The translations under genes and the position numbers were made by a program. Shown one piece after another: positions 1 through 64,000 of a DNA stretch of 64,000 bases. The first letter of the stretch is position 1. Every line of letters starts with the position of its first letter. Location: NCBI GenBank assembly GCA_913009335.1, contig CAJVXN010000001.1, forward strand, positions 71,709 to 135,708, written 5' to 3'. The notes below the pieces were generated by a model. The model was not told the DNA's origin, did no database searches, and worked only from the letters and a program-made list of their open reading frames with translations. The stretch is from an uncultured bacterium. Its GTDB lineage: Bacteria; Omnitrophota; Gorgyraeia; Ghiorseimicrobiales; Ghiorseimicrobiaceae.

Positions 1-2
1 AT

Positions 3-1277
3 TACGCGTTAAAATCCGGAATATACCCCAGAAGAAAAAAGCTAAAAATCAGCAAAACGAAAATAGCAATAATCGGATCCGGGCCGGCAGGGCTAACAGC
101 AGGCTACATGCTTGCCAATAAAAAATATGATGTTACGATTTTCGAAGCTCTGGATGTTGCCGGCGGAGCACTAGCTGTCTCTATACCGGAATACAGGCTA
201 CCGAAGAATATACTCAAAATCGATATAAAAAATATTACGAATGCCGGCGTAAAAATTAAAACTAAAAACAGAATCGGCAAAGACATATCTTTTAATAGCC
301 TTGTAAATAACTACAGTGCCGTATTTATCGCAACTGGCGCGCATAACTCACGCAGGCTTCATATTCCGGGAGAAAACAGTAACGGAGTTATCAAAGCTAT
401 GAAATTCCTAAAAGATATATGCCTTAATAAAAAAATAAAAATAGGTAAAACAGTCGGCATTATTGGCGGAGGCAATGCTGCCGTAGATGCAGCAAGAACG
501 GCGATTAGGCTTAAAAATTGTGATAAAGTTATTATAATCTATAGGAGGACAGAAGCGGAAATGCCCGCGTTTAAAGAAGAAATAGACGCCGCAATCCAAG
601 AAGGCATTAAGATTCAATACTTGAGTGCCCCGACTAAAATAATAACTAAAAATAAAAATATATTAGGTGTTGAGTGCGTCAAAATAAAATTAGGCCAAGT
701 TGACGAAAGCGGCAGAAGAAAACCTATTCCTATTAAAGATACAGAATTTTTTATTAAACTAGATACGTTGATCGTAGCGGTCGGGGAAAAACCCGATCTT
801 TCTTTTCTTGGCAAGAAACAACTCGTAAAAACTTCCAAAGCAAACACGATAGTCGCATGCCCACAGACACTAGCTACAAATCTAAATAATGTTTTTGCCG
901 GAGGAGATGTTGTTACGGGCCCTAATACCGTGATAGATGCCGTCTCAGCCGGTAAAATCGCCGCAGAAATGATAGATAAGTACATCCAAGGAAAAAAAAT
1001 AACCAGGAATTACAAACTAAGCAGGCCATCTATGTATGTAAAACCAATAGAACTAACAGAGCAGGAAATTAAAGAAGCGCAAAAACCTGAAATACCATCC
1101 ATGGATGCCAGTAAAAGAATAAACAATTTTAATGAAGTAAACTTAAATATAACAAATAAGATGGCAATAAAAGAAGCCAGGCGCTGTCTACGCTGTGATT
1201 TAGAAACCGAAGATGCAAAAAAAATAATTAAAACTTTAGAACAAAAACACACCAAAAAGAAAAAACGTAATGGATAA
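3..1277 (+). CDS. GltD-family NAD(P)H-dependent FAD/pyridine-nucleotide oxidoreductase subunit (formate-dehydrogenase-associated, SfrB/FdhB-like); 5'-partial, frame open to window edge
   Basis: ORF track gives 108..1277, but the same frame has no stop back to nt 3 and translates KIAIIGSGPAGLTAGYMLANKK, a Rossmann GxGxxG FAD-binding motif. A second dinucleotide motif is present (VGIIGGGNAAVDAAR) together with FAGGDVVTGPNTVIDAVSAGK. A 4-nt shared with the downstream molybdopterin oxidoreductase gene suggests translational coupling. Confidence 0.75.
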   Translation, partial: YALKSGIYPRRKKLKISKTKIAIIGSGPAGLTAGYMLANKKYDVTIFEALDVAGGALAVSIPEYRLPKNILKIDIKNITNAGVKIKTKNRIGKDISFNSLVNNYSAVFIATGAHNSRRLHIPGENSNGVIKAMKFLKDICLNKKIKIGKTVGIIGGGNAAVDAARTAIRLKNCDKVIIIYRRTEAEMPAFKEEIDAAIQEGIKIQYLSAPTKIITKNKNILGVECVKIKLGQVDESGRRKPIPIKDTEFFIKLDTLIVAVGEKPDLSFLGKKQLVKTSKANTIVACPQTLATNLNNVFAGGDVVTGPNTVIDAVSAGKIAAEMIDKYIQGKKITRNYKLSRPSMYVKPIELTEQEIKEAQKPEIPSMDASKRINNFNEVNLNITNKMAIKEARRCLRCDLETEDAKKIIKTLEQKHTKKKKRNG

Positions 1278-3945
1278 AATTACACTTACAATCAACGCAA
1301 TCCCGATAAAGGCCGATAGGAATATAAGCGTATTACAGGCAGCGCTAAAAAATAATATTTACATCCCTCATCTTTGCTATAATCCCGATTTGAAAGTAGC
1401 CGGCGTGTGCCGGTTATGTATAGTTGAGGTCAAAGACCGGAAGCTGACTACCTCATGTAATCTAAAAGTCGAAGAAGGCCTTATTATTACAACAGACAGC
1501 CCGCAGATTAAACAATTACGCCGTGTTATCATAGAATTACTTATTACAAACTATCAAGGAAACTACCCTAAGCTTAGTGAAACTGATGATTCCCAACTTC
1601 GAAAAGTCGCCGCTTATGTTGAAATAAAACCCAATCGATTAAGAAGATTAAGGGGACCTACTAAAATAATTCCTATTGATAAATCAAATCCATTCTTTAG
1701 GCGAGACCATAATAAATGCGTACTCTGTGGCATATGCGTTAGAACCTGCCGGGAGCTTCAAAAGGTAAGTTGTATCGATTTCGCATTCCGAGGATATGAT
1801 ACTAAAGTCAGCACATTCGCGAATAAGCCCATAGCAGAATCTAATTGCGAATCTTGCGGAGAATGCGTCATGCGATGCCCAACAGGAGCACTATCACCCA
1901 AAAAATTACAGACGGCATCACGTAAAACTAAAACCATTTGCTCTTATTGTGGGGTTGGATGCGGTATGTATCTAGGAGTTAAAGGTAAAAAAATCGTCAG
2001 TGTAATCGGTGATAAAGATAATCCTGTAAATCACGGCAGTCTATGCGTAAAGGGGCGCTTTGGTTACGATTTTATTAACCACCCAGAGCGTTTAACCTCT
2101 CCCCTAATTAAGAAAAACGGAAAATTCATCAGGTCTAGCTGGGAAGAAGCATTAAAAGTTATTACGAAAAAATTCTCCATCTACCGGGGAGATAAATTTG
2201 CTACCCTATCTTCCGCTAAATGCACCAATGAAGAAAATTATCTCATTCAGAAGTTTACCAGAGCAGTAATGGGCTCAAACCATATAGACCACTGCGCCCG
2301 ACTCTGCCATGCGCCTACGGTCGCGGGTCTTACTCAAAGCTTCGGTAGTGGCGCTATGACAAACTCAATTAACGAAATCGGTAAAGCTGACTGTATCTTA
2401 GCTATAGGCACTAATACCACATCGGCTCATCCCATAATCAGCCTCCAGATAAAAAATGCGGCAGAAAACGGGGCAAAAATTATTATAGCTAATCCCAAAG
2501 AAATTGATCTGTGCTCCTTCGCCGATATTTTCCTGCAGCATAAGCCCGGCAGTGACGTAGCATTACTTATGGGCATGATGCGCGTTATAGTCGAAGAAAA
2601 ACTTTATGATGCAACATTCATAAAAAACCACTGTGAAAATTTTGAAAGTTTTAAAAAATCACTGGGTAATTTTAACCAAGATTTTGTTGAACGTACCACA
2701 GGTGTGGCTTTTCGCGATATAGCAAAAGCTGCCCGTCTTTATGCGAAATATAAACCATCAACTATTCTCTTTGCCATGGGAATTACACAGCACTCACACG
2801 GCACAGATAACGTATTGGCCACCAGCAATCTAGCAATGCTTACCGATAATATTGGCAAGCCATCAACAGGCGTTAATCCATTGCGTGGACAGAATAACGT
2901 TCAAGGGGCATGCGATATGGGAGCCTTGCCTAACGTCTACTCCGGATATCAAAAAGTAAACATGCCGAATATAAGAAAAAAATTTGAATTAGCATGGAAA
3001 TGCAAACTACCCTCATCCCCCGGACTAACTCACGTTGAAATATTTGAAGCTATATACAATAAAAAAATTAAGGCTCTTTATTTAGTTGGCGAAAACCCTA
3101 TTATAAGTGAAGCCAATTCCAATCATGTTAAAAATGCTATAAAAAAAATAGATTTTTTCGTGGTCCAGGATATATTTCTAACAGAAACAGCAAAATTAGC
3201 CGACGTAGTTCTGCCTGCTGCCAGCTTCGCGGAGAAAAATGGCACATTCACCAATACCGAACGCCGCGTACAACGTGTACAAAAAGCAATCGAACCTATA
3301 GGCAAGGCAAAACCGGATTGGCAAATAACATGTGCAATTGCCAAAAAAATGAAGGCCAAAGGTTTTGACTTTTCAAACCCCAAACAAATAATGAAAGAAA
3401 TCGCAAGCCTTACACCAAGCTACAAAGGCATAACCTACGAGCGGCTAGAAAATAGTGGTTTACAGTGGCCCTGTCTAAATAAAAAACATCCCGGCACGCC
3501 TATTTTACATGTTGAACGCTTTGCCACTCCAAATGGAAAAGGTAAATTTATGCCATTAGAATATAAACCACCTGCTGAAGTCCCTGATAGTAAATATCCT
3601 TTCATTTTCACTACCGATCGCAGCCTCTTTCACTTCCACACAAGCACTATGTCGCGCAGAGTAGAAGGCCTTGATATATTGAACGGGGAAGAATTCCTTA
3701 ATATTAATCCAAAAGATGCTGCCGGAATAGGAATTACCGATGGCGAGATGGTAAAAGTCTGCTCCCGCCGCGGAAGAATCAAGGTTAGAGCAAAATTAAC
3801 AGATATCTGCCCACAAGGAGTAGCTTCAATGACGTTTCATTTTGCTGAAACCCCAACGAATGTCCTTACCAATTCAGTCCTTGACCCTGTAGCAAAAATC
3901 CCCGAAACAAAAGTATGCGCCGTACAAATAAAAAAAATAAAATAG
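1270..3945 (+). CDS. fdhA: Molybdopterin formate dehydrogenase catalytic (alpha) subunit with NuoG-like N-terminus (2Fe-2S, 4Fe-4S clusters); Cys-type (no Sec)
   Basis: 891 aa. N-terminal 2Fe-2S ferredoxin-like cysteines (CYNPDLKVAGVCRLC). 4Fe-4S motifs CVLCGICVRTC and CESCGECVMRCP. MopB Fe4S4 motif CSYCGVGCGM. Active-site region HIDHCARLCHAPTVAGL carries Cys where E. coli FdhF has Sec. C-terminal molybdopterin dinucleotide-binding domain. Confidence 0.85.
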   Translation: MDKITLTINAIPIKADRNISVLQAALKNNIYIPHLCYNPDLKVAGVCRLCIVEVKDRKLTTSCNLKVEEGLIITTDSPQIKQLRRVIIELLITNYQGNYPKLSETDDSQLRKVAAYVEIKPNRLRRLRGPTKIIPIDKSNPFFRRDHNKCVLCGICVRTCRELQKVSCIDFAFRGYDTKVSTFANKPIAESNCESCGECVMRCPTGALSPKKLQTASRKTKTICSYCGVGCGMYLGVKGKKIVSVIGDKDNPVNHGSLCVKGRFGYDFINHPERLTSPLIKKNGKFIRSSWEEALKVITKKFSIYRGDKFATLSSAKCTNEENYLIQKFTRAVMGSNHIDHCARLCHAPTVAGLTQSFGSGAMTNSINEIGKADCILAIGTNTTSAHPIISLQIKNAAENGAKIIIANPKEIDLCSFADIFLQHKPGSDVALLMGMMRVIVEEKLYDATFIKNHCENFESFKKSLGNFNQDFVERTTGVAFRDIAKAARLYAKYKPSTILFAMGITQHSHGTDNVLATSNLAMLTDNIGKPSTGVNPLRGQNNVQGACDMGALPNVYSGYQKVNMPNIRKKFELAWKCKLPSSPGLTHVEIFEAIYNKKIKALYLVGENPIISEANSNHVKNAIKKIDFFVVQDIFLTETAKLADVVLPAASFAEKNGTFTNTERRVQRVQKAIEPIGKAKPDWQITCAIAKKMKAKGFDFSNPKQIMKEIASLTPSYKGITYERLENSGLQWPCLNKKHPGTPILHVERFATPNGKGKFMPLEYKPPAEVPDSKYPFIFTTDRSLFHFHTSTMSRRVEGLDILNGEEFLNINPKDAAGIGITDGEMVKVCSRRGRIKVRAKLTDICPQGVASMTFHFAETPTNVLTNSVLDPVAKIPETKVCAVQIKKIK

Positions 3946-4105
3946 ATAGAAAATTTTGAATCCTAAACTATCTAGCCGTACAAAATGGCCCCTTCATTAC
4001 ATCTTTCATTCGCAATTGTATCACTAGTTTTTCGCGGGAAACGCGCTACGTACTTGCCTCAAAATAGAACCGCCCCCTTAAATTAAAAAATAGGTATGAC
4101 TTTTT

Positions 4106-6211
4106 TTAGTTTATCAAAATTTTATATACCTGGCCATCAGTGAAAAACGGATCTCCTGTGAAATTCCGTCCAAAGATTGGCTCAACGAATTTTTGTTTTT
4201 TAAAATCTGTGAAAACATTGGCCTTCTTCATATCATTAAAAAGAAATTCTCGCTCAGTGTCTATGTCCGGTCTTATCTTATGAGTAACTCCCCACTTTAT
4301 ATTGGTGTCTAAACTTACCGTTCCGATATAAATTTGTTTTCCGTCTTCGGTCATATAATTTGTTTTCCAAAATCTTGCATGGTGACGTTCGCGAACATTA
4401 TCTGATTTTGTAGGTTTTTCAAAACCAAAGTCATGTATCTGCTTGTTCCAAAATGACGGCGTCATGGGCGCTTGAGGATATGCTTGTTTTAAGAAAGCCG
4501 CTTTCGCCGTTCTCAACAGTGAAGAAATATTTATCTTATCCGCCAAGAACCAGCCGGAACTTACAAGAGATTTTATGAGTTCCCCATCATTCTTTGTAAG
4601 AATTATAAAACTAAAAGGTTCTTGTCTTTCTCCGGTTAGTGTTTCCGTATATTTTAATTGTTCATCTGAAAAAATATCATTTACATTTTGCACAACGGCC
4701 TCTTTTTGTAAAATTAAAGGTTGATAAACTTGCGGATGATAATTAACAGCAAACATAACAAAAAACACAAGTGAAGCAAAAATCAAAATTGTTGAAATAA
4801 TCCGCGTTTTTATTTGCGGTGAAAATGGGGTACCGTTTTTCTTTATCGAAAACATCCATTCTGAAATACTGATACTTATGATGAGCCATAATGCGCCAAC
4901 CAAATAACCGCCCCATATATCACTTACATAATGAACGCCGAGATACAGGCGGCTAAAGCCGATAACTAATATAAGCGCGATACCAGCAAAAAATAAGTTT
5001 ATTTTTGTTTTCCATCGCTTCGCACCGCGAACAAGCACATATATCAAAAACCCGTAAAAGGCGACCGCTATTGTGGCATGCCCGCTTGGAAAAGAAAAAG
5101 AATGTTCCGCGTAAACTGCCAATTCCGGCCGCGGACGATGAAAAGCAATTTTCCCTAATTTTGTAAAAACTTCACTGCCTATAATAGAAAGAAGTAGTGG
5201 CGCAATATATAATCGTTTACGCCATAGCCATAAAATACCAACAGTTGCAAAAGTAAAACCCAAGACAACTTGCCATTTACCGAGTAATGTAATCCAAAGG
5301 GAAAATTTTGTTATTTCAACACTTCTAAATACAGCAAGTAAATTAGCAATGCGAGTATCCACGGAAACAATAACATCTGCCGTGATGATATCTTCAATAA
5401 TTCCGATAAAAAGAGAAACGGTGTAGATAAACGCAAACAGTAGAAGTGTTGCCGGCAAACCAAAAAATTTACTTTTATCCAACCGTCCTTTTATAAATTT
5501 AAAAAATAAAGCATGTTTCTTTGCCAGTTTTCTAACATCGGGGTTATCTATAATTGCTTGTTTTATTGAATGACATATGGAAATTAAAAAGGAAAAAATT
5601 TGCTTGCCCCTTTTAACTATAATCCACTTAAATATATAAAGAATAAAAATAAAACCAACAAAGGCCGATATAAATACACTTCCCCTTGTTGACCACAAAG
5701 CAACCGCTTCCCATGCTTGCCCAAAGAAAAATCCGATCAGTAAAAAAGTAGTTGCCCAGGCAAAACCGCTAAGGATATTCCATAAAAGAAATCTTTTTCT
5801 GTCCATCTTAAACATTCCGGCAACAAAAGGAATAATTGGCCGTATGGGCCCTACAAATCTACCTAAAAAAATACTCCTCCCGCCATATTTACTAAAAAAA
5901 GATTTTCCTCTATCTAAGTATTTTGATTTGAAAATTCTACTGTCATATCTGAAGATTTTTTTTACATGGCCACCTAGATAATAACTCAAGAGGTCACCAG
6001 CGATTGCGCCAATCGCGGCAAACCAAATTGCATCTCCCAAATCCAAAAATCCTTTTGCTGAAATAAAACCTACTAAGATAACAAAAAACGTGCCGGGGAT
6101 TATAATACCGACAAATGCTAGTGATTCTAAAAAGGATACAAGCAAAACTAGCCAGTATCCTAAAAGGCAAAAATGTTCAATCGTCGGCAATAGGGAAATT
6201 AAAAAATCCAT
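4106..6211 (-). CDS. DedA/VTT-domain - PAP2 phosphatase fusion membrane protein with extra ~240-aa C-terminal domain
   Basis: 701 aa. N-terminal DedA-like multi-TM region (GIIIPGTFFVILVGF...). Central PAP2 motifs KIAFHRPRP, PSGHA and SRLYLGVHYVSDI. C-terminal soluble region without a recognisable motif. Confidence 0.75.
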   Translation of the reverse strand: MDFLISLLPTIEHFCLLGYWLVLLVSFLESLAFVGIIIPGTFFVILVGFISAKGFLDLGDAIWFAAIGAIAGDLLSYYLGGHVKKIFRYDSRIFKSKYLDRGKSFFSKYGGRSIFLGRFVGPIRPIIPFVAGMFKMDRKRFLLWNILSGFAWATTFLLIGFFFGQAWEAVALWSTRGSVFISAFVGFIFILYIFKWIIVKRGKQIFSFLISICHSIKQAIIDNPDVRKLAKKHALFFKFIKGRLDKSKFFGLPATLLLFAFIYTVSLFIGIIEDIITADVIVSVDTRIANLLAVFRSVEITKFSLWITLLGKWQVVLGFTFATVGILWLWRKRLYIAPLLLSIIGSEVFTKLGKIAFHRPRPELAVYAEHSFSFPSGHATIAVAFYGFLIYVLVRGAKRWKTKINLFFAGIALILVIGFSRLYLGVHYVSDIWGGYLVGALWLIISISISEWMFSIKKNGTPFSPQIKTRIISTILIFASLVFFVMFAVNYHPQVYQPLILQKEAVVQNVNDIFSDEQLKYTETLTGERQEPFSFIILTKNDGELIKSLVSSGWFLADKINISSLLRTAKAAFLKQAYPQAPMTPSFWNKQIHDFGFEKPTKSDNVRERHHARFWKTNYMTEDGKQIYIGTVSLDTNIKWGVTHKIRPDIDTEREFLFNDMKKANVFTDFKKQKFVEPIFGRNFTGDPFFTDGQVYKILIN

Positions 6212-6512
6212 AATTATTCCTTCATTAAATTTTTTCGCCGGAGAAAGCCTTTCATTTAGTCGTCAAAACGCAGGGCTTTTTTGACTGACGAATAGGCTAG
6301 GAGCATATTAAGCATAATTCCACAGCTATCATATTATCAGTATATTATAACTTAACTTCTTTATTGTCAACTAAATAACGATTCTACCTGTTGTGCAACT
6401 TTTCCCTCTATTACGACTGCCTTTCGCTTTAGATGGTCGTAAAATGGTTAGAATAGTATTATTTATCTATTTTTTATTGCACGCTTTAATTTCTTTGATA
6501 TATTTTCCGGGC

Positions 6513-6713
6513 GAGATGGTAAAAGTCTGCTCGCGCCGTGGAAGAATCAAGGTTAGAGCAAAATTAACAGATATCTGCCTGCAAGGAGTAACTTCAATGA
6601 CATTTCATTTTGCTGAAACCCCAACAAATGTCCTTACAAATTCTGTTCTTGACCCTGTAGCAAAAATCCCCGAAACAAAAGTCTGTACCGTGCAAATAAA
6701 AAAATTTAAATAA
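6513..6713 (+). pseudogene. Duplicated 3'-terminal fragment of fdhA (last ~67 codons), gene remnant
   Basis: nt 6513-6713 align with fdhA 3743-3945 at about 90% identity. Translation GEMVKVCSRRGRIKVRAKLTDICLQGVTSMTFHFAETPTNVLTNSVLDPVAKIPETKVCTVQIKKFK matches the FdhA C-terminus, which reads ...ICPQGVASMTF...VCAVQIKKIK. The upstream part of the 106-aa ORF (6393..) has no similarity. Confidence 0.7.
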
Positions 6714-6752
6714 ATAATAATCTATGTCTAAAATAATACGGTGAGCGACTGC

Positions 6753-7118
6753 CTAAATACTAATTACGGCTATTTTTAGGGTAGTATGAATGAGGTTCTG
6801 CCATGGCCAAAACATTGCTATTAAAGTAGTATTTTGAAAATCTTTTCTAAATAATGTTTGATTATCGCAAATACCGCCATAGTCTTTTGTCAGGCAAATA
6901 TCTTCCTTGGTAGGCTTTGCTTTTGGATACTTTACCGCCTTGCCTAAAATATTTGTTAATATTTTTTCCCACGCGGCTATTTCTTTACTATAGAATACTA
7001 GTTCACAATAGTTATCATCAGTGATACGTCTTTGATAAACAGTAAGTGAGTCACATTTTTTGACAATCTCCCTTATTACACTATCTGCGTGTTTTATATC
7101 AGGATTAGCTGTTTTCAA
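6753..7118 (-). CDS. Hypothetical protein (121 aa), downstream of REC gene
   Basis: ORF only; no recognisable motif. Confidence 0.35.
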   Translation of the reverse strand: MKTANPDIKHADSVIREIVKKCDSLTVYQRRITDDNYCELVFYSKEIAAWEKILTNILGKAVKYPKAKPTKEDICLTKDYGGICDNQTLFRKDFQNTTLIAMFWPWQNLIHTTLKIAVISI

Positions 7119-7191
7119 AAATTTAACCCTCCTCTGTTTAAGGAAAATTATCCGCTTCTTATTTTTTAATTTACCTCAATTAGAAATTTTA

Positions 7192-7578
7192 CTATTTAAA
7201 CCTTAACGCCTTTTCTATCTTATTAATTAAAGAATCTACATCAATAGGCTTGACTAAATAATCAACAACTCCTAACTTATAAGCTTTTAATTTATCCGTA
7301 TCTTTATCTAAAGCAGAAAGAATAATAATAGGGACAGTCTTGCTAACAGAGTCCTGGTTTAACATCTCGCACACATCAAGCCCTCCTATTCCGGGCATAA
7401 GGATATCCAGTAAAATAACTTCCGGCTTAAAACTGTGCACATCGTTAATGATATTCTTCGCGTTAGATAAAGCCAGGACTTCGTATTTTTCCGTAAAATC
7501 AAGGTTCATTTTTGTAATTTTACGAAAATCGTCTTCGTCATCGATTATCATTATCCTTCGTTTCTGCATTTCGGCCAC
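7192..7578 (-). CDS. Single-domain response regulator (CheY-like REC)
   Basis: IMIIDDEDDFRK...ILLDILMPGIGGLDVCEMLNQ...IIILSALDKD...YLVKP: receiver-domain acid pocket, phospho-Asp, T/S and K positions. Overlaps the upstream kinase by 41 nt. Confidence 0.85.
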   Translation of the reverse strand: MAEMQKRRIMIIDDEDDFRKITKMNLDFTEKYEVLALSNAKNIINDVHSFKPEVILLDILMPGIGGLDVCEMLNQDSVSKTVPIIILSALDKDTDKLKAYKLGVVDYLVKPIDVDSLINKIEKALRFK

Positions 7579-9766
7579 CTCCTGTAGTTTTAAAAAATAT
7601 GCTTACTTTCGTACCTATGTCTTTTTTGCTTTCTATCTCGATAATTCCGTTATGCATATCCATTATATTCTTAGTAACTGCCAAACCTAAACCGACTCCT
7701 TCACGAGGGCCTTTTGTAGTGAAAAACGCGTCGAACACCCTGGCAATATTTTCCTTTGATATACCCACACCCGTATCAACAACTTCGACAATTATAACTT
7801 TTTCCCCCGGCCTAAATTTATCATTTACTCTTCTACCCATATCCTTATCGCCAAACGCTAGCTTCTTCGAATACGTACGGATAAATACGGACCCGCTATC
7901 ACCTAAAGACTGAAAGGCATTAATGAATATATTGATAAATACCTGTTCTATCTTTCTTCTGTCTATTAAAATACGGGGTAAATTATCCGGCATATCTTTA
8001 TTGATAGTAAACTCTTTATCTTTAAACCGTTGTGTAGATAAAAGCAAAGATTCCTCTATTACGGACTTTATATCTTCCGGCGTACGGTTCACCGGGGACT
8101 GGCGTGAAAAATCAACCAAGGACCGCACTATGTCATCGGCCCTTTTAATATTGCGCTTCATCATAAGAAGAATCTCTGATCTTTCCTTATTAACGGAAAG
8201 ATTCTTTTCTAAATAATTAACATTTTGAAGTAATATTCCCAAAGGATTCTTAACTTCATGGGCCACTCCGCTTGCCAGCTGCCCTATAGCTTTTAGCTTT
8301 TCTGATTGGATAAGCTGAAATTGAGTGCTCTTTAATTCTTTGTTTACTTTGATTAATTCCTTATGTGTCCGGTCCGCATCTTCAAAGATATTTAATACAG
8401 CTTGCCTTTGTTTTTCTGATTCATCCATACTCTTTTTTAAATCTACGGTTCTCTCCTCTACCCGCTTCTCCAGCATTTGGCTATACTCTTCAATATTCTG
8501 CTTGGCTGCTTTTAACTCTTCAACCATCTTTATCTTTTGTGTAACATCTCTGGTTATATGGATAAACTGGGTTAGCTCTCCTTTTTCATTTCTTAAAGGA
8601 TAGACGCTTATCTCGGCATAGAATTTGTTGCCTTCTTTGTCAAAATGGGTATGCATTATGGAAACTGGTTTTCCTGTTTTTAGGGCCCCGATGACAGGAC
8701 AGGTATCAGATTTACAGGGTTCATCAAGGTGGTGGGTAACCTTATAGCAGGAGTTGCCCACCACCTCTTCCTCTCTAAGGCCGTTGAGCTCTAATATTTT
8801 CTTATTTGCCCAGAGTATCTTAAAATCTCTATCTATAAGCATTATCCCTTCATCAATACCCTCGGTTATTCTTTCGGTTAGCTCCTTTGCCTCCTCTAAA
8901 TCCTCTGTCCTCTGTTTAACCCTATCCTCTAACTCCGCGTTTGCCTGTTCTAATTTTCTCCGAGAGATCTTTAAATCTTGAGTCATTTTGTTGAAAGATT
9001 TAGCCAGCTGGCCTATTTCGTCATCTGATTTCTCCTCTATCACTACAGACAAATCTCCATATTTTGCTATAGCCCGGGTTACCTGCGATAATTCTAAGAC
9101 AGGTTTTACTACCATACGGCGCAAAAAAAACCAAACCGCCGCTAAACTAAATATGACCCCCAAAGTAAACAATAAAATAAGATAAATTATCCTTTTTTTG
9201 ATAAGGCTGTAGTCTGATTCTACAGAGATAACCGACGAAACGGCGGCCATGGTTTTACCTAATTCTATCTTGTGACAGGAAAGACAACTTTCTCGCGCCT
9301 TAACCGGAGTAATATATCTTATCACCCGTAAATCTTTACCCTTTATATTTACAGTCGTCTCACTCTGGAAAGGTTCTCCGGAAAGAGCCCTTTTTTCTAT
9401 CTCATCCCGGGGAAATTCCACTTCACGAGAACTATATAGCCTGGCTATCTCCGGATCTTTAAATGTCCGCGTTATATCCGGAGAATTAATTAGCCTAATA
9501 TCCAAAACATTGCTTCCACTATCCTTTTCTTTTATTCTTATTTCCTCTATTATGCTATATATCGCTTCAGGATCCGAAATACCCAAAGCCATAACCGCTA
9601 CCAATGAATCAAACAATCTCCTATTTATGCCTTCTGCCTCAGAGTATGTTTTCTCTAATAAAATATTTATCTCTGACTTAGCAATATATCCTAAGATCAC
9701 AGTCAGGCTAACAAGAAGAACAAAACCAATTATAGAAACTATTTTTGTGGATAATTTAAATTGCAT
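7538..9766 (-). CDS. Sensor histidine kinase with periplasmic CXXCH (heme c) sensor domain, HAMP, Cys-rich PAS, HisKA and HATPase_c
   Basis: 742 aa. TM1 near residues 9-28 and TM2 near IIYLILLFTLGVIFSLAAVWFFL. The periplasmic segment contains RESCLSCHKIELGK. The PAS region contains CYKVTHHLDEPCKSDTCPV. HisKA motif ASGVAHEVKNPLG. G-box GVGLGLAVTKNIMDMHNG. Confidence 0.85.
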   Translation of the reverse strand: MQFKLSTKIVSIIGFVLLVSLTVILGYIAKSEINILLEKTYSEAEGINRRLFDSLVAVMALGISDPEAIYSIIEEIRIKEKDSGSNVLDIRLINSPDITRTFKDPEIARLYSSREVEFPRDEIEKRALSGEPFQSETTVNIKGKDLRVIRYITPVKARESCLSCHKIELGKTMAAVSSVISVESDYSLIKKRIIYLILLFTLGVIFSLAAVWFFLRRMVVKPVLELSQVTRAIAKYGDLSVVIEEKSDDEIGQLAKSFNKMTQDLKISRRKLEQANAELEDRVKQRTEDLEEAKELTERITEGIDEGIMLIDRDFKILWANKKILELNGLREEEVVGNSCYKVTHHLDEPCKSDTCPVIGALKTGKPVSIMHTHFDKEGNKFYAEISVYPLRNEKGELTQFIHITRDVTQKIKMVEELKAAKQNIEEYSQMLEKRVEERTVDLKKSMDESEKQRQAVLNIFEDADRTHKELIKVNKELKSTQFQLIQSEKLKAIGQLASGVAHEVKNPLGILLQNVNYLEKNLSVNKERSEILLMMKRNIKRADDIVRSLVDFSRQSPVNRTPEDIKSVIEESLLLSTQRFKDKEFTINKDMPDNLPRILIDRRKIEQVFINIFINAFQSLGDSGSVFIRTYSKKLAFGDKDMGRRVNDKFRPGEKVIIVEVVDTGVGISKENIARVFDAFFTTKGPREGVGLGLAVTKNIMDMHNGIIEIESKKDIGTKVSIFFKTTGGGRNAETKDNDNR

Positions 9767-9781
9767 TGTTTTACTCTATAA

Positions 9782-10264
9782 TTACTTATTCTTCTCAGCA
9801 GTTACGGCTTTTTCAAACAAGGAGATCCTATCTAATTCAATGCTCACCTGCTTATTTAAATCGCTAAAATACCCTTTAAGCTTTTTTATGTGTATTTGCG
9901 TGAGAGCATCGCTTACGGAAGAGACTGTATTCAAACCCTTAATATTCAGATCATTCGTCCGTTTTATTGCCCGCAGCCATCCCGTAAGACTGATAAAAAC
10001 ATCCTCATTCAAATCATCTTTATCTATGGCGTTGAAAATATTTATCATATGAAAATAGGCATCTAACTGCGTAGTCGTCATAATGCATGAATCCCACATG
10101 CTGCTTATTAAAACTACGTCGTTGGATTTAACAAGTAAGGGTTTTAATTCTTGCGCCTCCCTAAAAAAATTGTCCCTCATTATCAAAAATGGATTTTCAA
10201 AAGCATAGAGATTAAAATTACATAATAACAATAAACTCAAAAAAATAAGGAATCTTCTTTTCAT
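9782..10264 (-). CDS. Secreted hypothetical protein (signal peptide), immediately upstream of heme-sensor kinase
   Basis: N-terminus MKRRFLIFLSLLLLCNFNLYAFE is signal-peptide-like. No recognisable domain. Confidence 0.45.
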   Translation of the reverse strand: MKRRFLIFLSLLLLCNFNLYAFENPFLIMRDNFFREAQELKPLLVKSNDVVLISSMWDSCIMTTTQLDAYFHMINIFNAIDKDDLNEDVFISLTGWLRAIKRTNDLNIKGLNTVSSVSDALTQIHIKKLKGYFSDLNKQVSIELDRISLFEKAVTAEKNK

Positions 10265-10335
10265 TTTTTCCCTCCGGGTTAAAGCTCAACCAGCCTTGTT
10301 TTTATATAAATACTCCAGTTTTATTTAAATAAGCT

Positions 10336-11865
10336 CTATATCAAATTAACCCTGGATCTTCTTAGTAAACTGTCCGCATCTTCACCTTCACTGCAAAGTG
10401 CCATACCTAAACTAAAAGTTATATCTTTTTCTAATTTTTCCTCGGCTATAAATTTTTGTATGACCTCCTTAAAACGATCCGAAATAGCCAAAACATCTTT
10501 TTTATCGACATCCGATAAGAATACCGCGATCTCATCAAAGTGGCTTACAACTAAATCGCTGCGCCTATATAAAGATGACTTTATCAACTGCTCAACCCGC
10601 GTCATTAATTGCGTTACCTGCTGCCCGAGTTTATTAAACATTTTTAGAAAATCGTCCATACGCACTACTATAATAAAGGCTGATATTTGACTTTCCAGTG
10701 CTGAATAAACCGCATCATCAAGAGCTTGTCGAAATACAAGCTCAGTACTATACCTGGGAAGAAGAAAAGAAATCTTAGTCCATTTACCAAGCTCACTATC
10801 AACCCGAATACTACCGCCATGGGCCTCAATCACTCCTTTGCTAATCGCCAAACCAAGACCGGTCCCTTTTTCTCCTTCTCCTTCAATACGTCCAAACTGC
10901 TGAAATTTACCAAATATCCTCGGTAAATCATCCTTTGAAATACCTATCCCGGTATCTAAAACAGCACATTCAATCTTCGCTGCCTGTTGGCATACATCAA
11001 TCTGCACAAAACCTTCTTTCGTAAATTTCAACGCGTTATTTACTAAGTTAGTAAAAACCTGCGTAATCTTATCCTTATCGGCATAGATTTCAATTTTTTC
11101 TTTTGGAACATTTGCTTTGAGCTCTAAGCCTTGACTTTTCGCCTTAGGCTCAAAGAAATAAACCACCTCTTTAACTATATCCTTAACATCAACCGCTTTT
11201 TTCTTAAGAGCTATATTCCCTGCTTCAATCTTGGATATATCAAGCAAGTTGTTAATCAAGCGGGTTAATCTCTCTAGATTTTGCCTCGCGATGATAAGAA
11301 TGCTTTTTTGTTGTTGATTTATTTTCCCTGTTATTTCATCTATGATCAGGCCTATAGCTTCATTCATTGTAGAAAGCGGCGTTCGCAACTCATGGGAAAC
11401 AATAAAGATAAAGTCCGACTTTACTTTATCCAGTCTTTTAAGCTCTTGATTTTTCTTGTCCAGCTCTTTATAGAGAATACGTATAGACTCATTTGTCTTA
11501 CCAAGCCCCCAGGTCTGCACGTCTAACTCTTCTTCGGCTTTTTTAAGGCTATCTTTAAGCAAAACATAACGATTAAAGATTTCCCGCAGTAATCCGGCAC
11601 CATGATTACTCAATAAAGTCCTATCCAATGACTTTATTTTAAGCAGCCTTTGCTGTATTTTATCATCCCCGGAAATATTTACTACTGAATCCACTCTCCT
11701 GCCGCCTGATATTTTTTCAACAACAGTATTTATATCCTTAGTATCCTGTTTTAGGTCCAAAACGCCTAGAATATTTATTATTTTGCTTTCAGAAAATAAC
11801 TCACGAAACTTTACCGTCATATCACGGGCGCCGATAAGCACTATATTCATTTTGGTTTTTTTCAT
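10336..11865 (-). CDS. Cytoplasmic histidine kinase with C-terminal degenerate GGDEF-like domain retaining RxxD I-site
   Basis: HisKA motif VSHELRTPLSTM. HATPase_c motifs NLVNNALKFT and GTGLGLAISKGVIEAHGG. C-terminal domain follows the GGDEF layout (RMDDFLKMFNKLG...YRRSDLVVSHFDEIAVFL...SLGMAL). The catalytic GG(D/E)EF is replaced by SHFDE, while RRSD sits 5 residues upstream like an I-site. Confidence 0.75.
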   Translation of the reverse strand: MKKTKMNIVLIGARDMTVKFRELFSESKIINILGVLDLKQDTKDINTVVEKISGGRRVDSVVNISGDDKIQQRLLKIKSLDRTLLSNHGAGLLREIFNRYVLLKDSLKKAEEELDVQTWGLGKTNESIRILYKELDKKNQELKRLDKVKSDFIFIVSHELRTPLSTMNEAIGLIIDEITGKINQQQKSILIIARQNLERLTRLINNLLDISKIEAGNIALKKKAVDVKDIVKEVVYFFEPKAKSQGLELKANVPKEKIEIYADKDKITQVFTNLVNNALKFTKEGFVQIDVCQQAAKIECAVLDTGIGISKDDLPRIFGKFQQFGRIEGEGEKGTGLGLAISKGVIEAHGGSIRVDSELGKWTKISFLLPRYSTELVFRQALDDAVYSALESQISAFIIVVRMDDFLKMFNKLGQQVTQLMTRVEQLIKSSLYRRSDLVVSHFDEIAVFLSDVDKKDVLAISDRFKEVIQKFIAEEKLEKDITFSLGMALCSEGEDADSLLRRSRVNLI

Positions 11866-11890
11866 ATCAGGTAATGTTTAAAATAACACC

Positions 11891-12283
11891 TTACAGCAGA
11901 CGCTTAACCGTCTCGAGCAATGGCGCGGCGTCGCTGGTCTTAACACAGTAATCATTCGCGCCGGCTCTCCTGGCCTCTATCGCATCGACGGCAGCAATTG
12001 AACCGGTACAGATAATAATCTTAGGCTTATGCGAACCGAAATTCTTACGAAGCTGACGGCAAACCTCAAAACCGTTAATGCCGGGCAGCATAGTATCTGT
12101 AATTACTAAATCCGGATTTTTCAACTTTGCTTTCTTAATCCCTTCTTCTCCGGTCTCAGCCGTAATAATTTTTTCATATCCGGCCTTCTTAAGAAATCGG
12201 CTAAATATCTTTCTGTCCGTTTCACTATCATCAATTATCAAAATTGTTTCATCGCTCATTTTCATCTCCTTCAATGAAGCCAC
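11891..12283 (-). CDS. Single-domain response regulator (CheY-like REC)
   Basis: ILIIDDSETDRK...LVITDTMLPGINGFEVCRQL...IIICTGS...YCVKT. Confidence 0.85.
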   Translation of the reverse strand: MASLKEMKMSDETILIIDDSETDRKIFSRFLKKAGYEKIITAETGEEGIKKAKLKNPDLVITDTMLPGINGFEVCRQLRKNFGSHKPKIIICTGSIAAVDAIEARRAGANDYCVKTSDAAPLLETVKRLL

Positions 12284-12391
12284 AATTTATGGAAGTCAAA
12301 AAACTGACATAAATTGTATGGCTGAATTGTCCCACCGAGTGTGTCAAAATTGTAAAATAGAATTTTGGCACATTTTACGAGGTGGGATAGA

Positions 12392-14362
12392 TTAAATGTC
12401 CTCATCAATAATCTTTTTTTTATCTTTCCCACCTTTACTCAGAATCTTCGGTATTGTAAAATAAAATGTGGCGCCTTTACCGGGACTGGAATCAATCCAG
12501 ATGTTACCACCGTGATCATCGATAACTCTTTTGACAATACTCAATCCGGCGCCTGTGCCCTCATATTCTTTTGCTGTATGTAGACGCTGAAAAATACTAA
12601 AAACCTTGTGATGATGCTCAGAGGCAATACCAATACCATTATCTTTGACGGAAAACTTGTGAAAATCGTCATTATCCGCATAATTAACCTCTACTCTGGG
12701 ATTCTCCTTGTTGTTCTTGGAAGAAAATTTTACCGCATTATTGATCAAGTTCAAAAAAACTTCCGTTATTTTAATGCGATCACATTTAACAATCGGAATA
12801 TCCGCCTGGACAACCAAGCGAACATTATGCGTTTTAATATCAAAATCGATACGCTCTTTTACTTCATTTATTGTCGCGTTAATATCAACGTCTTCATAAG
12901 GATTCTTAATTCTCGAAATTCGTGACAGCGCAAGCAGGTCATCAATTAGCTTATTCATGCGATGCGTACCCTCACTAATCTCTCTTAAACATTCTTTGCC
13001 ATCTTCATCGAACTTATTTATGTAATCCTCTTTAAGAAAATTCGCGAAAGCCGTAATTCCCCTTAGCGGGGCCCGTAAATCGTGGCTTGCCGTATAAACA
13101 AAACTATCCAGCTCCTTATTAGCCTCTTCCAGCAGTTTTTTCTGTTCTTCAAGCTCCGATTTTTTCTCTTCTACATTAGCCTTGGCTTTGATTAAGTTGT
13201 CTGTCATTTGGTTAAAAGAATGCGCCAACTCCCCAATCTCATCTTTTGCGCTAATCTCGGCCCTCACAGAAAGCTCGCCATTAGCAATTATGCCGGAAAT
13301 CCGTGTTAGTTCTTTAATCGGACCGGAAATAGAACGCGCGATAAGAATAGCTGCGATTACAACTATGAATAAAAGTATTAAACTAATCAATAATAACGTT
13401 TTTCGCAGCTTATCGGCTGATGCAAAAACTTCAGCTGTATCCATCTTTACCGCTATTGCCCATCTAAAAGAAGGTACATGTTTCCATGCGGACAAAACTT
13501 CCCTGCCTCGATAATCAACGGTAATGCCCGAACCGCTTTCGCCCAAAAGAGCTTTTTGTATATGCTGACTATTATCGGAGCCGATAACTTCTCTTTTTGT
13601 GAACGCGGCATGCTCATCAAATCTCAAAGGAGTAATAAACACCGCTTCATTACCCAGCCTTACTGCTATAATTGTCTCGCCGGTCCGGCCTAAACCCGTA
13701 TAATCTTTAACTAAGGAACTTACTCCCGTATTGCCCATTTGCGCGGCAATGATCCCAATAATATCCCCTCCTTTAAAAACCGGCACGGCAATAAAAAAAG
13801 CCCCTTGATTAATCTTGGGATAATATTGGAGATCGGATATTTCCAGTTCATGCGATATATTCACTCGCATGAAGACTTTCGAAAGTTGAGAATCTTTATA
13901 TTTACCCGCGTAAATCGACCCGTGAATCTTGCTCTGGTTTACAGAAAATATTATGTCACCATATGGACGAATTATAAAAAGATCGTCATATCCGGATGAT
14001 TTCTGATAATATGTTAAAAACGGCTTGTATTCCCGTTCAACAGCTATATATTCTTCGCTTTCAACCCCCTTATCAAAGGCCTGATCAAATTCTTCAATAA
14101 GCGTAACCGTATCCGACATATGCGACAATCTAAGCACGTCTTCTTTCATTTTATCAAGATATACTTTAACCTGGTTAGATTTATTCTCCGCGACAGCAAG
14201 CAGACTATTTGATACCTCCTCTTCTAAAACTAATCTGGCGCTGTTATAACTTATGTAGGTGGCTATTGATAAAGGCACCGAAGCAATAAACAAAAACCAT
14301 AAAATGAACTTAGCGGTAATGGAAATTTTTTTAAAATGCTTTATGGTCGAGACAGGCTTCAT
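12392..14362 (-). CDS. Sensor histidine kinase with periplasmic double-Cache-like domain, HAMP, HisKA, HATPase_c
   Basis: 656 aa. TM1 is FILWFLFIASVPLSIATYISY. Periplasmic region is ~280 aa. TM2 is LLLISLILLFIVVIAAILIA. HAMP follows. HisKA motif TASHDLRAPLRGI. HATPase_c motifs NLINNAVKFS and GTGAGLSIVKRVIDDHGG. Confidence 0.85.
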   Translation of the reverse strand: MKPVSTIKHFKKISITAKFILWFLFIASVPLSIATYISYNSARLVLEEEVSNSLLAVAENKSNQVKVYLDKMKEDVLRLSHMSDTVTLIEEFDQAFDKGVESEEYIAVEREYKPFLTYYQKSSGYDDLFIIRPYGDIIFSVNQSKIHGSIYAGKYKDSQLSKVFMRVNISHELEISDLQYYPKINQGAFFIAVPVFKGGDIIGIIAAQMGNTGVSSLVKDYTGLGRTGETIIAVRLGNEAVFITPLRFDEHAAFTKREVIGSDNSQHIQKALLGESGSGITVDYRGREVLSAWKHVPSFRWAIAVKMDTAEVFASADKLRKTLLLISLILLFIVVIAAILIARSISGPIKELTRISGIIANGELSVRAEISAKDEIGELAHSFNQMTDNLIKAKANVEEKKSELEEQKKLLEEANKELDSFVYTASHDLRAPLRGITAFANFLKEDYINKFDEDGKECLREISEGTHRMNKLIDDLLALSRISRIKNPYEDVDINATINEVKERIDFDIKTHNVRLVVQADIPIVKCDRIKITEVFLNLINNAVKFSSKNNKENPRVEVNYADNDDFHKFSVKDNGIGIASEHHHKVFSIFQRLHTAKEYEGTGAGLSIVKRVIDDHGGNIWIDSSPGKGATFYFTIPKILSKGGKDKKKIIDEDI

Positions 14363-14383
14363 TTCTTTTTTTCTTTCCTTAAA

Positions 14384-14941
14384 TTACGGCACTGCAATTT
14401 TAAATACAGATATGCTGCATACCGCCACACTTGATCCCCGTGATTTAGGGCTTATTCTATATTTATCAATAAAAAGTAAATTATCCGAACTCTCGATAAA
14501 GTACATAAAATCAATCAATTGCTCCATCTGGGATTCGCATGTCAACTTAACAAAATACTTATAATATTCCTGTTCCGGCTCTACCCCGCCGGGCTTTATG
14601 TCTACAAGATAAACTGAAGCCTTATTTGCCAGGCTTTCAATTTCCTTCAGCAAAGAAGCCATCTCTTCATCTTCGGATTCAACTACGCCGAAAAAATGCG
14701 CGTACTTCCGGCTTTCTTTCAATATTTTTTCTTTATAAGCCAATATATGCAGATTCCGTCCAATACCCGACTCTTTCTCCTTAATTTCCGTATTCACTTC
14801 CTGCATATTGGATAAAATCGGACTTATTGCCAGGCGATCCAAGAATGTAAGCGAGATGAAAAATATAGCTCCATAAAAAATAAATTTTTCGCGCTTAGAT
14901 AGGCCTGATAAAATCTTATAAATTGACTGAATATTCATCAT
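14384..14941 (-). CDS. GspM/PilO-like bitopic inner-membrane assembly protein
   Basis: 185 aa. Single N-terminal TM (FIFYGAIFFISLTFL), then coiled-coil and a ferredoxin-like periplasmic domain. Lies directly downstream of the PilMN/GspL-like gene. Confidence 0.55.
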   Translation of the reverse strand: MMNIQSIYKILSGLSKREKFIFYGAIFFISLTFLDRLAISPILSNMQEVNTEIKEKESGIGRNLHILAYKEKILKESRKYAHFFGVVESEDEEMASLLKEIESLANKASVYLVDIKPGGVEPEQEYYKYFVKLTCESQMEQLIDFMYFIESSDNLLFIDKYRISPKSRGSSVAVCSISVFKIAVP

Positions 14942-14944
14942 TTT

Positions 14945-16426
14945 TTAATTAAACTTTTTACTGAGCAGACATACTATCTCGAAATCTGCCACATCCCCGG
15001 TTTCCAGCTTACGCTTTGTCGTATAACGATTCTTGACGTCAGTAAAATAATCTGACTTTTCCATATCCTCAACAAATGAAAACACTGCCGCCATGGATTT
15101 AGCTATGCCCTTTATGGAAAATTTACCTTGCGAGTCAAATTTAATATCAGATAATAATATATTTTGCGGCAGAATAATATAAAGCTCGCCCAAAACTTCT
15201 AAAGAATAACCGCGAGCTGACAAAACATTCTTTATTACTTGAATTCTTGTAAAATCGCGCTCTAGGGTCAAAACTTCTTTCGACTGCGGACCATATATTG
15301 TTTTTAATCTCTTTAAATAGCTGTTTTTAAAATAAACTTTACTTATTAACAAGCTGCATATCAAAACAAAAATTGTAATGATAAAAATTCCTGCCTTGAT
15401 GATATCTTTACTTTTTTCTTGAAATGCGCGCTTTAGTTTTATCTCTTCCGGAATAAGTCCTAACTTAATATTGTCAAAAGTCAAAAGCGGAGCAATAATA
15501 TGCAAAAATGACCTCGTTCGAACAAGCGGCTCCAGGCTAGAGGCCCTTGTTCCTATGGGTAAGAAATTAAGATAAAACAAATTGCTTACAGGAATACGCA
15601 AAGATTCATTCAGGCTGGATTCCAGCCGCATAGCTTCATCTATTAACCCGGTCAGAATAATCCTGTTCGGCATTTTTTCGATACTATCCGATTCATAGGC
15701 TTCCAAAGAATTTTTTATCTCTTCGGTAAATCTTAACGCGTAATATTCCTTTTCTTTTGTTAAATGTAAGGCGCCTATGGGTATATTTCGAAAATACATC
15801 ACCTTTTCTTTGAAAATAACCGTAAAATCCGTAAAATCTTCGCTAATATGTACAACACTTACCGGAAAATCCCGCGCGTCCGATTTTGACACTTTTGAAA
15901 TAAACTGCCCGATGCTCTCCGCGGCAAAAAGCACTTTATCTAAATGAATGCCGGCATTACGAAATATCTCAAACTGCCTTTTTATTACATTGCGCGGCAC
16001 AATTACAAGCAACACTTTCGTATAATTATGCTTATAAGCTCCGATATCAACATAATCAATAATTATTTCTTCGCGCGAATAAGGAGTATGTCTTCCCGCC
16101 TGCAAACTTATAATTTCTTTTATCTCGCCGGGGTCACGCGACGGTATCTCAATATTCTTGGTAATAACTAAATGCGAGGGTACGATACTTAAAACAACCG
16201 CGGGATTTATTTTTTGTTCACTAAATTCAATTCGTATCGCTTCCGATATATCGTTATCGTTCGCGCTTTTTATATTTTTTGTTGAAAAAATAAGGTCATC
16301 AAGGGCACCCTTAGATACCTTGGCATAAGCTGTTTTTAAAGAATTTTCATCAAAATCTATGACCGCGATGGTTCTCTTACCAAGGCCGAATATTGAACCT
16401 ATTCTTTTCATGTCTATTGCGAACAT
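14945..16426 (-). CDS. GspL-like / PilM-PilN fusion (actin-like cytoplasmic domain + TM + periplasmic domain)
   Basis: 493 aa. N-terminal PilM-like start (RTIAVIDFDENSLKTAYAKV). A TM lies near residues 340-362 (IIKAGIFIITIFVLICSLLISKVYF). The C-terminal periplasmic domain is PilN-like. Confidence 0.65.
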   Translation of the reverse strand: MFAIDMKRIGSIFGLGKRTIAVIDFDENSLKTAYAKVSKGALDDLIFSTKNIKSANDNDISEAIRIEFSEQKINPAVVLSIVPSHLVITKNIEIPSRDPGEIKEIISLQAGRHTPYSREEIIIDYVDIGAYKHNYTKVLLVIVPRNVIKRQFEIFRNAGIHLDKVLFAAESIGQFISKVSKSDARDFPVSVVHISEDFTDFTVIFKEKVMYFRNIPIGALHLTKEKEYYALRFTEEIKNSLEAYESDSIEKMPNRIILTGLIDEAMRLESSLNESLRIPVSNLFYLNFLPIGTRASSLEPLVRTRSFLHIIAPLLTFDNIKLGLIPEEIKLKRAFQEKSKDIIKAGIFIITIFVLICSLLISKVYFKNSYLKRLKTIYGPQSKEVLTLERDFTRIQVIKNVLSARGYSLEVLGELYIILPQNILLSDIKFDSQGKFSIKGIAKSMAAVFSFVEDMEKSDYFTDVKNRYTTKRKLETGDVADFEIVCLLSKKFN

Positions 16427-16545
16427 AAGCTAAAAACCCCCAAGAAAATCGCCTTCGGCTGATAACCTTATACGATTTTCAGTGGTATAGGAAAGTGCTT
16501 TACCTGTGCCCGTAAGGGTATACTTTCCTAGTACCATAAAAATTA

Positions 16546-17607
16546 TTACAGCTCCCGCCAGTATAATATCTTCCCTCTTTCATCAACTACGCAGCGCACT
16601 TGATGCTTGCCCTTTTTATTTTCTAACCTTGCCGTAGACTCAATCGTAAAATTACTGGAATTCGTAGTTAAATTTTGATCTGAAATCGCATTTAATTCCG
16701 CTATCTCAGATTCACTAAACTCAAAAATTCCGCTTAATACCGGGACTATTGACGATACGGCATCAAAAATATTATCATCGTTTGTGCCCGTAATCCCATC
16801 ATCCCCCTGGCGAAAAAGAATAATTCTATCAACGATATATTTCCGCAGGCCCAAAACCGACAAGATGCCGCTTGACGCCGTATTAATATTAATATTACCG
16901 CTACCGTAGATAGTAATATAATTTTTTAGGCGTTCGAATAAATCCACTGTCATACCATTAACTAAAAGAAGTTCTTCAACAACTTCAAATTCAGCATCTT
17001 TTGCTTCGTAAGGAAATTGCGAGTTCCTATAATCTCTATCTTCCGCGCTGCCTAATGGTATAGACAATTCGCTATCGCTATCACGCCAATCAATGATTGA
17101 CGCCGCCAACTCTTGAGCGCCTGTCGCGTCAAACTCAAAAATAATTCGGAACAACCGCCTTAAAACCGCACTAGACGCCGTATTTATATTAATCTTGCTT
17201 TCCTCGTCAACAATTCCATAGCGAAGTTCTGTTACTTTTGTATCATCATTGAAATATTCATAAGAAACGCTAAACGTCCCCTCCCCAACTCTAACCTTTT
17301 TAAATATACTCTTACTATTGCGCCAGTTATCACTTAAACTATCGGGGGTATCCTCCGATGCTTTCCTTAATTCAGTGATCGCGCGCTTAACACCCGCTTC
17401 CGCTATAAGACGCAACTTGCTTCTTTCATCAATCCTGTGTGCCAAACTAATTTTCTGCCTGACGCCGGAGCCTAAAACTACCGCGAATATACTTAGCAAA
17501 CAAAGGGACCAAAGAGCAATTATTAAGATACTACCCCTCTTTTTTTTAATATTATCCGCCAACCGGAATCCTAACAGTTCTAATAAACTCGTTTTTTTGT
17601 AAATCAT
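16546..17607 (-). CDS. gspK: Type II secretion minor pseudopilin GspK-like
   Basis: 353 aa. N-terminal hydrophobic segment SILIIALWSLCLLSIFAVVLG. Two NINTAS helix-hairpin-helix-like motifs (KININTASSAVL and NININTASSGIL) are typical of GspK. Position is at the end of the pseudopilin block. Confidence 0.7.
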   Translation of the reverse strand: MIYKKTSLLELLGFRLADNIKKKRGSILIIALWSLCLLSIFAVVLGSGVRQKISLAHRIDERSKLRLIAEAGVKRAITELRKASEDTPDSLSDNWRNSKSIFKKVRVGEGTFSVSYEYFNDDTKVTELRYGIVDEESKININTASSAVLRRLFRIIFEFDATGAQELAASIIDWRDSDSELSIPLGSAEDRDYRNSQFPYEAKDAEFEVVEELLLVNGMTVDLFERLKNYITIYGSGNININTASSGILSVLGLRKYIVDRIILFRQGDDGITGTNDDNIFDAVSSIVPVLSGIFEFSESEIAELNAISDQNLTTNSSNFTIESTARLENKKGKHQVRCVVDERGKILYWREL

Positions 17608-18187
17608 CTTTAAAAGCTAATTTAATTCGCACCGCAAGAGGCAGCTGCTCGTTTTTCCACTCGTCCTGCCAAACATATTCAGCCATTTCTTTATCATAAA
17701 AATAGTAACTAAATTTTAAACTTTCGATATTCGAAAGCGGCTGCGTAATTACCCCTGGACGCTGTTCATAAATCTGAGTAAAATCTCTTTCTTCCCTGAT
17801 TACAACACCCCTTAACGCGTCATAATTATAAATCATTTCTCCTACGGTTTTCTTATTTAAAGTTTTGCTATTTATAAAAGTCGTAAATATTAGTACATCT
17901 TCTTTACCGGAAAACGTAAGTCCGGAAAATCCAAAACTGTTTCGCAGGCTAGTTGTAAATTTATCAAAAAAAATACTCAAATCCTCTTCTTTAGACTGCT
18001 CGTTCATTCTGTTACGAATCTCAACACCATTACTAAAAGTTGTATACAGAGCAAAAGATATAAACGGTAATATAGCCGCCACAATAAGCACTTCGACCAA
18101 TGTAAACCCCGTTAGAGATAGTCCCGCCTTTGGCGGGACGTCCGTAACAGAAAACCTTTTTAATAATCCTCTATGCTTCATAAACAT
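17552..18187 (-). CDS. Prepilin-type minor pseudopilin (GspJ-like) with long K/R-rich leader
   Basis: Class-III signal motif KAGLSLTG|FTLVEVLIVAAIL. 211 aa. Overlaps gspK-like by 56 nt. Confidence 0.7.
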   Translation of the reverse strand: MFMKHRGLLKRFSVTDVPPKAGLSLTGFTLVEVLIVAAILPFISFALYTTFSNGVEIRNRMNEQSKEEDLSIFFDKFTTSLRNSFGFSGLTFSGKEDVLIFTTFINSKTLNKKTVGEMIYNYDALRGVVIREERDFTQIYEQRPGVITQPLSNIESLKFSYYFYDKEMAEYVWQDEWKNEQLPLAVRIKLAFKDDLQKNEFIRTVRIPVGG

Positions 18188-18237
18188 TGAATTGCCGCGT
18201 AAATACTTTAGTTATTATCTCTAACGGGGTAAAACCC
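18103..18237. repeat. Inverted repeat pair bracketing start codon/leader of pseudopilin gene 17552..18187 (arms gtaaaccccgttagagata / tatctctaacggggtaaaaccc) plus internal hairpin gtcccgcctttggcgggac
   Basis: Arm 1 is at 18103-18121, inside the coding sequence for LSLTGF. Arm 2 is at 18216-18237 in the 5' UTR. In the mRNA, 5'-ccccgttagagat...AUG...atctctaacgggg-3' can pair. The same module recurs at the next two pseudopilin genes. Confidence 0.6.
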
Positions 18238-18292
18238 GATAAAAGCCTCTTACGATATTTTCTATAAACCGGCATCGGTAATTTCTCTCTTA

Positions 18293-18751
18293 TTATATAT
18301 TTGTCGCGTCATATATCGCGTAGGCGTTACGCGAAACTTTTACCTGCCGCTTACCTTCCTGCCAGGTAATTTCCAGATTTATCTCATACATACTATACAT
18401 ATCTTCATCATCTACTAGATTAAAGGATAAATCCCAATTGAATGTTCTATTGCGATCTTCAAACTTACCGTTCCTTAATATATTCGCGCCTGGCCCTAAA
18501 TGCTCTAAATCATCCTGAGTCTGCCAAATTTTCTCATCTGCCCAGCTAGCGAGATTCAAATAGTTAACGTAATAATTGTGTAAATCCAGTGATGACAAAA
18601 ATGTTTCGTGTATTAATACGACCCCCAACAATAAAACCATCGCTGCGATCATTACCTCGAAAAGCGTAAACCCCGTTAGAGATAGTCCCGCCTTAGCGGG
18701 ACGTCTATTGACGATAAAATCTTTTAATAACCGTCTAAATCTCTTAAACAT
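18293..18751 (-). CDS. Prepilin-type minor pseudopilin (GspI/H-like) with long K/R-rich leader
   Basis: RRPAKAGLSLTG|FTLFEVMIAAMVLL. 152 aa. Confidence 0.7.
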   Translation of the reverse strand: MFKRFRRLLKDFIVNRRPAKAGLSLTGFTLFEVMIAAMVLLLGVVLIHETFLSSLDLHNYYVNYLNLASWADEKIWQTQDDLEHLGPGANILRNGKFEDRNRTFNWDLSFNLVDDEDMYSMYEINLEITWQEGKRQVKVSRNAYAIYDATNI

Positions 18752-18845
18752 TGAATTGCCGCGTAAATACTTCGGTCGTTATCTCTAATCCAGAAGGATA
18801 GACCTTACCTGTTCCTTTGAAGGAAGGGTCTAACGGGGTAAATCC
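18666..18845. repeat. Inverted repeat pair at pseudopilin gene 18293..18751; UTR arm split by a 41-nt insertion; hairpin gtcccgccttagcgggac with compensatory loop change
   Basis: Coding arm at 18666-18685. UTR arm ttatctctaa (18779-18788) is separated by an insertion from tctaacggggtaaatcc (18829-18845). The 50 nt at 18741-18790 are near-identical to 18181-18230. Confidence 0.6.
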
Positions 18846-18858
18846 TCCGGCCGTTTTT

Positions 18859-19371
18859 TTATTCCCAATTCGTAATATCATCTGTGCCTTCTGCGCCATC
18901 TTTCCCTAATGAATAAAGATCATAATCAGTCCTATGTTCCCCCGGAGATTTATATTTATATTCTCTACCCCAGGCATCTATAGGTCTTTTCTCTAAATAT
19001 GGACCGTTCCAGTTGATAGCCGAGCTAGATTTACTAAGCAATGCCGCCAGGCCCTCCGATGTCGAGGGAAAATTACCATTATCTAACTCATAAAGTTTTA
19101 ACGCTGTAGCAATGTTCGCCTGAATATCAGTCTTAACCGCGGCAATTCTTGCCTGCTCACTCCTTCCGGTAAGCCTTGGTAATACCATAGCTGCCAATGC
19201 CCCGATAATCACAACCACAAGCATAAGCTCAATAAGAGTAAACCCCGTTAGAGATAAGGTACCGAAGGTGTCTGTCGGTCGTCTTCGACGACCTATCTCT
19301 AACGGGGTAAACCCTATTATCCGCGTGATTTTCTTTACCGATCTTCTAAAATTAATCATTGCCCCCTCCAT
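18859..19371 (-). CDS. gspG: Type II secretion major pseudopilin GspG
   Basis: LSLTG|FTLIELMLVVVIIGALAAMVLPRL, and the GspG-typical C-terminus NGPYL...DAWGREYKYKSPGEHRTDYDLYSLGKDG. The ORF encodes a 45-aa leader that contains a second, degenerate GFTPLEI motif. Confidence 0.85.
   Translation of the reverse strand: MEGAMINFRRSVKKITRIIGFTPLEIGRRRRPTDTFGTLSLTGFTLIELMLVVVIIGALAAMVLPRLTGRSEQARIAAVKTDIQANIATALKLYELDNGNFPSTSEGLAALLSKSSSAINWNGPYLEKRPIDAWGREYKYKSPGEHRTDYDLYSLGKDGAEGTDDITNWE
19238..19314. repeat. Inverted repeat pair inside the annotated 5' end of gspG (15-bp perfect arms) with internal hairpin ggtcgtcgaagacgacc
   Basis: gtaaaccccgttagagata (19238-19256) and tatctctaacggggtaaaccc (19294-19314). 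Both arms lie in frame within the 45-aa leader, encoding IIGFTPLEI and LSLTGFTL. Confidence 0.6.
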
Positions 19372-19385
19372 ATTCTGATAATTAT

Positions 19386-20330
19386 TTATTCTCTCTCTAT
19401 CCCCGCCTCTTGCAACTCACTCTCTAAGTATTCCCGCCATCTATCTTCTAAATCTCTCAAATTTCGTATATAAGACGGATAAGCAAATCTGAATGCTTCT
19501 TCCAGTGATTTCCCGTCGCGTAGTTGACGGCAAAAATGAATGAATCTATCTGTTCCGTATCTCTGAATTAAAAATTCCACCACAGAAACAGACTGCAGAT
19601 AATACGTACTGACTAGTGTATTGGCATCTAAAAATAAAACTCCATCCGCCCCCTTCCTCGTGCGTATAGCGCGAATATAAACCCGCTCTATATCTTTAAG
19701 GCGCCTGACATCCAACGTCATTAAATCATCTATGGAAAGCAGCTTATCCTCCGAGTAAAACTGCATGGCCAGCTTTCTCATTTTAACTCTCTTTACCTCT
19801 TCTGACCACTGCGCGACACCTTCATCCAGCCATAAAGGTATCTCCCCTTTAAAGCCTACGAAATCACGAAATATCAAATGTGCTACTTCATGAGGAAGAA
19901 CAGATTCAATAAATTCCTTACTGAAAACATGGCTTGCAATAAACTTATCCGTATAACTAGCCATACCCTCGGACCACTCGGGTTGCCCGGTTGCCTTTAG
20001 AAAAGAACCCTGATCCGGATACATATAAATTTTCACCCTATTATCCCACAACCAAAACTCTGAATATCTGGGATACCCTAAATTTTTAGCAATCGTCAAA
20101 TAATACTTTTCCGATTTATTCAGTATTTCTTTCGCGAATTTTCCATCACCAGCATGATAAACAATAAAATGCTCGCTGCCTGATTGCTGCCAATCAATAG
20201 CAAGCAATATTTTAAAGGACAAAAAACAAAAAGTCAAAATTAAAAAAATGACCTTCGGAAAATTGATTTTTTTCATCCTTCTGTCGGATTTTAACCCAAA
20301 TTCCGGGTCTAATTTTCCATATCCTAACAT
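19386..20330 (-). CDS. Secreted/membrane-anchored MA-clan zinc metallopeptidase (Peptidase_MA_2-like, HEXXH...E)
   Basis: HEVAHLIF and the downstream WLDEGVAQW are gluzincin motifs. A signal-like segment follows an internal Met (MKKINFPKVIFLILTFCFLSF), so the true start is probably about 20276. The gene sits between gspF and gspG with 3-nt and 14-nt gaps. Confidence 0.6.
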   Translation of the reverse strand: MLGYGKLDPEFGLKSDRRMKKINFPKVIFLILTFCFLSFKILLAIDWQQSGSEHFIVYHAGDGKFAKEILNKSEKYYLTIAKNLGYPRYSEFWLWDNRVKIYMYPDQGSFLKATGQPEWSEGMASYTDKFIASHVFSKEFIESVLPHEVAHLIFRDFVGFKGEIPLWLDEGVAQWSEEVKRVKMRKLAMQFYSEDKLLSIDDLMTLDVRRLKDIERVYIRAIRTRKGADGVLFLDANTLVSTYYLQSVSVVEFLIQRYGTDRFIHFCRQLRDGKSLEEAFRFAYPSYIRNLRDLEDRWREYLESELQEAGIERE

Positions 20331-20333
20331 TTT

Positions 20334-21551
20334 TTATCTCGCCATTACATTAATCTCAAACACCGGAAGCAGCATCGCTACTACAATAAAACCCACAATA
20401 AGGCCGATTACCAAAATCATTAGCGGCTCTAACAAAGAAAACATCACCCGCATCTGCTCTTCAGTGTCGCGTTCATAGCTCGTGGCCACCTCTGCTAAGG
20501 ACTCCTGCAATCTACCTGATTCCTCCCCTACTATGATAAGATTACTCATAAAAGCCGGAATTAATTTTGAACTTTTAAGGCTCCTGCCGAATGAACCCCC
20601 ATGCTCTAATTCTTTACAACTCTTATCTATTACGCCTTTTAAAACCTCATTATCCAATACGGGTATAGACACATGAATCGCACTTAACGCATCAATGCCG
20701 CTCTTTAAGAGAAGCTCTAAGGTACGGCTAAAACGGGCAAGCTCTGCCTTAAGAATAAACTTTCCGAATACGGGAAAATGCAATTGAATCAAACTCATAT
20801 GCGCCTTTCCGGATTTTGTTTTAACAAAACGCGCTACTGTTAAAACAAAGGCCGTTAAAATTATAACTATCCAAAACCACCATCGCCGTAAACCCTCGCT
20901 TATCGCAATCAGCAGCTGCGTAGGTAAAGGTAAATTTTGCCCCATACTAGAGAATATTCCTGTAAGGCGAGGCATCACAAAAACAAGCATAAATATTACG
21001 GTTGCCACTCCTACTATACCCATAAGCACAGGATAAACCAAAGCCATCCGAAAACGGGAAAGCACCTCTTCTTGTTTCGTGCGATAATCCGCGACCCGCA
21101 ATAAAGACGCATCAAGCGAACCAGTATCTTCTCCGGTACGAACAATAGCAATATAAAGATTAGAAAAAACCCGGGGATATTTATTAAGTGCCGCGGAAAA
21201 CTCAAGTCCCTCTTTTATGGAATTATGTATATCAACTATAATACTTTTAAAATTACTGCTTTCTATCTGCTCAGAAATTATGTCCAAGGCATCCAGAATA
21301 GGCACGCCGGATTTTAGAAGACTTGCTAACTGCCGGCTAAAAATAGCAACATCCTTAAATTTCACTTTACCCGAACGCGTCCTTTTAGAGGATACCGCAC
21401 CCTGACCGGAATCGGTAAATTCCTTTACGCGGATAGGAAGGTAACCCATCTGGTGAATCTTTTCAATCGCATCATGCTCTGATTGAGCCTCAAGTTCTCC
21501 TTCTTTTATATCTTCCGGCCCTTTTTTCGCGCGATATTTATATATTGGCAT
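20334..21551 (-). CDS. gspF: Type II secretion / type IV pilus inner-membrane platform protein GspF/PilC
   Basis: 405 aa. Two GspF repeats, each with TM segments (VLMGIVGVATVIFMLVFVMP; EPLMILVIGLIVGFIVVAMLLP). N-terminus is typical of GspF. Confidence 0.85.
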   Translation of the reverse strand: MPIYKYRAKKGPEDIKEGELEAQSEHDAIEKIHQMGYLPIRVKEFTDSGQGAVSSKRTRSGKVKFKDVAIFSRQLASLLKSGVPILDALDIISEQIESSNFKSIIVDIHNSIKEGLEFSAALNKYPRVFSNLYIAIVRTGEDTGSLDASLLRVADYRTKQEEVLSRFRMALVYPVLMGIVGVATVIFMLVFVMPRLTGIFSSMGQNLPLPTQLLIAISEGLRRWWFWIVIILTAFVLTVARFVKTKSGKAHMSLIQLHFPVFGKFILKAELARFSRTLELLLKSGIDALSAIHVSIPVLDNEVLKGVIDKSCKELEHGGSFGRSLKSSKLIPAFMSNLIIVGEESGRLQESLAEVATSYERDTEEQMRVMFSLLEPLMILVIGLIVGFIVVAMLLPVFEINVMAR

Positions 21552-21601
21552 AACATCCTCTCAAACCCCTCCTTTTTAAAACGCGTCCGGAAGGTTTTTA
21601 G

Positions 21602-23821
21602 TTAACCGCTTTTACATATTTTATTGATTCTATTTCTCTCGCTACTAGTCAAATCTAAAAAACAGGCCGCGATTTCATACCTCTCGCCAAGAGTGTTTTC
21701 AGTAGCTCTGACTATTCTGGCCAAACACTCTATGGGCGCCTTGCGATCAAGTAGTTCAATCTTTAATTCCAAAAAGGAGCCTAAGGCATACGGCTCATCC
21801 GCAATGAATAAAACTCCCCCCGCGCTTATATCCTTCGTAACGCTAAAGTGTTCGGGGGCATCATCACGTTTAGATACCTCTAGTTTTGTGCGAAAAACCC
21901 TGTAGCTTATGTTTATCGTAGAATCCAAGCGAGAAAAAACCCTCTTATCTAAAAAACTTAAATCCGGTTTTCGCTGCTCTAGCGCATCGAGGTTATTTTC
22001 TCCTTTTTTTCCGTCTATTTCTATTTTTTCCGCTTCAGACGGATAATCTTGTTCAAATTGTAATGTATTAACGGCTGCCTGCCGGTTATCCGATGTTAAT
22101 AAAGAAGTATCGGACGGGGTCAATCGCATAACCTCTTCAGGGGTGGTGACTCCTGAAATCACCTTGGCCCAACCGTCATGACGCAAAGTACGCATACCTC
22201 TTTGTATAGCGAGATTTTTTATTTGATTTGTAGAAACACGTTTAATAACCAGATCCTTTATCGAATCATCAATCAATAAAATCTCATATACGGATGTCCG
22301 GCCAAAAAAACCGCTAAAATTGCACGTTTCGCATCCTTTACCGCGAAAAATCTTTACTTTACTTTCAGACTTTAATCCAAGCTCTTGAGCAATCTGCTTT
22401 TTAAGTTCAACTGCCGCGTCCTTATCCTCATATTTACAATGCGGACAAATAACGCGCAATAGACGCTGCGCGATAAAGGCTTCTACACTGGAGGCAACTA
22501 AATAAGGTTCCAGCCCTATATCAAGAAGCCTCGCGATACCGCTAGCCGCGTCATTAGTATGCAGAGTCGAGAAAACAAGATGGCCGGTTAAGGCAACGCG
22601 TATGGCAATTTCCGCGGTTTCTAAATCTCTTACTTCTCCAATCATCATTATATCAGGATCGTGCCTTAGAACACTACGCAGGCCCCGCGCAAAATCCAAA
22701 CCAATCTCCGGCATAACCTGTATCTGCGTTACCCCTGTCATCTCGCACTCAATGGGATCTTCTATGGTAATAATTTTACGATCCTTGGTATTGATCTTGC
22801 TTAAGCAGGCATATAAAGTCGTAGTCTTACCTGATCCTGTGGGACCGGTAACAAAAATAATGCCGTGAGGTTCTTGAATTAGTTTTTCGAAAACATCCAG
22901 ATCTATTTTCTGTAAACCCAGCTTTTCCAGGCTATGCAGCATCTGGGTGGGAAGTATTCTTATTACGACACTTTCGCCGAAAGGCGTAGGCATAGTAGAG
23001 ATTCTCAGATCAAGTACTTTATCCTGAATTCTAACCGAAGTCCTGCCATCTTGCGGAAGACGCCGTTCAACAATATTTAACCTGCACATAACCTTAATAC
23101 GTGAAATAATCGCGCTCAAAAAACTAGCCAGCTCATCAGAGGCTTTTACATCAAGAAGTACGCCGTCTATGCGATAACGCAAAGCAACTCCTCCCCGATA
23201 CGGTTCAATATGAATATCGGTAGCGCGTTTCTTATAGGCATCTGAGATTATCTGATTAACAAGTTTTATTACCGAAGCTGCTCCCGCTACCTTTTCGATA
23301 TCCTCAATTTTTCCGCGACCTTTATGGGTAACTTCCGGCACTGCTTCAACGCCTTCAGACGTAATTTTATCAAGTATGGCAGCCGTTGAGCCATAATACT
23401 TCCTAAGCCCCTCCAAAATATCATACTGACGGCAAAGGACTATTTCAATATTATAACCAAGCTGCATACGTATCTCATCTTTTGTCTTTATATCCAACGG
23501 ATATGAGACTGCTATGGTCAAAATATTAGCCTTAATTGCAAGCGGCAAAAAACTATAATAAGAAGCGACTTTTATGGGAATTTTACTGATAACCGACTTA
23601 TCTATAGAAGCTGTTCTTAAATCCGTATATTTTAACTTTAATTTCTTCGCCAGTATTTCTAAGATATCCCGCTCAACAACTATTTGCTTTTTAATCAAAA
23701 CATTATTTAAGGTAAGCTCGGAAAACTCAACTTCCGTTACAACCGAATCCAATACTTCTTTCGAAGCCAATCCTGACTCAATTAATGCCTCGTATAAAAT
23801 TTTATCGTATTTATTAATCAT
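21602..23821 (-). CDS. gspE: GspE/PilB-family secretion ATPase with C-terminal PilZ (c-di-GMP-binding) domain
   Basis: 739 aa. N-terminal GSPII_E_N-like region. Walker A is GPTGSGKTTTLYA. Tetracysteine motif CPHCKYEDKD...CETCNFSG. GspE C-terminus GMRTLRHDGWAKVISGVTTPEEVMRL. An extra ~180 aa carry PilZ motifs RVFSR (RxxxR) and TKDISAGGVLF (DxSxGG). Confidence 0.85.
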   Translation of the reverse strand: MINKYDKILYEALIESGLASKEVLDSVVTEVEFSELTLNNVLIKKQIVVERDILEILAKKLKLKYTDLRTASIDKSVISKIPIKVASYYSFLPLAIKANILTIAVSYPLDIKTKDEIRMQLGYNIEIVLCRQYDILEGLRKYYGSTAAILDKITSEGVEAVPEVTHKGRGKIEDIEKVAGAASVIKLVNQIISDAYKKRATDIHIEPYRGGVALRYRIDGVLLDVKASDELASFLSAIISRIKVMCRLNIVERRLPQDGRTSVRIQDKVLDLRISTMPTPFGESVVIRILPTQMLHSLEKLGLQKIDLDVFEKLIQEPHGIIFVTGPTGSGKTTTLYACLSKINTKDRKIITIEDPIECEMTGVTQIQVMPEIGLDFARGLRSVLRHDPDIMMIGEVRDLETAEIAIRVALTGHLVFSTLHTNDAASGIARLLDIGLEPYLVASSVEAFIAQRLLRVICPHCKYEDKDAAVELKKQIAQELGLKSESKVKIFRGKGCETCNFSGFFGRTSVYEILLIDDSIKDLVIKRVSTNQIKNLAIQRGMRTLRHDGWAKVISGVTTPEEVMRLTPSDTSLLTSDNRQAAVNTLQFEQDYPSEAEKIEIDGKKGENNLDALEQRKPDLSFLDKRVFSRLDSTINISYRVFRTKLEVSKRDDAPEHFSVTKDISAGGVLFIADEPYALGSFLELKIELLDRKAPIECLARIVRATENTLGERYEIAACFLDLTSSERNRINKICKSG

Positions 23822-23824
23822 CTT

Positions 23825-26518
<2,694 letters not shown>

Positions 26519-26534
26519 TAGGCAAAATCTCTAT

Positions 26535-28019
26535 TTACACCTTTTGCTTAAAATACTCTCTGAGATGTTCATTAAGTTTATTTTTTAAATCTTCGTTTAA
26601 TTCCTTTGTTTTTCTAAGCTCTGAGAAAAAATCCTTCTGGCGCGCTAAAATAAACTTAAAGATATCTTGCTTGAATTGTTTTATCTGTGAAACAGACAAG
26701 ACATCCAGCATGCCCTGGTTTAAAACATTCAGATAAACAATCTGCTCTTCCACGGCAATCGGTTTATTCTTATCCTGAATGATAAGCTGATTTATTGCCT
26801 CGCCTCTTTTCAGCCTAAGTTCCGCCTCTTGGGAAAGCCCTGTTGTTCGCAACTGCGTCATCTGCAAAAGTTCTTTATATTGAATGTAATCCAGCCTTAA
26901 TGTTTTACTTGCTTCCCGCATAGCCTTCCATTGCGCTTTATTGCCGATACGGGAAACCGAAAGCCCAAAATCAATAGCCGGCTTAAATCCCTTATTAAAA
27001 AGTGCTGTCGAAAAATATAACTGGCCGTCTGTCATAGAAATAATATTAGTCGATATATACCCGGTAACATCTCCCTGTAAAATCTCAACAATAGGAAAAA
27101 ATGTCATTGAACCACCACCTAATTCCGGCTTTAAGTATCCCGCGCGTTCCATTAACTGCGAATGAATATAAAATATATCTCCCGGATAAGCTTCTCTCCC
27201 GGGAGCACGCTCAAGCAGTAGTGATATTTGCCTGTATACCCAGGCATGTTTGGTCAGGTCATCAAAAACCACAAAAACATCCTTGCCCTTAGACATAAAA
27301 TATTCACCCAGCATACATGCCGTATATGGCGCTAAATACTGCTCCCCCGTAGACAAAGAAGCCACACCGCTTACTACTACCGTATAACTTAATGCGTCTT
27401 TTTCCATCAATGTTCGCACTACTTTCAAAAGACTGGAATAGGGTTTTCCAATACAACAATAAATACATATAACATCTTTACCTTTTTGATTCAAAATAGC
27501 ATCTATACCTACTGTAGTTTTTCCGGTAAGCCTATCTCCGATAATCAACTGACGCTGCCCTTTCGCGATAGGTATGATCGCGTCCAAAAGCAAAGCCCCC
27601 GTCTCAAACGTCTCCTTCAACGGAACACGCTCCATAACACCGGGTGCTACTTTAAATACGGGAAGAGTTTCATCCGCCCGAATGACTCCGAGATCGTCTT
27701 GCACCTCACAAAGTCCGTTTACTATGCGCCCGATAAAAGCATCCGACACCGGAAGATTTAAAGATCTTCCTTTATTGTATATCTCATCTCCGGCTCGAAT
27801 ACCGCCGGTATCACCCAAGACTAAAATCTGCACTTTATCTTCCGTAAAACCAAGCACCAAACCTAAAACACCGCTAGCAAACTCTACTATTTGCCCATTT
27901 ACGCAATATGGAAGGCCCGTGGCAATAATAACGAATTTACGCACAGACGCAACATGTCCGATCTCTTTAACATCAAACTTTCTATCGCTATTGCCTCTCT
28001 TTGGTTTGGTCTTATTCAT
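26535..28019 (-). CDS. atpA: F-type ATPase alpha subunit
   Basis: 494 aa. P-loop GDRLTGKTTVGIDAILNQ. Conserved alpha blocks ERAPGREAYPGDIFYIHSQLMERAG and ISMTDGQLYF. Overlaps the b/delta gene by 8 nt. Confidence 0.9.
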   Translation of the reverse strand: MNKTKPKRGNSDRKFDVKEIGHVASVRKFVIIATGLPYCVNGQIVEFASGVLGLVLGFTEDKVQILVLGDTGGIRAGDEIYNKGRSLNLPVSDAFIGRIVNGLCEVQDDLGVIRADETLPVFKVAPGVMERVPLKETFETGALLLDAIIPIAKGQRQLIIGDRLTGKTTVGIDAILNQKGKDVICIYCCIGKPYSSLLKVVRTLMEKDALSYTVVVSGVASLSTGEQYLAPYTACMLGEYFMSKGKDVFVVFDDLTKHAWVYRQISLLLERAPGREAYPGDIFYIHSQLMERAGYLKPELGGGSMTFFPIVEILQGDVTGYISTNIISMTDGQLYFSTALFNKGFKPAIDFGLSVSRIGNKAQWKAMREASKTLRLDYIQYKELLQMTQLRTTGLSQEAELRLKRGEAINQLIIQDKNKPIAVEEQIVYLNVLNQGMLDVLSVSQIKQFKQDIFKFILARQKDFFSELRKTKELNEDLKNKLNEHLREYFKQKV

Positions 28020-28752
28020 TAATCCTTGCTTTAGCCTGGATATCTTTCGCTTGCTGACGGATTTTATTACTCAAACTTCCATCTAGAACTAAATTTCCGA
28101 TAGTTACAATAATGCCGACGATAACCGAGGAATCTATCTCTTCTTTAAGACTTATGTCACGTTTTAACAATAGTTTTAATCTTTTAACTAAGCTTTTACG
28201 CACTTCCTGACTTAAAGGAAACGCGGAAATAACTTTTGCCTCTCGTATCCCATCGCCGACAGCCAAATCCTTAAGCTCATCAAATCCGTTTTTAATCAAA
28301 TCGTCTATCCAATATGATTGTGCCAATTTTTTAAAATCCAGCGGCAAGGAATCCCGCGTCAACTCACAGGCTTTTTTAATCGCTTCACCGGCTATTTTTT
28401 GCTCAATCTCCGCTATGAGACTCTTACGAGACTTATCTGCCTGCTGAATAAGATCATCACTTTGGATGTGCGCCTGATTTATTATTTTATCCCGCTCGCT
28501 TGTGATTTCCTTCCGGGCATCAAGCCTTATTTTTTCCGCCTCGCCGCGCGCCTGAGCTAAAATCTCACCCGATTTCTTTTCCGCGTCTTCCAACTTCTTG
28601 GCAGATTCGATTTCCTTGTTTTCGTAATCATGATTTAATTGATCAAGATGATCAGTGGCAGACGTGATATTTTTCGTCATTATCTTCCTGAATACATATA
28701 TAAGCACGCTAAAAACAAAAACTTGAATTATTATTAATGACGCGATTAACAT
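28012..28752 (-). CDS. F-type ATPase b subunit fused to C-terminal domain of delta (b/delta fusion)
   Basis: 246 aa. Single N-terminal TM (IASLIIIQVFVFSVLIYVF), then a long charged coiled coil as in b. The C-terminal ~90 aa match the delta/OSCP C-domain pattern (VISAFPLSQEVRKSL...VIVGIIVTIGNLVLDGSLSNKIRQ). Confidence 0.7.
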   Translation of the reverse strand: MLIASLIIIQVFVFSVLIYVFRKIMTKNITSATDHLDQLNHDYENKEIESAKKLEDAEKKSGEILAQARGEAEKIRLDARKEITSERDKIINQAHIQSDDLIQQADKSRKSLIAEIEQKIAGEAIKKACELTRDSLPLDFKKLAQSYWIDDLIKNGFDELKDLAVGDGIREAKVISAFPLSQEVRKSLVKRLKLLLKRDISLKEEIDSSVIVGIIVTIGNLVLDGSLSNKIRQQAKDIQAKARINE

Positions 28753-28855
28753 AGATTACCTCATTTTTTTAAATAAAATGTTATTTTCTAATTATATCAT
28801 ATTCGGCATGCAAGATAAAATGAATAATTACGCGACAAAAAGTTGTGCCGCCTAC

Positions 28856-28876
28856 TGTTGAGGCCAAGCCTCAACA
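28856..28876 (-). terminator. Stem-loop immediately 3' of the c-subunit stop (possible partial terminator/attenuator between c and b/delta genes)
   Basis: tgttgagg-ccaag-cctcaaca forms an 8-bp stem with a 5-nt loop, 4 nt after the TAA. A short U-run (acaacuuuuugu) lies 12 nt further on the transcript. It sits within a 127-nt spacer that is unusually long for this operon. Confidence 0.25.
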
Positions 28877-28879
28877 ACT

Positions 28880-29098
28880 TTATTGCGCGGAAAATAGCTG
28901 AAAAACAATTAACATTGCCGCAAACGCCACCATCTGGGTCAATACCAACGCTATAATCATAGCTGTAAAAATTTTAGGAGCTGCCGAGGGATTACGGCCT
29001 AATGCCCTAATACTGGCAAAACTAGTAGCGGCAAACACCGCGCACGGCCCTAAAATGCATATTCCAAAAATTACAATAAGTGCTACATTACGACTCAT
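28880..29098 (-). CDS. F-type ATPase c-subunit (proteolipid) homolog lacking the conserved ion-binding carboxylate (Gln55)
   Basis: 72-aa two-helix hairpin with the loop RNP (E. coli R41-Q42-P43). A gapless alignment puts Gln55 (codon CAG at 28934-28936) at the E. coli Asp61 position. The helix-1 glycine motif is degenerate (ILGPCAVFAATSFAS). Confidence 0.7.
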   Translation of the reverse strand: MSRNVALIVIFGICILGPCAVFAATSFASIRALGRNPSAAPKIFTAMIIALVLTQMVAFAAMLIVFQLFSAQ

Positions 29099-29137
29099 CT
29101 AACCCAGATTTTTTTATTAGAAAAATCTGCCCGTAGT

Positions 29138-29371
29138 TCAAGCTTCCTCAATTATTACTGTTACCTTATTTTGATCAACTCTTATGATCCCTCTACGTAT
29201 CAAAAGTCCTTCTCCGTCAATAAGTAATTTCCCGGAAATAAGACGGCTTAAAATACGCTTATGAAACGGCCCCACCTCAAATACCCCCTGTTCTCCGGGC
29301 ACAACGATACTTTTTACTTTACCTTTAAATACAATATTTTGAGGATTAAAAATAGAGACGTCTAGAAACAT
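29138..29371 (-). CDS. atpC: F-type ATPase epsilon subunit, N-terminal beta-sandwich domain only
   Basis: 77 aa, LDVSIFNPQNIVFKGKVKSIVVPGEQGVFEVGPFHKRILSRLISGKLLID.GEGLLIRRGIIRVDQNKVTVIIEEA. This follows the epsilon N-domain consensus (L.V.S...F.G.V..V..PG..G..G....H.P.L..L..G...I........GG.LEV....VTVLA..A). There is no C-terminal helical hairpin. Confidence 0.6.
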   Translation of the reverse strand: MFLDVSIFNPQNIVFKGKVKSIVVPGEQGVFEVGPFHKRILSRLISGKLLIDGEGLLIRRGIIRVDQNKVTVIIEEA

Positions 29372-29378
29372 TTATATT

Positions 29379-30212
29379 TCAGCCCTCTTGCTTGTCGGAT
29401 TTAGGTTCTTTTTCTGTTTGCTTTTCCCCAAAAGCGGATTCTTTAGCATGCAAAAGTGAGTCTTTGGTAATTTGCGCCTGACGATGCCAAGTAAAAAAAA
29501 GTACCGCTGAAAGCAATCCGCTAAAAACAATTATACTAAAAATTACTATCCAGGTCATAGTTTTTGAAGGAGCATCTGCCTTTATCTTGCTATCTGCCAG
29601 CATTTCAGGAGCGGGTGGGCCCCCGGCAGTAACTAAAATCTTTTCCATTCTAAGAACATCTTTCTCTATCTCTTCCAAGGTAATTAAGCTCGCACGATAA
29701 GCACCGATATGCCGCTGGCGGCTAAGTGATTCATCGGACTGTTGCGTTCTGATTTCATTTAAACGCGGATAAATCGTATCGGCTAAATCTTTAGCCTTTT
29801 GATAATACTCTGAATCTTCCAACTTCCTAAGAATAGAATCCACGCGGTCGGAAAAAATAGAAAGCTTATCTTCTGAAACAATCCAAATATCCCTTACCTC
29901 TATTTCAAAAGTACTTATCTCTTTAGGGATAAGTTCAACTTGCTTTTTATAAACATAGTAAAGGGATTTATTGGTATCATATTCCAACTCAAGGCCCCCC
30001 AAATCTATAATATCTTTAGGAGTTACTTCTTGAGGTAAATACTTTTTAATCTCTGTGGTTTGCGTTTTTGTCGCGGAAGGATTAAGCACGATAACCTTAA
30101 AAGTAACGCTCTCGGCTGCTATTGTTTGCCTAAGGCCGACAAAACCAGACATCAAAAGGAAAAAAGAAAATACACAAACGGATTTTTTAATAAATGTTTT
30201 ATTTTTTTTCAT
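29379..30212 (-). CDS. Hypothetical bitopic membrane protein (N-terminal signal/TM, periplasmic domain, C-terminal TM + charged tail)
   Basis: 277 aa. N-terminal hydrophobic VCVFSFFLLMSGFVG and C-terminal TM TWIVIFSIIVFSGLLSAVLFFTW. Lies between the giant gene and the epsilon-like gene, 7 nt upstream of the latter. Confidence 0.45.
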   Translation of the reverse strand: MKKNKTFIKKSVCVFSFFLLMSGFVGLRQTIAAESVTFKVIVLNPSATKTQTTEIKKYLPQEVTPKDIIDLGGLELEYDTNKSLYYVYKKQVELIPKEISTFEIEVRDIWIVSEDKLSIFSDRVDSILRKLEDSEYYQKAKDLADTIYPRLNEIRTQQSDESLSRQRHIGAYRASLITLEEIEKDVLRMEKILVTAGGPPAPEMLADSKIKADAPSKTMTWIVIFSIIVFSGLLSAVLFFTWHRQAQITKDSLLHAKESAFGEKQTEKEPKSDKQEG

Positions 30213-30236
30213 ACCTGCCTGACCCTTTCAAGCCTA

Positions 30237-30274
30237 AATTACACATTTTAAGCAATGCTTGTTTTGTGTAATTT
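30237..30274 (-). promoter_or_regulatory. AU-rich 10-bp perfect stem-loop in the 88-nt spacer 3' of the giant gene
   Basis: aaattacaca ... tgtgtaattt with an 18-nt loop containing the nested hairpin aagcattgctt. No U-tract follows, so it is not a classical terminator. Confidence 0.25.
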
Positions 30275-30300
30275 TCTTGAAGTTAAGTTTCAATTAAGAA

Positions 30301-33300
30301 TCATTCGAAAATTACGACCGGATCTTCCAATCCTCCCATCTTGGTTTCCATTATTTGGCCCATAACATCAACACTGCTATTTATTGAATCCGCTTTTTCA
30401 CGTATTCTTCGCAGCGTAGGTGATTCTTCGATTGCTTCTTCCAATATCGTACTTAGATCATATCCTTCATCTCCGGCTAGGGTCCTCATCCTGTCAGAAA
30501 TATCGTTGATTGCCCGGGTTATAGTCGCGGAAGGTCCCTCCTTAGCCATAGCATCGGGAAGCGAATCTACGGATGCTTTAAGATTCTTTAAGGTAAGCGC
30601 GATATTAATGCTTTCGCCGCTGATTAAAACCGACTCAATTGCTTTTATCGCCTCTAACGCCTTTTTAGCTGCTGCTGCCGCCCGAGGAGCGGAAGCAGCA
30701 AGGCCGGCAACAGTAGTAATACTCATTGACTCTACCATTCCCGCGCCGGTAAGCAGGGTACTGCTCTCCTCCTCGATAATATTATAAGTGTAGGCTTTAC
30801 CGCCTGTAAACCTTGAATCTGCTTTCAATGAATATTCATAGAATCCCGCTCTGGTGCTACTCTCAACCATAACCAGGGAATCTTCAATAATATTCCCTTC
30901 CCAGTCGTAAATCGTAAGCAGCGGTACCACTTTAGGCAAGCCCATGCACTGTATGATTATAGTATCCCCGAGCAATACCGGATCAGGAAACGCGGCAGTA
31001 GTCCATTCATATTTCGCGACTAATCCTGAACCATAAACTAAACCGCCGGTAACCGACTCGGTAATAACGAAGGAGTAAGACTTACCCGCTTCGAAAGCAT
31101 CATCAGCCTTAAATTCATAAGTATAAATTCCCGGCTCACTCTCGGACATAACCACGTCACTAAAGACTGTCTTGCTATCGGCATCATAGATAGTAAGCGC
31201 AGGAGAATATCCCGGCTGTCCCTGGCAGGTTATGGTTATCGTATCATTAGTCAATGCCGGATCAGGAGAAGCTGATGCACCCCAAGAATACTTCAACGCT
31301 GTTTCTTCCAATAGGCCCGCTGCTTCTTCCGCGGTCACGGCACTATCTTCTAAAAGTATAAGCGAAGCGCTCACAGAAGTTTCAAAGCTTGTCATCGCGA
31401 CATCAATCATTGTTTCCATATTCCCCATCGAAGTCTGTATCATATCTGTCTGATCGGTCATCTTTTGGTCAATAACCGCGGTCTGCGCAGTTAATGTCGC
31501 CTGCAATTCGGTGCTGACCTCAGATATCGGCTTATCAAGGGCAGTATTAACAGTGGAAATCATGCTGTCAACCGTTGTCTCCATATCCGCCATCTTCATG
31601 GGTATAGTAACTGTAAATGATACAGGTGTTGTAAACGTCGCTCCGGTAGCTAACCCCATATAACTTGTTACGGCATATACTTTCCCTGATTGCAAGGTAA
31701 GATAACTATCCGCTCCGGCGGTATAAGGAGTCGGGGTCCAGGATTGTTGGAAGAAACCCGCGAAATCAGACGGGATATCCATCTCTCCTGTCTTATACGC
31801 CGCGCAATCATTTATCACATCATCCATAGTACGCACCTCTCCCGAACGGTCACCTACCCATAATTTCACGCCGGCATCAACATCATCATAATAGAGATGT
31901 TTGTTGTTAGCCTCGTCCACTAATGTTGTTTTCCTCTTGATTTTGTAAATGCTGTCATATATACTCACATCGATAATCAAAGCGCCGGAAACCAAAGCGC
32001 CGTCTCTTTCCAGCCAGGTTGTGATATCCAACTTATCAGGTGTCTCTACATAATCATCATCAGGATCTGCTGGAGTGCCATTGTCATTCCATACTTCCAC
32101 ATTATAAGCGAATTCTGAATAAGCGCGCCAGATATGCACGACCAACGTCTCCATGGTTCTGTATATCGTACGGTCTCCTCTCCAGATTTGCGCATCCTCA
32201 TCCCAACCCACCAGGTATGACTCGGTAATTGTCCCAAAATCCTGATGGGTCCATGTTGCCGACCAGAAACCAGCGGGAACTTCGTGCGATACCGGAGAAG
32301 CAAGGCCGGCAGCATCCCAACCGGATGTATCGCTTACCGTCAATCCGGAAATCGGCTGGTTAGTAACAAGATCCCGTATATCCCAGATAATCTTATAATA
32401 ATCTATCTTCATCGTATCCACACCGCCGGCTACTACCGGCCCCTCTACGTATACGGTATGGTCATTACTGTCATAGATGCGTATCTTAACCGTGGTGGAG
32501 CGGTCATCAGGTATCTTCCAATCGAATGTACCTGTGTTGGCGATACCGGTCGCATCCTGGTCAAGATCATCCTTCAGCGCAATCTCAGTAACAAAATCAT
32601 CCTTTGAATAAACAAGATCTACCGTATTAATCGTTCCGAATGTCGTCCAGGAAACTTCACGGACTTCATTTGTGACCCAGCGGGACTCATAAATTCCGCT
32701 GCTATTCAATGTTACTGCCGGAGCAATAAGGGTAAAAGCGCCCTGAATCTTAAATGTGCCGGACTCGCCAAAAACAGTCGCATCTCCCGGATCAGTAATT
32801 CTTATTTTACAATCAGGCGAGATAGTATCCGGTATAGTCCAGGCATACGTATATTCCGAACCCGACCCGCCTGAACCCGCGCCGTTTTGAACTATACCGT
32901 CATTGGCGATATCGTAACTTTCAACAATCGGATTAAACGGGCCTGTATCCCCATTTGTGGAATAGGTTATCTTGACTTCAGACATTGTTCCTCCCCATTC
33001 CCAGGCAATATCATAAACACTATCAACTGCCAACTCCGTAACGAGCTGACCGCTACCCTGCTCTTTAATGCCGTTTACTATAATATACCCAATGATATGG
33101 AAGGAATCACTCTGGGCAACAACGTCTGACTCGGTAGGCCTGGCATCAACTACTTTAATAATCGCATCGGCTGTTGCCTGATCAGGAACTGTCCAGGTAT
33201 AAGTATAGTTTGAACCTGCCCCGCCTGAGCCTGAGCCGTTAGCTACTATACCGTCATCAGCGATATTATAACTTTCAAGGATTAGATTAAACGGACCGCC

Positions 33301-36300
33301 GGTACCATTTATAGAATAAGTTATCTCAACCTCGGGAATAGTGCCTACCCATCCCCATTCTATGTCATAATCCTGTTCTATATCCCAAGAATCATCTAAA
33401 ACAGGCGCGTTAATCCAGAGATTTCCTTTAATTCTTAAATCATTGGATATACTATAGGCATCATCATCGGTTGAACTCTTAACGCGTACCTTTACTATCT
33501 GAGAAATATCATCGGGTATAGTCCAATCATAGGTCCCGCCAGCTGCGCCATTTGCCCAGCCTAATTGTATATCCTTAGGTGTTGTAAAATCATCCAGTGA
33601 ATAATGCAGGTCTACATTACTTACCGTACCGACCGTATCCCAGGCAATCTGGAATGTATCGCCGACAACTAACTCTTCACCCCCGGTAGGGGCGGTTAAG
33701 GTAAATTTCGCACGTATCTTAGCCATACCGGCAGATTCACCATACGCATCAGCATCGTTTGCGGCAGCTACCTTGACTTTCAACTGAGCTGTAATCTCAT
33801 CAGGAACAGACAGCCAAGTCCAAGATAAATCACTTGCTGAAACAGACGTAAGAGCATTCCAGGTTCCGGCTATACCGCCGACAGTAGAATAGTAGATACC
33901 CACATCAACAACTGTTCCCGTATAAGTCCAGCTAATCGTTGCCGGATCATTTACATACCATTTAGAACTAGCATCAGGTGATGAAACGGTAAATCCCGGC
34001 ATAATCTTAAATGTGCTGTCTGAAATATCAAATGCATCCGTATCATTAGGATCCTCAACACGCATAATTAAATCACTATGGATGAAATCCGGTATAGTCC
34101 AGGCGTATGTTCCGCCAACAGGAGCAGCCGTAGCAATAGTATATTTAATCGCCGGCTGAGTCTGCTTATAACAGTAAATCTTCACTCCTTGGGTATCACC
34201 CAATTCCGACCAGGAAATTGTATACGGATCATCAACAGTTATCTTTTGTCCGCCGTTAGGTGCGGTTAAAATCAAAGTAGCTCGCACGCGGAAATCACCG
34301 TCGGATATATCGTATACGTCGCTATCAGACGGATGCGCAACACGAATTCTCACATTTCCTGAAACAGCCTCAGGAGGTATATTTAACCAATCGAATGCCT
34401 CGTCACTAGCAGTTGAAGTCGTAATCGGTATAGGATTAGTAAACGTTGGGTCATTAACAGAATAATCGATTTTCACGGAACCAAAGGAAGCTGGGCCGTA
34501 TTTTGCCCAATTAATAGTTCCGGAACTTCCGGAATACCACACTTCGGCTCCATTAGGATTCTGAATAACAATCCTACTCATTATCTTGAAAGGATTCGCT
34601 GATATATCATAAACATTCGCCAGATCGGCAGTCGAGCGTACTCGAATCAATGCCTGATCCGTAGCAATGGAAGGTATGTTCCATTCATACTCACCGATAT
34701 TGGTAATTCCCTGAGCCGCGGCAATAGCAACCCAGATTGAACCATTGTAATAATGAATATCGACGTTGGTAATATTTCCGTCCCAATCCCAGTCTATATA
34801 TTTATTATCGGCACAACCCCATTTTTCACCGCCGTTAGGTATATTAAGCGTAATCCTACCCTGAATTTTAAAGTCGTTATCAGACATATCAAAAGAATCT
34901 GTGTCATCGTTGTAATCAGAAACACGGACTCTGCAAGTTGCCGAAATTGTCGGCGGAATTGTCCAATCGTAATTTCCGTCATTTATCTCATCGGTTACAA
35001 TCGGAGTCCAAGTATCATAAGGAGCGACTGTTGCGTATTTAAGATTAACTGAACTTGCCAAGCCTTGAGACGTCCAGGTAATCGTCTCTACATCGCTGAC
35101 TACCCACTGCTCAGTACCATTTGGCACTGTAACATTAAAATTCTCCATTATCTTAAACGCAAGATCAGAAAAATCTTCTACCAAACTATCCTGCGTATCG
35201 CGGATACGTATAAAACAATTATTCGATAATGTGCTCATAGGCACTGACCAGGCGTACTCTAAGAGTGACGCTTGTTGGTTAGTAGCAAAAGTAGTGTAAG
35301 TTCCACCCGAACCATTTGTTGAAAGCGCAATATCTACCCCGGAAAGCGGGCCGATCATCGTCCATTTAACCTTAGATGATTCGTCACTCTGCCCAACTTT
35401 CAACTTATCCTGACCGTTAGGTTGAGCTACGGTTAATGCGCCGTGAATATTAAAATTATCGGATGTAGTTGTAGCATCAGGGTCGGCTGTATCTGTAACC
35501 CTTACCAATGCCTGCTGAGATATAACATTAGGAATAGTCCAGTTATAATTCTCCGTAGCATTAGATATCGCTGAACCGTCATTTACATAACCCCACACTC
35601 CGCCATTATTAAGCGAATATTCCACATAGACACTACTAATAGCACCAAGGGTATTCCATGATATCATGTTCGTACTATTCGCAAGCCATCTATCAGTGCT
35701 TACAGGATGTACAAACGTAAATCCGCCGCGCATGCTAAACTCATTTGATTCATCGTATACATTCGCATCCGCTAAATTGATTATTTTAATAACAGTCTGA
35801 ATACTGGTATCTAAAGGTATGGTCCAGGTTTGAGTATAATCTCCCGGGCCTACAGCTACAGAACCGGCAATAGGCGCATACGGATAAGTTACCCCAGCAT
35901 CAGTTGAATATTCTATGCTGACATTTGCGATGGAACCGTGAATTGTATAAGCGATATCATGCTGAGTTTCGCATAACCAAATATCATTTAACGCAGGGCT
36001 TGTAATAGTAATAGATCCTTGAATTTCAAAATTTGCCGGTGATTCATCAGGCTGCGTACTTGAAGAGGCGTTTGCGTCTTCAATACGTACTCGCAGTTTA
36101 TCGCCGATTACATCCGGAACCGGCCAACTATAACTTCCATCAACTGCCGGACGAGTAGCAATCGTATTAGGATAACCATTCAAACCCTCGTTGGTATCAT
36201 ATTTTAATACGACATTAACAATATCACCGAATTTTTCCCAGGTAATCGGTTCACTGTTATCTACTATCCATACCTCTGTTCCCATCGGCGATAACAAATT

Positions 36301-39300
36301 AATATCCGCGGCTATCTTAAATACATTGGAGGTATGGGTTACGGTATTATCTAAATTATCCGTAATCTTTACCGTGACATTATCCCCTATTGTATTAGGT
36401 ATTGTCCATTGGTAAATCTGATTAGACGCATTTACACTTGCCGTAATCGGATTAAGCCCTGATCCATAATCATATTCTAATCTCACAGTGGCAATAGAAC
36501 CGGTAGTTATCCAGGTAATATCTTTTTGCTGGGCAACATCCCAAACCACTCCGCTAGCAGGATTAGTAATCTGTAATTTACCTTTAATAGAGAATAACCC
36601 TGAAACACCTACTATAGTCGGTTCGGTAATGTCGGTATTACTTACTCTTACCTTTACCTGGTTGTCGATATCGTCGGGAATAATCCAGTCATAGGTTAAA
36701 CCGCTTAAATTATCGGCATCCTGAACCGGTTGATAGGCAGCGCCGCCTACGGAGTATTCTAATTTTACCGTGGGAATCGTCCCTGTCTTTGTCCAGGATA
36801 TTGTCTCCTGATCCTGCACATACCAGACCTCACTTCCTACCGGTGCGCTAAGAGTTAATTGACCCGTAATCGTAAAGTCGTTATCAGACTCATCATAGAC
36901 CGTGGAATCGTCCTTATTGGTAATTTTTACTTTTACCAGCGAAGAAGCATCGTTAGGGATTGTCCAATCAAAGCTCCCGCCTCCGCCGCCGGTATCCGCG
37001 GTTAAATTATCCGCACCCGGAATCTGAACGTATGCCTGTCCGTCTACGGAGTATTCTAATTTCACCGTAGCAACCGAACCTGTAACCGTCCAGGTTATAG
37101 GTTCGCTTGCTCCGATAAGCCATGATTCTGCGCCGCTGTTAGGCGAGGTAACCTGCAGGTCACCGCGGATCTTGAAGTTGCTCGCGGACATATTAGACGC
37201 ATCGGAGTCATTAACATCCGAAACTCTCACTCTTACTAAATCTGATATAGCGTCGGGTATTGTCCATGATTTAGAACCCGTATTTACAATGGAAGCTGAA
37301 ATAACATCCCCATTAGGAATCACCCAGTTATTTCCGCCATCGGTTGAATATTCTAATTTAACATTTGTTACATCTCCGCTGGTTGTCCAGATAATGTCAT
37401 GGCTTGAACCAACAGCCCAGACAACGCCGCCGTCAGGAGAAATAATATCAAATATCGCCTGTACTTTAAAAGCTAAAGAATCGTCATAAACCTGGATATC
37501 GCTATCATCAGTAACCCTTACGACCACATTCGGTGAAACTGCATTATCAGCAATACTCATCCACCAGTAAAACAGATTATCTGTGGCTGTTGAGCTTACA
37601 ATCTGATCATTAAAGTCCGTTCCGCCGTTTAACGAATATTCTATTCTTACGTTAGCAAAATCACCGACCTTTGTCCATTCTACCTTAAAATCACTGCCAA
37701 CCGGTAGTTGCTCGCCGCCGCTTGGTTCAGTAACCGTTATATCACCCACGATAGAAAATGCGGGCGAGGTGCCATAAACATTAGTCTCATCATTTAAATC
37801 AGCTACTCTAATCAAATAAGTATCGCTTACGTGATTAGGTATATTGTTCCAAGTATAAGACTCATCACTCCCCGTAACGGATGCCGCGATAACATTATCA
37901 AATGCTCCCGCGTCTACAGAATAAGTAATTTTAACATCTTGAATACTACCCGTAAGATTCCAGGTTATATTATGGCCGCTCGATTGAGCAATCCATCTCT
38001 CTGTTCCGTCGGGAGCTATTACCTGTATTTTACCTTTTATAGAAAACACACCATCTGACTCGTCATTAACTGTGGCGTCATTAGTATCGGATACTCGAAT
38101 CAAACAAAGTTCGCTTATGGCATCGGCAACAGACGGCCAGGTATATTCACCCGCTCCGGGACCGGCAAAAGCATCAGCTATTATCTCTGTCCATGCCCCT
38201 CCATTATTCTTAGAGTATTCAATTCTTACTGTAGTTACCGAACCTGTTGCCTGCCATCTAATCTTTTTATTTGTATCTGCCACATACCAGGTATCTCCGC
38301 CATTAGGTTCGTTTAAAGTAAGGCTGCCTTTAATTACGAAAGGCACCGAAGAAACATCAACAACATCGCTATCATTTACATCAGATATCCTGACTTTAAG
38401 GCTCCCTCCTATTTCATCAGGAATAGTCCAATCATATGTTCCTTGTACGCCTGAAGCAGAGTTAGAATAAGAAGCCGCTTCAACAGTAATCTCTAACTCA
38501 TCAGCAAATCCATTAGTAGAATATTCAATCTTAACATAGCTAAATGTACCCGTTGGCGTCCATTTAATCTGTTGCGGATCACCAACATACCATGTCGGCG
38601 CGTCGATATCCGGAGAATCCAGCTGAATTTTTCCTTCTATCTCAAAAGCATCAGAATTATCTGTAACCTCTGTGTTATCAACATCTGTAATCTTTATTAC
38701 TGCTGCCTTACTATTAGTGGTTATATCACCTATGCCGGGAAACCACAACGTATACGGGCTAGAATCAAAAGCGACTGTAGCCACAATTGTCCATGGCGCG
38801 GATCCAATTTTCGAAAATTCTATATCTACATTACCCATATCTGCCAAACCTAAAGTCGTCCATTCTATATTAAAAGCATCAAGGACTTTTAAAATATTAT
38901 TAGTATCCGGTTTCGTAACGGTAATACCACTCTTCATCATAAAATCGGCAGACTCATCATAGGCAACCGCTAATGTAGAATCAGATACTTTAATCTTTGC
39001 CTGATCTGCGGTTAAAATATCCAGATTAGTAGGAATTGTCCAATCGTAAGGAGTTGATGCCGCAGGCAAAGAAGGTTCTACAACAAAGGCTCCGGGATAA
39101 CTCAATCCTCCATCCTTAGAGTACTCAATCTTAACGGTATCTACAACACCTGTAATGTTCCAGGATATGATATTACCTGAAGTACCTATAACCCATTTAT
39201 CACTAGAAACAGGAGAAGTAACGCTGATTACCGCGCGCACTTCAAAACTATTTGATGTATCTATTGCGCTGGCATTATCAGGATCTGTAATCCGGAATTG

Positions 39301-42300
39301 ACAAGCAATAGACTTAACATCAGTCGGTACGCTCCAAGAATAAGAACCGGAGTTTGTTACTAAGCCGTTATCGGTTGTCTTGTAGTCGATATTATGCCAG
39401 ATTAAGCCGTCAAAAAATTCCAATTTTGCTGTTGGAATCTCACCCTGCAGACCCAGCGGATCCCAGGTAATGCTATAAGAAGATCCCGCGGAAAGTGTAG
39501 CAGGAACTGCATCTAAAGAGAAATTTCCAATAATATTGTAGGCGGCAGATACCCCTGCTACCTCATCTACGGTTGCCTCTGTATCTTCATCAACTATCTT
39601 TATAGTAGTATTTTCTTCTATTTGCGCTGCCACTGTCCAGTCATATGATGAAGGCGCATGAGGAACTGTAGCTATCCATTCATACGCGCCATCATGATAA
39701 TAGTAGATTTTTACATTTCCTAGTGTTCCATCAGGATCCCAGGTAATCGTCCTTAATTCGCCTACGCCCCAGTTTTCTCCGATGGCCGGCGTAGTAACTC
39801 TTATTTTACCTATGATATCAAAACTAGCGGATGCGCCGTAGACATTGGAATTAGTTGTATCTATTACGCGCACTACGGCATTATCGCTAATAGTATCAGG
39901 GATGCTGTTCCAGGTAAATGCGCCGGCTGTTGCATCTACTGAACCTGTTTCATCGATTACATTTGTAAATGGCCCGCCGTCAACACTATAATATAAATTA
40001 ACATAACTAACCTTGGCGGAACCATTTAAACTCCAAACAATAGCATTGCCGTTTGACGCAACTTCAATATTACTATCTAATGCGGGAGTTGTAACTGTAA
40101 TAACCGGTCTCATGGAGAATGAAGCCGCGGATTCACTATACACATCAGCAGGATGGACAACATCGGATATCTTTATGTAGCAGTCTTCTGAATTCTCATC
40201 GGCAACTGTCCAGGCATATGAATTACCGCCTTGTACATGCCCCGGATCATCAGTGACTATAACATTATAGGCTCCTGCGGCCGATGTCTTATATTCTATT
40301 TTTACATTGCTTACATCGCCAACCGCACTCCAGGTAATATTCTTGCTTTCGTTATATTTCCACACTTCACCGCTTTCCGGCACTGAAACATCCAATGAAC
40401 CGACTACCTTTACGTCAAAGCCGGACACATCATTGACATCGTCATCATTATCATCTCTTACTCTTACCTTTACCGTATCGCTGATATCATTAGGTATGGT
40501 CCAGGAGTATGTTCCCTGCACGCCGCTTGCTGAATTAGTAACGGTTGCAACAGGCTGGAAATCGGCTGCAAAATTATCTTTAGAATATTGTATCTCAACC
40601 GGTGTATATGTACCTGTGGGCGTCCATTTGATATCATGGGGAGTGTTAACCGTCCACATTAAACCTGATGTATCAGGGGCATCGATTTGTATCTTACCTT
40701 CTATCTCGAATAAATCGGACTCATCTCTTACGCCCGTAGGATAATAATCAGCTTTTACCTCTATGACCGCGTTCTTTAAGTCAGAGGTAATAGCCGAGTC
40801 GGGAGGCGTCCATGAATATGTACCGGCAGGCACGCCAAAATCGTAAGGCACGGTATCTATATTTGTAAACGGAGCTCCTCCTGTTATGGAATAACCGATA
40901 GTAACATTACCCATACCATAACCTATAGCGTTCCATTGAATATCGAAGGCATCCCCCACATGAAGGATATCGCTAGTCACCGGGGCATTAACCGTAATAA
41001 ATCCGATTACGGAAAATTCCGGACTTTCACCGTTAGCGGCAGCATAGGACGCATCAGCTACTCTTATTACACCTTGCGTGCTTAATATATCTTTATCCGA
41101 AGGAACGGTCCACGAATAAGGGCTCTGGTCATACGGCCGACTCGCCACAAGCTCCTCTGTGTAATTAGTGCCGCCGTCTTTAGAGTATTCAATCTTTACA
41201 TTCGTGACTATACCCGTAACGGTCCATGTTATATCATAGGCAGCACCTACGGCCCATTCATCGGTAACTATAGGGCCGGTTACGTCTATCTTTGCCCTTA
41301 CTTCAAAGTTTTGATCTGAATCATCTGCAGCAGACGCGTTATCCGGATCGCTGATTCGGATAAAACAGGCTTGCGAAGCAACATTACTCGGTGCGGTCCA
41401 TCCGTAAGTTCCGGTATTAGAAGCAGCCGCATCTATGGTCGACCAATTCTGTTTATTATCGCTGGAAAATTCAATTAAAACAGTCGGGATATCAGTACCG
41501 GTTCTATTCCAGGTAATATCATAACCTGTTCCGGAGATGAGAACATCAGTTGAAAGATTAGGGAACGTAATCGTAAATCCGCCCCTGATGGTAAACACTT
41601 CAGACTCGTCAACTACCTCTGTCTCGTTGTCCGCGTCTGTTATCTTCACCTTAACTGTCTCGGATACATTATCCGGTATGGGATTCCAGCTATATGCCTG
41701 ATCGGTTACGGGAACAGACGCGATAGGCGCTCCATAACCTAAACCATAATCATAATAGATATTTACTGTTCCGATGGAGCCGGTATAAATCCAGGTAATA
41801 TTCTTATCGGTTGTGCCTACTTCCCAGTTAGCGGAAGAATTAGGCTGCTGTACGGTAACGCTTCCGATGATATCAAAACTGGCGCTCTCGCCGAAGACGT
41901 TGTTGTTTACAGAATCCATTACTCTGACTTTTACGTTGTCGCTGACAGCATCCGGCACATTATCCCAATTGGTAGTTAGATCACTTGCTGTAACACCTAT
42001 GGCAATAGTATTGCCGGTATACGCGCCGCCGTCTACCGAGTAATGCACATCGACAGGATTGACTTTAATTGAACTATCGATAGTCCAGTTGATTGCGTTA
42101 CCGCTTGATGAGACTATTAGATTATCATCAAGCGCGGGTGTAGTTACGGTAATTACCGGCCTTATGGAGAATGCCGCGGCTGATACGCTTTGCACGTCAA
42201 CAGGATGGGCAACATCGGATATCTTTATGTAGCAATCTTCTGAATTCTCATCGGCAACTGATGTCCAGCTATAAGAGTTACCGCCCGCTAAATGGCCGGA

Positions 42301-45300
42301 GTCATCGGCAATAATGGTAGTGTATCCTCCCGCGGCAGATGTCTTATATTCTATGCTTATATTGGTTACATCACCGGTCGCGGTCCAGATAATATCTTTG
42401 GTCTCGCCCTTCTTCCAGACTTCTCCTGATTCAGGCACTGTTAAGTCTAGAGAACCGACGATCTTGATATCAAAGCCGGATACCTCATTGACATCGTCAT
42501 CATCATCATCTCTTACTCTTACTCTGATCGTATCGCTGATATCATTAGGTATGGTCCAGGAGTATGTTCCCTGCACGCCGCTTGCGCTATTGGTTACTGT
42601 ATTAACAGGTTGGAAATCGGCTGCAAAATTATCTTTTGAGTATTGTATCTCAACCTTGGCATATGTTCCTGTAGGAGTCCATTTGATATCCTGGGATGAG
42701 TTAACCGTCCACATCAATCCGCCTGTATCCGGAGCGTCGATTTGTATCTTACCTTCTATCTCGAAGAGATCGGATTCATCGCGGACCTTCAACGGGTTAT
42801 TTTCGTATTTCATTTCAATAACCGCTAATTTTTGATTGGCGGTTATAGCATCTATAGGCGGAGTCCAGGGATATGCGCGGTTATTATAATCATAAGGCAC
42901 GGTATCTATATTTGTAAACGGTGCACCCCCTGTTGTTGAATATCCGATAATTATATTACCCGCACCGACAGAGGTCCATTCGATATCAAATGTATCTCCT
43001 ACGCGCAAAACATCAGTACCTACAGGAGCAGTAACTTGAACATCACCAATTATAGAAAACTCCGGGCTCTCATCATATACAGTCGCATATGAAGTATCTG
43101 ATATCTTTATCATACCCTGGCTACTGATAACATCCTGGGTAGGCAATATTGTCCATGAATAAGGGGATAAACTTGCATCCCGCGATGCAACTAATGTTTC
43201 GGTATATGGCGCACCACCTGTTTTAGAATATTCTATTTTTACATCTGTGACTAAACCCGTAACCGTCCATTTGACATCATATGCACTGTTTACATTCCAC
43301 TCATCGGTACCTATAGGAGCATTTACCACAATCTTTGCCCTTACTTCAAAAGTACTACTTATAGTATCGGTTGCGGCAGAGTTATCCGGATCGGTAATCT
43401 TTAATAAACAGGTAGATGAAACAACATCAGAAGGAATTGTCCATCCGTAAGTTCCGGTATTAGAAACCAAGCCTGTACCTCCATCTATAGGATTCCAATT
43501 TTGACCATTATCACTGGAAAACTGAAGCAAAGCTGTTGCAATATCAACACCATTTGGCGTCCATGTTATAGTATACGGATCCCCGGAAATCAAAACCGCC
43601 GGAGGCTGAACCAATATAAATCCGCCTCTAATCTTAAATACATCAGATTCGTCAACTACCTCTGTCTCGTTGTCCGCGTCTGTTATCTTCACCTTAACTG
43701 TCTCGGATACATTATCCGGTATGGGATTCCAGCTATATGCCTGATCGGTTACGGGAACAGACGCGATAGGCGCTCCATAACCTAAACCATAATCATAATA
43801 GATATTTACTGTTCCGATGGAGCCGGTATAAATCCAGGTAATATTCTTATCGGTTGTGCCTACTTCCCAGTTAGCGGAAGAATTAGGCTGCTGTACGGTA
43901 ACGCTTCCGATGATATCAAAACTGGCGCTCTCGCCGAAGACGTTGTTGTTTACAGAATCCATTACTCTGACTTTTACGTTGTCGCTGACAGCATCCGGCA
44001 CATTATCCCAATTGGTAGTTAGATCACTTGCTGTAACACCTATGGCAATAGTATTGCCGGTATACGCGCCGCCGTCTACCGAGTAATGCACATCGACAGG
44101 ATTGACTTTAATTGAACTATCGATAGTCCAGTTGATTGCGTTACCGCTTGATGAGACTATTAGATTATCATCAAGCGCGGGTGTAGTTACGGTAATTACC
44201 GGCCTTATGGAGAATGCCGCGGCTGATACGCTTTGCACGTCAACAGGATGGGCAACATCGGATATCTTTATGTAGCAATCTTCTGAATTCTCATCGGCAA
44301 CTGATGTCCAGCTATAAGAGTTACCGCCCGCTAAATGGCCGGAGTCATCGGCAATAATCGTAGTGTATCCTCCCGCGGCAGATGTCTTATATTCTATGCT
44401 TATATTGGTTACATCACCGGTCGCGGTCCAGGTAATGTCTTTGGTCTCGCCCTTCTTCCAGACTTCTCCTGATTCAGGCACTGTTAGGTCTAATCCACCG
44501 ACTATCTTTACGTCAAAGCCGGATACATCATTGACATCATCATCATTATCATCTCTTACTCTTACCTTTACCGTATCGCTGATATCATTAGGTATGGTCC
44601 AGGAGTATGTTCCCTGCACGCCGCTTGCGCTATTGGTTACTGTATTAACAGGTTGGAAATCGGATGCAAAATTATCTTTAGAGTATTGTATCTCGATAGG
44701 GCCATATGTACCTGTGGGAGTCCATTTGATATCCCGGGAAGAATTAACCGTCCACATTAAACCTGATGTATCAGGCGCGTCGATTTGTATCTTACCTTCT
44801 ATCTCGAAGAGATCGGATTCATCTCTCACCTTTGTAGGATTATCCGCGTCTTTTATCTCGATGACCGCGTTCTTAAGATCAGTAGTTATGGAATCAATTG
44901 GCGGTGTCCAGGGATAAGAGCCTGAGCCGTAATCAAAGGCAACCGTATCTATGTTTGTAAACGGAGCTCCTCCTGTTATAGAATAGCCGATTACAACATT
45001 ACTTCCTACATCATAAAAACCTGTAGTTATCCAGGTGATATTAAACGGATCTGATACATGAAGGATATCGCTAGTTACGGGAGCACTTACAGCAATACCG
45101 CCTTTTACCATGAAGTTAGGAGATGTATCATAAACTACGGAATAAGAGGCGTCAGATACTTTTATCTTTGCCTGATCAGGTGTTCTTAAATCCTCTAGTG
45201 ATACATCAGTTACAGGTATGGCCCATGGATAAGGAGATAATGACGCGTCATATGAAGCAACCGCGGTTAACGGATATCCCGTACCGCCGTCTTTAGAGTA

Positions 45301-48300
45301 TTCAATCTTTACATTGCTTACCACGCCCGTAACAGTCCAGGCGATATTCTCGCTTGTTCCTACTACCCATTCATCACTTGCTATAGGATCAGAAAGGGTT
45401 ATCTTGGCTCTGACTTCAAAATTGCTGGCAATAGTATCTGTGGCAGATGGGTTATCCGGATCGGTTACCTTTATTAAACAGTTAGTTGAGGCAACATTAA
45501 CCGGAGCGGTCCAGGCGTATGTACCGGTATTAGGAGCATTGTTATCTATATCGGACCAGCCAGCCCCATTATCATCTGAAAATTCTAAAATAACATTAGA
45601 TATATCAGTACCGGTTCTATTCCAGGTAATATCATAACCTGTTCCGGAGATAAGTGTCGTAGGAGCTGACGGGAACGTAATCGTAAATCCGCCCCTGATA
45701 CTAAACACCTCAGACTCGTCAACTACCTCTGTTTCGTTGTCCGCGTCTGCTATCTTCACCTTAACTGTCTCGGATACATTATCCGGTATGGGATTCCAGC
45801 TATAAGACTGATCACTTACGGGAACAGACGCGATAGGCGCTCCATAACCTGTGCCATAGTCATAGTAGATATTCACTGTTCCGATGGAGCCGGTATAAAT
45901 CCAGGTAATATTCTTATCGGTTGTGCCTACTTCCCAGTTAGCGGAAGAATTAGGCTGCTGTACGGTAACGCTTCCGATAATATCGAAGCTTGCGCTCTCA
46001 GCATAAACGTTGTTGTTATCCACATCCATGACCCGGATTTGAACATTGCCGTCAATCGAATCCGGGACATTATCCCAGTCGGAAGCCTCAGCAATGGCAG
46101 AGACGGCAGTCTTGACTACATTAACGCCGTAACCTCCAGCGTTAATCTGATAGTGGATATCCACAGTGGTCACCTGAGCAGAACCGTTTAAGCTCCAGAT
46201 AATCGAATTGTTATCGGAACCTACGACTAAGTTATCGTCTAGGGCCGGGATGCTTACCGTGATTAACGGACGAATTGAGAATTGAGCCGACTCGCCAAAG
46301 ACATCATCATAATAGTTAACATCGGATACTCTGACATAGCAATCTTCTGAATTGATATCCGGTACTGCCAAGGCCCAGGTGTATGAATTGGCGCCGGCAG
46401 TGTGCCCCGGGTCATCAGCGACAATGGTGTTACCGGCATAGCTTCCGCCGGCAGAAGTCTTGTATTCTATCTTGACGTTAGTTACCGCGCCGGTTGAGGT
46501 CCATTCGATCAGTTTATTAGTCTCGTCTTTCTTCCAGACCGTAATGGCGGACGGGGTATCAACCACAATGTTACCGATGATGTTGAATGAGGCGGATATA
46601 GCGGTAACTTCATCAACGGTTCCTTCAGTATCCACATCTAAGATCTTGATCGTACTGCCGGTAATCAGGTTAGCCGGGACTGTCCAGCCAAAAGTGGTGG
46701 TAACATCAGAGTTAATGTCACCGCCGGTATCGATTAAGTTATATTGAGAGTTAAACCAATAGAACAGCCTGACCAGTCCCATGGTACCTTTGGAAGTCCC
46801 CCAATCGATGGTCTTGACCTGCCCTGCCCGCCAGTTGACGCCGGAAGAAGGCGCGCTGATAATAATCTTACCGATGATATCAAAGCTGGCGGAATCGCCG
46901 TAAACATTGGCATTGTCGTTGTCGATTACCCGCACTACCACATTGTCACTGATCGTATCGGGGATGTTATTCCAGGTATAATCTAAAGTAGCGTCAACCG
47001 TACCGCTCTCATCGATAACGTTAGTAAAGGGGCCGCCGTCATAACTGTAATATAATTTAACATTGCTTACCTTGGTAGAACCATTTAAATTCCAGGAGAT
47101 AGTATTACCTAAAGAATCGACTTCTAAGTTGACGTCTAAGGCAGGCGTAGTAACCGTAATTACCGGCCGGATAGAGAACTGCAAGGAATCACCATAGACA
47201 ATCGTAGAATTATTATAATCGGCCACCCGGATGTAGCAGTCCTCGCTGTTAACGTCCACTACGGTCCAGGGGTAAGAATTAGAGCCTTCGCCATAGGTTC
47301 CGCCGCCGGTATAGTTAGTCTCGATGTCATTCCAACTGCCCAGCGCCGTGGTCTTATATTGGATATTCACATTGGTGACATCGCCGTCTGAGGTCCAGCT
47401 GATATCTTTAACTTCGTCTTTTTTCCAGATCCTTCCCGCCTGCGGCTCGTTAATCGTAATCTTACCGCCTATAGTAATCGCATCCTGGGAGATAGAATAA
47501 ACGTTGGTATCGGCAGCATCCCTGACGCGAACTCTAATATCATTGCCCATGGCCGAGTTAGGGATCTGCGGCCAGACATAGGTAACCTGCACGCCGGAAC
47601 CGGAATTGGCCTCGGTAGCGATCAGCACCGGACTGAGGAAGTTGGCCGGGTTGGCATCCGGGGTATCCTTGGCGTAATGGATTTCAGTATTGCTGTAGAC
47701 ACCGGTAGGCGTCCATTTAATCTCTCTGGTGGTATCGCCCACGAACCAGGTCTGGGCCCCTACGTTAGGAGAATCAATCTGGATCTTACCTTTGATATTG
47801 AATTTATCCGATGTATCGGTAACCTCGGTGTTGTCCACATCGGTAATCTTGATATCCGCTTCCTTGATCGAGCCCCGGATAGAATCTGCCGGCGGTGACC
47901 AGAGTGTATAAGGACTGGAGTTAAAGGCTACGGTGGCTACCGTGGTATAGCTTTCGGTATCCTTTGGCCTGAACTCAATCTGCACATTACCCATATCCGC
48001 CGCCCCGGTACAGGTAGTGGTCCACTGGATATTAAAAATATCCAATACGGGAAGGGAATCATCAGTATCGGGTTTGGTTACGGTAACCGCGGCCTTGAGC
48101 ATAAAGGATTCCGAGGTATCATAGAGCGACGGGAAGCCGGCATCGGATACTTTTATCTTTGCCTGAGAGGTACTTAAAATGTCCTGGTCCGTAGGAATGT
48201 TCCATTCGAATGTTCCGGCAGAAGCCAAAACACCGACGCCGGTATCAACAAGATAGGCGTAGCCGTCACTGCCGTCATCTTTGGAGTATTCTATCTTGAC

Positions 48301-51300
48301 CGTAAAGTCAAGTCCGGTATGATTCCAGTCAATCAGGTTACCGGTCTGGGTGCCGATTAACCATTTAACCGTGGACAGCGGGGCAGTAACCGCTATATCC
48401 GGCAGGAGATAAAATGTGCCCGTAGTATCTACGGCGTCGGCATTATCCGGGTCGCTGATCTTGAACACGCACCCGGAATTTCTGACATCCACCGGCACAC
48501 TCCAGGCATAGGTGCCGGAATTGGTAACAAGGCCCGTATCGGTACTCTTATAATCTATGTTGTGCCAGACTGAGCCGTCGTAGAATTCTAATTTTGCCGT
48601 GGGTATTTCGGTCTGCAGGCCTAAGTTATCCCAGGTGATATCATAAGAAGTGCCGGATTTTAAAGGGGCTGCCGGCGTATTAATCGTGAATCCGCCCTTG
48701 ATCTTAAACGGCAGGGATTCGGCATATTCCTCGCCGGGGTTGTTTTCCGATTCTACCTTGACCTGGACATTCTCTGAGATTGTCGAAGGTATAGCCGGCC
48801 AGTTATAGGAATGGGTCTCTACTGCGATTGGCGCCGGGTTAATCGGAGCCGAATAAGCGCCACCGTCGTATTTATACCTTATATTTACATTACCTAAAGA
48901 ACCCGTATGCGTCCATGTTATATATTTATCCGTAGTAGCGGCCTGCCAGTTAGAACTGGAATCCGGTGTATGCACTCCATCGGTCATGGTGATACTGCCG
49001 ATAATATCGAAGCTGGAGGATAATCCGTAAACATTGGGATTGCCGGTGCCGCCTGATTTATCCAGGACCTTTACTACAACATCACCGCTTAAATAATCCC
49101 CGACATTATTCCAGTCAACCTTGCCTAATGTCGCATCCACTCCCGTTGCTATTGTTTTATCAAAAGGCCCGCCAATGCCGGTTGTGCTGAATAAGACGTC
49201 TGCTTCAGTTACTTTCACAGAGCCGTTTAAGCTCCATACAATACCATCAACGTATGAAGAACCAACAACCGTATTAGAATCAACCAATGGTTCTGAAACC
49301 GTTATAACAGGCCTGATGGAAAACGCGACCGCTGACTCAATAAATACATCAGAGTCGGCATTATCGGATATCTTTATATAACAGTCTTCCGAATTCTCAT
49401 CGGTAACGCCTGTTGTCCAGGCGTATTGGTTACTACCGTCAACGTGTCCGGTATCATTTAAAACAATAACATTATCATAGGCGCCGGCTAAAGAGGTCTT
49501 ATACCTGATATCCACGCTTGCAATCGAACCATTTGCCGTCCAGGTAACAACCTTATCCGTATCGCCCACATACCAGATTTGCCCGCCGTTAGGGCTCATA
49601 TTCGTAAAAGAACCCTTGATGCTAAACGGATTTTGCGATTGATCCGTAACCGGTATGCCGCCGATACTGGTAACTCTCACCTTCACATTATTATCGATAA
49701 AATCATCTATGGGGTCCCAGGGATAGACAAGGCTATCCGCCGCATAGCTTGCGGAGATAGTGTTAAAATCAAAACTAAAGTCATCATTAGAATATTCAAT
49801 CAACAGGTTGCCGATACTTCCTGTCTTGGTCCAGGTTATGTCGAATGGACCCCCAACAATTAATGTTTCATAGCCGTCGGGGTCTGTCAGATCAACCGAA
49901 CCTTTTATTATATTATCAGCTGTAGATTCGCCGTACACATTAGCGTTATCTTTATCTTTTACGCGGACTTTAACGGTATTGCCGATATTATCGTCTACGG
50001 TCCAGTTATAGGTTGTAGTCCCCTGGGAAAGGCTGCTCGTGGTTACCGGATTCCAGCTGGTGCCGTCGTGATAATCAATATCAAAACCCGGTATCGAAGT
50101 CGCATCGTATGACCATTCAATAGTGTATGATGTTTCGGCTATCATCTCATCCGCGTTCATCGGATAAACAATAGTAATATGTCCGATGATAGCGTTGTCA
50201 GTGGCGGATTCATCCGTTACATAGGCAGCATTGGATATCTCAAATATCTTTACCTTTACCGTGGCAGAAGACTCATCGGGAACGGTCCAGGAATGCGAAT
50301 TCTCGACCCCGGATGCTCCGGGAGCAAGGCTCGCCGCGCCGGCAACCGTATTCCAAATCGCGTGAGCGGCATCGGTTGAATATTCAATCTTCACATTAGT
50401 AATCGTACCCGTGGGAATCCATTTTATATCATAAGGAGTCCCGTAATCTATATTTATGCCTCCATTCGGCTGGGTTAACTCAAGGACACCCATTATTTCA
50501 AACCATGCCTGCGATTGGTCGGAACTATAGCTGGGAACATCGGGATCGCCAACCTTAGATATTCTGACGATAGTGTCGTTATTGGCTTTATTGGGAATAG
50601 TCCAGGGGAATTGCAAGGCAGAGGCATCGTATCCGCTAGATATAGGAGGGTCCTCCCAGATATTACCGCCGTCTAAGGAATATTCAATCTTTATCTGCGG
50701 AACATCGCCCCAGTATTCCCAGGTAATATTGGGGGTAGACTCTATTGCCCAGTGCTCGCCGCCATCGGGCGCGGTCAGATTTATTACCGGTTTAATCTTA
50801 AAATCAGCTATGGACTCATCGTTCACGCTCGCATCCGTAGTATCCCTGATGCGTATTCTGGCATTATCAGTCGTTACATCCACATACTCAGCGAGAGGAA
50901 TAGTCCAGGTATACGTACCCGCGCTGCCGCTTACAGATGATACAATTAGTTCCGAATATCCTCCAGTTCCGCTGATAGTATCTAAGTCTATTGCCACTGT
51001 AGCGATGCTTCCCGTAATACTCCAGTCAATTATGTTATTGTTCGCGGTTACTGTCCAAACTGTAGAAGCATTGGGATTACTACCGATAAAAACCGAACCC
51101 CTTATCCTGAACTTACTAACTAAGAATTCTTCCGTACTCACGCTATTATCTGACGCTTGCTCAATTTTAATTTTCGCATCAATAGTAGGATTATCCGGTA
51201 CTGTCCACTGATACGGCTGGGTATAGCCTACGGCAATCGTATCGAATGCCGGATCCCAACTTGCCCCATCAGTATCGCTAAAATGTAAATTAACATTGCC

Positions 51301-54300
51301 TAAACTTCCGGCATAAACCCAGGTAATATCTATAGGGCTGCCTCCGATATAATAAGTCTCACCGCCCACCGGAGCAGTCAACTTAACCTGGCCTTTTATT
51401 TCAAACGCTTGGGATTCCTGGAATATATGCAAAGCAGAATTAGCATGAGAAATATCCTCAATGGCTATCTTATTAGTCGTTCCGATATTATCGGGGATTG
51501 TCCAAAGATAGTTCCGGTTAAGGCCGTTAGTGCCGTCTGCTGTGGTAGTAAGCGTCGTATCAAATGTTGAGCCGTCCGCCGCGTATTTTATGGTAACCTG
51601 GTCAGTACCGCTTCCTAAATCACCGTAGTTATTCCAAATAATACTTTCCTCGCTGGTAAGCCCGGAGGCGACATTATCAACGCGCCAGGCATTCGCGCCA
51701 ATAATCGTAGCATCCGGCGCGACTATTTCCACTCTTCCTTTTATCTTAAAATCAGCGGGTGAAGTAACGGCAATAAAACTCTGATAATTATAACTCATTA
51801 ACTTAACGCGCACCTTATCGCCGATAGAATTGGGCACTGTCCAGTTATATAAATCTACATTGGATATGGCAGCACCGGCGGCGATATTCCTATCATATAA
51901 ATCTCCTCCGCTGTTTACATCGTAGGCAAGTTTTACCTGAGGTATCTTACCGTAAGTGCTCCAGGTAATATCATAACCGCCTGCCTGCTCTACCTCTAAT
52001 GTCTCACCGCCAATAGGCTGAGTAAGACTGAACCTTGACTGAACGACAAACGGCGTATCAGTCTCATCGGATATTGAGCCGTCGGTTTCCGAGGATATCT
52101 TTATGCGCGCGTATTCTGTGCGTTCGAAATCAAGAGTAGTAAAGAGGCCTGTGGGCATATCCCAGGAATAACTAAGATCATCGTCATCTAAGCCTGTTGC
52201 TATAGTATAGGCATAGTTAGGGGTTGAGTCTTTGGAAAACTCTATTTTAACAGTACCTAAGTCACCAACCTTATTCCAGGTGATAGACTCGGCAATATTT
52301 GACTCCCAGACAGGACTACCCACACCATTTGCCTCGCCTGTAAGGGCGACTGTTCCCTTTACCACAAAGTCAAAATCCGACTCGGAATGAACATCGGTTA
52401 TATCATCTGTCTTATAAACCTGAACCCGCGTATTCTGGCCGACCATACCCGGAACATCTAAAATCGTCCAATCATATGTTTCAAGATCAGAATTAATCGG
52501 GAGGGTGTTTATCGTTCCGTCATAAGGGCCGGCCGCGCCATTCGTGCTGTATTTTAACATCACCGTTCCAAAGGTATCGGGTATAGCGTTCCAGGTTACA
52601 GTTACTATATCCCCGATACTCTTTATAAGGCCTGTTTCATTAGGATACGTAAGCTTTACCTGCGGCTTAACAAAAAATGAGGCGGATTCACCGGCTGTAC
52701 CGGTAGTTAAACTTTCATCATTATCCACGGCTACTTTTATCATGCAGTCATTTCCGATATGCGTATCCAGAACGGTCCAATCCCAGTTTCCGGTAGTTAT
52801 ATCTACCACGCCTTCAGTTAAAGTAGTAGGATAGGATGTTCCGCCGTCTAATGATAATTTTATATCCACCATCCCGGTTACATTCCCGGTCAGGCCCCAC
52901 TGTATATTATACGTTTCTGCTACATCAGAAACTTTAACTACTTCCGCGCCTACGGGTTTATTAACCGTTACAGCACCCTTTATCTTAATTGACAGACTTT
53001 CATGATATATTGCCGCGTCATCAAAATCTTCTACCTTAATATATACTTCATCATAAATATCATTAGGGACTGTCCAGGGAAAACTACCCGTGCCGTCGCC
53101 AATATCCGCGGTCCATCCTGTCGGCTGGGTTATCTCATTCCAGATTCCTCCTGTGCCCTTCTTATAATATATTTTTACCTTATTACTGGCAAGCGCGCCA
53201 TCTATAGTCCACTGGATATTTTCACTTGCTCCTACGCGCCAGACCACACCCGCCGTAACAGGCCTGGTAATCGTAATTACGGAAACTATGGTAAAATTAG
53301 CCCCGGATTCTCCGGCGATTTCATTCGGCGCGTAAGAATCGGTCTGTATTTTAATAAGTCCTTGACTGGTAGGGTTTCCCGCAACAATCCAAGCCTGAAG
53401 CTGGTTAACTACGGGTAAATTAGAAAATATCTCACTCCAGGTACCGCCGTTATTTGTGGATAAGAATATATCTACTGTGCCCAATGTACCTACATAATTC
53501 CAGGTAATGTTTTTACTTTCTCCTATTTTCCAGGTATCTGATACTATAGGAGCTGTCACGGTAATACTTCCGTCAATATTAAATCCTGTTGCACTCTCAC
53601 TGGCAACAGCTGGATCCGTCGCCCACCTTATCCTAATCTTGGCTTGTGCGCTTACCAAAGGCGGCACTACACTCCATCCGGTATAAGGCGATGTATCGGC
53701 TGCAACTATAGCTAAGAGGTCATCGTAAGTCGCGCCGTCATTTCTGGAAAGATGTATTTCTAAATTCTGGGTTGAAGGATTGGGCAATTTATGCGTCCAG
53801 GGGATACTGGGGTTTGTCCCTACCAACCAGGGAGTAGTAAGCGAACCTAAAGTTACATCACCTTTTATTCTAAAGTTTGCTGCTGATTCATCATAGACTC
53901 TTGTTTCTTCGCCTTGCTGTTCTATTTTTACTTTATGCGTTACCCCTATATTTCCGTCTACCGGATTCCACTGCCAGGTCGTAGGACTTGCCGACACAGT
54001 AGCCAAGGTCGTAAGATATCCGCCGCTGCCGCTGGACTCATCGCGTTTTATAACAATATTTCCGATATCCGCGGCATCTCCATAAATAGTCCAGTTAATA
54101 TCATATGAATCACCATAAAACCATTCCTCTCCGCCATCAGGTTGATCCAGTTGAACCTTTGCAATAATCTCAAAGTTAGTGTCAGATTCATCCGAACTGT
54201 AGGTATCGTCAGTGCGGCCAAACTCATTCCAGTTGACGTCTCTGACTTTCACTTTTAAGGTATCCGTAAGAATACCAATCATATCAGTTGTGGTTTCATT

Positions 54301-55716
54301 ATCTTTCGGAACTACCCATCCATAAACTCCGTCATTAGGCGTGGTTGCGACAATCGTATAATTATAGTTAGTCCCGCCGTCATTGGATAACAATATCTCC
54401 ACATTGGCTATCTGGTCAGGAGCATACCAGGTAATGTCTTCGGTGTCATCGCACTGCCATAGCTCGCCGCCATTAGGTGTAAAAACCTGCAGCGGCTCCA
54501 GTTCTATAACAAAGAAATCGCAGACACCCTGCTGGCCGGCCTCCATCCTTTGGAACGCAACCTGGGTGCCTAAATTAACGACAATATTGGAATGTCTAAT
54601 TCTATAATAGGCGTGCCCGCAACCGGTACTATCTTGGGTAGAAGCGCTAAAGGAAAGATCCATATCAACGGCTTGCCCCAAATCTTGTATAACCTGAGTG
54701 GTATCATTATAGGGCAATAAGACCTCGCCGGCTTCTGTCCGGCCAAGGGTACCTAATTCAACAACATACCAATAGGCATACCCCGACCCGGCACTAGTTC
54801 CCGAGGTGCGCCTGTTAAAACCTACCTGCGTATCGGAGGTGATTGCTCCTCTTTGTTCCGAGCACAAAGCTGACTCGTCAAGCCTTGTTCCGAAAAGCAT
54901 AAATGCCTTTGTGCGGTCAACAGGATTAGGCAAGTCAGATACCGCTAAAAAGGAATCTAGCTCCATATAAGACTCACCCTCATAAACCGTAGAATCGTCC
55001 TTTAACTCCACGACAAACGTCCAGACATCGGCGGTAAGATTACCACCTTCGCCAAGATAACGCCTTAATCGTACCTGGTCAGGGGTGCCATGTTGGATTT
55101 GTGTGGCAAAATAAGTCGTGTTCATACGTTCACCCCAATCCGAGGCCTGATGTTGGACGTTAGTCACCCGGGAGATAGCAAATGACTTACCCGGGGTATA
55201 ATCAACGGCAAGGGCCGCCCCGCCCGCAAACTTGTCAGTCTCAGTCGCGGCAAAGCTGGTTTCCCGATACTCGACTTCAAAAGCGTCGGATTCAATGACA
55301 TACCAGCTAATGACACAATCATAACTTGTACTACCAAATGATCTCTCGAAGGTTATATAAGTAGCTAAACCAGTAGGCGTAGGAGTTCCAACAGCGTCAG
55401 TGAATCTAGCTGCCCAGCCATGCGCGGAAGGGTATATCGCGGTATAGGTGGCGACTTCATTTCTAAATTGGAATAGGATAATGGACTTGCTTGTATCTAC
55501 ATCATCAATGTCAACGGTATAAGTGGTGCCTGAGAGTACCGACGATTCACCCGACTGCACTTTTGTCCGGGCAAAAGCAGGCGTAGCGGTAAGGTTAAGG
55601 AGAAGCCCTAAACATATAAATGAAAACAAAGAGATTATAAGAATTCTCTTTGTGAAGGCGCCTCTTCCTCCCGGCTTCAAATCCATGCTTATTTTAGACA
55701 AATCAATCGTACCCAT
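30301..55716 (-). CDS. Giant secreted repeat protein (8471 aa): signal peptide, unique ~450-aa N-terminal region, ~80 tandem Ig-like ~90-aa beta-sandwich repeats in ~681-aa supermodules, divergent ~1000-aa C-terminal region
   Basis: Uninterrupted 25,416-nt ORF. Start codon is preceded by SD AGGTGAGG. N-terminal signal LIISLFSFICLGLLLNLTATPAFA. Repeat consensus GxxTxxxPxxGExWxxGxxxxIxWxxxGxxxxVxIxYSxDGGxxWxxIAxxxxNxGxYxWTxPxxISDxxKVRVxDxxDxxVxDxSDxxFxI. The supermodule is marked by the recurring block EDCYI[KR][IV][SA]D...FSIRPVITV, seen at least 6 times. Confidence 0.85.
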   Translation of the reverse strand: MGTIDLSKISMDLKPGGRGAFTKRILIISLFSFICLGLLLNLTATPAFARTKVQSGESSVLSGTTYTVDIDDVDTSKSIILFQFRNEVATYTAIYPSAHGWAARFTDAVGTPTPTGLATYITFERSFGSTSYDCVISWYVIESDAFEVEYRETSFAATETDKFAGGAALAVDYTPGKSFAISRVTNVQHQASDWGERMNTTYFATQIQHGTPDQVRLRRYLGEGGNLTADVWTFVVELKDDSTVYEGESYMELDSFLAVSDLPNPVDRTKAFMLFGTRLDESALCSEQRGAITSDTQVGFNRRTSGTSAGSGYAYWYVVELGTLGRTEAGEVLLPYNDTTQVIQDLGQAVDMDLSFSASTQDSTGCGHAYYRIRHSNIVVNLGTQVAFQRMEAGQQGVCDFFVIELEPLQVFTPNGGELWQCDDTEDITWYAPDQIANVEILLSNDGGTNYNYTIVATTPNDGVYGWVVPKDNETTTDMIGILTDTLKVKVRDVNWNEFGRTDDTYSSDESDTNFEIIAKVQLDQPDGGEEWFYGDSYDINWTIYGDAADIGNIVIKRDESSGSGGYLTTLATVSASPTTWQWNPVDGNIGVTHKVKIEQQGEETRVYDESAANFRIKGDVTLGSLTTPWLVGTNPSIPWTHKLPNPSTQNLEIHLSRNDGATYDDLLAIVAADTSPYTGWSVVPPLVSAQAKIRIRWATDPAVASESATGFNIDGSITVTAPIVSDTWKIGESKNITWNYVGTLGTVDIFLSTNNGGTWSEIFSNLPVVNQLQAWIVAGNPTSQGLIKIQTDSYAPNEIAGESGANFTIVSVITITRPVTAGVVWRVGASENIQWTIDGALASNKVKIYYKKGTGGIWNEITQPTGWTADIGDGTGSFPWTVPNDIYDEVYIKVEDFDDAAIYHESLSIKIKGAVTVNKPVGAEVVKVSDVAETYNIQWGLTGNVTGMVDIKLSLDGGTSYPTTLTEGVVDITTGNWDWTVLDTHIGNDCMIKVAVDNDESLTTGTAGESASFFVKPQVKLTYPNETGLIKSIGDIVTVTWNAIPDTFGTVMLKYSTNGAAGPYDGTINTLPINSDLETYDWTILDVPGMVGQNTRVQVYKTDDITDVHSESDFDFVVKGTVALTGEANGVGSPVWESNIAESITWNKVGDLGTVKIEFSKDSTPNYAYTIATGLDDDDLSYSWDMPTGLFTTLDFERTEYARIKISSETDGSISDETDTPFVVQSRFSLTQPIGGETLEVEQAGGYDITWSTYGKIPQVKLAYDVNSGGDLYDRNIAAGAAISNVDLYNWTVPNSIGDKVRVKLMSYNYQSFIAVTSPADFKIKGRVEIVAPDATIIGANAWRVDNVASGLTSEESIIWNNYGDLGSGTDQVTIKYAADGSTFDTTLTTTADGTNGLNRNYLWTIPDNIGTTNKIAIEDISHANSALHIFQESQAFEIKGQVKLTAPVGGETYYIGGSPIDITWVYAGSLGNVNLHFSDTDGASWDPAFDTIAVGYTQPYQWTVPDNPTIDAKIKIEQASDNSVSTEEFLVSKFRIRGSVFIGSNPNASTVWTVTANNNIIDWSITGSIATVAIDLDTISGTGGYSELIVSSVSGSAGTYTWTIPLAEYVDVTTDNARIRIRDTTDASVNDESIADFKIKPVINLTAPDGGEHWAIESTPNITWEYWGDVPQIKIEYSLDGGNIWEDPPISSGYDASALQFPWTIPNKANNDTIVRISKVGDPDVPSYSSDQSQAWFEIMGVLELTQPNGGINIDYGTPYDIKWIPTGTITNVKIEYSTDAAHAIWNTVAGAASLAPGASGVENSHSWTVPDESSATVKVKIFEISNAAYVTDESATDNAIIGHITIVYPMNADEMIAETSYTIEWSYDATSIPGFDIDYHDGTSWNPVTTSSLSQGTTTYNWTVDDNIGNTVKVRVKDKDNANVYGESTADNIIKGSVDLTDPDGYETLIVGGPFDITWTKTGSIGNLLIEYSNDDFSFDFNTISASYAADSLVYPWDPIDDFIDNNVKVRVTSIGGIPVTDQSQNPFSIKGSFTNMSPNGGQIWYVGDTDKVVTWTANGSIASVDIRYKTSLAGAYDNVIVLNDTGHVDGSNQYAWTTGVTDENSEDCYIKISDNADSDVFIESAVAFSIRPVITVSEPLVDSNTVVGSSYVDGIVWSLNGSVKVTEADVLFSTTGIGGPFDKTIATGVDATLGKVDWNNVGDYLSGDVVVKVLDKSGGTGNPNVYGLSSSFDIIGSITMTDGVHTPDSSSNWQAATTDKYITWTHTGSLGNVNIRYKYDGGAYSAPINPAPIAVETHSYNWPAIPSTISENVQVKVESENNPGEEYAESLPFKIKGGFTINTPAAPLKSGTSYDITWDNLGLQTEIPTAKLEFYDGSVWHNIDYKSTDTGLVTNSGTYAWSVPVDVRNSGCVFKISDPDNADAVDTTGTFYLLPDIAVTAPLSTVKWLIGTQTGNLIDWNHTGLDFTVKIEYSKDDGSDGYAYLVDTGVGVLASAGTFEWNIPTDQDILSTSQAKIKVSDAGFPSLYDTSESFMLKAAVTVTKPDTDDSLPVLDIFNIQWTTTCTGAADMGNVQIEFRPKDTESYTTVATVAFNSSPYTLWSPPADSIRGSIKEADIKITDVDNTEVTDTSDKFNIKGKIQIDSPNVGAQTWFVGDTTREIKWTPTGVYSNTEIHYAKDTPDANPANFLSPVLIATEANSGSGVQVTYVWPQIPNSAMGNDIRVRVRDAADTNVYSISQDAITIGGKITINEPQAGRIWKKDEVKDISWTSDGDVTNVNIQYKTTALGSWNDIETNYTGGGTYGEGSNSYPWTVVDVNSEDCYIRVADYNNSTIVYGDSLQFSIRPVITVTTPALDVNLEVDSLGNTISWNLNGSTKVSNVKLYYSYDGGPFTNVIDESGTVDATLDYTWNNIPDTISDNVVVRVIDNDNANVYGDSASFDIIGKIIISAPSSGVNWRAGQVKTIDWGTSKGTMGLVRLFYWFNSQYNLIDTGGDINSDVTTTFGWTVPANLITGSTIKILDVDTEGTVDEVTAISASFNIIGNIVVDTPSAITVWKKDETNKLIEWTSTGAVTNVKIEYKTSAGGSYAGNTIVADDPGHTAGANSYTWALAVPDINSEDCYVRVSDVNYYDDVFGESAQFSIRPLITVSIPALDDNLVVGSDNNSIIWSLNGSAQVTTVDIHYQINAGGYGVNVVKTAVSAIAEASDWDNVPDSIDGNVQIRVMDVDNNNVYAESASFDIIGSVTVQQPNSSANWEVGTTDKNITWIYTGSIGTVNIYYDYGTGYGAPIASVPVSDQSYSWNPIPDNVSETVKVKIADADNETEVVDESEVFSIRGGFTITFPSAPTTLISGTGYDITWNRTGTDISNVILEFSDDNGAGWSDIDNNAPNTGTYAWTAPVNVASTNCLIKVTDPDNPSATDTIASNFEVRAKITLSDPIASDEWVVGTSENIAWTVTGVVSNVKIEYSKDGGTGYPLTAVASYDASLSPYPWAIPVTDVSLEDLRTPDQAKIKVSDASYSVVYDTSPNFMVKGGIAVSAPVTSDILHVSDPFNITWITTGFYDVGSNVVIGYSITGGAPFTNIDTVAFDYGSGSYPWTPPIDSITTDLKNAVIEIKDADNPTKVRDESDLFEIEGKIQIDAPDTSGLMWTVNSSRDIKWTPTGTYGPIEIQYSKDNFASDFQPVNTVTNSASGVQGTYSWTIPNDISDTVKVRVRDDNDDDVNDVSGFDVKIVGGLDLTVPESGEVWKKGETKDITWTATGDVTNISIEYKTSAAGGYTTIIADDSGHLAGGNSYSWTSVADENSEDCYIKISDVAHPVDVQSVSAAAFSIRPVITVTTPALDDNLIVSSSGNAINWTIDSSIKVNPVDVHYSVDGGAYTGNTIAIGVTASDLTTNWDNVPDAVSDNVKVRVMDSVNNNVFGESASFDIIGSVTVQQPNSSANWEVGTTDKNITWIYTGSIGTVNIYYDYGLGYGAPIASVPVTDQAYSWNPIPDNVSETVKVKITDADNETEVVDESDVFKIRGGFILVQPPAVLISGDPYTITWTPNGVDIATALLQFSSDNGQNWNPIDGGTGLVSNTGTYGWTIPSDVVSSTCLLKITDPDNSAATDTISSTFEVRAKIVVNAPIGTDEWNVNSAYDVKWTVTGLVTDVKIEYSKTGGAPYTETLVASRDASLSPYSWTILPTQDVISSQGMIKISDTSYATVYDESPEFSIIGDVQVTAPVGTDVLRVGDTFDIEWTSVGAGNIIIGYSTTGGAPFTNIDTVPYDYNNRAYPWTPPIDAITANQKLAVIEMKYENNPLKVRDESDLFEIEGKIQIDAPDTGGLMWTVNSSQDIKWTPTGTYAKVEIQYSKDNFAADFQPVNTVTNSASGVQGTYSWTIPNDISDTIRVRVRDDDDDDVNEVSGFDIKIVGSLDLTVPESGEVWKKGETKDIIWTATGDVTNISIEYKTSAAGGYTTIIADDSGHLAGGNSYSWTSVADENSEDCYIKISDVAHPVDVQSVSAAAFSIRPVITVTTPALDDNLIVSSSGNAINWTIDSSIKVNPVDVHYSVDGGAYTGNTIAIGVTASDLTTNWDNVPDAVSDNVKVRVMDSVNNNVFGESASFDIIGSVTVQQPNSSANWEVGTTDKNITWIYTGSIGTVNIYYDYGLGYGAPIASVPVTDQAYSWNPIPDNVSETVKVKITDADNETEVVDESEVFTIRGGFTITFPNLSTDVLISGTGYDITWNRTGTDIPTVLIEFSSDNKQNWSTIDAAASNTGTYGWTAPSNVASQACFIRISDPDNASAADDSDQNFEVRAKIDVTGPIVTDEWAVGAAYDITWTVTGIVTNVKIEYSKDGGTNYTEELVASRPYDQSPYSWTVPSDKDILSTQGVIRVADASYAAANGESPEFSVIGFITVNAPVTSDILHVGDAFDIQWNAIGYGMGNVTIGYSITGGAPFTNIDTVPYDFGVPAGTYSWTPPDSAITSDLKNAVIEVKADYYPTGVRDESDLFEIEGKIQIDAPDTSGLMWTVNTPHDIKWTPTGTYTPVEIQYSKDNFAADFQPVATVTNSASGVQGTYSWTIPNDISDTVKVRVRDDNDDDVNDVSGFDVKVVGSLDVSVPESGEVWKYNESKNITWSAVGDVSNVKIEYKTSAAGAYNVIVTDDPGHVQGGNSYAWTVADENSEDCYIKISDVVHPADVYSESAASFSMRPVITVTTPALDSNIEVASNGNAIVWSLNGSAKVSYVNLYYSVDGGPFTNVIDETGSVDATAGAFTWNSIPDTISDNAVVRVIDTTNSNVYGASASFDIIGKIRVTTPAIGENWGVGELRTITWDPDGTLGNVKIYYYHDGAYEWIATVPHAPSSYDWTVAAQIEENTTIKIVDEDTEATVDEVAGVSAAYNIIGNFSLDAVPATLSAGSSYSITWDPLGLQGEIPTAKLEFFDGLIWHNIDYKTTDNGLVTNSGSYSWSVPTDVKSIACQFRITDPDNASAIDTSNSFEVRAVISVTSPVSSDKWVIGTSGNIISWNITGVVDTVKIEYSKDGGLSYPGAFVVEPSLPAASTPYDWTIPTNLDILTADQAKIKVSDSTLAVAYDESADFMMKSGITVTKPDTNNILKVLDAFNIEWTTLGLADMGNVDIEFSKIGSAPWTIVATVAFDSSPYTLWFPGIGDITTNSKAAVIKITDVDNTEVTDNSDAFEIEGKIQLDSPDIDAPTWYVGDPQQIKWTPTGTFSYVKIEYSTNGFADELEITVEAASYSNSASGVQGTYDWTIPDEIGGSLKVRISDVNDSDVVDVSSVPFVIKGSLTLNEPNGGDTWYVADTNKKIRWQATGSVTTVRIEYSKNNGGAWTEIIADAFAGPGAGEYTWPSVADAISELCLIRVSDTNDATVNDESDGVFSIKGKIQVIAPDGTERWIAQSSGHNITWNLTGSIQDVKITYSVDAGAFDNVIAASVTGSDESYTWNNIPNHVSDTYLIRVADLNDETNVYGTSPAFSIVGDITVTEPSGGEQLPVGSDFKVEWTKVGDFANVRIEYSLNGGTDFNDQIVSSTATDNLFYWWMSIADNAVSPNVVVRVTDDSDIQVYDDSLAFKVQAIFDIISPDGGVVWAVGSSHDIIWTTSGDVTNVKLEYSTDGGNNWVIPNGDVISASIVNTGSKSWTIPDAISDLVRVRVSDVNDSDASNMSASNFKIRGDLQVTSPNSGAESWLIGASEPITWTVTGSVATVKLEYSVDGQAYVQIPGADNLTADTGGGGGSFDWTIPNDASSLVKVKITNKDDSTVYDESDNDFTITGQLTLSAPVGSEVWYVQDQETISWTKTGTIPTVKLEYSVGGAAYQPVQDADNLSGLTYDWIIPDDIDNQVKVRVSNTDITEPTIVGVSGLFSIKGKLQITNPASGVVWDVAQQKDITWITTGSIATVRLEYDYGSGLNPITASVNASNQIYQWTIPNTIGDNVTVKITDNLDNTVTHTSNVFKIAADINLLSPMGTEVWIVDNSEPITWEKFGDIVNVVLKYDTNEGLNGYPNTIATRPAVDGSYSWPVPDVIGDKLRVRIEDANASSSTQPDESPANFEIQGSITITSPALNDIWLCETQHDIAYTIHGSIANVSIEYSTDAGVTYPYAPIAGSVAVGPGDYTQTWTIPLDTSIQTVIKIINLADANVYDESNEFSMRGGFTFVHPVSTDRWLANSTNMISWNTLGAISSVYVEYSLNNGGVWGYVNDGSAISNATENYNWTIPNVISQQALVRVTDTADPDATTTSDNFNIHGALTVAQPNGQDKLKVGQSDESSKVKWTMIGPLSGVDIALSTNGSGGTYTTFATNQQASLLEYAWSVPMSTLSNNCFIRIRDTQDSLVEDFSDLAFKIMENFNVTVPNGTEQWVVSDVETITWTSQGLASSVNLKYATVAPYDTWTPIVTDEINDGNYDWTIPPTISATCRVRVSDYNDDTDSFDMSDNDFKIQGRITLNIPNGGEKWGCADNKYIDWDWDGNITNVDIHYYNGSIWVAIAAAQGITNIGEYEWNIPSIATDQALIRVRSTADLANVYDISANPFKIMSRIVIQNPNGAEVWYSGSSGTINWAKYGPASFGSVKIDYSVNDPTFTNPIPITTSTASDEAFDWLNIPPEAVSGNVRIRVAHPSDSDVYDISDGDFRVRATLILTAPNGGQKITVDDPYTISWSELGDTQGVKIYCYKQTQPAIKYTIATAAPVGGTYAWTIPDFIHSDLIMRVEDPNDTDAFDISDSTFKIMPGFTVSSPDASSKWYVNDPATISWTYTGTVVDVGIYYSTVGGIAGTWNALTSVSASDLSWTWLSVPDEITAQLKVKVAAANDADAYGESAGMAKIRAKFTLTAPTGGEELVVGDTFQIAWDTVGTVSNVDLHYSLDDFTTPKDIQLGWANGAAGGTYDWTIPDDISQIVKVRVKSSTDDDAYSISNDLRIKGNLWINAPVLDDSWDIEQDYDIEWGWVGTIPEVEITYSINGTGGPFNLILESYNIADDGIVANGSGSGGAGSNYTYTWTVPDQATADAIIKVVDARPTESDVVAQSDSFHIIGYIIVNGIKEQGSGQLVTELAVDSVYDIAWEWGGTMSEVKITYSTNGDTGPFNPIVESYDIANDGIVQNGAGSGGSGSEYTYAWTIPDTISPDCKIRITDPGDATVFGESGTFKIQGAFTLIAPAVTLNSSGIYESRWVTNEVREVSWTTFGTINTVDLVYSKDDFVTEIALKDDLDQDATGIANTGTFDWKIPDDRSTTVKIRIYDSNDHTVYVEGPVVAGGVDTMKIDYYKIIWDIRDLVTNQPISGLTVSDTSGWDAAGLASPVSHEVPAGFWSATWTHQDFGTITESYLVGWDEDAQIWRGDRTIYRTMETLVVHIWRAYSEFAYNVEVWNDNGTPADPDDDYVETPDKLDITTWLERDGALVSGALIIDVSIYDSIYKIKRKTTLVDEANNKHLYYDDVDAGVKLWVGDRSGEVRTMDDVINDCAAYKTGEMDIPSDFAGFFQQSWTPTPYTAGADSYLTLQSGKVYAVTSYMGLATGATFTTPVSFTVTIPMKMADMETTVDSMISTVNTALDKPISEVSTELQATLTAQTAVIDQKMTDQTDMIQTSMGNMETMIDVAMTSFETSVSASLILLEDSAVTAEEAAGLLEETALKYSWGASASPDPALTNDTITITCQGQPGYSPALTIYDADSKTVFSDVVMSESEPGIYTYEFKADDAFEAGKSYSFVITESVTGGLVYGSGLVAKYEWTTAAFPDPVLLGDTIIIQCMGLPKVVPLLTIYDWEGNIIEDSLVMVESSTRAGFYEYSLKADSRFTGGKAYTYNIIEEESSTLLTGAGMVESMSITTVAGLAASAPRAAAAAKKALEAIKAIESVLISGESINIALTLKNLKASVDSLPDAMAKEGPSATITRAINDISDRMRTLAGDEGYDLSTILEEAIEESPTLRRIREKADSINSSVDVMGQIMETKMGGLEDPVVIFE
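41606..42400. repeat. Intragenic direct repeat, copy 1 (709 nt identical to copy 2, then ~95% identity); period 2043 nt = 681 codons
   Basis: 41606-42314 is nucleotide-identical to 43649-44357. The plus-strand antisense ORFs 41813..42043 and 43856..44086 translate identically. Flanking copies near 40.3 kb and 46.4 kb are about 85-90% identical. Confidence 0.85.
43649..44443. repeat. Intragenic direct repeat, copy 2 (see 41606..42400)
   Basis: Same as above, offset 2043 nt. Confidence 0.85.
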
Positions 55717-55729
55717 TTACCTCACCTGA

Positions 55730-56185
55730 TTAATACTCTTGCTCAAGGATAACTTTTCCATATTTATCATACTGTTTTGCTTTCGCTAAGAGATTATTTT
55801 TATAGGCCTTCTGAGACAATAGCTGTCCGTTTTCATAATATTCTTTGACAACGACAATACCTTGCTTTTGGTCTCTATAGTCCCACTCTCTCATCAAAGC
55901 TCCGCTGATGTAGTATTCATTGATAATACCGGTCAGCTCGTTGTTTTTAAAGCGTCCTTCATAATTTAAGTTGCCATCGGGGCAGCATTCTTCGGCAATG
56001 CCATCCAGTTTTTCATTCCCATAGGACTTTTCCCACATTAATTGTCCATCTTCATAATAGTCCTTAAAAATAATATGATTTTTATCGTCTTTTACCGGCT
56101 CTTGCCCATAAACCAGGCTGCAAGAAATCATAACCGGCATAAGTATTAGTAATACTGCTTTTTTAAATAAACTAACCATTCCCAT
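55730..56185 (-). CDS. MORN-repeat (MORN_2-like) lipoprotein
   Basis: Signal plus lipobox (LLILMPVMISC). Repeated Y.E.G.L..E..Y.N.K.DG units (YYEDGQLMWEKSYGNEKLDG; YYENGQLLSQKAYKNNLL). Stop lies 13 nt upstream of the giant gene start. Confidence 0.55.
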   Translation of the reverse strand: MGMVSLFKKAVLLILMPVMISCSLVYGQEPVKDDKNHIIFKDYYEDGQLMWEKSYGNEKLDGIAEECCPDGNLNYEGRFKNNELTGIINEYYISGALMREWDYRDQKQGIVVVKEYYENGQLLSQKAYKNNLLAKAKQYDKYGKVILEQEY

Positions 56186-56186
56186 T

Positions 56187-56639
56187 TTATTTCTTTCTGA
56201 TTATTTCTTTAGCATATAAAACCTCGGGTAATGCTAAATACGTATTAAGCAACGCGGCCATATCAATTGATACGTCGAGTTCAAACTGAATGATGAAAAT
56301 ATCCTTGACCTGGACTACATCGTTCCCTAGCGCAATTTCTTCTTTTCTTGTTTTGTTGGTAAACACCTGATTTACTTCTGCCGTATTTCCTATTGTGGCC
56401 AAGGCATAAACTTTTTCAATTTTTTCCGCGTTATACTGAGAATTAAGATTCCTTAAATCGGTTGACCTTACCCTGACAGCAGAAAGAGGAACTACAGAAA
56501 CTTCGTTTTCCGGCAAGGCAATAGTCCGAGACTCAACCTCAATCATAATTTCTTTATGCGCTGTTTCTCCCTGAGCGTAACAAATTCCCGCGCCAATAAT
56601 CAAACCGCCTACCAAAATGATTATCATTACCTTATTCAT
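56187..56639 (-). CDS. Secreted hypothetical protein (150 aa)
   Basis: N-terminal signal MNKVMIIILVGGLIIGAGICYAQG. No motif recognised. Confidence 0.4.
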   Translation of the reverse strand: MNKVMIIILVGGLIIGAGICYAQGETAHKEIMIEVESRTIALPENEVSVVPLSAVRVRSTDLRNLNSQYNAEKIEKVYALATIGNTAEVNQVFTNKTRKEEIALGNDVVQVKDIFIIQFELDVSIDMAALLNTYLALPEVLYAKEIIRKK

Positions 56640-56641
56640 TA

Positions 56642-57910
56642 TTATCCTCTCTTTTTTCTTTGCCCCTTAGAGACAAATGAAAAATCCCTGACTCTCCCGT
56701 CAGGGTAACGCCTGCTTAAAACACCGCTCATCTTTTCTCCGTCCCATTCTCCGCGCCAGCTGACAGTCGAACCTTTTGCATTACTTTGCATTGTTTCCCA
56801 AACGACTTTCCCGTTAGCATGTACATTTTTCGTATAATTTGTAGCTAAAAAACCTTCCTGTTTCATATTATTGGAGTTAAATCGGCCATCTTCAAATGAA
56901 AGCGTATCGATTTTAATAAAACGATTTTGTAATCCGCTCAATGATGTCAATTCTATTACCCAGGCATAGCCTTCAATTTCCCGCGCCTGCTTGGCGTCCT
57001 CTAATGCCTGTTCAGCCAATTTAATCTTCCATTCATATTGCTTAGTATCCATATTTGCTTTAAGGGCTTTGTCTCTTTCGATTCTAAGCATATCTATTGT
57101 TTTATCATAGAGAGCTAAAGTTTTTTGATATTCTGACCTAAATGCACTGCTCTGGCGATAAAAATAACCGGCAATAATAACTACAACAAGAATTGTGGCG
57201 CCGGCAATAAATATATATAACGGGCGTACTTTTTTTAATCGCTGTTGATTCCTCTGCTCTTGCACGTAATCCTGGATTAAAGCCTTTATGTGTTCTGTAA
57301 ATTCTTGTGAACCTAAAATATTTTTCCGATGTAACTTCTTTTTAAAATCATTTAACTCTTTCTGATCAACATTTTCAGTATAGCCTATGAATTCTTCCTC
57401 CCGGCCGCCTAACGCACGAAAGACTTCTTCGATTTCTTCTTTCATATCCGGATGCCCTCTATGTGCCGGATCAACAAATCGCGAATAACTAGAATGCGGA
57501 TAATCCTTAGGATTATCGCATATTTTTGCCCTTATTGGATTTAAGTGCAGATGGCGCAAAAAAGGCAATATATAGTCTTTTTTCTCCGCCAAAATCGCGT
57601 TAAATCTTGCCTGAAAAAGATGCCCTTTCTTATTATATCGGCTATTGAATGCTTTGGTATATAAAGAATTGATATCATGCATAATGCTGGAGATAGAAAT
57701 ATTATTTCTTAGCTCAATAAGCATATGAATGTGCGTAGGCATTAAACAATAAGAAAAAAGCTTAAATCCGTATTGTGTCTTATAATTATTAATTAGGGAC
57801 ACGTATTCATAGAAATCGGATGCATCCACAAACAAGTTTTGGGCATAACCACTGCGTGAAGTTACGTAATAAAGGATTTTTTCTACATAAACTCTTGGTA
57901 GTCTCGGCAT
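56642..57910 (-). CDS. Membrane-anchored fusion: N-terminal IS200-like HUH (Y1 transposase/RAYT-like) domain + TM + coiled coil + C-terminal WETMQ-family periplasmic domain
   Basis: Residues 1-150 match the COG1943/Y1_Tnp family (VYYVTSRSGYAQNLF...FSYCLMPTHIHMLIE...GHLFQARFNAILAEK...LHLNPIRAKICDNPKDYPHSSYSRF). TM is LYIFIAGATILVVVIIAGYFY. The C-terminus VVWETMQSNAKGSTVSWRGEWDGEKMSGVLSRRYPDGRVRDFSFVSKG is paralogous to 58213..58899 and 60932..61378. Confidence 0.65.
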   Translation of the reverse strand: MPRLPRVYVEKILYYVTSRSGYAQNLFVDASDFYEYVSLINNYKTQYGFKLFSYCLMPTHIHMLIELRNNISISSIMHDINSLYTKAFNSRYNKKGHLFQARFNAILAEKKDYILPFLRHLHLNPIRAKICDNPKDYPHSSYSRFVDPAHRGHPDMKEEIEEVFRALGGREEEFIGYTENVDQKELNDFKKKLHRKNILGSQEFTEHIKALIQDYVQEQRNQQRLKKVRPLYIFIAGATILVVVIIAGYFYRQSSAFRSEYQKTLALYDKTIDMLRIERDKALKANMDTKQYEWKIKLAEQALEDAKQAREIEGYAWVIELTSLSGLQNRFIKIDTLSFEDGRFNSNNMKQEGFLATNYTKNVHANGKVVWETMQSNAKGSTVSWRGEWDGEKMSGVLSRRYPDGRVRDFSFVSKGQRKKRG

Positions 57911-57928
57911 ATTGCCCTCTTGCTTCTA

Positions 57929-58019
57929 TTTGCCAGGTACTACTCCTAAATCTTAAGTTTAGCTCAAAGTGCCTGGCACTTTTATGATTTTCAAAAAAAA
58001 ATCCAGGCAAATCACCTGG
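57929..58019. repeat. Palindromic (REP-like) elements in 300-nt intergenic spacer upstream of the HUH-fusion gene
   Basis: Inverted arms tgccaggtac (57931-57940) and gtgcctggca (57969-57978). A second palindrome tccaggcaaatcacctgga sits at 58002-58019. Both share a ccagg core. Confidence 0.35.
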
Positions 58020-58212
58020 ATTAATAATTCAATGTTTCGGTAATCTGCCAACCCTCTGCAAAACTATTGCAAAGGGATGCACGACTTTGCGTCCCCAGAT
58101 TACTCCGGGTTTGCCTTTATCGAACTTAAATCTAATTTTTAGAGATCGGCTATTCTTCATTAAAAGTATACCCGATTTTTTGACAATTTCAAGAGGTTAA
58201 CGAATTATTTTC

Positions 58213-58899
58213 CTAGCGAAACCACCCTTTTTTCTTCTTTGTTTTTTCTTTCTTTTGAGACTTTGCTGCCTGCTCTGGATCTTCTTTTAACTCCGGCTGA
58301 GCAATTTTAGCCTCATCCTGAGCTATTTCCACATCCGGAGCCGCTACTACCTCTACTTCTTCTATAAATTCACTGCTAACAGACTCCAGCTCTTCTACAA
58401 CAAGCTCAGGGTTCAATTCTTTCTTTGTGCTACTTACAAAAGAATAGTCTTTTACCTTATTATCAGCTAAATGTCGGCTTAATACTCCGCGCATAACGCC
58501 ATTTTCTACTTCACCCTTCCAGAACGCAAGACCTTTCTTATCGCTAGTCTGCATTGTCTCCCAAATAACTATATCTTCTCCTTTGAGACTCAATGTAAAA
58601 TTCGAAGGTAAAAAACCATCCGATGTCAGTTCTTTCGATTTAATTTGATTATCAACAAAATTCAAGGTATCATTTGTTTTACGTTTCTTCTTCTCGCTTG
58701 TCATCTGTGTAAGTGTAATTTCCCAAGTCGAACCATTAAGCTGATCTTTTACATCTTTAAGGATTTTTCTTGTTTTTTGCGCATCATTAACCTTGTTAGC
58801 AGATGCCTTTTCTGCCCAAGCGAGATTTAAAAAAATAAAAGACAAAAATATAGCTGCAATTACTAAAAAGCTCTTTTTTTTATTAAATAATACTGTCAT
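58213..58899 (-). CDS. Secreted WETMQ-family protein (paralog 2) with lysine-rich C-terminal tail
   Basis: Signal FLVIAAIFLSFIFLNLAWA. Domain LNGSTWEITLTQ...IVIWETMQTSDKKGLAFWKGEVENGVMRGVLSRHLADNKVKDYSFVSS. C-terminus KKEKTKKKKGWFR. Confidence 0.5.
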   Translation of the reverse strand: MTVLFNKKKSFLVIAAIFLSFIFLNLAWAEKASANKVNDAQKTRKILKDVKDQLNGSTWEITLTQMTSEKKKRKTNDTLNFVDNQIKSKELTSDGFLPSNFTLSLKGEDIVIWETMQTSDKKGLAFWKGEVENGVMRGVLSRHLADNKVKDYSFVSSTKKELNPELVVEELESVSSEFIEEVEVVAAPDVEIAQDEAKIAQPELKEDPEQAAKSQKKEKTKKKKGWFR

Positions 58900-58936
58900 A
58901 TTTTCCTCCGCTTAATAATTAATGTCCTCTTTTATC

Positions 58937-60388
58937 CTACTCTTTAATATAGGCTTTTATTATCTTCACATCTTTTTTAGGCTTTTCATTAGAATCAACG
59001 GCGACATTATTAATTTTCTCTACTACCTCGTAACCCGAAGTAACTTCTCCGAATATAGTATGCCGATTGTTTAAATGCGGCGTTGGTTTAACGGTTATAA
59101 AAAATTGGCTCGTATTGGTGTTTGCTCCTGAGTTTGCCATAGCTAACAGCCCGGGCTTATCAAACGAAATATCGTCACTTAACTCATCCTCAAAAGGCTC
59201 GCCCCATAAAGATTCACCGCCTGAACCCGTCCCTTCGGGGTCACCTGTCTGTATCATAAAATCCTTAATCACACGGTGAAATATTATCCCGTTATAATAC
59301 CCTTTTTCAGTCAACCCAATAAAATTCTCACAAGCCTTAGGCGCAATCTCCGGAAATAGCTTTAATTCTATATTACCACTATTAGTCTCCAATACAAGCA
59401 AAGATTTCTTTTTTAATTCTTCTATTTTCAAAGCCCGCCTGTCTTCCGCCACATAATCCCTATAATTCGCGCGTTTAAGTAAATCTTCAAAATATCCCTT
59501 AATTATCTTACGTTTTTTGCCTTGAGTAAGCAAATCTTTATAATATTGTTTTTTCTTATCATTATACTTGGTAACATCCGCTCGCCTTTTATATAAAAGA
59601 CGGAAGACCGCATCTCCGTAATAAAACTTCGCGGCTATAAAACTACCCTCGTCAAAGTCAAGAATCCGATAAGCATCTTCTTTGGGTATCTTCCAAAGGT
59701 CAATTAAAGCCTCCAGAGACATTATATTTATCCAGGATGACCCCTTCTGGCCCAGAGGTTTTTTTTCATCATAAGTATCTTTCCAGAACCTAGGATTACT
59801 TTTTACTTTTTCAAGAAACTTCTGCGCATCTTCCTGATTGTCAAATTTTATATATTCACTCTCGAAAGAATTATATTGGTTTAAAAACTTCTGCTCCATT
59901 TCTTCTTCGGTTACGCTAATTTCGGGATTAGTCTTAACCTGCATAAACTTATTTATGGTAAGCAGGTCTTTAATGCGCTGTTCAAAAATATCGGCACCTT
60001 CTTTTAATTGCGTTACAACCCATATATGATAATCATCACTCTCATATTCAATATCTTTTTCGGAAAGCAGGCGTTTTATTTCTTTTTCAAGTTCATCCTG
60101 ACCTATAGCAATACCTATGTCTTTTGCCTCATGTAAAAATATTAAATTCTGCCAGGCCTCCTGTACAACTTCCTCTTCGGTTCTTTCCTCGGCAGCCTTT
60201 CCCGTGCGCGTAAAAATTAAAGCTGTTTTATAATAATAAGTGAATTCTTCGCCTGTTACGGGCCTGCCAAACGCCTCACCGACCGCGCCGGTGCTTATGC
60301 GTTCCGCTTGCGCTAAACTAAAACTATTAAAACCGCTTATCAAAAATAACCCGACTACGGGAAGTACCGATAAAATCCGTTTAATCAT
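58937..60388 (-). CDS. Periplasmic chaperone/PPIase: SurA-N-like domain fused to cyclophilin-type peptidyl-prolyl isomerase
   Basis: Signal peptide. C-terminal cyclophilin signature GYYNGIIFHRVIKDFMIQTGDPEGTGSGGESLWG...GLLAMANSGANTNTSQFFIT. The N-terminal ~300 aa are helical and SurA/trigger-factor-like. Confidence 0.75.
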   Translation of the reverse strand: MIKRILSVLPVVGLFLISGFNSFSLAQAERISTGAVGEAFGRPVTGEEFTYYYKTALIFTRTGKAAEERTEEEVVQEAWQNLIFLHEAKDIGIAIGQDELEKEIKRLLSEKDIEYESDDYHIWVVTQLKEGADIFEQRIKDLLTINKFMQVKTNPEISVTEEEMEQKFLNQYNSFESEYIKFDNQEDAQKFLEKVKSNPRFWKDTYDEKKPLGQKGSSWINIMSLEALIDLWKIPKEDAYRILDFDEGSFIAAKFYYGDAVFRLLYKRRADVTKYNDKKKQYYKDLLTQGKKRKIIKGYFEDLLKRANYRDYVAEDRRALKIEELKKKSLLVLETNSGNIELKLFPEIAPKACENFIGLTEKGYYNGIIFHRVIKDFMIQTGDPEGTGSGGESLWGEPFEDELSDDISFDKPGLLAMANSGANTNTSQFFITVKPTPHLNNRHTIFGEVTSGYEVVEKINNVAVDSNEKPKKDVKIIKAYIKE

Positions 60389-60912
60389 AATTCTTCTTCA
60401 ACAATCTTTATTTTAACGACCTTCGAAACAAGTTCACCCTTAAACGCATCCAGGCCGATTTCCTCCCCAAATACATTTTGATAAACTGCTTTAACTTCAT
60501 AGACTCCCGGCTCTTTAAAATCGAAGAAATATCTTATATTTCTTTTTCTCTCCGAAGTTATTTCATCTTTAGGATTCAATAATACAAAATAATCACTTTT
60601 AGGAAAACCGGTATCCTGAGATATTTTATAGGGAAGCGCCTCGCCCAGGGGGGAAGTTACGAGCAAATATATTTCTCTATCTTCGCTGTTGCTGTCTTTC
60701 GAATTCAGGAAAAATCTTTTGTTTACATAAACAGGCTTCTTGCCATGATTTTTTAAGGTAAAGGTGATAAAAATCGGTTCTGTTTTTTCATATTCGCTTT
60801 TATCAAAAGAAATACTCAACGCCAAATTGCCTCTTGCCGCGCACGCTCCTTGCTGGCTAAAAAAGAATAAGCCAATTATAATTAAAGCTATCCGGCTAAC
60901 CCTCAACCCCAA
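60385..60912 (-). CDS. Secreted hypothetical protein (175 aa)
   Basis: Signal IALIIIGLFFFSQQGACAARG. No motif recognised. A 4-nt overlap with the PPIase gene suggests translational coupling. Confidence 0.4.
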   Translation of the reverse strand: MGLRVSRIALIIIGLFFFSQQGACAARGNLALSISFDKSEYEKTEPIFITFTLKNHGKKPVYVNKRFFLNSKDSNSEDREIYLLVTSPLGEALPYKISQDTGFPKSDYFVLLNPKDEITSERKRNIRYFFDFKEPGVYEVKAVYQNVFGEEIGLDAFKGELVSKVVKIKIVEEEL

Positions 60913-60931
60913 CTCCTTAGCTGTTCAAATA

Positions 60932-61378
60932 TTATTGTTTATTGGTAAAAGAAAAATCGAATGTCCTGCCGCTATTATCTTTTTGAGTTAATACGCCCCG
61001 CATAACGCCTTCATTGATGTCCCCTCTCCAGAAAGCAAAATTATCTTTTCCGTCAACCTGCATTGTCTCCCATATTACAGTACCGTCTTCTTCGACTCTT
61101 ACGGTAAAATCCGTAGCCTCAAAACCGGCAGACTGTAAATTCTTTGAAGACATTTGACCGTCGCTAAAAATTATCACATCGCTCTCTGCGCTCCCCCCCC
61201 CGGATAAAGGTTTTACCGTTACATTCCACTGCGTACCGTTTAGCTCTTGCTTTTTAGCCGCGGATAGTTCTTTTTCCGATAAAACCTGAGCGGAAGAAAA
61301 ATTAACTATTGAAAAAATTAAACCAGCTGCAACCAATAGCATCAAAAATCGTTTCAACATAACTACCTCCTTGATCAT
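60932..61378 (-). CDS. Secreted WETMQ-family protein (paralog 1, minimal single-domain form)
   Basis: Signal LMLLVAAGLIFSIVNFSSAQ. Domain LNGTQWNVTV...VIWETMQVDGKDNFAFWRGDINEGVMRGVLTQKDNSGRTFDFSFTNK. Confidence 0.5.
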   Translation of the reverse strand: MIKEVVMLKRFLMLLVAAGLIFSIVNFSSAQVLSEKELSAAKKQELNGTQWNVTVKPLSGGGSAESDVIIFSDGQMSSKNLQSAGFEATDFTVRVEEDGTVIWETMQVDGKDNFAFWRGDINEGVMRGVLTQKDNSGRTFDFSFTNKQ

Positions 61379-61380
61379 AT

Positions 61381-62451
61381 TTATCTCATTATTGATTTGC
61401 CGCTATAAGTCTCCCAGGTAAGCAAATATTTTCTCACCCAGTCCACATCTTTATCATCACTCTTACTAAGCCTTAAAAAATGCCGGAAGTTCTCAATAGC
61501 CCTTTCACGATTTACTAAATATTCGGCATAAATATACCCTAAATTAAAATGCGCGTAGGCATCATCCGGGTTAATCTCTATAGCCTTCTCGAATTCCGCG
61601 ATCGCCCGCCTGTATTCCTTATTCTTCGTATAGAACACGCCTAAGTTGTAATGCATCTTAGAGGTTTGCTTAATAAGAACTTTATTCTGCCGGGCAATTT
61701 CGGAAAATTTTTTGGGCATTCTTTGTATCTCTTTTTCCAGCGCCTTATTTTTCTTAACAGCGCCGGCATAATTTTCCTTATATTCATTAAGGCTAGCATC
61801 TAAATCCTCGATTTTGGCATTTGCCCCCTGAAGGTTTTCTTTTAGCTTTGAGATATCTTTCCCGGATTTTTCCTTTAATTTATCAATATCGCTATTAGCC
61901 CGCTTAAAGCGTTTATTCAAATCGTTATTTTCTTTCTTAAGATTAGAATTTTCTTTCTTAAGTTCTTTTACAACTATCTTTTTTACGGCCCTTTCATAAT
62001 CCACCTTAAGTTTATCACGTTCTTTTTCCAGCTCTTTTTTTGTTTCAATAAACTGTTTAAATTCATCTTGTAATTGTTGATACCGGCCGGTTGAATCCTT
62101 TTTTTCGGATTTGAGTAGTTTATTTTCTGAACGCGACTCTTCTAAATAATCTTCTAATTCCTTAGCATCGGATCTTTCCCGAAGAAGCTTTTTTGTCTGC
62201 AGCAGCACATTATCACGGTCATCCATTACTAATTTGTAATCTTTATTTAAAGCGCCGTAATCATTCCTCAATTTCTGATTTTCTGTTGTAAGTCTCTTGT
62301 ATTCAGGGTCCCTGCTTTCTAATTCGTGAGTTATGTCTTTTAGCTCTTGAGAGAGACTTTGAGATTTATGAACAAAATAAATAATTCCTATGCCCGCGAC
62401 AAAAAATAGAATGGATAGACAAATTACTAATATTTTGATTTTGCTCATCAT
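61381..62451 (-). CDS. Bitopic membrane protein with long coiled coil and C-terminal TPR repeats (secretin/pilus-associated scaffold candidate)
   Basis: N-terminal TM ILVICLSILFFVAGIGIIYFV. About 220 aa of K/E-rich heptad coiled coil. C-terminal TPR-like helices NLGVFYTKNKEYRRAIAEFEKAIEINPDDAYAHFNLGYIYAEY. Confidence 0.55.
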   Translation of the reverse strand: MMSKIKILVICLSILFFVAGIGIIYFVHKSQSLSQELKDITHELESRDPEYKRLTTENQKLRNDYGALNKDYKLVMDDRDNVLLQTKKLLRERSDAKELEDYLEESRSENKLLKSEKKDSTGRYQQLQDEFKQFIETKKELEKERDKLKVDYERAVKKIVVKELKKENSNLKKENNDLNKRFKRANSDIDKLKEKSGKDISKLKENLQGANAKIEDLDASLNEYKENYAGAVKKNKALEKEIQRMPKKFSEIARQNKVLIKQTSKMHYNLGVFYTKNKEYRRAIAEFEKAIEINPDDAYAHFNLGYIYAEYLVNRERAIENFRHFLRLSKSDDKDVDWVRKYLLTWETYSGKSIMR

Positions 62452-62485
62452 TTAAGTCTCCTGTAAGTAATCATCAGTTATTGTA

Positions 62486-64000
62486 TTAGTTGTTTCTTTG
62501 AATTCCGCCATATTCACGATAAGACTTTATCCGCGTCTCCGGTGAGCCAACCGGCGCCTTGTAATCCGTTTCCTTAGTAAAAGATTCATAGCCCTTATAT
62601 TCCTTTCCGACCGTAACAAAATCACGTTCATCGCCCGTAGTCAAAGTATCTCCGCTTACAATATAAGGCGTAATCATAACCAATAATTCCGTTCTCGCGG
62701 TCGTCTGCGTACTTGACTTAAATATGTTACCTATTATGGGAATACTCCCGAAGAAAGGAACCTGCTCCGAGGAAGTAATTTCTTCTTCCTTGCGCAGACC
62801 TCCGATAATAATCGTTGAGCCATCTTTAACCAAAACCGTAGTCTCCGCGGTGGAAGTATCAATAATCGGTATCTTGTTTCCTGAGGGCGTCGTAAGGGTT
62901 GAAGTTACGCTGGAAATTTCCGGTTTTATCTTCATTGTCACATAGCCGTCATCATTGATAGTGGGTGTTACGGATAACTGAAGCCCTATATCAACGAATG
63001 TTACCTCCTCGGATACGGTGGATGTGCTTTGCCCTGTTGTAGTAGTCGTCGTGACATATGCCTGGCGTTCACCGACATGAATACGCGCTTCCTGGTTATT
63101 TATCACGGCTAATTTAGGATTAGAAAGAATACGCGTGTCTCCTAAAGTTTGAAGATAATTAATTACAGCGTCAAAATCCCTTCTATTGCCCATTATACCC
63201 ACATGCATATTTTCGCCCGGTACGGTTTTCGTAGTAGATGAATAACCGCTAAACGGATATTCATCGGCATGCGTATCTTCATCATCTATTATAAATTCCC
63301 TCGGGCTTAACGCGTCACGCGCGCCCTGAACAGCGGTAAACGGATATGAACCGAAATAAGTCGAACCGAATCTCGCGGAAATATCAAATAATCCTTCCCA
63401 TTCAACTCCCGTACTTAAAGAATCCGAAAGCTTTACCTTAATAACTTTAGCATCAATTAATACTTGTTTTGTTTTTCCGTCCAATGCCTCAATCAATGTC
63501 TCAATCTCATACATCCTATCGGGTAAAGCCTGTACAATAAGTTGATTTGAGCGCTCATCCGCCCTTATCGAGCCGACTTTCTTAGCATCCAATTGCAGTT
63601 TAAGTTTTTCCTCTACATCTTTAGCCCGGGCATATTTTAAATTGAATACACGCACCAAATTCTTCTTCTCCATTGCCACAAGGGCCGCTTGAATAACTTC
63701 AATACTATCCGGTGTATCCATAATCGTAACAGTGCCGGAGTCCGGTTCAACAAGCACTCTTCCAATGTCACTTTTTAAGGTATCGAATAAAGCAAATGCC
63801 TGCTCCGGTATGGCGTATCTTAAGCGAAAACTCTTTACCTGGCGAAGATCGGAAAACTTCTTTCCAAATAGTGCCTTATATTCATCTTCGGTCATTACAT
63901 TATAAATACCTCCCTGCTTTGTATAAGCAAGCTCATTTGACCGCAGCATAATATCAAAAATATCCTGAACTCTTACATCTTCAACCATAAGAGAAACTCT
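62486..64000 (-). CDS. Secretin (GspD/PilQ family), 5'-partial at window edge
   Basis: C-terminal secretin domain ILSNPKLAVINNQEARIHVGE...VDIGLQLSVTPTINDDGYVTMKIKPEISSV...TTVLVKDGSTIIIGGL...VPFFGSIPIIGNIFKS...TELLVMITPYIV. The reading frame stays open upstream of the annotated Met at 63988 to the window end (...RVSLMVEDVRVQD). Confidence 0.85.
   Translation of the reverse strand, partial: RVSLMVEDVRVQDIFDIMLRSNELAYTKQGGIYNVMTEDEYKALFGKKFSDLRQVKSFRLRYAIPEQAFALFDTLKSDIGRVLVEPDSGTVTIMDTPDSIEVIQAALVAMEKKNLVRVFNLKYARAKDVEEKLKLQLDAKKVGSIRADERSNQLIVQALPDRMYEIETLIEALDGKTKQVLIDAKVIKVKLSDSLSTGVEWEGLFDISARFGSTYFGSYPFTAVQGARDALSPREFIIDDEDTHADEYPFSGYSSTTKTVPGENMHVGIMGNRRDFDAVINYLQTLGDTRILSNPKLAVINNQEARIHVGERQAYVTTTTTTGQSTSTVSEEVTFVDIGLQLSVTPTINDDGYVTMKIKPEISSVTSTLTTPSGNKIPIIDTSTAETTVLVKDGSTIIIGGLRKEEEITSSEQVPFFGSIPIIGNIFKSSTQTTARTELLVMITPYIVSGDTLTTGDERDFVTVGKEYKGYESFTKETDYKAPVGSPETRIKSYREYGGIQRNN

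What the first reader, a model, noticed from the sequence alone, without database searches (positions are those of the whole stretch)
30301..55716. 8471-aa giant secreted protein made of ~80 Ig-like repeats organised in ~681-aa supermodules
Seen in sequence:
- A single uninterrupted 25.4-kb ORF with a good SD and signal peptide.
- Repeat unit of about 85-95 aa with invariant W/G/YS.DGG/W..P/ISD..KVRV positions, suggesting a beta-sandwich.
- A higher-order period of 7-8 units, marked by EDCYI[KR][IV][SA]D...FSIRPVITVT and recurring at least 6 times.
- A unique N-terminal ~450 aa with no repeat.
- A C-terminal ~1000 aa with a Met/Thr/Ser-rich low-complexity stretch and two paralogous ~95-aa segments (YSWGASASPDPALTNDTITITCQG... 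and YEWTTAAFPDPVLLGDTIIIQCMG...).

Inference: this is an adhesin/fibre-like surface or secreted protein, consistent with the giant genes of Omnitrophota-like bacteria. I cannot assign the repeat fold or binding function from sequence alone.
Basis: partly seen in the sequence, partly recalled or inferred. Interest (0 to 1): 0.7.

Follow-up and report, generated by a model that had tools for sequence, protein, structure and literature searches.

The report
Giant riboswitch-controlled surface fibre of Omnitrophota
This is a real 8,471-residue gene from an ultra-small Omnitrophota bacterium that encodes a roughly 0.9-MDa string of 74 immunoglobulin-like beads, probably a long cell-surface tether for grabbing other cells. 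It has a separately encoded membrane anchor, an upstream c-di-GMP-type riboswitch, and sits inside a conserved secretion/pilus and ATPase gene cluster.

Summary
Window 30301-55716 (minus strand) is one stop-free 8,471-codon ORF with a Shine-Dalgarno site and a cleavable signal peptide. It contains 74 head-to-tail ~98-aa beta-sandwich repeats, closest to Pfam Kre9_KNH. A 7-unit (~681-692 aa) supermodule is present, and its youngest copies share 710 identical bases.

New findings:
- The N-terminal ~360 aa are four copies of a different, Pfam-dark beta module.
- The C-terminal ~700 aa form a conserved module. In 16 homologue clusters it continues in frame into a beta-sandwich, helix bundle and TM anchor. 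Here that anchor is the separate downstream 277-aa gene.
- Omnitrophota relatives conserve the order riboswitch, RAYT-like gene, small exported proteins, giant gene, anchor, F-type ATPase, GspE/F/G.
- Orthologues are 5,484 to 10,669 aa long.
- A c-di-GMP-I-class aptamer plus terminator heads the operon, in the window and in five orthologous loci.

Best reading: a c-di-GMP-regulated, membrane-tethered fibrillar adhesin that works with the T2SS/type-IV-pilus-like machine. It is a new variant of known giant surface proteins.

Supermodule copy number cannot be trusted without long reads.

The parts
58165..58192 (-). Promoter-like site (TTGAAA-16-TATACT) about 40 nt upstream of the riboswitch aptamer
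   Evidence: Consensus scan. This is a pattern match only.
58035..58124 (-). c-di-GMP-I-class (GEMM-I, GGC variant) riboswitch aptamer at the head of the operon that contains the giant gene
   Evidence: Rfam RF03167 scores 59.1 bits (gathering 59), E 2e-11, with the full model matched. The same clan is found at the same position in L013 (RF01051, 65.5 bits), L015 (53.4), L017 (39.6), L014 (29.9) and L018 (26.1).
57991..58022 (-). Intrinsic terminator (10-bp stem plus a run of U), the expression platform of the riboswitch. Its loop and 3' half can alternatively pair with the 3' strand of the aptamer as an anti-terminator.
   Evidence: The two alternative folds are at -49.3 and -49.0 kcal/mol. 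A terminator in the same place is present in all five orthologous leaders. A competing fold within 4 kcal/mol was also computed for L013 and L015.
56642..57910 (-). First gene of the operon: a 422-aa protein with an N-terminal REP-associated tyrosine-transposase-like domain, one TM helix and a C-terminal exported domain. It is conserved upstream of the giant gene in all related loci.
   Evidence: Pfam Y1_Tnp 1e-12; NCBIfam REP_Tyr_transpos 5.5e-20, below cut-off; synteny at 32-35% identity in L013-L018; sequence.
56187..56639 (-). Conserved 150-aa exported protein, 2 nt after the previous gene
   Evidence: It has a signal-peptide-like N-terminus and is conserved in L013-L018.
55730..56185 (-). 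151-aa MORN-repeat protein with a lipoprotein-like signal (..VMISC). Its stop is 13 nt before the giant gene's start.
   Evidence: Pfam MORN_2 3.7e-9; sequence; conserved in L013 and L014.
30301..55716 (-). Giant ORF: 8,471 aa, 914.8 kDa, pI 4.1
55720..55726 (-). Shine-Dalgarno sequence GGTGAGG
55570..55716 (-). Signal peptide, aa 1-49: long n-region, hydrophobic core aa 25-42, AFA|RT cleavage motif
   Evidence: Hydropathy scan. The cleavage region is conserved in P0001 and P0002. No SignalP-type predictor was available.
54493..55569 (-). N-terminal 'head', aa 50-408: four tandem copies of an ~85-90-aa all-beta module (aa 62-155, 170-250, 247-335, 338-407). It is unrelated to the Ig repeats.
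   Evidence: Iterated HMM; AF2 model is all-beta with mean pLDDT 79.5; no Pfam, NCBIfam or PDB sequence match; hhalign against the Ig repeat gives probability 0.3%; 150+ distant relatives, some also with sets of four modules.
32407..54492 (-). Stalk, aa 409-7770: 74 tandem Ig-like (Kre9_KNH-type) beta-sandwich repeats
38323..49608 (-). Supermodule zone, units 17-54 (aa 2037-5798): five 7-unit supermodules of ~681-692 aa plus one 3-unit partial module, in a mosaic relationship
43649..44358 (-). 710-nt exact repeat, copy 1 (copy 2 is at 41606-42315, offset 2043 nt = 681 codons). It lies inside an ~1.8-kb pair that is 87% identical.
41606..42315 (-). 710-nt exact repeat, copy 2
31603..32406 (-). 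C-terminal module part 1, aa 7771-8038: beta-rich domain conserved in Omnitrophota homologues (..WDIRDL.., ..HIWRAYSEF..)
   Evidence: In the model of fused homologue P0004, residues 100-260 have pLDDT 80-95.
31297..31602 (-). C-terminal module part 2, aa 8039-8140: the Met/Thr/Ser-rich segment, predicted to be a long alpha-helical hairpin
30727..31296 (-). C-terminal module part 3, aa 8141-8330: two paralogous ~95-aa beta-sandwich domains (44% identical). Some homologues have only one.
30304..30726 (-). C-terminal module part 4, aa 8331-8471: helical tail. In 16 homologue clusters it runs on in frame into the anchor module, so it is the proposed docking region.
30228..30280 (-). Stable RNA hairpin in the 88-nt spacer between the giant gene and the anchor gene. 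It is not followed by a U-run.
   Evidence: MFE -22 kcal/mol, z = -2.96.
29379..30212 (-). Anchor gene, 277 aa: own signal peptide, beta-sandwich, three-helix bundle, strongly conserved TM helix (aa 216-243) and a cytoplasmic tail with the (S/A)AFP motif. It is homologous to the C-terminal extension of the fused giant homologues.
   Evidence: In the model, pLDDT is mostly 92-97 for the beta-sandwich and helices.
24277..29371 (-). F-type ATPase operon (epsilon, c-like, b/delta fusion, alpha, gamma, beta), starting 7 nt after the anchor gene. No a subunit is present. The c-like subunit has Gln at the ion-binding carboxylate position.
   Evidence: The adjacency is conserved.
14384..24280 (-). T2SS/type-IV-pilus-like genes: MshEN protein, GspE with a C-terminal PilZ domain, GspF, Peptidase_MA_2, GspG, pseudopilin-like ORF, GspJ, GspK, PilM-PilN fusion, PilO/GspM
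62486..63988 (-). Secretin (GspD/PilQ-like) at the upstream end of the same co-directional cluster. A TPR/coiled-coil protein and a cyclophilin PPIase with a SurA-like N-terminus lie between it and the riboswitch.

Best explanation
The gene encodes a ~915-kDa fibrillar surface protein of an Omnitrophota bacterium.

Proposed pathway:
1. Shown from sequence: a Sec signal peptide, the only hydrophobic segment, is followed by a ~360-aa four-module beta 'head', then a stalk of 74 Ig-like Kre9_KNH-type domains, then a ~700-aa C-terminal module of beta domain, helical hairpin, two small beta-sandwiches and a helical tail.
2. Inferred from textbook Ig-domain dimensions of ~3.5-4.5 nm: a fully extended stalk would be roughly 260-330 nm, about as long as the cell.
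3. Inferred from gene fusion and fission: the helical tail docks on the periplasmic beta-sandwich and helix-bundle domain of the 277-aa bitopic protein encoded 88 nt downstream. The fibre is thus tethered by its C-terminus to the cytoplasmic membrane with the head distal. In many relatives this link is covalent, as one polypeptide.
4. Inferred from conserved synteny: the fibre works with the T2SS/type-IV-pilus-like machine (secretin, GspE-PilZ, F, G, J, K, PilMNO) and with the F-type ATPase encoded directly after the anchor. The secretin is the likely route across the outer membrane.
5. Aptamer and terminator shown; direction of control inferred from folding: the operon is headed by a c-di-GMP-I-class riboswitch. 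Its terminator competes with an anti-terminator that uses the aptamer's 3' strand, so ligand binding should switch transcription off.
6. Inferred: the function is attachment to, or capture of, host or prey cells by an episymbiotic or predatory nanobacterium.

Stalk length evolves by unequal recombination between 7-domain supermodules.
For: - ORF and architecture.
- Ig-like fold.
- No enzymatic, RTX, LPXTG, PEP-CTERM or T9SS signals.
- Fusion and fission: 16 homologue clusters carry the giant C-tail and the anchor in one chain. At least 41 clusters are stand-alone anchors with their own N-terminus. The fused ORF in L022 is followed by the same ATPase genes.
- The anchor's TM helix and cytoplasmic tail are nearly invariant across 40+ sequences.
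- Downstream synteny (giant, anchor, epsilon, c, b/delta, alpha, gamma, beta, GspE-PilZ, GspF, Peptidase_MA, GspG) holds in loci whose anchors are only 43-60% identical.
- Upstream synteny (RAYT-like gene, 150-aa ORF, giant N-head) holds in 6 GTDB genomes.
- Orthologues of 5,484 and 10,669 aa are built from the same repeats.
- Riboswitch and terminator are conserved in 6 of 6 leaders.
- Gaps of 2, 1 and 13 nt join the leader gene to the giant gene.
- Literature: giant Omnitrophota genes lie next to T2SS-like loci and are proposed to act in prey adhesion (10.1101/2023.11.21.568195; 10.64898/2026.06.07.730766). T4aP and non-respiratory F-ATPase 'symbiosis' loci are described in PMC10066038.
Against: - No binding partner, expression or localisation data exist.
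- Docking of the giant tail on the anchor is inferred only from fusions. The model of the fused homologue has pTM 0.31 and low pLDDT in the tail, so it shows no confident interface.
- How an inner-membrane-tethered fibre would cross an outer membrane is unknown.
- An 'off' response to c-di-GMP is the opposite of the usual rule that c-di-GMP promotes adhesion. The ligand of the GGC aptamer variant was not verified.
- A competing anti-terminator was computed in only 3 of 6 leaders.
- Supermodule copy number rests on one assembly. Other assemblies break inside the gene.
Confidence: 0.55

Rival explanations
1. The protein is a released T2SS cargo or an extracellular coat or matrix protein. After Sec export it is pushed through the secretin and either leaves the cell or forms a loose 'velamen'-like layer. 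On this view the downstream 277-aa protein is only a neighbour or a chaperone-like factor.
For: The window protein has a signal peptide and no TM segment of its own. It lies inside a T2SS-like operon. SP-only giant proteins are a recognised class in Omnitrophota. A giant protein was proposed to form a coat in V. archaeovorus.
Against: In 16 homologue clusters the same C-terminal module is covalently joined to the TM anchor. Those versions cannot be released without cleavage. The anchor gene is always adjacent.
Confidence: 0.2
2. The protein is a mechanically driven 'leg' or reeling tether. The fibre, its sequence-conserved TM anchor with cytoplasmic tail, and the adjacent a-less F-type ATPase would form a force-transmitting unit. 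The analogy is the Mycoplasma mobile gliding machinery, where giant Gli349/Gli521 surface proteins are driven by an F1-like ATPase.
For: - The anchor gene ends 7 nt before the ATPase epsilon gene, and this adjacency is conserved in all loci examined.
- No a subunit is in the operon, and the c-like subunit has Gln at the carboxylate position in the window, L008 and L009.
- The anchor's TM helix and tail are unusually conserved.
- Seymour et al. place Omnitrophota ATPases next to T4aP genes in a 'symbiotic' clade together with Mycoplasma type 2/3 ATPases.
- A predicted c-di-GMP 'off' switch is typical of motility genes (plus general knowledge).
Against: - The alpha subunit is most similar to ordinary F1 alpha subunits, E 1e-134 to 1e-144.
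- Two orthologous loci keep Glu in subunit c.
- An a subunit could be encoded elsewhere in the genome.
- There is no evidence of contact between the anchor and the ATPase.
- Gene adjacency may reflect only operon history.
Confidence: 0.1
3. The ORF is an assembly artefact: chimeric, or collapsed or expanded across repeats, and not a single real gene of this size.
For: - A 710-nt exact repeat and ~1.8 kb at 87% identity are spaced by 2043 nt, a multiple of 3. Gain or loss of whole supermodules would therefore leave the frame intact.
- Independent assemblies break inside the gene, at about aa 4990 and aa 7390.
- All six GTDB relatives have the gene cut by a contig end.
Against: - 8,471 codons without a stop.
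- Conserved head and C-module sit at the two ends with conserved flanking genes.
- The 3' ~10-15 kb is reproduced at 99.8-100% identity in other assemblies.
- Complete orthologous ORFs of 5,484 and 10,669 aa exist in other MAGs.
The gene is real. Only the number of supermodules is uncertain.
Confidence: 0.05
4. The protein is an Archaeovorin-like multi-enzyme giant protein that degrades prey cell walls.
For: It comes from the same phylum and has the same kind of T2SS-adjacent context as the published giant genes.
Against: No catalytic, SecA_DEAD, HEAT or dockerin domain is present, and there is only one hydrophobic segment. All parts of the protein were scanned.
Confidence: 0.03

Closest known systems
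Omnitrophota giant proteins (Archaeovorin and Dockerin types of West-Roberts et al. 2023; 'tandem-repeat scaffold' and SP-only classes of Nielsen & Lui 2026)
   Same: Same phylum. The gene is very long and is embedded next to T2SS/type-IV-pilus-like genes and a PPIase. A role in contact with host or prey is proposed. The repeat architecture fragments assemblies.
   Different: - It is much shorter (8.5 kaa against >=10-147 kaa).
- It has no internal TM helices, no SecA_DEAD, and no enzymes, dockerin or TSP3 domains.
- It is built almost entirely of Kre9_KNH-type Ig domains, which neither paper mentions.
- It has a dedicated anchor partner that is either split or fused.
- It has a riboswitch-controlled leader.
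Fibrillar adhesins with Ig-like stalks: RTX adhesins LapA, SiiE and MpIBP; S. aureus Ebh (compared from general knowledge)
   Same: A distal binding head sits on a long, acidic stalk of tandem beta-sandwich domains. Stalk length varies by repeat number. LapA-type adhesins are under c-di-GMP control. Ebh has a signal peptide and a C-terminal TM anchor, like the fused orthologues here.
   Different: - There is no RTX or T1SS signal (0 GGxGxD motifs) and no LapG/LapD-type retention module. Export uses a Sec signal.
- The repeat family differs.
- The anchor is a separate polypeptide in this genome.
- The organism has a secretin, so it is presumably diderm, unlike S. aureus.
Pfam PF10342, Kre9/KNH-like N-terminal Ig-like domain
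   Same: Segments of the stalk score above the family's gathering threshold, and 21 of 69 single repeats match at E<=0.01. The predicted fold is a beta-sandwich.
Omnitrophota T4aP / non-respiratory F-type ATPase 'symbiosis' loci (Seymour et al. 2023, PMC10066038)
   Same: An F-type ATPase operon sits directly beside the GspE/PilB, GspF and pilin genes, within 10 kb.
   Different: In the passages I read, that paper does not describe a giant gene and anchor gene sitting immediately upstream of the ATPase, or a riboswitch. Whether this alpha subunit belongs to their 'symbiotic' clade was not tested.
c-di-GMP riboswitch control of adhesins and pili (e.g. Clostridioides difficile, Vibrio cholerae; general knowledge, and PMC6890996 for c-di-GMP control of large adhesins)
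   Same: A GEMM-I-class aptamer with a terminator lies in the leader of an operon for a surface structure.
   Different: The predicted polarity here is 'off' on ligand binding. The best-scoring model is the GGC variant. The first regulated gene is a RAYT-like membrane protein.
Mycoplasma mobile gliding machinery (Gli349/Gli521 plus F1-like ATPase; general knowledge)
   Same: Very large membrane-anchored surface proteins are associated with an F1-type ATPase that is not obviously chemiosmotic.
   Different: There is no sequence relationship between the surface proteins. This ATPase keeps c, b/delta, gamma and epsilon subunits and a canonical-looking alpha. The organism is diderm. Coupling between fibre and ATPase is purely hypothetical.

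Membership tests
Pfam PF10342 Kre9_KNH Ig-like domain (the repeat unit) | Sequence score at or above the Pfam gathering threshold (24.6 bits) | tested here: met
   Two stalk segments score 38.8 and 48.3 bits. 21 of 69 single repeats match at E<=0.01, best 1.3e-6. Many single units fall below threshold.
Pfam PF10342 Kre9_KNH Ig-like domain (the repeat unit) | Ig-like beta-sandwich fold | tested here: met
RTX / T1SS giant adhesins (LapA, SiiE, MpIBP type) | C-terminal RTX nonapeptide repeats and a T1SS secretion signal, with no Sec signal peptide | tested here: not met
   There are 0 GGxGxD motifs and no HemolysinCabind or related Pfam/NCBIfam hit. An N-terminal Sec-type signal peptide is present.
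Archaeovorin-type Omnitrophota giant proteins | Many TM helices, a SecA_DEAD domain, and multiple enzyme domains (GT, GH, methyltransferase, NUDIX) | tested here: not met
   There is one hydrophobic segment only. No such Pfam domain appears anywhere in the protein.
Dockerin-type Omnitrophota giant proteins | [quoted passage not shown] | tested here: not met
   No PF00404 or PF18884 hits.
Covalently sorted surface proteins (LPXTG/sortase, PEP-CTERM/exosortase, T9SS C-terminal domain) | The corresponding C-terminal sorting signal | tested here: not met
   No LPxTG motif. NCBIfam and Pfam give no hit on the C-terminal 718 aa or on the anchor. The anchor's TM helix is followed by a ~35-aa conserved tail, unlike a sorting tag.
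Signal-peptide plus C-terminal-TM fibrillar surface proteins (Ebh-like topology) | Signal peptide and C-terminal TM anchor in one polypeptide | tested here: not met
   The window protein ends before the anchor. The TM helix is on the separate 277-aa protein. The feature is met in fused orthologues such as P0004/L022.
T2SS exoprotein (cargo) | Sec- or Tat-exported folded protein that is secreted in a T2SS-dependent manner. No sequence signal is known. | not testable with these tools
   Only the signal peptide and the position inside a T2SS-like operon can be shown.
c-di-GMP-I (GEMM-I) riboswitch clan CL00126 (the leader element) | Covariance-model score at or above the Rfam gathering score, with the full-length model matched | tested here: met
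   In the window, RF03167 scores 59.1 bits against gathering 59, model positions 1-80 of 80. The orthologous leader in L013 matches RF01051 at 65.5 against 35. L015, L017, L014 and L018 are below gathering but lie at the same position.
c-di-GMP-I (GEMM-I) riboswitch clan CL00126 (the leader element) | Binds c-di-GMP and controls downstream expression | not testable with these tools
   Only the aptamer, the terminator and the computed alternative folds are available. The ligand of the GGC variant was not established here.
Omnitrophota 'symbiotic' F-type ATPase / T4aP locus (Seymour et al. 2023) | F-type ATPase genes co-located within 10 kb of T4aP genes | tested here: met
   The beta subunit gene overlaps the MshEN gene, and GspE follows 3 nt later.
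Omnitrophota 'symbiotic' F-type ATPase / T4aP locus (Seymour et al. 2023) | The alpha subunit falls in the non-respiratory clade with type 2/3 ATPases | not tested
   No phylogeny was made. The alpha subunit is most similar to ordinary F1 alpha in the PDB. Indirect hints come from the a-less operon and the Gln in subunit c.

The most novel reading that the evidence does not exclude
The giant fibre, its anchor and the adjacent F-type ATPase may together form a new ATP-driven surface machine of diderm nanobacteria. The anchor has a near-invariant TM helix and cytoplasmic tail. The ATPase operon lacks an a subunit, and its c subunit has lost the ion-binding carboxylate in this lineage. The proposed machine is a retractable or stepping tether for catching, or moving on, host cells. 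It would be deployed through the secretin of the neighbouring T2SS/T4P-like system and shut off by a cyclic-dinucleotide riboswitch. This would be a functional analogue of the Mycoplasma mobile gliding legs that arose independently.
Probability: 0.08. Interest if true: 0.9.

Novelty: new variant of a known kind. Interest (0 to 1): 0.6.

Why it matters
Omnitrophota are abundant, uncultured, ultra-small bacteria thought to live on or prey on other cells. Their giant genes are the main clue to how they make contact, but most are undecipherable.

This locus is a comparatively simple and readable case. It has a head, a stalk of countable Ig domains, a docking module, a separate anchor, a defined regulatory RNA, and a conserved set of partner machines. 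Together these yield concrete, testable hypotheses:
- tail-anchor binding;
- riboswitch ligand and polarity;
- passage through the secretin;
- a link to an unusual F-type ATPase.

It also shows how stalk length evolves, through 7-domain supermodules and orthologues of 5.5-10.7 kaa. It gives a practical warning that short-read assemblies cannot fix the copy number.

Tried and rejected
- PDB sequence searches with the head, the C-module, the anchor and a repeat profile found nothing significant.
- NCBIfam found nothing for the head, C-module or anchor.
- Pfam at E<=1 on 49 C-module and anchor sequences found nothing meaningful and no GspC/PilP-like domain. My idea that the anchor's beta-sandwich is a GspC/PilP 'HR' analogue therefore has no support.
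- Foldseek against the PDB with both models gave only generic multi-Ig/FN3 or macroglobulin matches, with TM-scores of ~0.1-0.2 normalised to the query.
- hhalign of the head against the Ig repeat showed no relation.
- Pfam on ten distant relatives of the head module showed the homologous regions to be Pfam-dark.
- I looked for an independent contig spanning the whole gene. Look-ups with flanking genes returned only contigs that stop inside the gene or short contigs.
- One locus (P0039) suggests a third split point but had no DNA available.
- The literature search for the GGC aptamer's ligand was uninformative.


Full report
**1. The observation**

Window 30301-55716 on the minus strand is a single ORF of 8,471 codons without a stop. 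It starts 13 nt after the stop of the preceding gene and has a GGTGAGG Shine-Dalgarno site at -10 to -4. The product is 914.8 kDa with pI 4.1. It is rich in Thr, Ser, Asp, Val and Ile and has only 29 Cys. Its only TM-like hydrophobic stretch is aa 19-49. That stretch ends in AFA|RTKVQ, a junction conserved in the two closest homologues. I read it as a cleavable Sec signal peptide, although no dedicated predictor was available.

**2. Repeats**

An HMM bootstrapped from one unit finds 74 contiguous repeats covering aa 409-7770. Units are 91-118 aa, typically about 98.

Pfam places the unit in Kre9_KNH (PF10342, an Ig-like domain). Two stalk segments score 38.8 and 48.3 bits against a 24.6 cut-off, and 21 of 69 single units match at E<=0.01.

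**3. Supermodules and assembly risk**

- Mean identity between units peaks at lag 7 (0.40 against 0.29 background) and lag 14.
- The EDCY... marker occurs at aa 2110, 2825, 3124, 3812, 4493 and 5177, with a degenerate copy at 5869. The spacings are 715, 299, 688, 681, 684 and 692 aa.
- Units 17-54 therefore form five 7-unit supermodules plus one 3-unit partial module. Best-partner relationships are mosaic; for example units 48-53 resemble 24-26 followed by 20-22.
- The youngest copies are 87% identical over 1.8 kb. They contain a 710-nt exact repeat (43649-44358 and 41606-42315) at an offset of 2043 nt, which is 681 codons. There are 8 synonymous and 4 non-synonymous differences in 294 codons around it.
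- Because the offset is a multiple of three, gain or loss of whole supermodules would leave the reading frame intact. The uninterrupted ORF therefore does not prove the copy number.
- Independent assemblies of the same organism reproduce the 3' part at 99.8-100% identity but end inside the gene. A MEGAHIT contig ends at about aa 4990. The NCBI MAG contig DRER01000044.1 and a Logan contig end at about aa 7390.

**4. The ends of the protein**

*N-terminal head.* The non-Ig N-terminal region is aa 50-408. It is not repeat-free. An iterated profile detects four tandem copies of an ~85-90-aa module at aa 62-155, 170-250, 247-335 and 338-407. The model is all-beta.

*C-terminal module.* The non-Ig C-terminal region is about 700 aa (7771-8471). 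It has seven homologues in the indexed search, and every one that carries a taxon label is Omnitrophota.

A model of a fused homologue (P0004 residues 365-1226) has mean pLDDT 73.9 and pTM 0.31. It shows these parts in order:
- a beta domain;
- one small beta-sandwich, where the window has two copies that are 44% identical with z = 34;
- a helical region of low confidence.

No enzyme domain, RTX repeat, LPXTG, PEP-CTERM or T9SS signal is present.

**5. The anchor**

Aligning the C-terminal homologues showed that several of them continue about 250 aa beyond the window protein's stop. The extension is a beta-sandwich, a three-helix bundle, a TM helix and a short charged tail.

That extension is homologous to the separate 277-aa ORF 88 nt downstream in the window (29379-30212). 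This ORF has its own signal peptide and a TM helix at aa 216-243.

Among homologues of the 277-aa protein, 16 clusters carry the giant C-tail and the anchor in one chain. At least 41 are stand-alone proteins with their own N-terminus. In L022 the fused ORF is continuous in the DNA and is followed by the same ATPase genes.

This is a classic fusion/fission link. The giant protein's C-terminus and the anchor act together, covalently in some lineages and presumably non-covalently here.

The anchor's TM helix and cytoplasmic tail are nearly invariant across more than 40 sequences (..TMTWIVIF.IIIF.GLL.GVLFFTW.RQ.R.TK..L...K.SAFP). That is unusual for a mere hydrophobic anchor and suggests specific partners in or under the membrane.

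**6. Genomic context**

The giant gene sits in a 43-kb co-directional, tightly packed cluster. In order along the coding strand, this cluster and the co-directional genes upstream of it read:
- secretin, TPR/coiled-coil protein, cyclophilin PPIase with a SurA-like N-terminus, and small exported proteins;
- the riboswitch leader;
- a 422-aa RAYT-like membrane protein, a 150-aa exported protein and a MORN lipoprotein;
- the giant gene and the anchor;
- the F-type ATPase genes epsilon, c, b/delta, alpha, gamma and beta;
- an MshEN protein, GspE with a C-terminal PilZ domain, GspF, Peptidase_MA_2, GspG, a pseudopilin, GspJ, GspK, a PilM-PilN fusion and PilO/GspM;
- histidine kinases, one of which carries a GGDEF domain.

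The downstream order, from giant through anchor, ATPase and GspE-PilZ to GspF, Peptidase_MA and GspG, is conserved in loci whose anchors are only 43-60% identical. There the giant orthologues are 5,484 aa, 10,669 aa and at least 4,060 aa, and they are built from the same repeats.

The upstream order, RAYT-like gene then 150-aa ORF then (MORN) then head, is conserved in six GTDB genomes at 36-57% head identity. Every one of those has the giant gene cut by a contig end.

Published work already notes two relevant patterns. Omnitrophota giant genes lie beside T2SS-like loci and a PPIase (10.1101/2023.11.21.568195; 10.64898/2026.06.07.730766). T4aP genes co-locate with non-respiratory F-type ATPases (PMC10066038). 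In the papers I searched and read, I found no mention of Kre9-type Ig arrays, the anchor gene or a riboswitch.

**7. Regulation**

Rfam finds a full-length c-di-GMP-I-class aptamer at 58035-58124 on the coding strand. The model is RF03167, the GGC variant, at 59.1 bits against a gathering score of 59 and E 2e-11.

A promoter-like site precedes it. A 10-bp-stem terminator with a run of U follows at 58022-57991, about 80 nt before the start codon of the RAYT-like gene. That gene is joined to the giant gene by gaps of 2, 1 and 13 nt.

The same clan of aptamer, followed by a terminator with a conserved ..UUUGCC.. segment, lies at the same position in all five orthologous leaders. The scores are L013 65.5 bits (above gathering), L015 53.4, L017 39.6, L014 29.9 and L018 26.1.

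Folding gives two nearly isoenergetic states in the window. One is aptamer plus terminator at -49.0 kcal/mol. The other is an anti-terminator that pairs the aptamer's 3' strand with the terminator, at -49.3 kcal/mol. Competing folds within 4 kcal/mol were also found for L013 and L015, but not for L017 or L018.

The simplest reading is an 'off' switch, in which ligand binding favours termination. Both the polarity and the ligand of this variant remain to be tested. The PilZ domain on GspE and the GGDEF kinase in the cluster fit cyclic-di-GMP control of the whole locus.

**8. Mechanism**

*Shown:*
- a Sec signal with a head, stalk and C-module architecture;
- the Ig-like fold of the stalk units;
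- no enzymatic or known sorting domains;
- the fusion/fission link to a bitopic anchor;
- conserved synteny;
- the riboswitch aptamer and terminator.

*Inferred:*
- The protein is exported and tethered by its C-terminus to the cytoplasmic membrane through the anchor, with the head distal.
- With ~3.5-4.5 nm per Ig-like domain (textbook value), 74 domains would span roughly 260-330 nm, comparable to the cell itself.
- The secretin-containing T2SS/T4P-like machine provides passage through, or display at, the outer membrane.
- The fibre mediates contact with host or prey cells.
- Stalk length changes by unequal recombination between supermodules.

I put this composite reading at about 0.55. The main rival is a released T2SS cargo or coat protein, at about 0.2. 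It fits the SP-only topology but not the fused orthologues.

The most novel reading the data allow is that the fibre and anchor are mechanically coupled to the adjacent F-type ATPase. The supporting points are:
- no a subunit in the operon;
- Gln at the carboxylate position of subunit c in the window, L008 and L009, but Glu in L011 and L022;
- the anchor gene ending 7 nt before epsilon.

This would be analogous to the Mycoplasma mobile gliding machinery. I give it about 0.08 to 0.1.

**9. Verdict**

It is a new variant of a known kind, combining features of giant fibrillar surface proteins and of Omnitrophota giant genes. Several features look undescribed: the anchor fission and fusion, the four-module head, riboswitch control, and the fixed position in front of an unusual F-ATPase operon. 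The supermodule number needs long-read confirmation.

Noticed in passing
window 24277-29371 (-); also L008, L009, L011, L022: The F-type ATPase operon right after the anchor gene has the order epsilon, c, b/delta fusion, alpha, gamma, beta. It has no a subunit, and epsilon is only ~77 aa. The c-like subunit lacks the usual Gly-rich helix 1. It has Gln at the position of the ion-binding Glu/Asp in the window, L008 and L009, but Glu in L011 and L022. The alpha subunit still looks like ordinary F1 alpha.
   Followed up: partly
window 56642-57910 (-) and 58213-58899 (-): The first gene of the operon has a REP-associated tyrosine-transposase-like (Y1) domain fused to a TM helix, a coiled coil and a ~100-aa exported domain. 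It is conserved (32-35% identity) in front of the giant gene in all related loci, so it is not a mobile element. Its C-terminal domain is paralogous to the 228-aa exported protein encoded upstream of the riboswitch.
   Followed up: partly
window 57915-57985 (-); leaders of L013, L014, L015, L017, L018: Between the riboswitch terminator and the start codon, each leader carries two copies of a conserved palindrome-like motif (A)AAGUGCCAGGCA(C). It could be an operator or a REP-like hairpin, possibly the target of the RAYT-like protein. The second copy in the window is degenerate.
   Followed up: no
window 30228-30280 (-): A stable hairpin (10-bp perfect stem; MFE -22 kcal/mol for the spacer, z = -2.96) lies in the 88-nt spacer between the giant gene and the anchor gene. 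It has no U-run. It may be an mRNA processing or stability element that sets the giant-to-anchor ratio.
   Followed up: partly
window 21602-23821 (-), 23825-24280 (-), 10336-11865 (-): There are further cyclic-di-GMP modules in the cluster: GspE carries MshEN plus a C-terminal PilZ domain, a stand-alone 151-aa MshEN protein precedes it, and a histidine kinase-GGDEF protein lies downstream.
   Followed up: no
window 19386-20330 (-): A Peptidase_MA_2 (M1-like metallopeptidase) gene sits between GspF and GspG and is conserved there in all orthologous loci. No prepilin peptidase (GspO/PilD) and no GspC/PilP-like gene were seen in the window.
   Followed up: no
L018 (codon 1284 of the giant orthologue), L022 1945-2018, and the record behind P0039: Some orthologues are interrupted. 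L018 has an in-frame stop, with repeats continuing after it. L022 has a frameshift-like 74-nt overlap of two calls. In the P0039 contig the helical tail plus anchor is called as a separate 406-aa gene 112 nt after the giant fragment. These could be assembly errors or real alternative split points.
   Followed up: partly
window 42314-42835, 44363-44917, 50573-51211 (+): These are antisense ORFs of 173-212 aa inside the giant gene. Two of them lie about 2049 nt apart, so they simply repeat with the supermodule. They are most likely not genes.
   Followed up: no
window 30001-56000 versus the flanks: The giant gene is more GC-rich (0.41-0.485, highest in the young supermodules at 46-48 kb) than the flanking genes (0.35-0.42). 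This probably reflects its amino-acid composition rather than foreign origin.
   Followed up: no
window 108-3945 (+) and 4106-6211 (-): At the low-coordinate end of the window, the + strand carries a pyridine-nucleotide-disulphide oxidoreductase and a molybdopterin formate-dehydrogenase-like gene. A VTT-PAP2-LssY_C membrane protein follows on the - strand. None of these is related to the finding.
   Followed up: no

Follow-up and report, generated by a model that had tools for sequence, protein, structure and literature searches.

The 422-aa protein encoded at the centre of this report is best explained as a dedicated, vertically inherited part of the Omnitrophota giant-protein/T2SS-like locus, in which a transposase-type Y1 domain, judged from its residues to be exapted and essentially non-catalytic, is joined to a transmembrane (TM) helix, a coiled coil and a beta-barrel. 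HUH/Y1 domains are known from transposons, plasmids and viruses as enzymes that cut DNA, and to our knowledge the known domesticated bacterial forms, the RAYTs, are still soluble nucleases; here a phylum-wide lineage keeps the HUH fold strongly conserved while the catalytic residues decay, and wires it into the membrane beside a secretion machine. An earlier note on the 64,000-nucleotide stretch of DNA analysed here (the window) had read the gene as coding for a membrane protein of a secretion locus that carries a domesticated HUH domain on its cytoplasmic face, and not as a mobile element, and this reading held on every test run. The features on which the analysis rests are collected in Table 1.

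Table 1. Features of the window around the gene for the Y1-TM protein, numbered from the first nucleotide of the window.
Feature	Positions	Strand	Basis or remark
T2SS/T4P-like assembly genes, 3' of giant gene	14384..24280	(-)	
Giant 8471-aa secreted repeat protein, last gene of putative operon	30301..55716	(-)	
Small MORN-repeat protein gene	55730..56185	(-)	
Small 150-aa gene, 2-nt gap 3' of Y1-TM gene	56187..56639	(-)	Position kept, sequence poorly conserved
Y1(HUH-like)-TM-coiled coil-beta-barrel protein gene, 422 aa	56642..57910	(-)	ORF; full-length orthologues; AF2 pLDDT 88.4
Eight-stranded beta-barrel ("WETMQ" domain), residues 313-415	56666..56974	(-)	AF2 pLDDT 91.5
Periplasmic helical/coiled-coil stalk (predicted), residues 251-312	56975..57160	(-)	AF2 helices 202-284 and 290-308
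Single transmembrane helix, residues 228-250	57161..57229	(-)	Hydropathy 2.46; orthologues; positive-inside bias
Helical linker, residues 148-227, with invariant ILGSxEF (G200, F204)	57230..57469	(-)	
RAYT-like Y1/HUH fold, residues 1-147, predicted cytoplasmic	57470..57910	(-)	Pfam Y1_Tnp; 4ER8 profile alignment; Foldseek; conservation
His120, at the catalytic-Tyr position	57551-57553	(-)	
HUH motif, H60-I61-H62	57725-57733	(-)	
Leader motif AAAGTGCCAGGCAC, short hairpin with conserved 5' AAA, terminator-RBS interval	57969..57982	(-)	
Intrinsic-terminator hairpin AATCCAGG-TGATTTG-CCTGGATT and T-run, expression platform	57993..58022	(-)	
c-di-GMP-I-class aptamer	58035..58124	(-)	Best Rfam model RF03167 (c-di-GMP-I-GGC)
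Sigma-70-like promoter match TTGAAA-16-TATACT, 5' of aptamer	58165..58192	(-)	10/12 consensus positions; pattern match only
Secreted barrel-domain paralogue, 228 aa, signal-peptide-like N terminus	58213..58899	(-)	
SurA-N and cyclophilin peptidyl-prolyl isomerase (PPIase)	58937..60388	(-)	
Secreted barrel-domain paralogue, 148-aa ORF (P0121)	60932..61378	(-)	142 aa in public call
TM, coiled-coil and TPR protein adjoining secretin	61381..62451	(-)	
Secretin (GspD/PilQ-type), upstream, same strand	62486..63988	(-)	Pfam Secretin E = 4e-50

Homology of the N-terminal region with the Y1_Tnp family, asserted in the earlier note without database searches, was confirmed with the Pfam HMM (PF01797; residues 18-110, 48.7 bits against a gathering cut-off of 23, E = 1e-12), and the HIH motif and DYP..SSY tail to which that note had pointed are both present, the tail as DYPHSSY. 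The NCBIfam model REP_Tyr_transpos (NF047646) matched residues 5-140 at 71.7 bits, narrowly missing its equivalog cut-off of 80. Apart from Y1_Tnp no Pfam or NCBIfam family matched the 422-aa protein, and the Pfam search returned no HTH or wHTH domain, including Bac_DnaA_C, HTH_23 and HTH_28. The AF2 model contains an HUH-nuclease fold, with pLDDT >90 over residues 11-200, and Foldseek matched the Y1 domain to 4er8_A, 2f4f, 2xma and 2vjv (E = 4e-7 to 1e-3), the top match being 4er8_A, E. coli TnpA-REP (E = 4e-7, TM 0.75). A direct phmmer search of the whole protein against the PDB gave a marginal match only (2fyx, E = 0.39), and the residue-level alignment to 4ER8 was reached only via the family profile.

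The active site of TnpA-REP includes the catalytic tyrosine Y115 (PMC3479197). In the profile alignment this tyrosine of helix alphaD, whose counterpart the earlier note had left to be identified by structural alignment, corresponds to His120 in RHLHLNP; the metal ligand H123 corresponds to Ala128, and the metal ligand N119 to N124, which is kept. Among 115 orthologues position 120 is His in 62, Tyr in 41 and Gln in 6 (non-Tyr in 74), and the HUH motif is intact in 81 and lost in 34. Both HUH and Tyr are kept in only 27 of the 115, as against 33/42 of the nearest soluble relatives. The earlier note had singled out an RF where many family members have RY; R102-F103 are literally there, but not as the catalytic position, which is His120. 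Reading RY to RF as loss of the nucleophile was ruled out, since the aligned residues of TnpA-REP itself, R97-F98, are likewise RF and the soluble relatives carry Y in 22 and F in 19 cases.

The Y1 core is under purifying selection and more conserved than any other part of the protein, with a mean pairwise identity of 57% and 42/147 columns at 90% or more, compared with 40% identity in the barrel and 22% in the TM helix. The invariant R102 and the mostly conserved Q100 align with R97 and Q95, residues by which TnpA-REP contacts DNA; the hairpin-specific R78 and K82 of that enzyme are replaced by H78 and S82 in the window protein. Because so few orthologues keep both HUH and Tyr, and yet the core is the most conserved part, we consider the Y1 domain to be an exapted and essentially non-catalytic one, an inference from sequence. 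Since some orthologues retain the Tyr or the full HUH and Tyr pair, residual chemistry in some lineages is not excluded.

The part of the protein beyond the Y1 domain proved as the earlier note had described it, with a TM helix, a coiled coil and a C-terminal domain in common with two secreted neighbours. Hydropathy analysis (Kyte-Doolittle) found one strongly hydrophobic segment, with a score of 2.46 over 19 aa, and a TM helix was found in 114/115 orthologues. The AF2 model has a single long helix (202-284), then a second one (290-308) and, at 315-414, a domain of eight strands. The linker also gave weak profile matches with Wzz chain-length determinants (E about 0.1), which we put down to noise from coiled-coil or low-complexity sequence. 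Lys and Arg flanking the TM helix number 4.64 on its N side versus 2.72 on its C side, with N exceeding C in 89/115 orthologues, and an N-terminal hydrophobic segment was found in none of the 115. On this bias, on the lack of such a segment and on the signal-peptide-like N termini of the standalone barrel paralogues we predict an N-in/C-out topology with the Y1 domain in the cytoplasm, in agreement with the placement proposed before.

The C-terminal 110 aa or so are 35-38% identical to the two secreted paralogues, with WETMQ invariant. No Pfam family covers this barrel, which has so far been seen in Omnitrophota only, and Foldseek found no PDB fold for it at E<=1e-3, only weak lipocalin/calycin-like matches. 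The barrel cannot be the functional core, because a group of relatives (Class B) without a barrel or any sensor-like periplasmic domain has kept its locus position unchanged.

The same fusion occurs at full length in >115 orthologues (33-80% identity), and relatives are present in the genomes of 242 GTDB species, nearly all of which belong to Omnitrophota, which answers the question whether homologous fusions exist elsewhere. A frameshift or assembly join, the possibility that would have undone the earlier reading, is refuted by this conservation and by the identical 422-aa protein on 4 independent public contigs. Soluble relatives that combine Y1 with Bac_DnaA_C/HTH have the same helical linker with ILGSxEF, and their HTH part begins at about residue 220-230, matching the start of the TM helix.

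The gene holds a fixed position across 80 genome loci, and throughout the phylum it is syntenic with a secretin and a giant ORF: the giant ORF lies 3' of it in 56/58 loci, a secretin upstream in 31/53 and the TPR/coiled-coil protein in 37/53. The assembly genes on the far side of the giant gene in the window encode an MshEN protein, a GspE-MshEN-PilZ ATPase, GspF, GspG/J/K pseudopilins, PilM-PilN and PilO/GspM. The operon normally runs from promoter, c-di-GMP-class riboswitch, terminator and leader hairpin to the Y1-TM gene as first cistron, the small gene or genes and the giant gene; co-transcription of the Y1-TM and giant genes is inferred only from the gene spacing of 1 to 13 nt.

The aptamer scored 59.1 bits with RF03167, for which the gathering score is 59 (E = 3e-12). 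It recurs in 6/6 further loci and in 73/80 genome loci, lying 92-475 nt upstream of the Y1-TM gene in 67 of the 80, and it covaries strongly, with 95.7% of cells paired and 15/20 pairs compensatory, a result matched by 0/500 shuffles. A hairpin and T-run follow about 36 nt 3' of the aptamer in 72 of the 73 homologous leaders. In the minimum-free-energy (MFE) fold of the window leader an antiterminator, GGCAGAUUACC pairing with GGUGAUUUGCC, competes with the terminator, and an antiterminator is present in the MFE fold of 29/72 leaders. The window leader's fold suggests that ligand binding would favour termination, an OFF switch, although both the binding and the sign of switching are inferred. 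In the literature searched we found only mentions by name for the RF03167 variant and its ligand, and no c-di-GMP riboswitch linked to Omnitrophota giant genes.

Downstream of the terminator, the leader motif AAAGTGCCAGGCAC occurs once in the window, and in 1.22 Mb of homologous loci 73/81 occurrences lie <500 nt 3' of an aptamer. The element is strand-specific, its variants are G.U-compatible, and it stands downstream of the promoter and terminator, which together point to RNA or ssDNA as its acting form rather than a dsDNA operator. In 4/80 loci and in one further locus (L006) riboswitch and motif lie on the downstream side of the Y1-TM gene, so that what the motif tracks is the leader of the giant gene, not the Y1-TM gene. 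A sigma-54 promoter reading of GTGCCWGGCAC was rejected by eye (misfit of the -12 GC spacing; TGGCAC form mostly antisense). The motif does not suit a CsrA-type GGA site either, and the leader holds no tRNA genes. Riboswitch, terminator and leader hairpin constitute a regulatory entry point; with it and the Y1-TM protein the control and export of Omnitrophota giant proteins become directly testable.

We lean, with moderate confidence, towards the proposal that the Y1-TM protein serves the giant-protein secretion operon specifically, as its membrane adaptor or regulator, and is a bitopic inner-membrane protein (N-in/C-out) with an exapted, essentially non-catalytic Y1 head. Relative to the soluble Y1 proteins with DnaA_C/HTH, the HTH would have been swapped at the same junction for a TM helix, followed by a coiled coil in the periplasm and, in the branch to which the window belongs, a barrel. 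The periplasmic stalk and barrel might dock to the periplasmic paralogues or to secretin-side machinery, and the cytoplasmic Y1 domain would bind a ligand there without cutting it. That ligand would most plausibly be a single-stranded nucleic acid folded into a short hairpin with a 5' tail, as RAYTs recognise GTAG and REP, and the best candidate for it may be the leader element of the operon itself, AAAGUGCCAGGCAC. In this way the protein could link the secretion site with the expression of the giant-gene transcript or with its localisation. Binding partners, the regulatory sign and nucleic-acid binding itself are all inferred, there being no direct evidence that the protein binds nucleic acid or the leader motif.

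The adaptor proposal has to be weighed against a purely structural role, which we think unlikely without being able to set it aside. The Y1 domain could be a cytoplasmic protein-protein module, docking a GspE-type ATPase, PilM-PilN or the locus's AAA_22 ATPase, in a T2SS-like structural subunit of GspL-like layout that touches no nucleic acid. A cytoplasmic domain of about 225 aa, one TM helix, a coiled coil and a small domain do resemble assembly-platform proteins of the GspL/PilN type, the gene is always in a secretin/T2SS-like locus, and the catalytic residues are dispensable. On the other hand, PilM-PilN and PilO/GspM already have equivalents in the window, the invariant residues include R102, counterpart of a base-contacting Arg of TnpA-REP, the nearest relatives are all DNA-binding architectures, and the gene is co-regulated with the substrate and not with the machinery genes.

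A specific and more speculative form of the adaptor proposal, for which we would claim little probability, is that the dead, membrane-tethered HUH domain recognises 5'-AAAGUGCCAGGCAC in the manner of a RAYT, as RNA or as non-template ssDNA in the transcription bubble. It might thereby anchor or license transcription of the giant gene, 25 kb here and far longer elsewhere, at the secretion machine, in a process akin to transertion or processive antitermination, with the cyclic-dinucleotide riboswitch gating entry into the operon.

It was also conceivable, though in our judgement decidedly improbable, that the protein is a one-component regulator like ToxR, in which secretion status, or a signal from the envelope or prey, is sensed by the barrel or coiled coil and the Y1 domain acts on DNA to switch transcription of the giant-gene operon. 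An N-in domain of DNA-binding type, one TM helix and a domain in the periplasm make up the ToxR/CadC layout, the soluble relatives have an HTH, and the operon leader has a conserved sequence element. That element, however, has a position, strand specificity and G.U compatibility that suit RNA or ssDNA better than a dsDNA operator, no HTH or wHTH is present in the window protein, and the Class B proteins have nothing resembling a sensor.

DNA can move through secretins and pilus-like systems. This background, the intact HUH and retained N124 of the window protein, the orthologues with HUH and Tyr, and dprA/comM near one locus (L007) would allow an active membrane HUH endonuclease that nicks or processes, in relaxase style, ssDNA taken up or exported through the T4P/T2SS-like machine and secretin. 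We regard this as very improbable in view of the His at the nucleophile position, the non-Tyr majority and HUH losses among orthologues and the metal ligand replaced by Ala128; moreover, it is with a giant secreted protein and not with competence genes that the gene is tightly and universally linked. Public annotations call the gene "transposase" or "RayT", but neither an IS200/IS605-type insertion of the usual kind nor an artefact that joined a transposase gene to a membrane-protein gene downstream of it is tenable. Both are already refuted by the uninterrupted, widely conserved ORF in its fixed position, by its single copy in the window and by the absence around it of tnpB and of subterminal hairpin pairs or terminal inverted repeats. 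As the earlier note had maintained, a second IS gene and convincing terminal repeats are lacking, the best inverted pair (17 nt, 88%) being at chance level with both arms in coding sequence; nor do REP/BIME arrays of repeated palindromes flank the gene.

The Y1-TM protein adds a concrete and previously unremarked component to loci whose products are the largest bacterial proteins known, and the "transposase" and "RayT" labels may cause mobile-DNA flanks next to giant genes to be overcounted. Were recognition of the leader element to prove true, the Y1 domain would be the first of the HUH domains to have been turned into a receptor for nucleic acid that sits in the membrane and serves protein secretion.

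A conserved T2SS-like locus with a conserved PPIase has been described for Omnitrophota giant genes (West-Roberts et al. 2023, bioRxiv 10.1101/2023.11.21.568195), and the window resembles those loci in its gspD/E/F homologues, PPIase, PilZ proteins and giant gene. The main text of that study describes no transposase-like membrane protein and has 0 occurrences of "transposase", "IS200" or "secretin". The aptamer behaves like c-di-GMP-I (GEMM-I) riboswitches (Rfam clan CL00126) in reaching the gathering score, in covarying and in having a terminator-type platform; its RF03167-type form precedes a giant-protein operon, and its ligand is only predicted by class. In layout the Y1-TM protein is like ToxR/CadC regulators and GspL-type bitopic proteins, with a cytoplasmic N-terminal binding domain, one TM helix and a periplasmic domain, but it has no sequence or fold kinship with either, its cytoplasmic domain being HUH and not wHTH or actin-like, and Pfam and NCBIfam gave no family match to known T2SS/T4P components (GspC/L/M/B, PilN/O/P).

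With the IS200/IS605 TnpA proteins (IS608, ISDra2, IS200) the window protein shares the HUH/Y1 fold (Foldseek E = 1e-5 to 1e-3) and the Pfam family. Those enzymes are obligate dimers with a Y-x3-Q motif, multi-copy, with subterminal hairpins and often tnpB, none of which applies here. The nearest soluble relatives by phmmer are TnpA-Y1 proteins of subclass 2.1, with a C-terminal Bac_DnaA_C/HTH (Quentin et al. 2018, PMC6006769), in a classification that mentions neither a transmembrane subclass nor Omnitrophota. They have in common with the window protein the Y1 core, a Ser motif after the Tyr helix, the ILGSxEF linker and an extra-domain junction at about residue 220-230. They differ in that their HTH is cytoplasmic and HUH and Tyr are mostly kept, whereas the window protein has TM helix, coiled coil and barrel instead and eroded motifs.

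The best match of the Y1 domain, in sequence profile as in fold, is the RAYT TnpA-REP (E. coli YafM, PDB 4ER8), likewise a single-copy, vertically inherited, "domesticated" Y1 domain, and the motifs S74, YTK, GHLFQxRF, xIHxNP and the DYPxSS tail are common to both. RAYT binds a hairpin with a conserved 5' tetranucleotide (PMC3479197), a target that the leader motif, with its 5' AAA and short hairpin, resembles in general form. RAYT, however, has only about 165 aa, is soluble and monomeric, and comes with HUH intact (H59/H61), the catalytic Y115 and flanking REP/BIME arrays, whereas the window protein carries His at the Tyr position, has TM and periplasmic domains, is without REP arrays and belongs to a secretion/giant-protein operon.

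The Y1-TM gene, named for the Y1/HUH domain and transmembrane (TM) helix of its product, is an uninterrupted frame of 422 codons. Residues 18-110 of the protein match Pfam Y1_Tnp (48.7 bits against a threshold of 23, E=1e-12), the NCBIfam RAYT model covers residues 5-140 at a score just below its cut-off (71.7 against 80 bits), and both the H60-I61-H62 (HIH) motif and the DYPHSSY tail are present, which bears out the N-terminal alignment proposed in an earlier note. The TM helix, coiled coil and shared C-terminal domain described there were likewise recovered: residues 228-250 are the sole strongly hydrophobic stretch, AlphaFold2 predicts the helices, and the final ~110 residues share 35-38% identity with two ORFs nearby, with W-E-T-M-Q invariant. 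The AlphaFold2 model, built on a 46-sequence alignment, is confident (mean pLDDT 88.4), and its first Foldseek match in the PDB is the E. coli RAYT TnpA-REP with its REP hairpin (4er8_A, E=4e-7, TM-score 0.75 on the target), followed by the IS200, ISDra2 and IS608 transposases. Modelled alone, the C-terminal domain is a small meander barrel (pLDDT 91.5) with no Pfam family by sequence and no PDB fold match at E<=1e-3, just generic lipocalin/calycin-like similarities; its 138 relatives are all Omnitrophota 'hypothetical proteins' of 135-220 aa.

No member of the family has an N-terminal hydrophobic segment, and a TM helix lies at about residue 231 in 114 of 115 orthologues. Within the 15 residues flanking this helix, K+R averages 4.64 on the N side versus 2.72 on the C side (N>C in 89/115, N<C in 16/115), and the standalone barrel paralogues have signal-peptide-like N termini. 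On these grounds, and by the positive-inside rule, we infer that the Y1 domain would be cytoplasmic and the coiled coil and barrel periplasmic, which favours the orientation first suggested for the HUH domain.

We found no frameshift or assembly join, and the fusion recurs elsewhere: four independent public contigs encode the identical protein, and among 5.8 billion proteins searched there are 301 relatives, more than 110 of them with 33-80% identity over 96-100% of the query. Every named relative is a Candidatus Omnitrophota protein, annotated 'transposase' or 'RayT'. When one genome was scanned for each GTDB species, 242 genomes contained relatives; almost all of the best 80 loci belong to MAGs or SAGs of Omnitrophota, the exceptions being a few contigs binned under different names. 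These latter (L013, L030, L035, L038, L056, L059, L067, L082 and L089), titled as uncultured Planctomycetia, Ratteibacteria, Deltaproteobacteria, Eisenbacteria or Promethearchaeota archaeon CR_4, bear an Omnitrophota-type locus, and their labels probably reflect taxonomy or binning issues. The data support a derivative of a RAYT-like Y1 domain that is anchored in the membrane, inherited vertically and spread across the phylum.

A second membrane-anchored Y1 class (~300-335 aa) appears among the best-ranked phmmer representatives; it lacks the barrel, and its C-terminal periplasmic helix bears the conserved motif EKYRADxVSYQAMxKRLExEKxK. Genes of this class too have a riboswitch before them and a giant ORF directly after them (>4085 aa at locus L007). 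The assembly of L007 (GCA_043826565.1 / JBDRPX01) also carries a barrel-type locus, L074, each locus having its own riboswitch and downstream giant ORF, and two parallel systems are therefore possible per genome.

On the minus strand the Y1-TM gene is preceded, in order, by genes for a secretin, a TM/coiled-coil/TPR protein, a barrel paralogue, a 175-aa unknown protein, a SurA-N/cyclophilin protein and a further barrel paralogue, and then by a 302-nt gap; it is followed by a 150-aa gene (2-nt gap), a MORN protein gene (1-nt gap) and the giant gene (13-nt gap). Beyond these, F1-type ATPase genes are accompanied by a complete T2SS/T4P-like set (MshEN, GspE-MshEN-PilZ, GspF, GspG/J/K, PilM-PilN, PilO/GspM). 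The order AAA_22 ATPase, unknown, secretin, TPR/coiled-coil protein, gap, Y1-TM gene, small gene, giant gene is the same around distant orthologues, a barrel-less protein and high-GC members. Where at least 4.5 kb of downstream DNA was present (58 of the 80 genome loci), 56 loci have a same-strand open frame of at least 1000 aa, usually starting 400-700 nt past the Y1-TM gene and mostly running beyond the fetched DNA; of 53 loci, 31 have a detectable secretin gene upstream and 37 the gene for the TPR/coiled-coil protein. These arrangements support an operon that adjoins a T2SS-like system on the latter's secretin side. A conserved T2SS-like locus that includes a PPIase and adjoins Omnitrophota giant genes was reported by West-Roberts et al. 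(2023), whose description makes no mention of the Y1-TM protein. A bioRxiv study (10.64898/2026.06.07.730766) counted 'transposase' flanks of giant genes as a sign of mobile-DNA-rich neighbourhoods; since the Y1-TM family carries such annotations, some of these calls, which we did not compare, could be the non-mobile Y1-TM gene. The F1-type ATPase genes may represent either the usual atp operon or an ATPase specific to this locus; the ORFs scanned yielded no recognisable a, c or epsilon subunit.

Upstream of the Y1-TM gene lies a predicted c-di-GMP-I-class aptamer, which Rfam also detected in each of the six other loci to which it was applied. With a covariance model made from the seven sequences, 73 of the 80 genome loci gave a match: 72 have a single aptamer, and L073 has two weak matches side by side. 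All are on the strand of the Y1-TM gene, 92-475 nt (median 127) upstream of it in 67 loci and just downstream in 4. Covariation gives the structure strong support: pairing holds in 95.7% of cells, compensatory changes occur in 15 of 20 pairs, and none of 500 shuffles attained the observed values. A hairpin and T-run follow ~36 nt past the aptamer in 72/73 leaders. Judged from sequence, then, a c-di-GMP-I-class riboswitch and terminator platform heads the operon across Omnitrophota, its ligand and ON/OFF sign being unverified; that Y1-TM is the first gene of a cyclic-dinucleotide-riboswitch-controlled operon ending in a giant secreted protein is supported. In the leader of this window, the minimum free energy fold has the terminator loop region (GGUGAUUUGCC) paired with the aptamer's 3' strand (GGCAGAUUACC), and we therefore tentatively suggest that ligand binding would favour termination (an OFF switch); a similar antiterminator is predicted in 29/72 leaders. 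The neighbourhood also encodes a GspE-type ATPase with MshEN and C-terminal PilZ domains, a separate small MshEN protein and a histidine kinase-GGDEF fusion, and a locus wired to c-di-GMP at RNA and protein level alike would fit.

Between terminator and RBS lies a conserved leader motif, whose core GTGCCWGGCAC begins ~22 nt past the T-run start and occurs once in the 64-kb window (57969..57979). The core is strand-specific. Homologous loci totalling 1.22 Mb contain 81 copies, of which 73 are no more than 500 nt past an aptamer, in 59 of 73 leaders; in these the 5' AAA is kept in 52-58/59 and the centre A in 48/59, and the 3' flank is unconserved. Where the exact 11-mer is missing, leaders have variants, GTGTCAGGCAC and GTGCCAGGTA among them, in which G.U keeps the pairing, often as two tandem copies; across these 59 leaders and those of the six further loci, copy number is 1-5. 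When the riboswitch lies past the Y1-TM gene, as in a few loci, the motif has shifted with it. The motif has the look of a 5'-tailed hairpin formed by RNA or a single strand, resembling in general form the GTAG + REP substrate of RAYTs (PMC3479197), and might be an element for protein binding or of antitermination type. This leader is also crossed by ORFs or N-terminal extensions that are spurious, 'PGFFFxN..SA.HF.L' being terminator and motif in translation, and some of the public gene annotations in this stretch are likely errors. A further terminator-like hairpin (CCCTGAC-GGGAGA-GTCAGGG, weak T tail) is probably coincidental, although it could attenuate read-through into the downstream genes.

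Features of the Y1-TM locus and protein (window coordinates unless a locus or residues are named)
Feature	Position	Remark
Y1-TM gene	56642..57910(-)	
Barrel paralogue genes	58213..58899(-); 60932..61378(-)	secreted neighbours
Giant gene	30301..55716(-)	8471-aa secreted repeat protein
Sigma-70-like match	58192..58165	before aptamer
Predicted c-di-GMP-I-class aptamer	58035..58124(-)	best Rfam model RF03167 (c-di-GMP-I-GGC), 59.1 bits, gathering score 59, E=3e-12
Terminator hairpin and T-run	58022..57993	after aptamer
Leader motif AAAGTGCCAGGCAC	57969-57982(-)	~13 nt after terminator T-run; short hairpin, conserved 5' AAA
Aptamers, further loci	L004 9780-9861; L005 9708-9799; L006 11366-11451; L007 9778-9861; L008 9624-9721; L009 9832-9914	
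Leader-crossing gene calls	57807-58010(-); L006 11485-11925	also N terminus of public protein P0036
Terminator-like hairpin	56686-56705(-)	inside 3' end of Y1-TM coding sequence
F1-type ATPase genes (b/delta fusion, alpha, gamma, beta)	24277-28752(-)	between giant gene and MshEN/GspE genes
c-di-GMP protein parts	21602-24280(-); 10336-11865(-)	
Barrel-less Y1 class	L007 10001-10948	public proteins P0244, P0247, P0256, P0257, P0272 etc.
Alpha/beta domain	residues 13-127	AlphaFold2
Three short helices	residues 142-195	AlphaFold2
Single very long helix with TM segment	residues 202-284	AlphaFold2
Helix	residues 290-308	AlphaFold2
Eight-strand domain	residues 315-414	AlphaFold2

The active site of TnpA-REP comprises Y115, H59-M60-H61, N119, H123 and E161 (PMC3479197), and its sequence (4ER8) can be aligned to the family profile over residues 4-144. 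The position of the catalytic Tyr could thus be located, but the residue there is His120 (RHLHLNP versus DYIYINP), with N124 and Ala128 opposite N119 and H123; both HUH histidines are retained. The 'RF' remarked on in the earlier note is present (R102-F103) but is not the nucleophile site, and it is uninformative on the nucleophile because TnpA-REP itself reads RF at R97-F98. At position 120, 62 of 115 full-length orthologues have His, 41 have Tyr and 6 have Gln; HUH is unbroken in 81, and only 27 keep HUH and Tyr together. With soluble relatives taken from phmmer, run exhaustively (24,732 representatives at E<=1e-3), we found both features in 33/42 of the nearest soluble relatives, 14/47 membrane-anchored relatives with a barrel and 12/23 without. 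The Y1 core is nonetheless the best-conserved part of the protein (mean pairwise identity 57%, 42/147 columns at >=90%), against 40% for the barrel, 32% for the linker, 29% for the coiled coil and 22% for the TM helix. Invariant residues include Y84-T85-K86, N89, G96 and R102; the TnpA-REP counterparts of R102 and Q100 are R97 and Q95, residues in contact with the foot of the REP hairpin and the guide tetranucleotide, whereas the hairpin-specific R78 and K82 are H78 and S82 here. These patterns support the view that the catalytic residues are no longer under selection while the fold and putative nucleic-acid-contacting residues still are, and the simplest reading, for which there are no binding data, is a Y1 domain retained for binding and not for cutting.

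We therefore lean, if only slightly, towards a non-catalytic adaptor or regulator. We are far less sure, in the absence of binding data, that the protein's cytoplasmic ligand is a nucleic-acid hairpin, which could be the leader motif; the leader motif as the specific ligand is doubtful. The protein might be purely a protein scaffold, which we consider unlikely but worth keeping in mind, set beside the conservation of the putative contact residues. A ToxR-like regulator would share the inferred topology, with its cytoplasmic and periplasmic domains, and is an improbable alternative. An active membrane HUH nuclease can point to the retained histidines, but with His120 in the place of the nucleophile it has very little to recommend it. 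An ordinary insertion sequence or an artefact is ruled out by the identical contigs and full-cover relatives, by a position identical in every genome examined, and by the absence of tnpB alongside the gene and of IS-like ends around it, the sole flanking inverted pair being 17 nt at 88% with both arms coding; the claims that terminal repeats and a second IS gene are lacking hold, and, with the secretin/T2SS-like neighbours, so does that of a domesticated, non-mobile HUH domain in a secretion locus.

We found in the searchable literature no transmembrane, periplasm-reaching HUH/Y1 form, no catalytic-motif erosion in such a form, no fixed place for one in a giant-protein operon and no riboswitch control of such an operon. 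Domestication of HUH/Y1 domains and accretion of C-terminal domains are already known, from RAYTs and subclass 2.1 proteins. The closest soluble relatives of the Y1-TM protein, which combine Y1_Tnp with Bac_DnaA_C/HTH, are that same subclass 2.1 of Quentin et al. 2018 (PMC6006769), whose classification does not mention a transmembrane form. Both share a helical linker with ILGSxEF, but where subclass 2.1 proteins continue into the HTH from ~residue 220-230, the Y1-TM protein enters its TM helix from exactly there.
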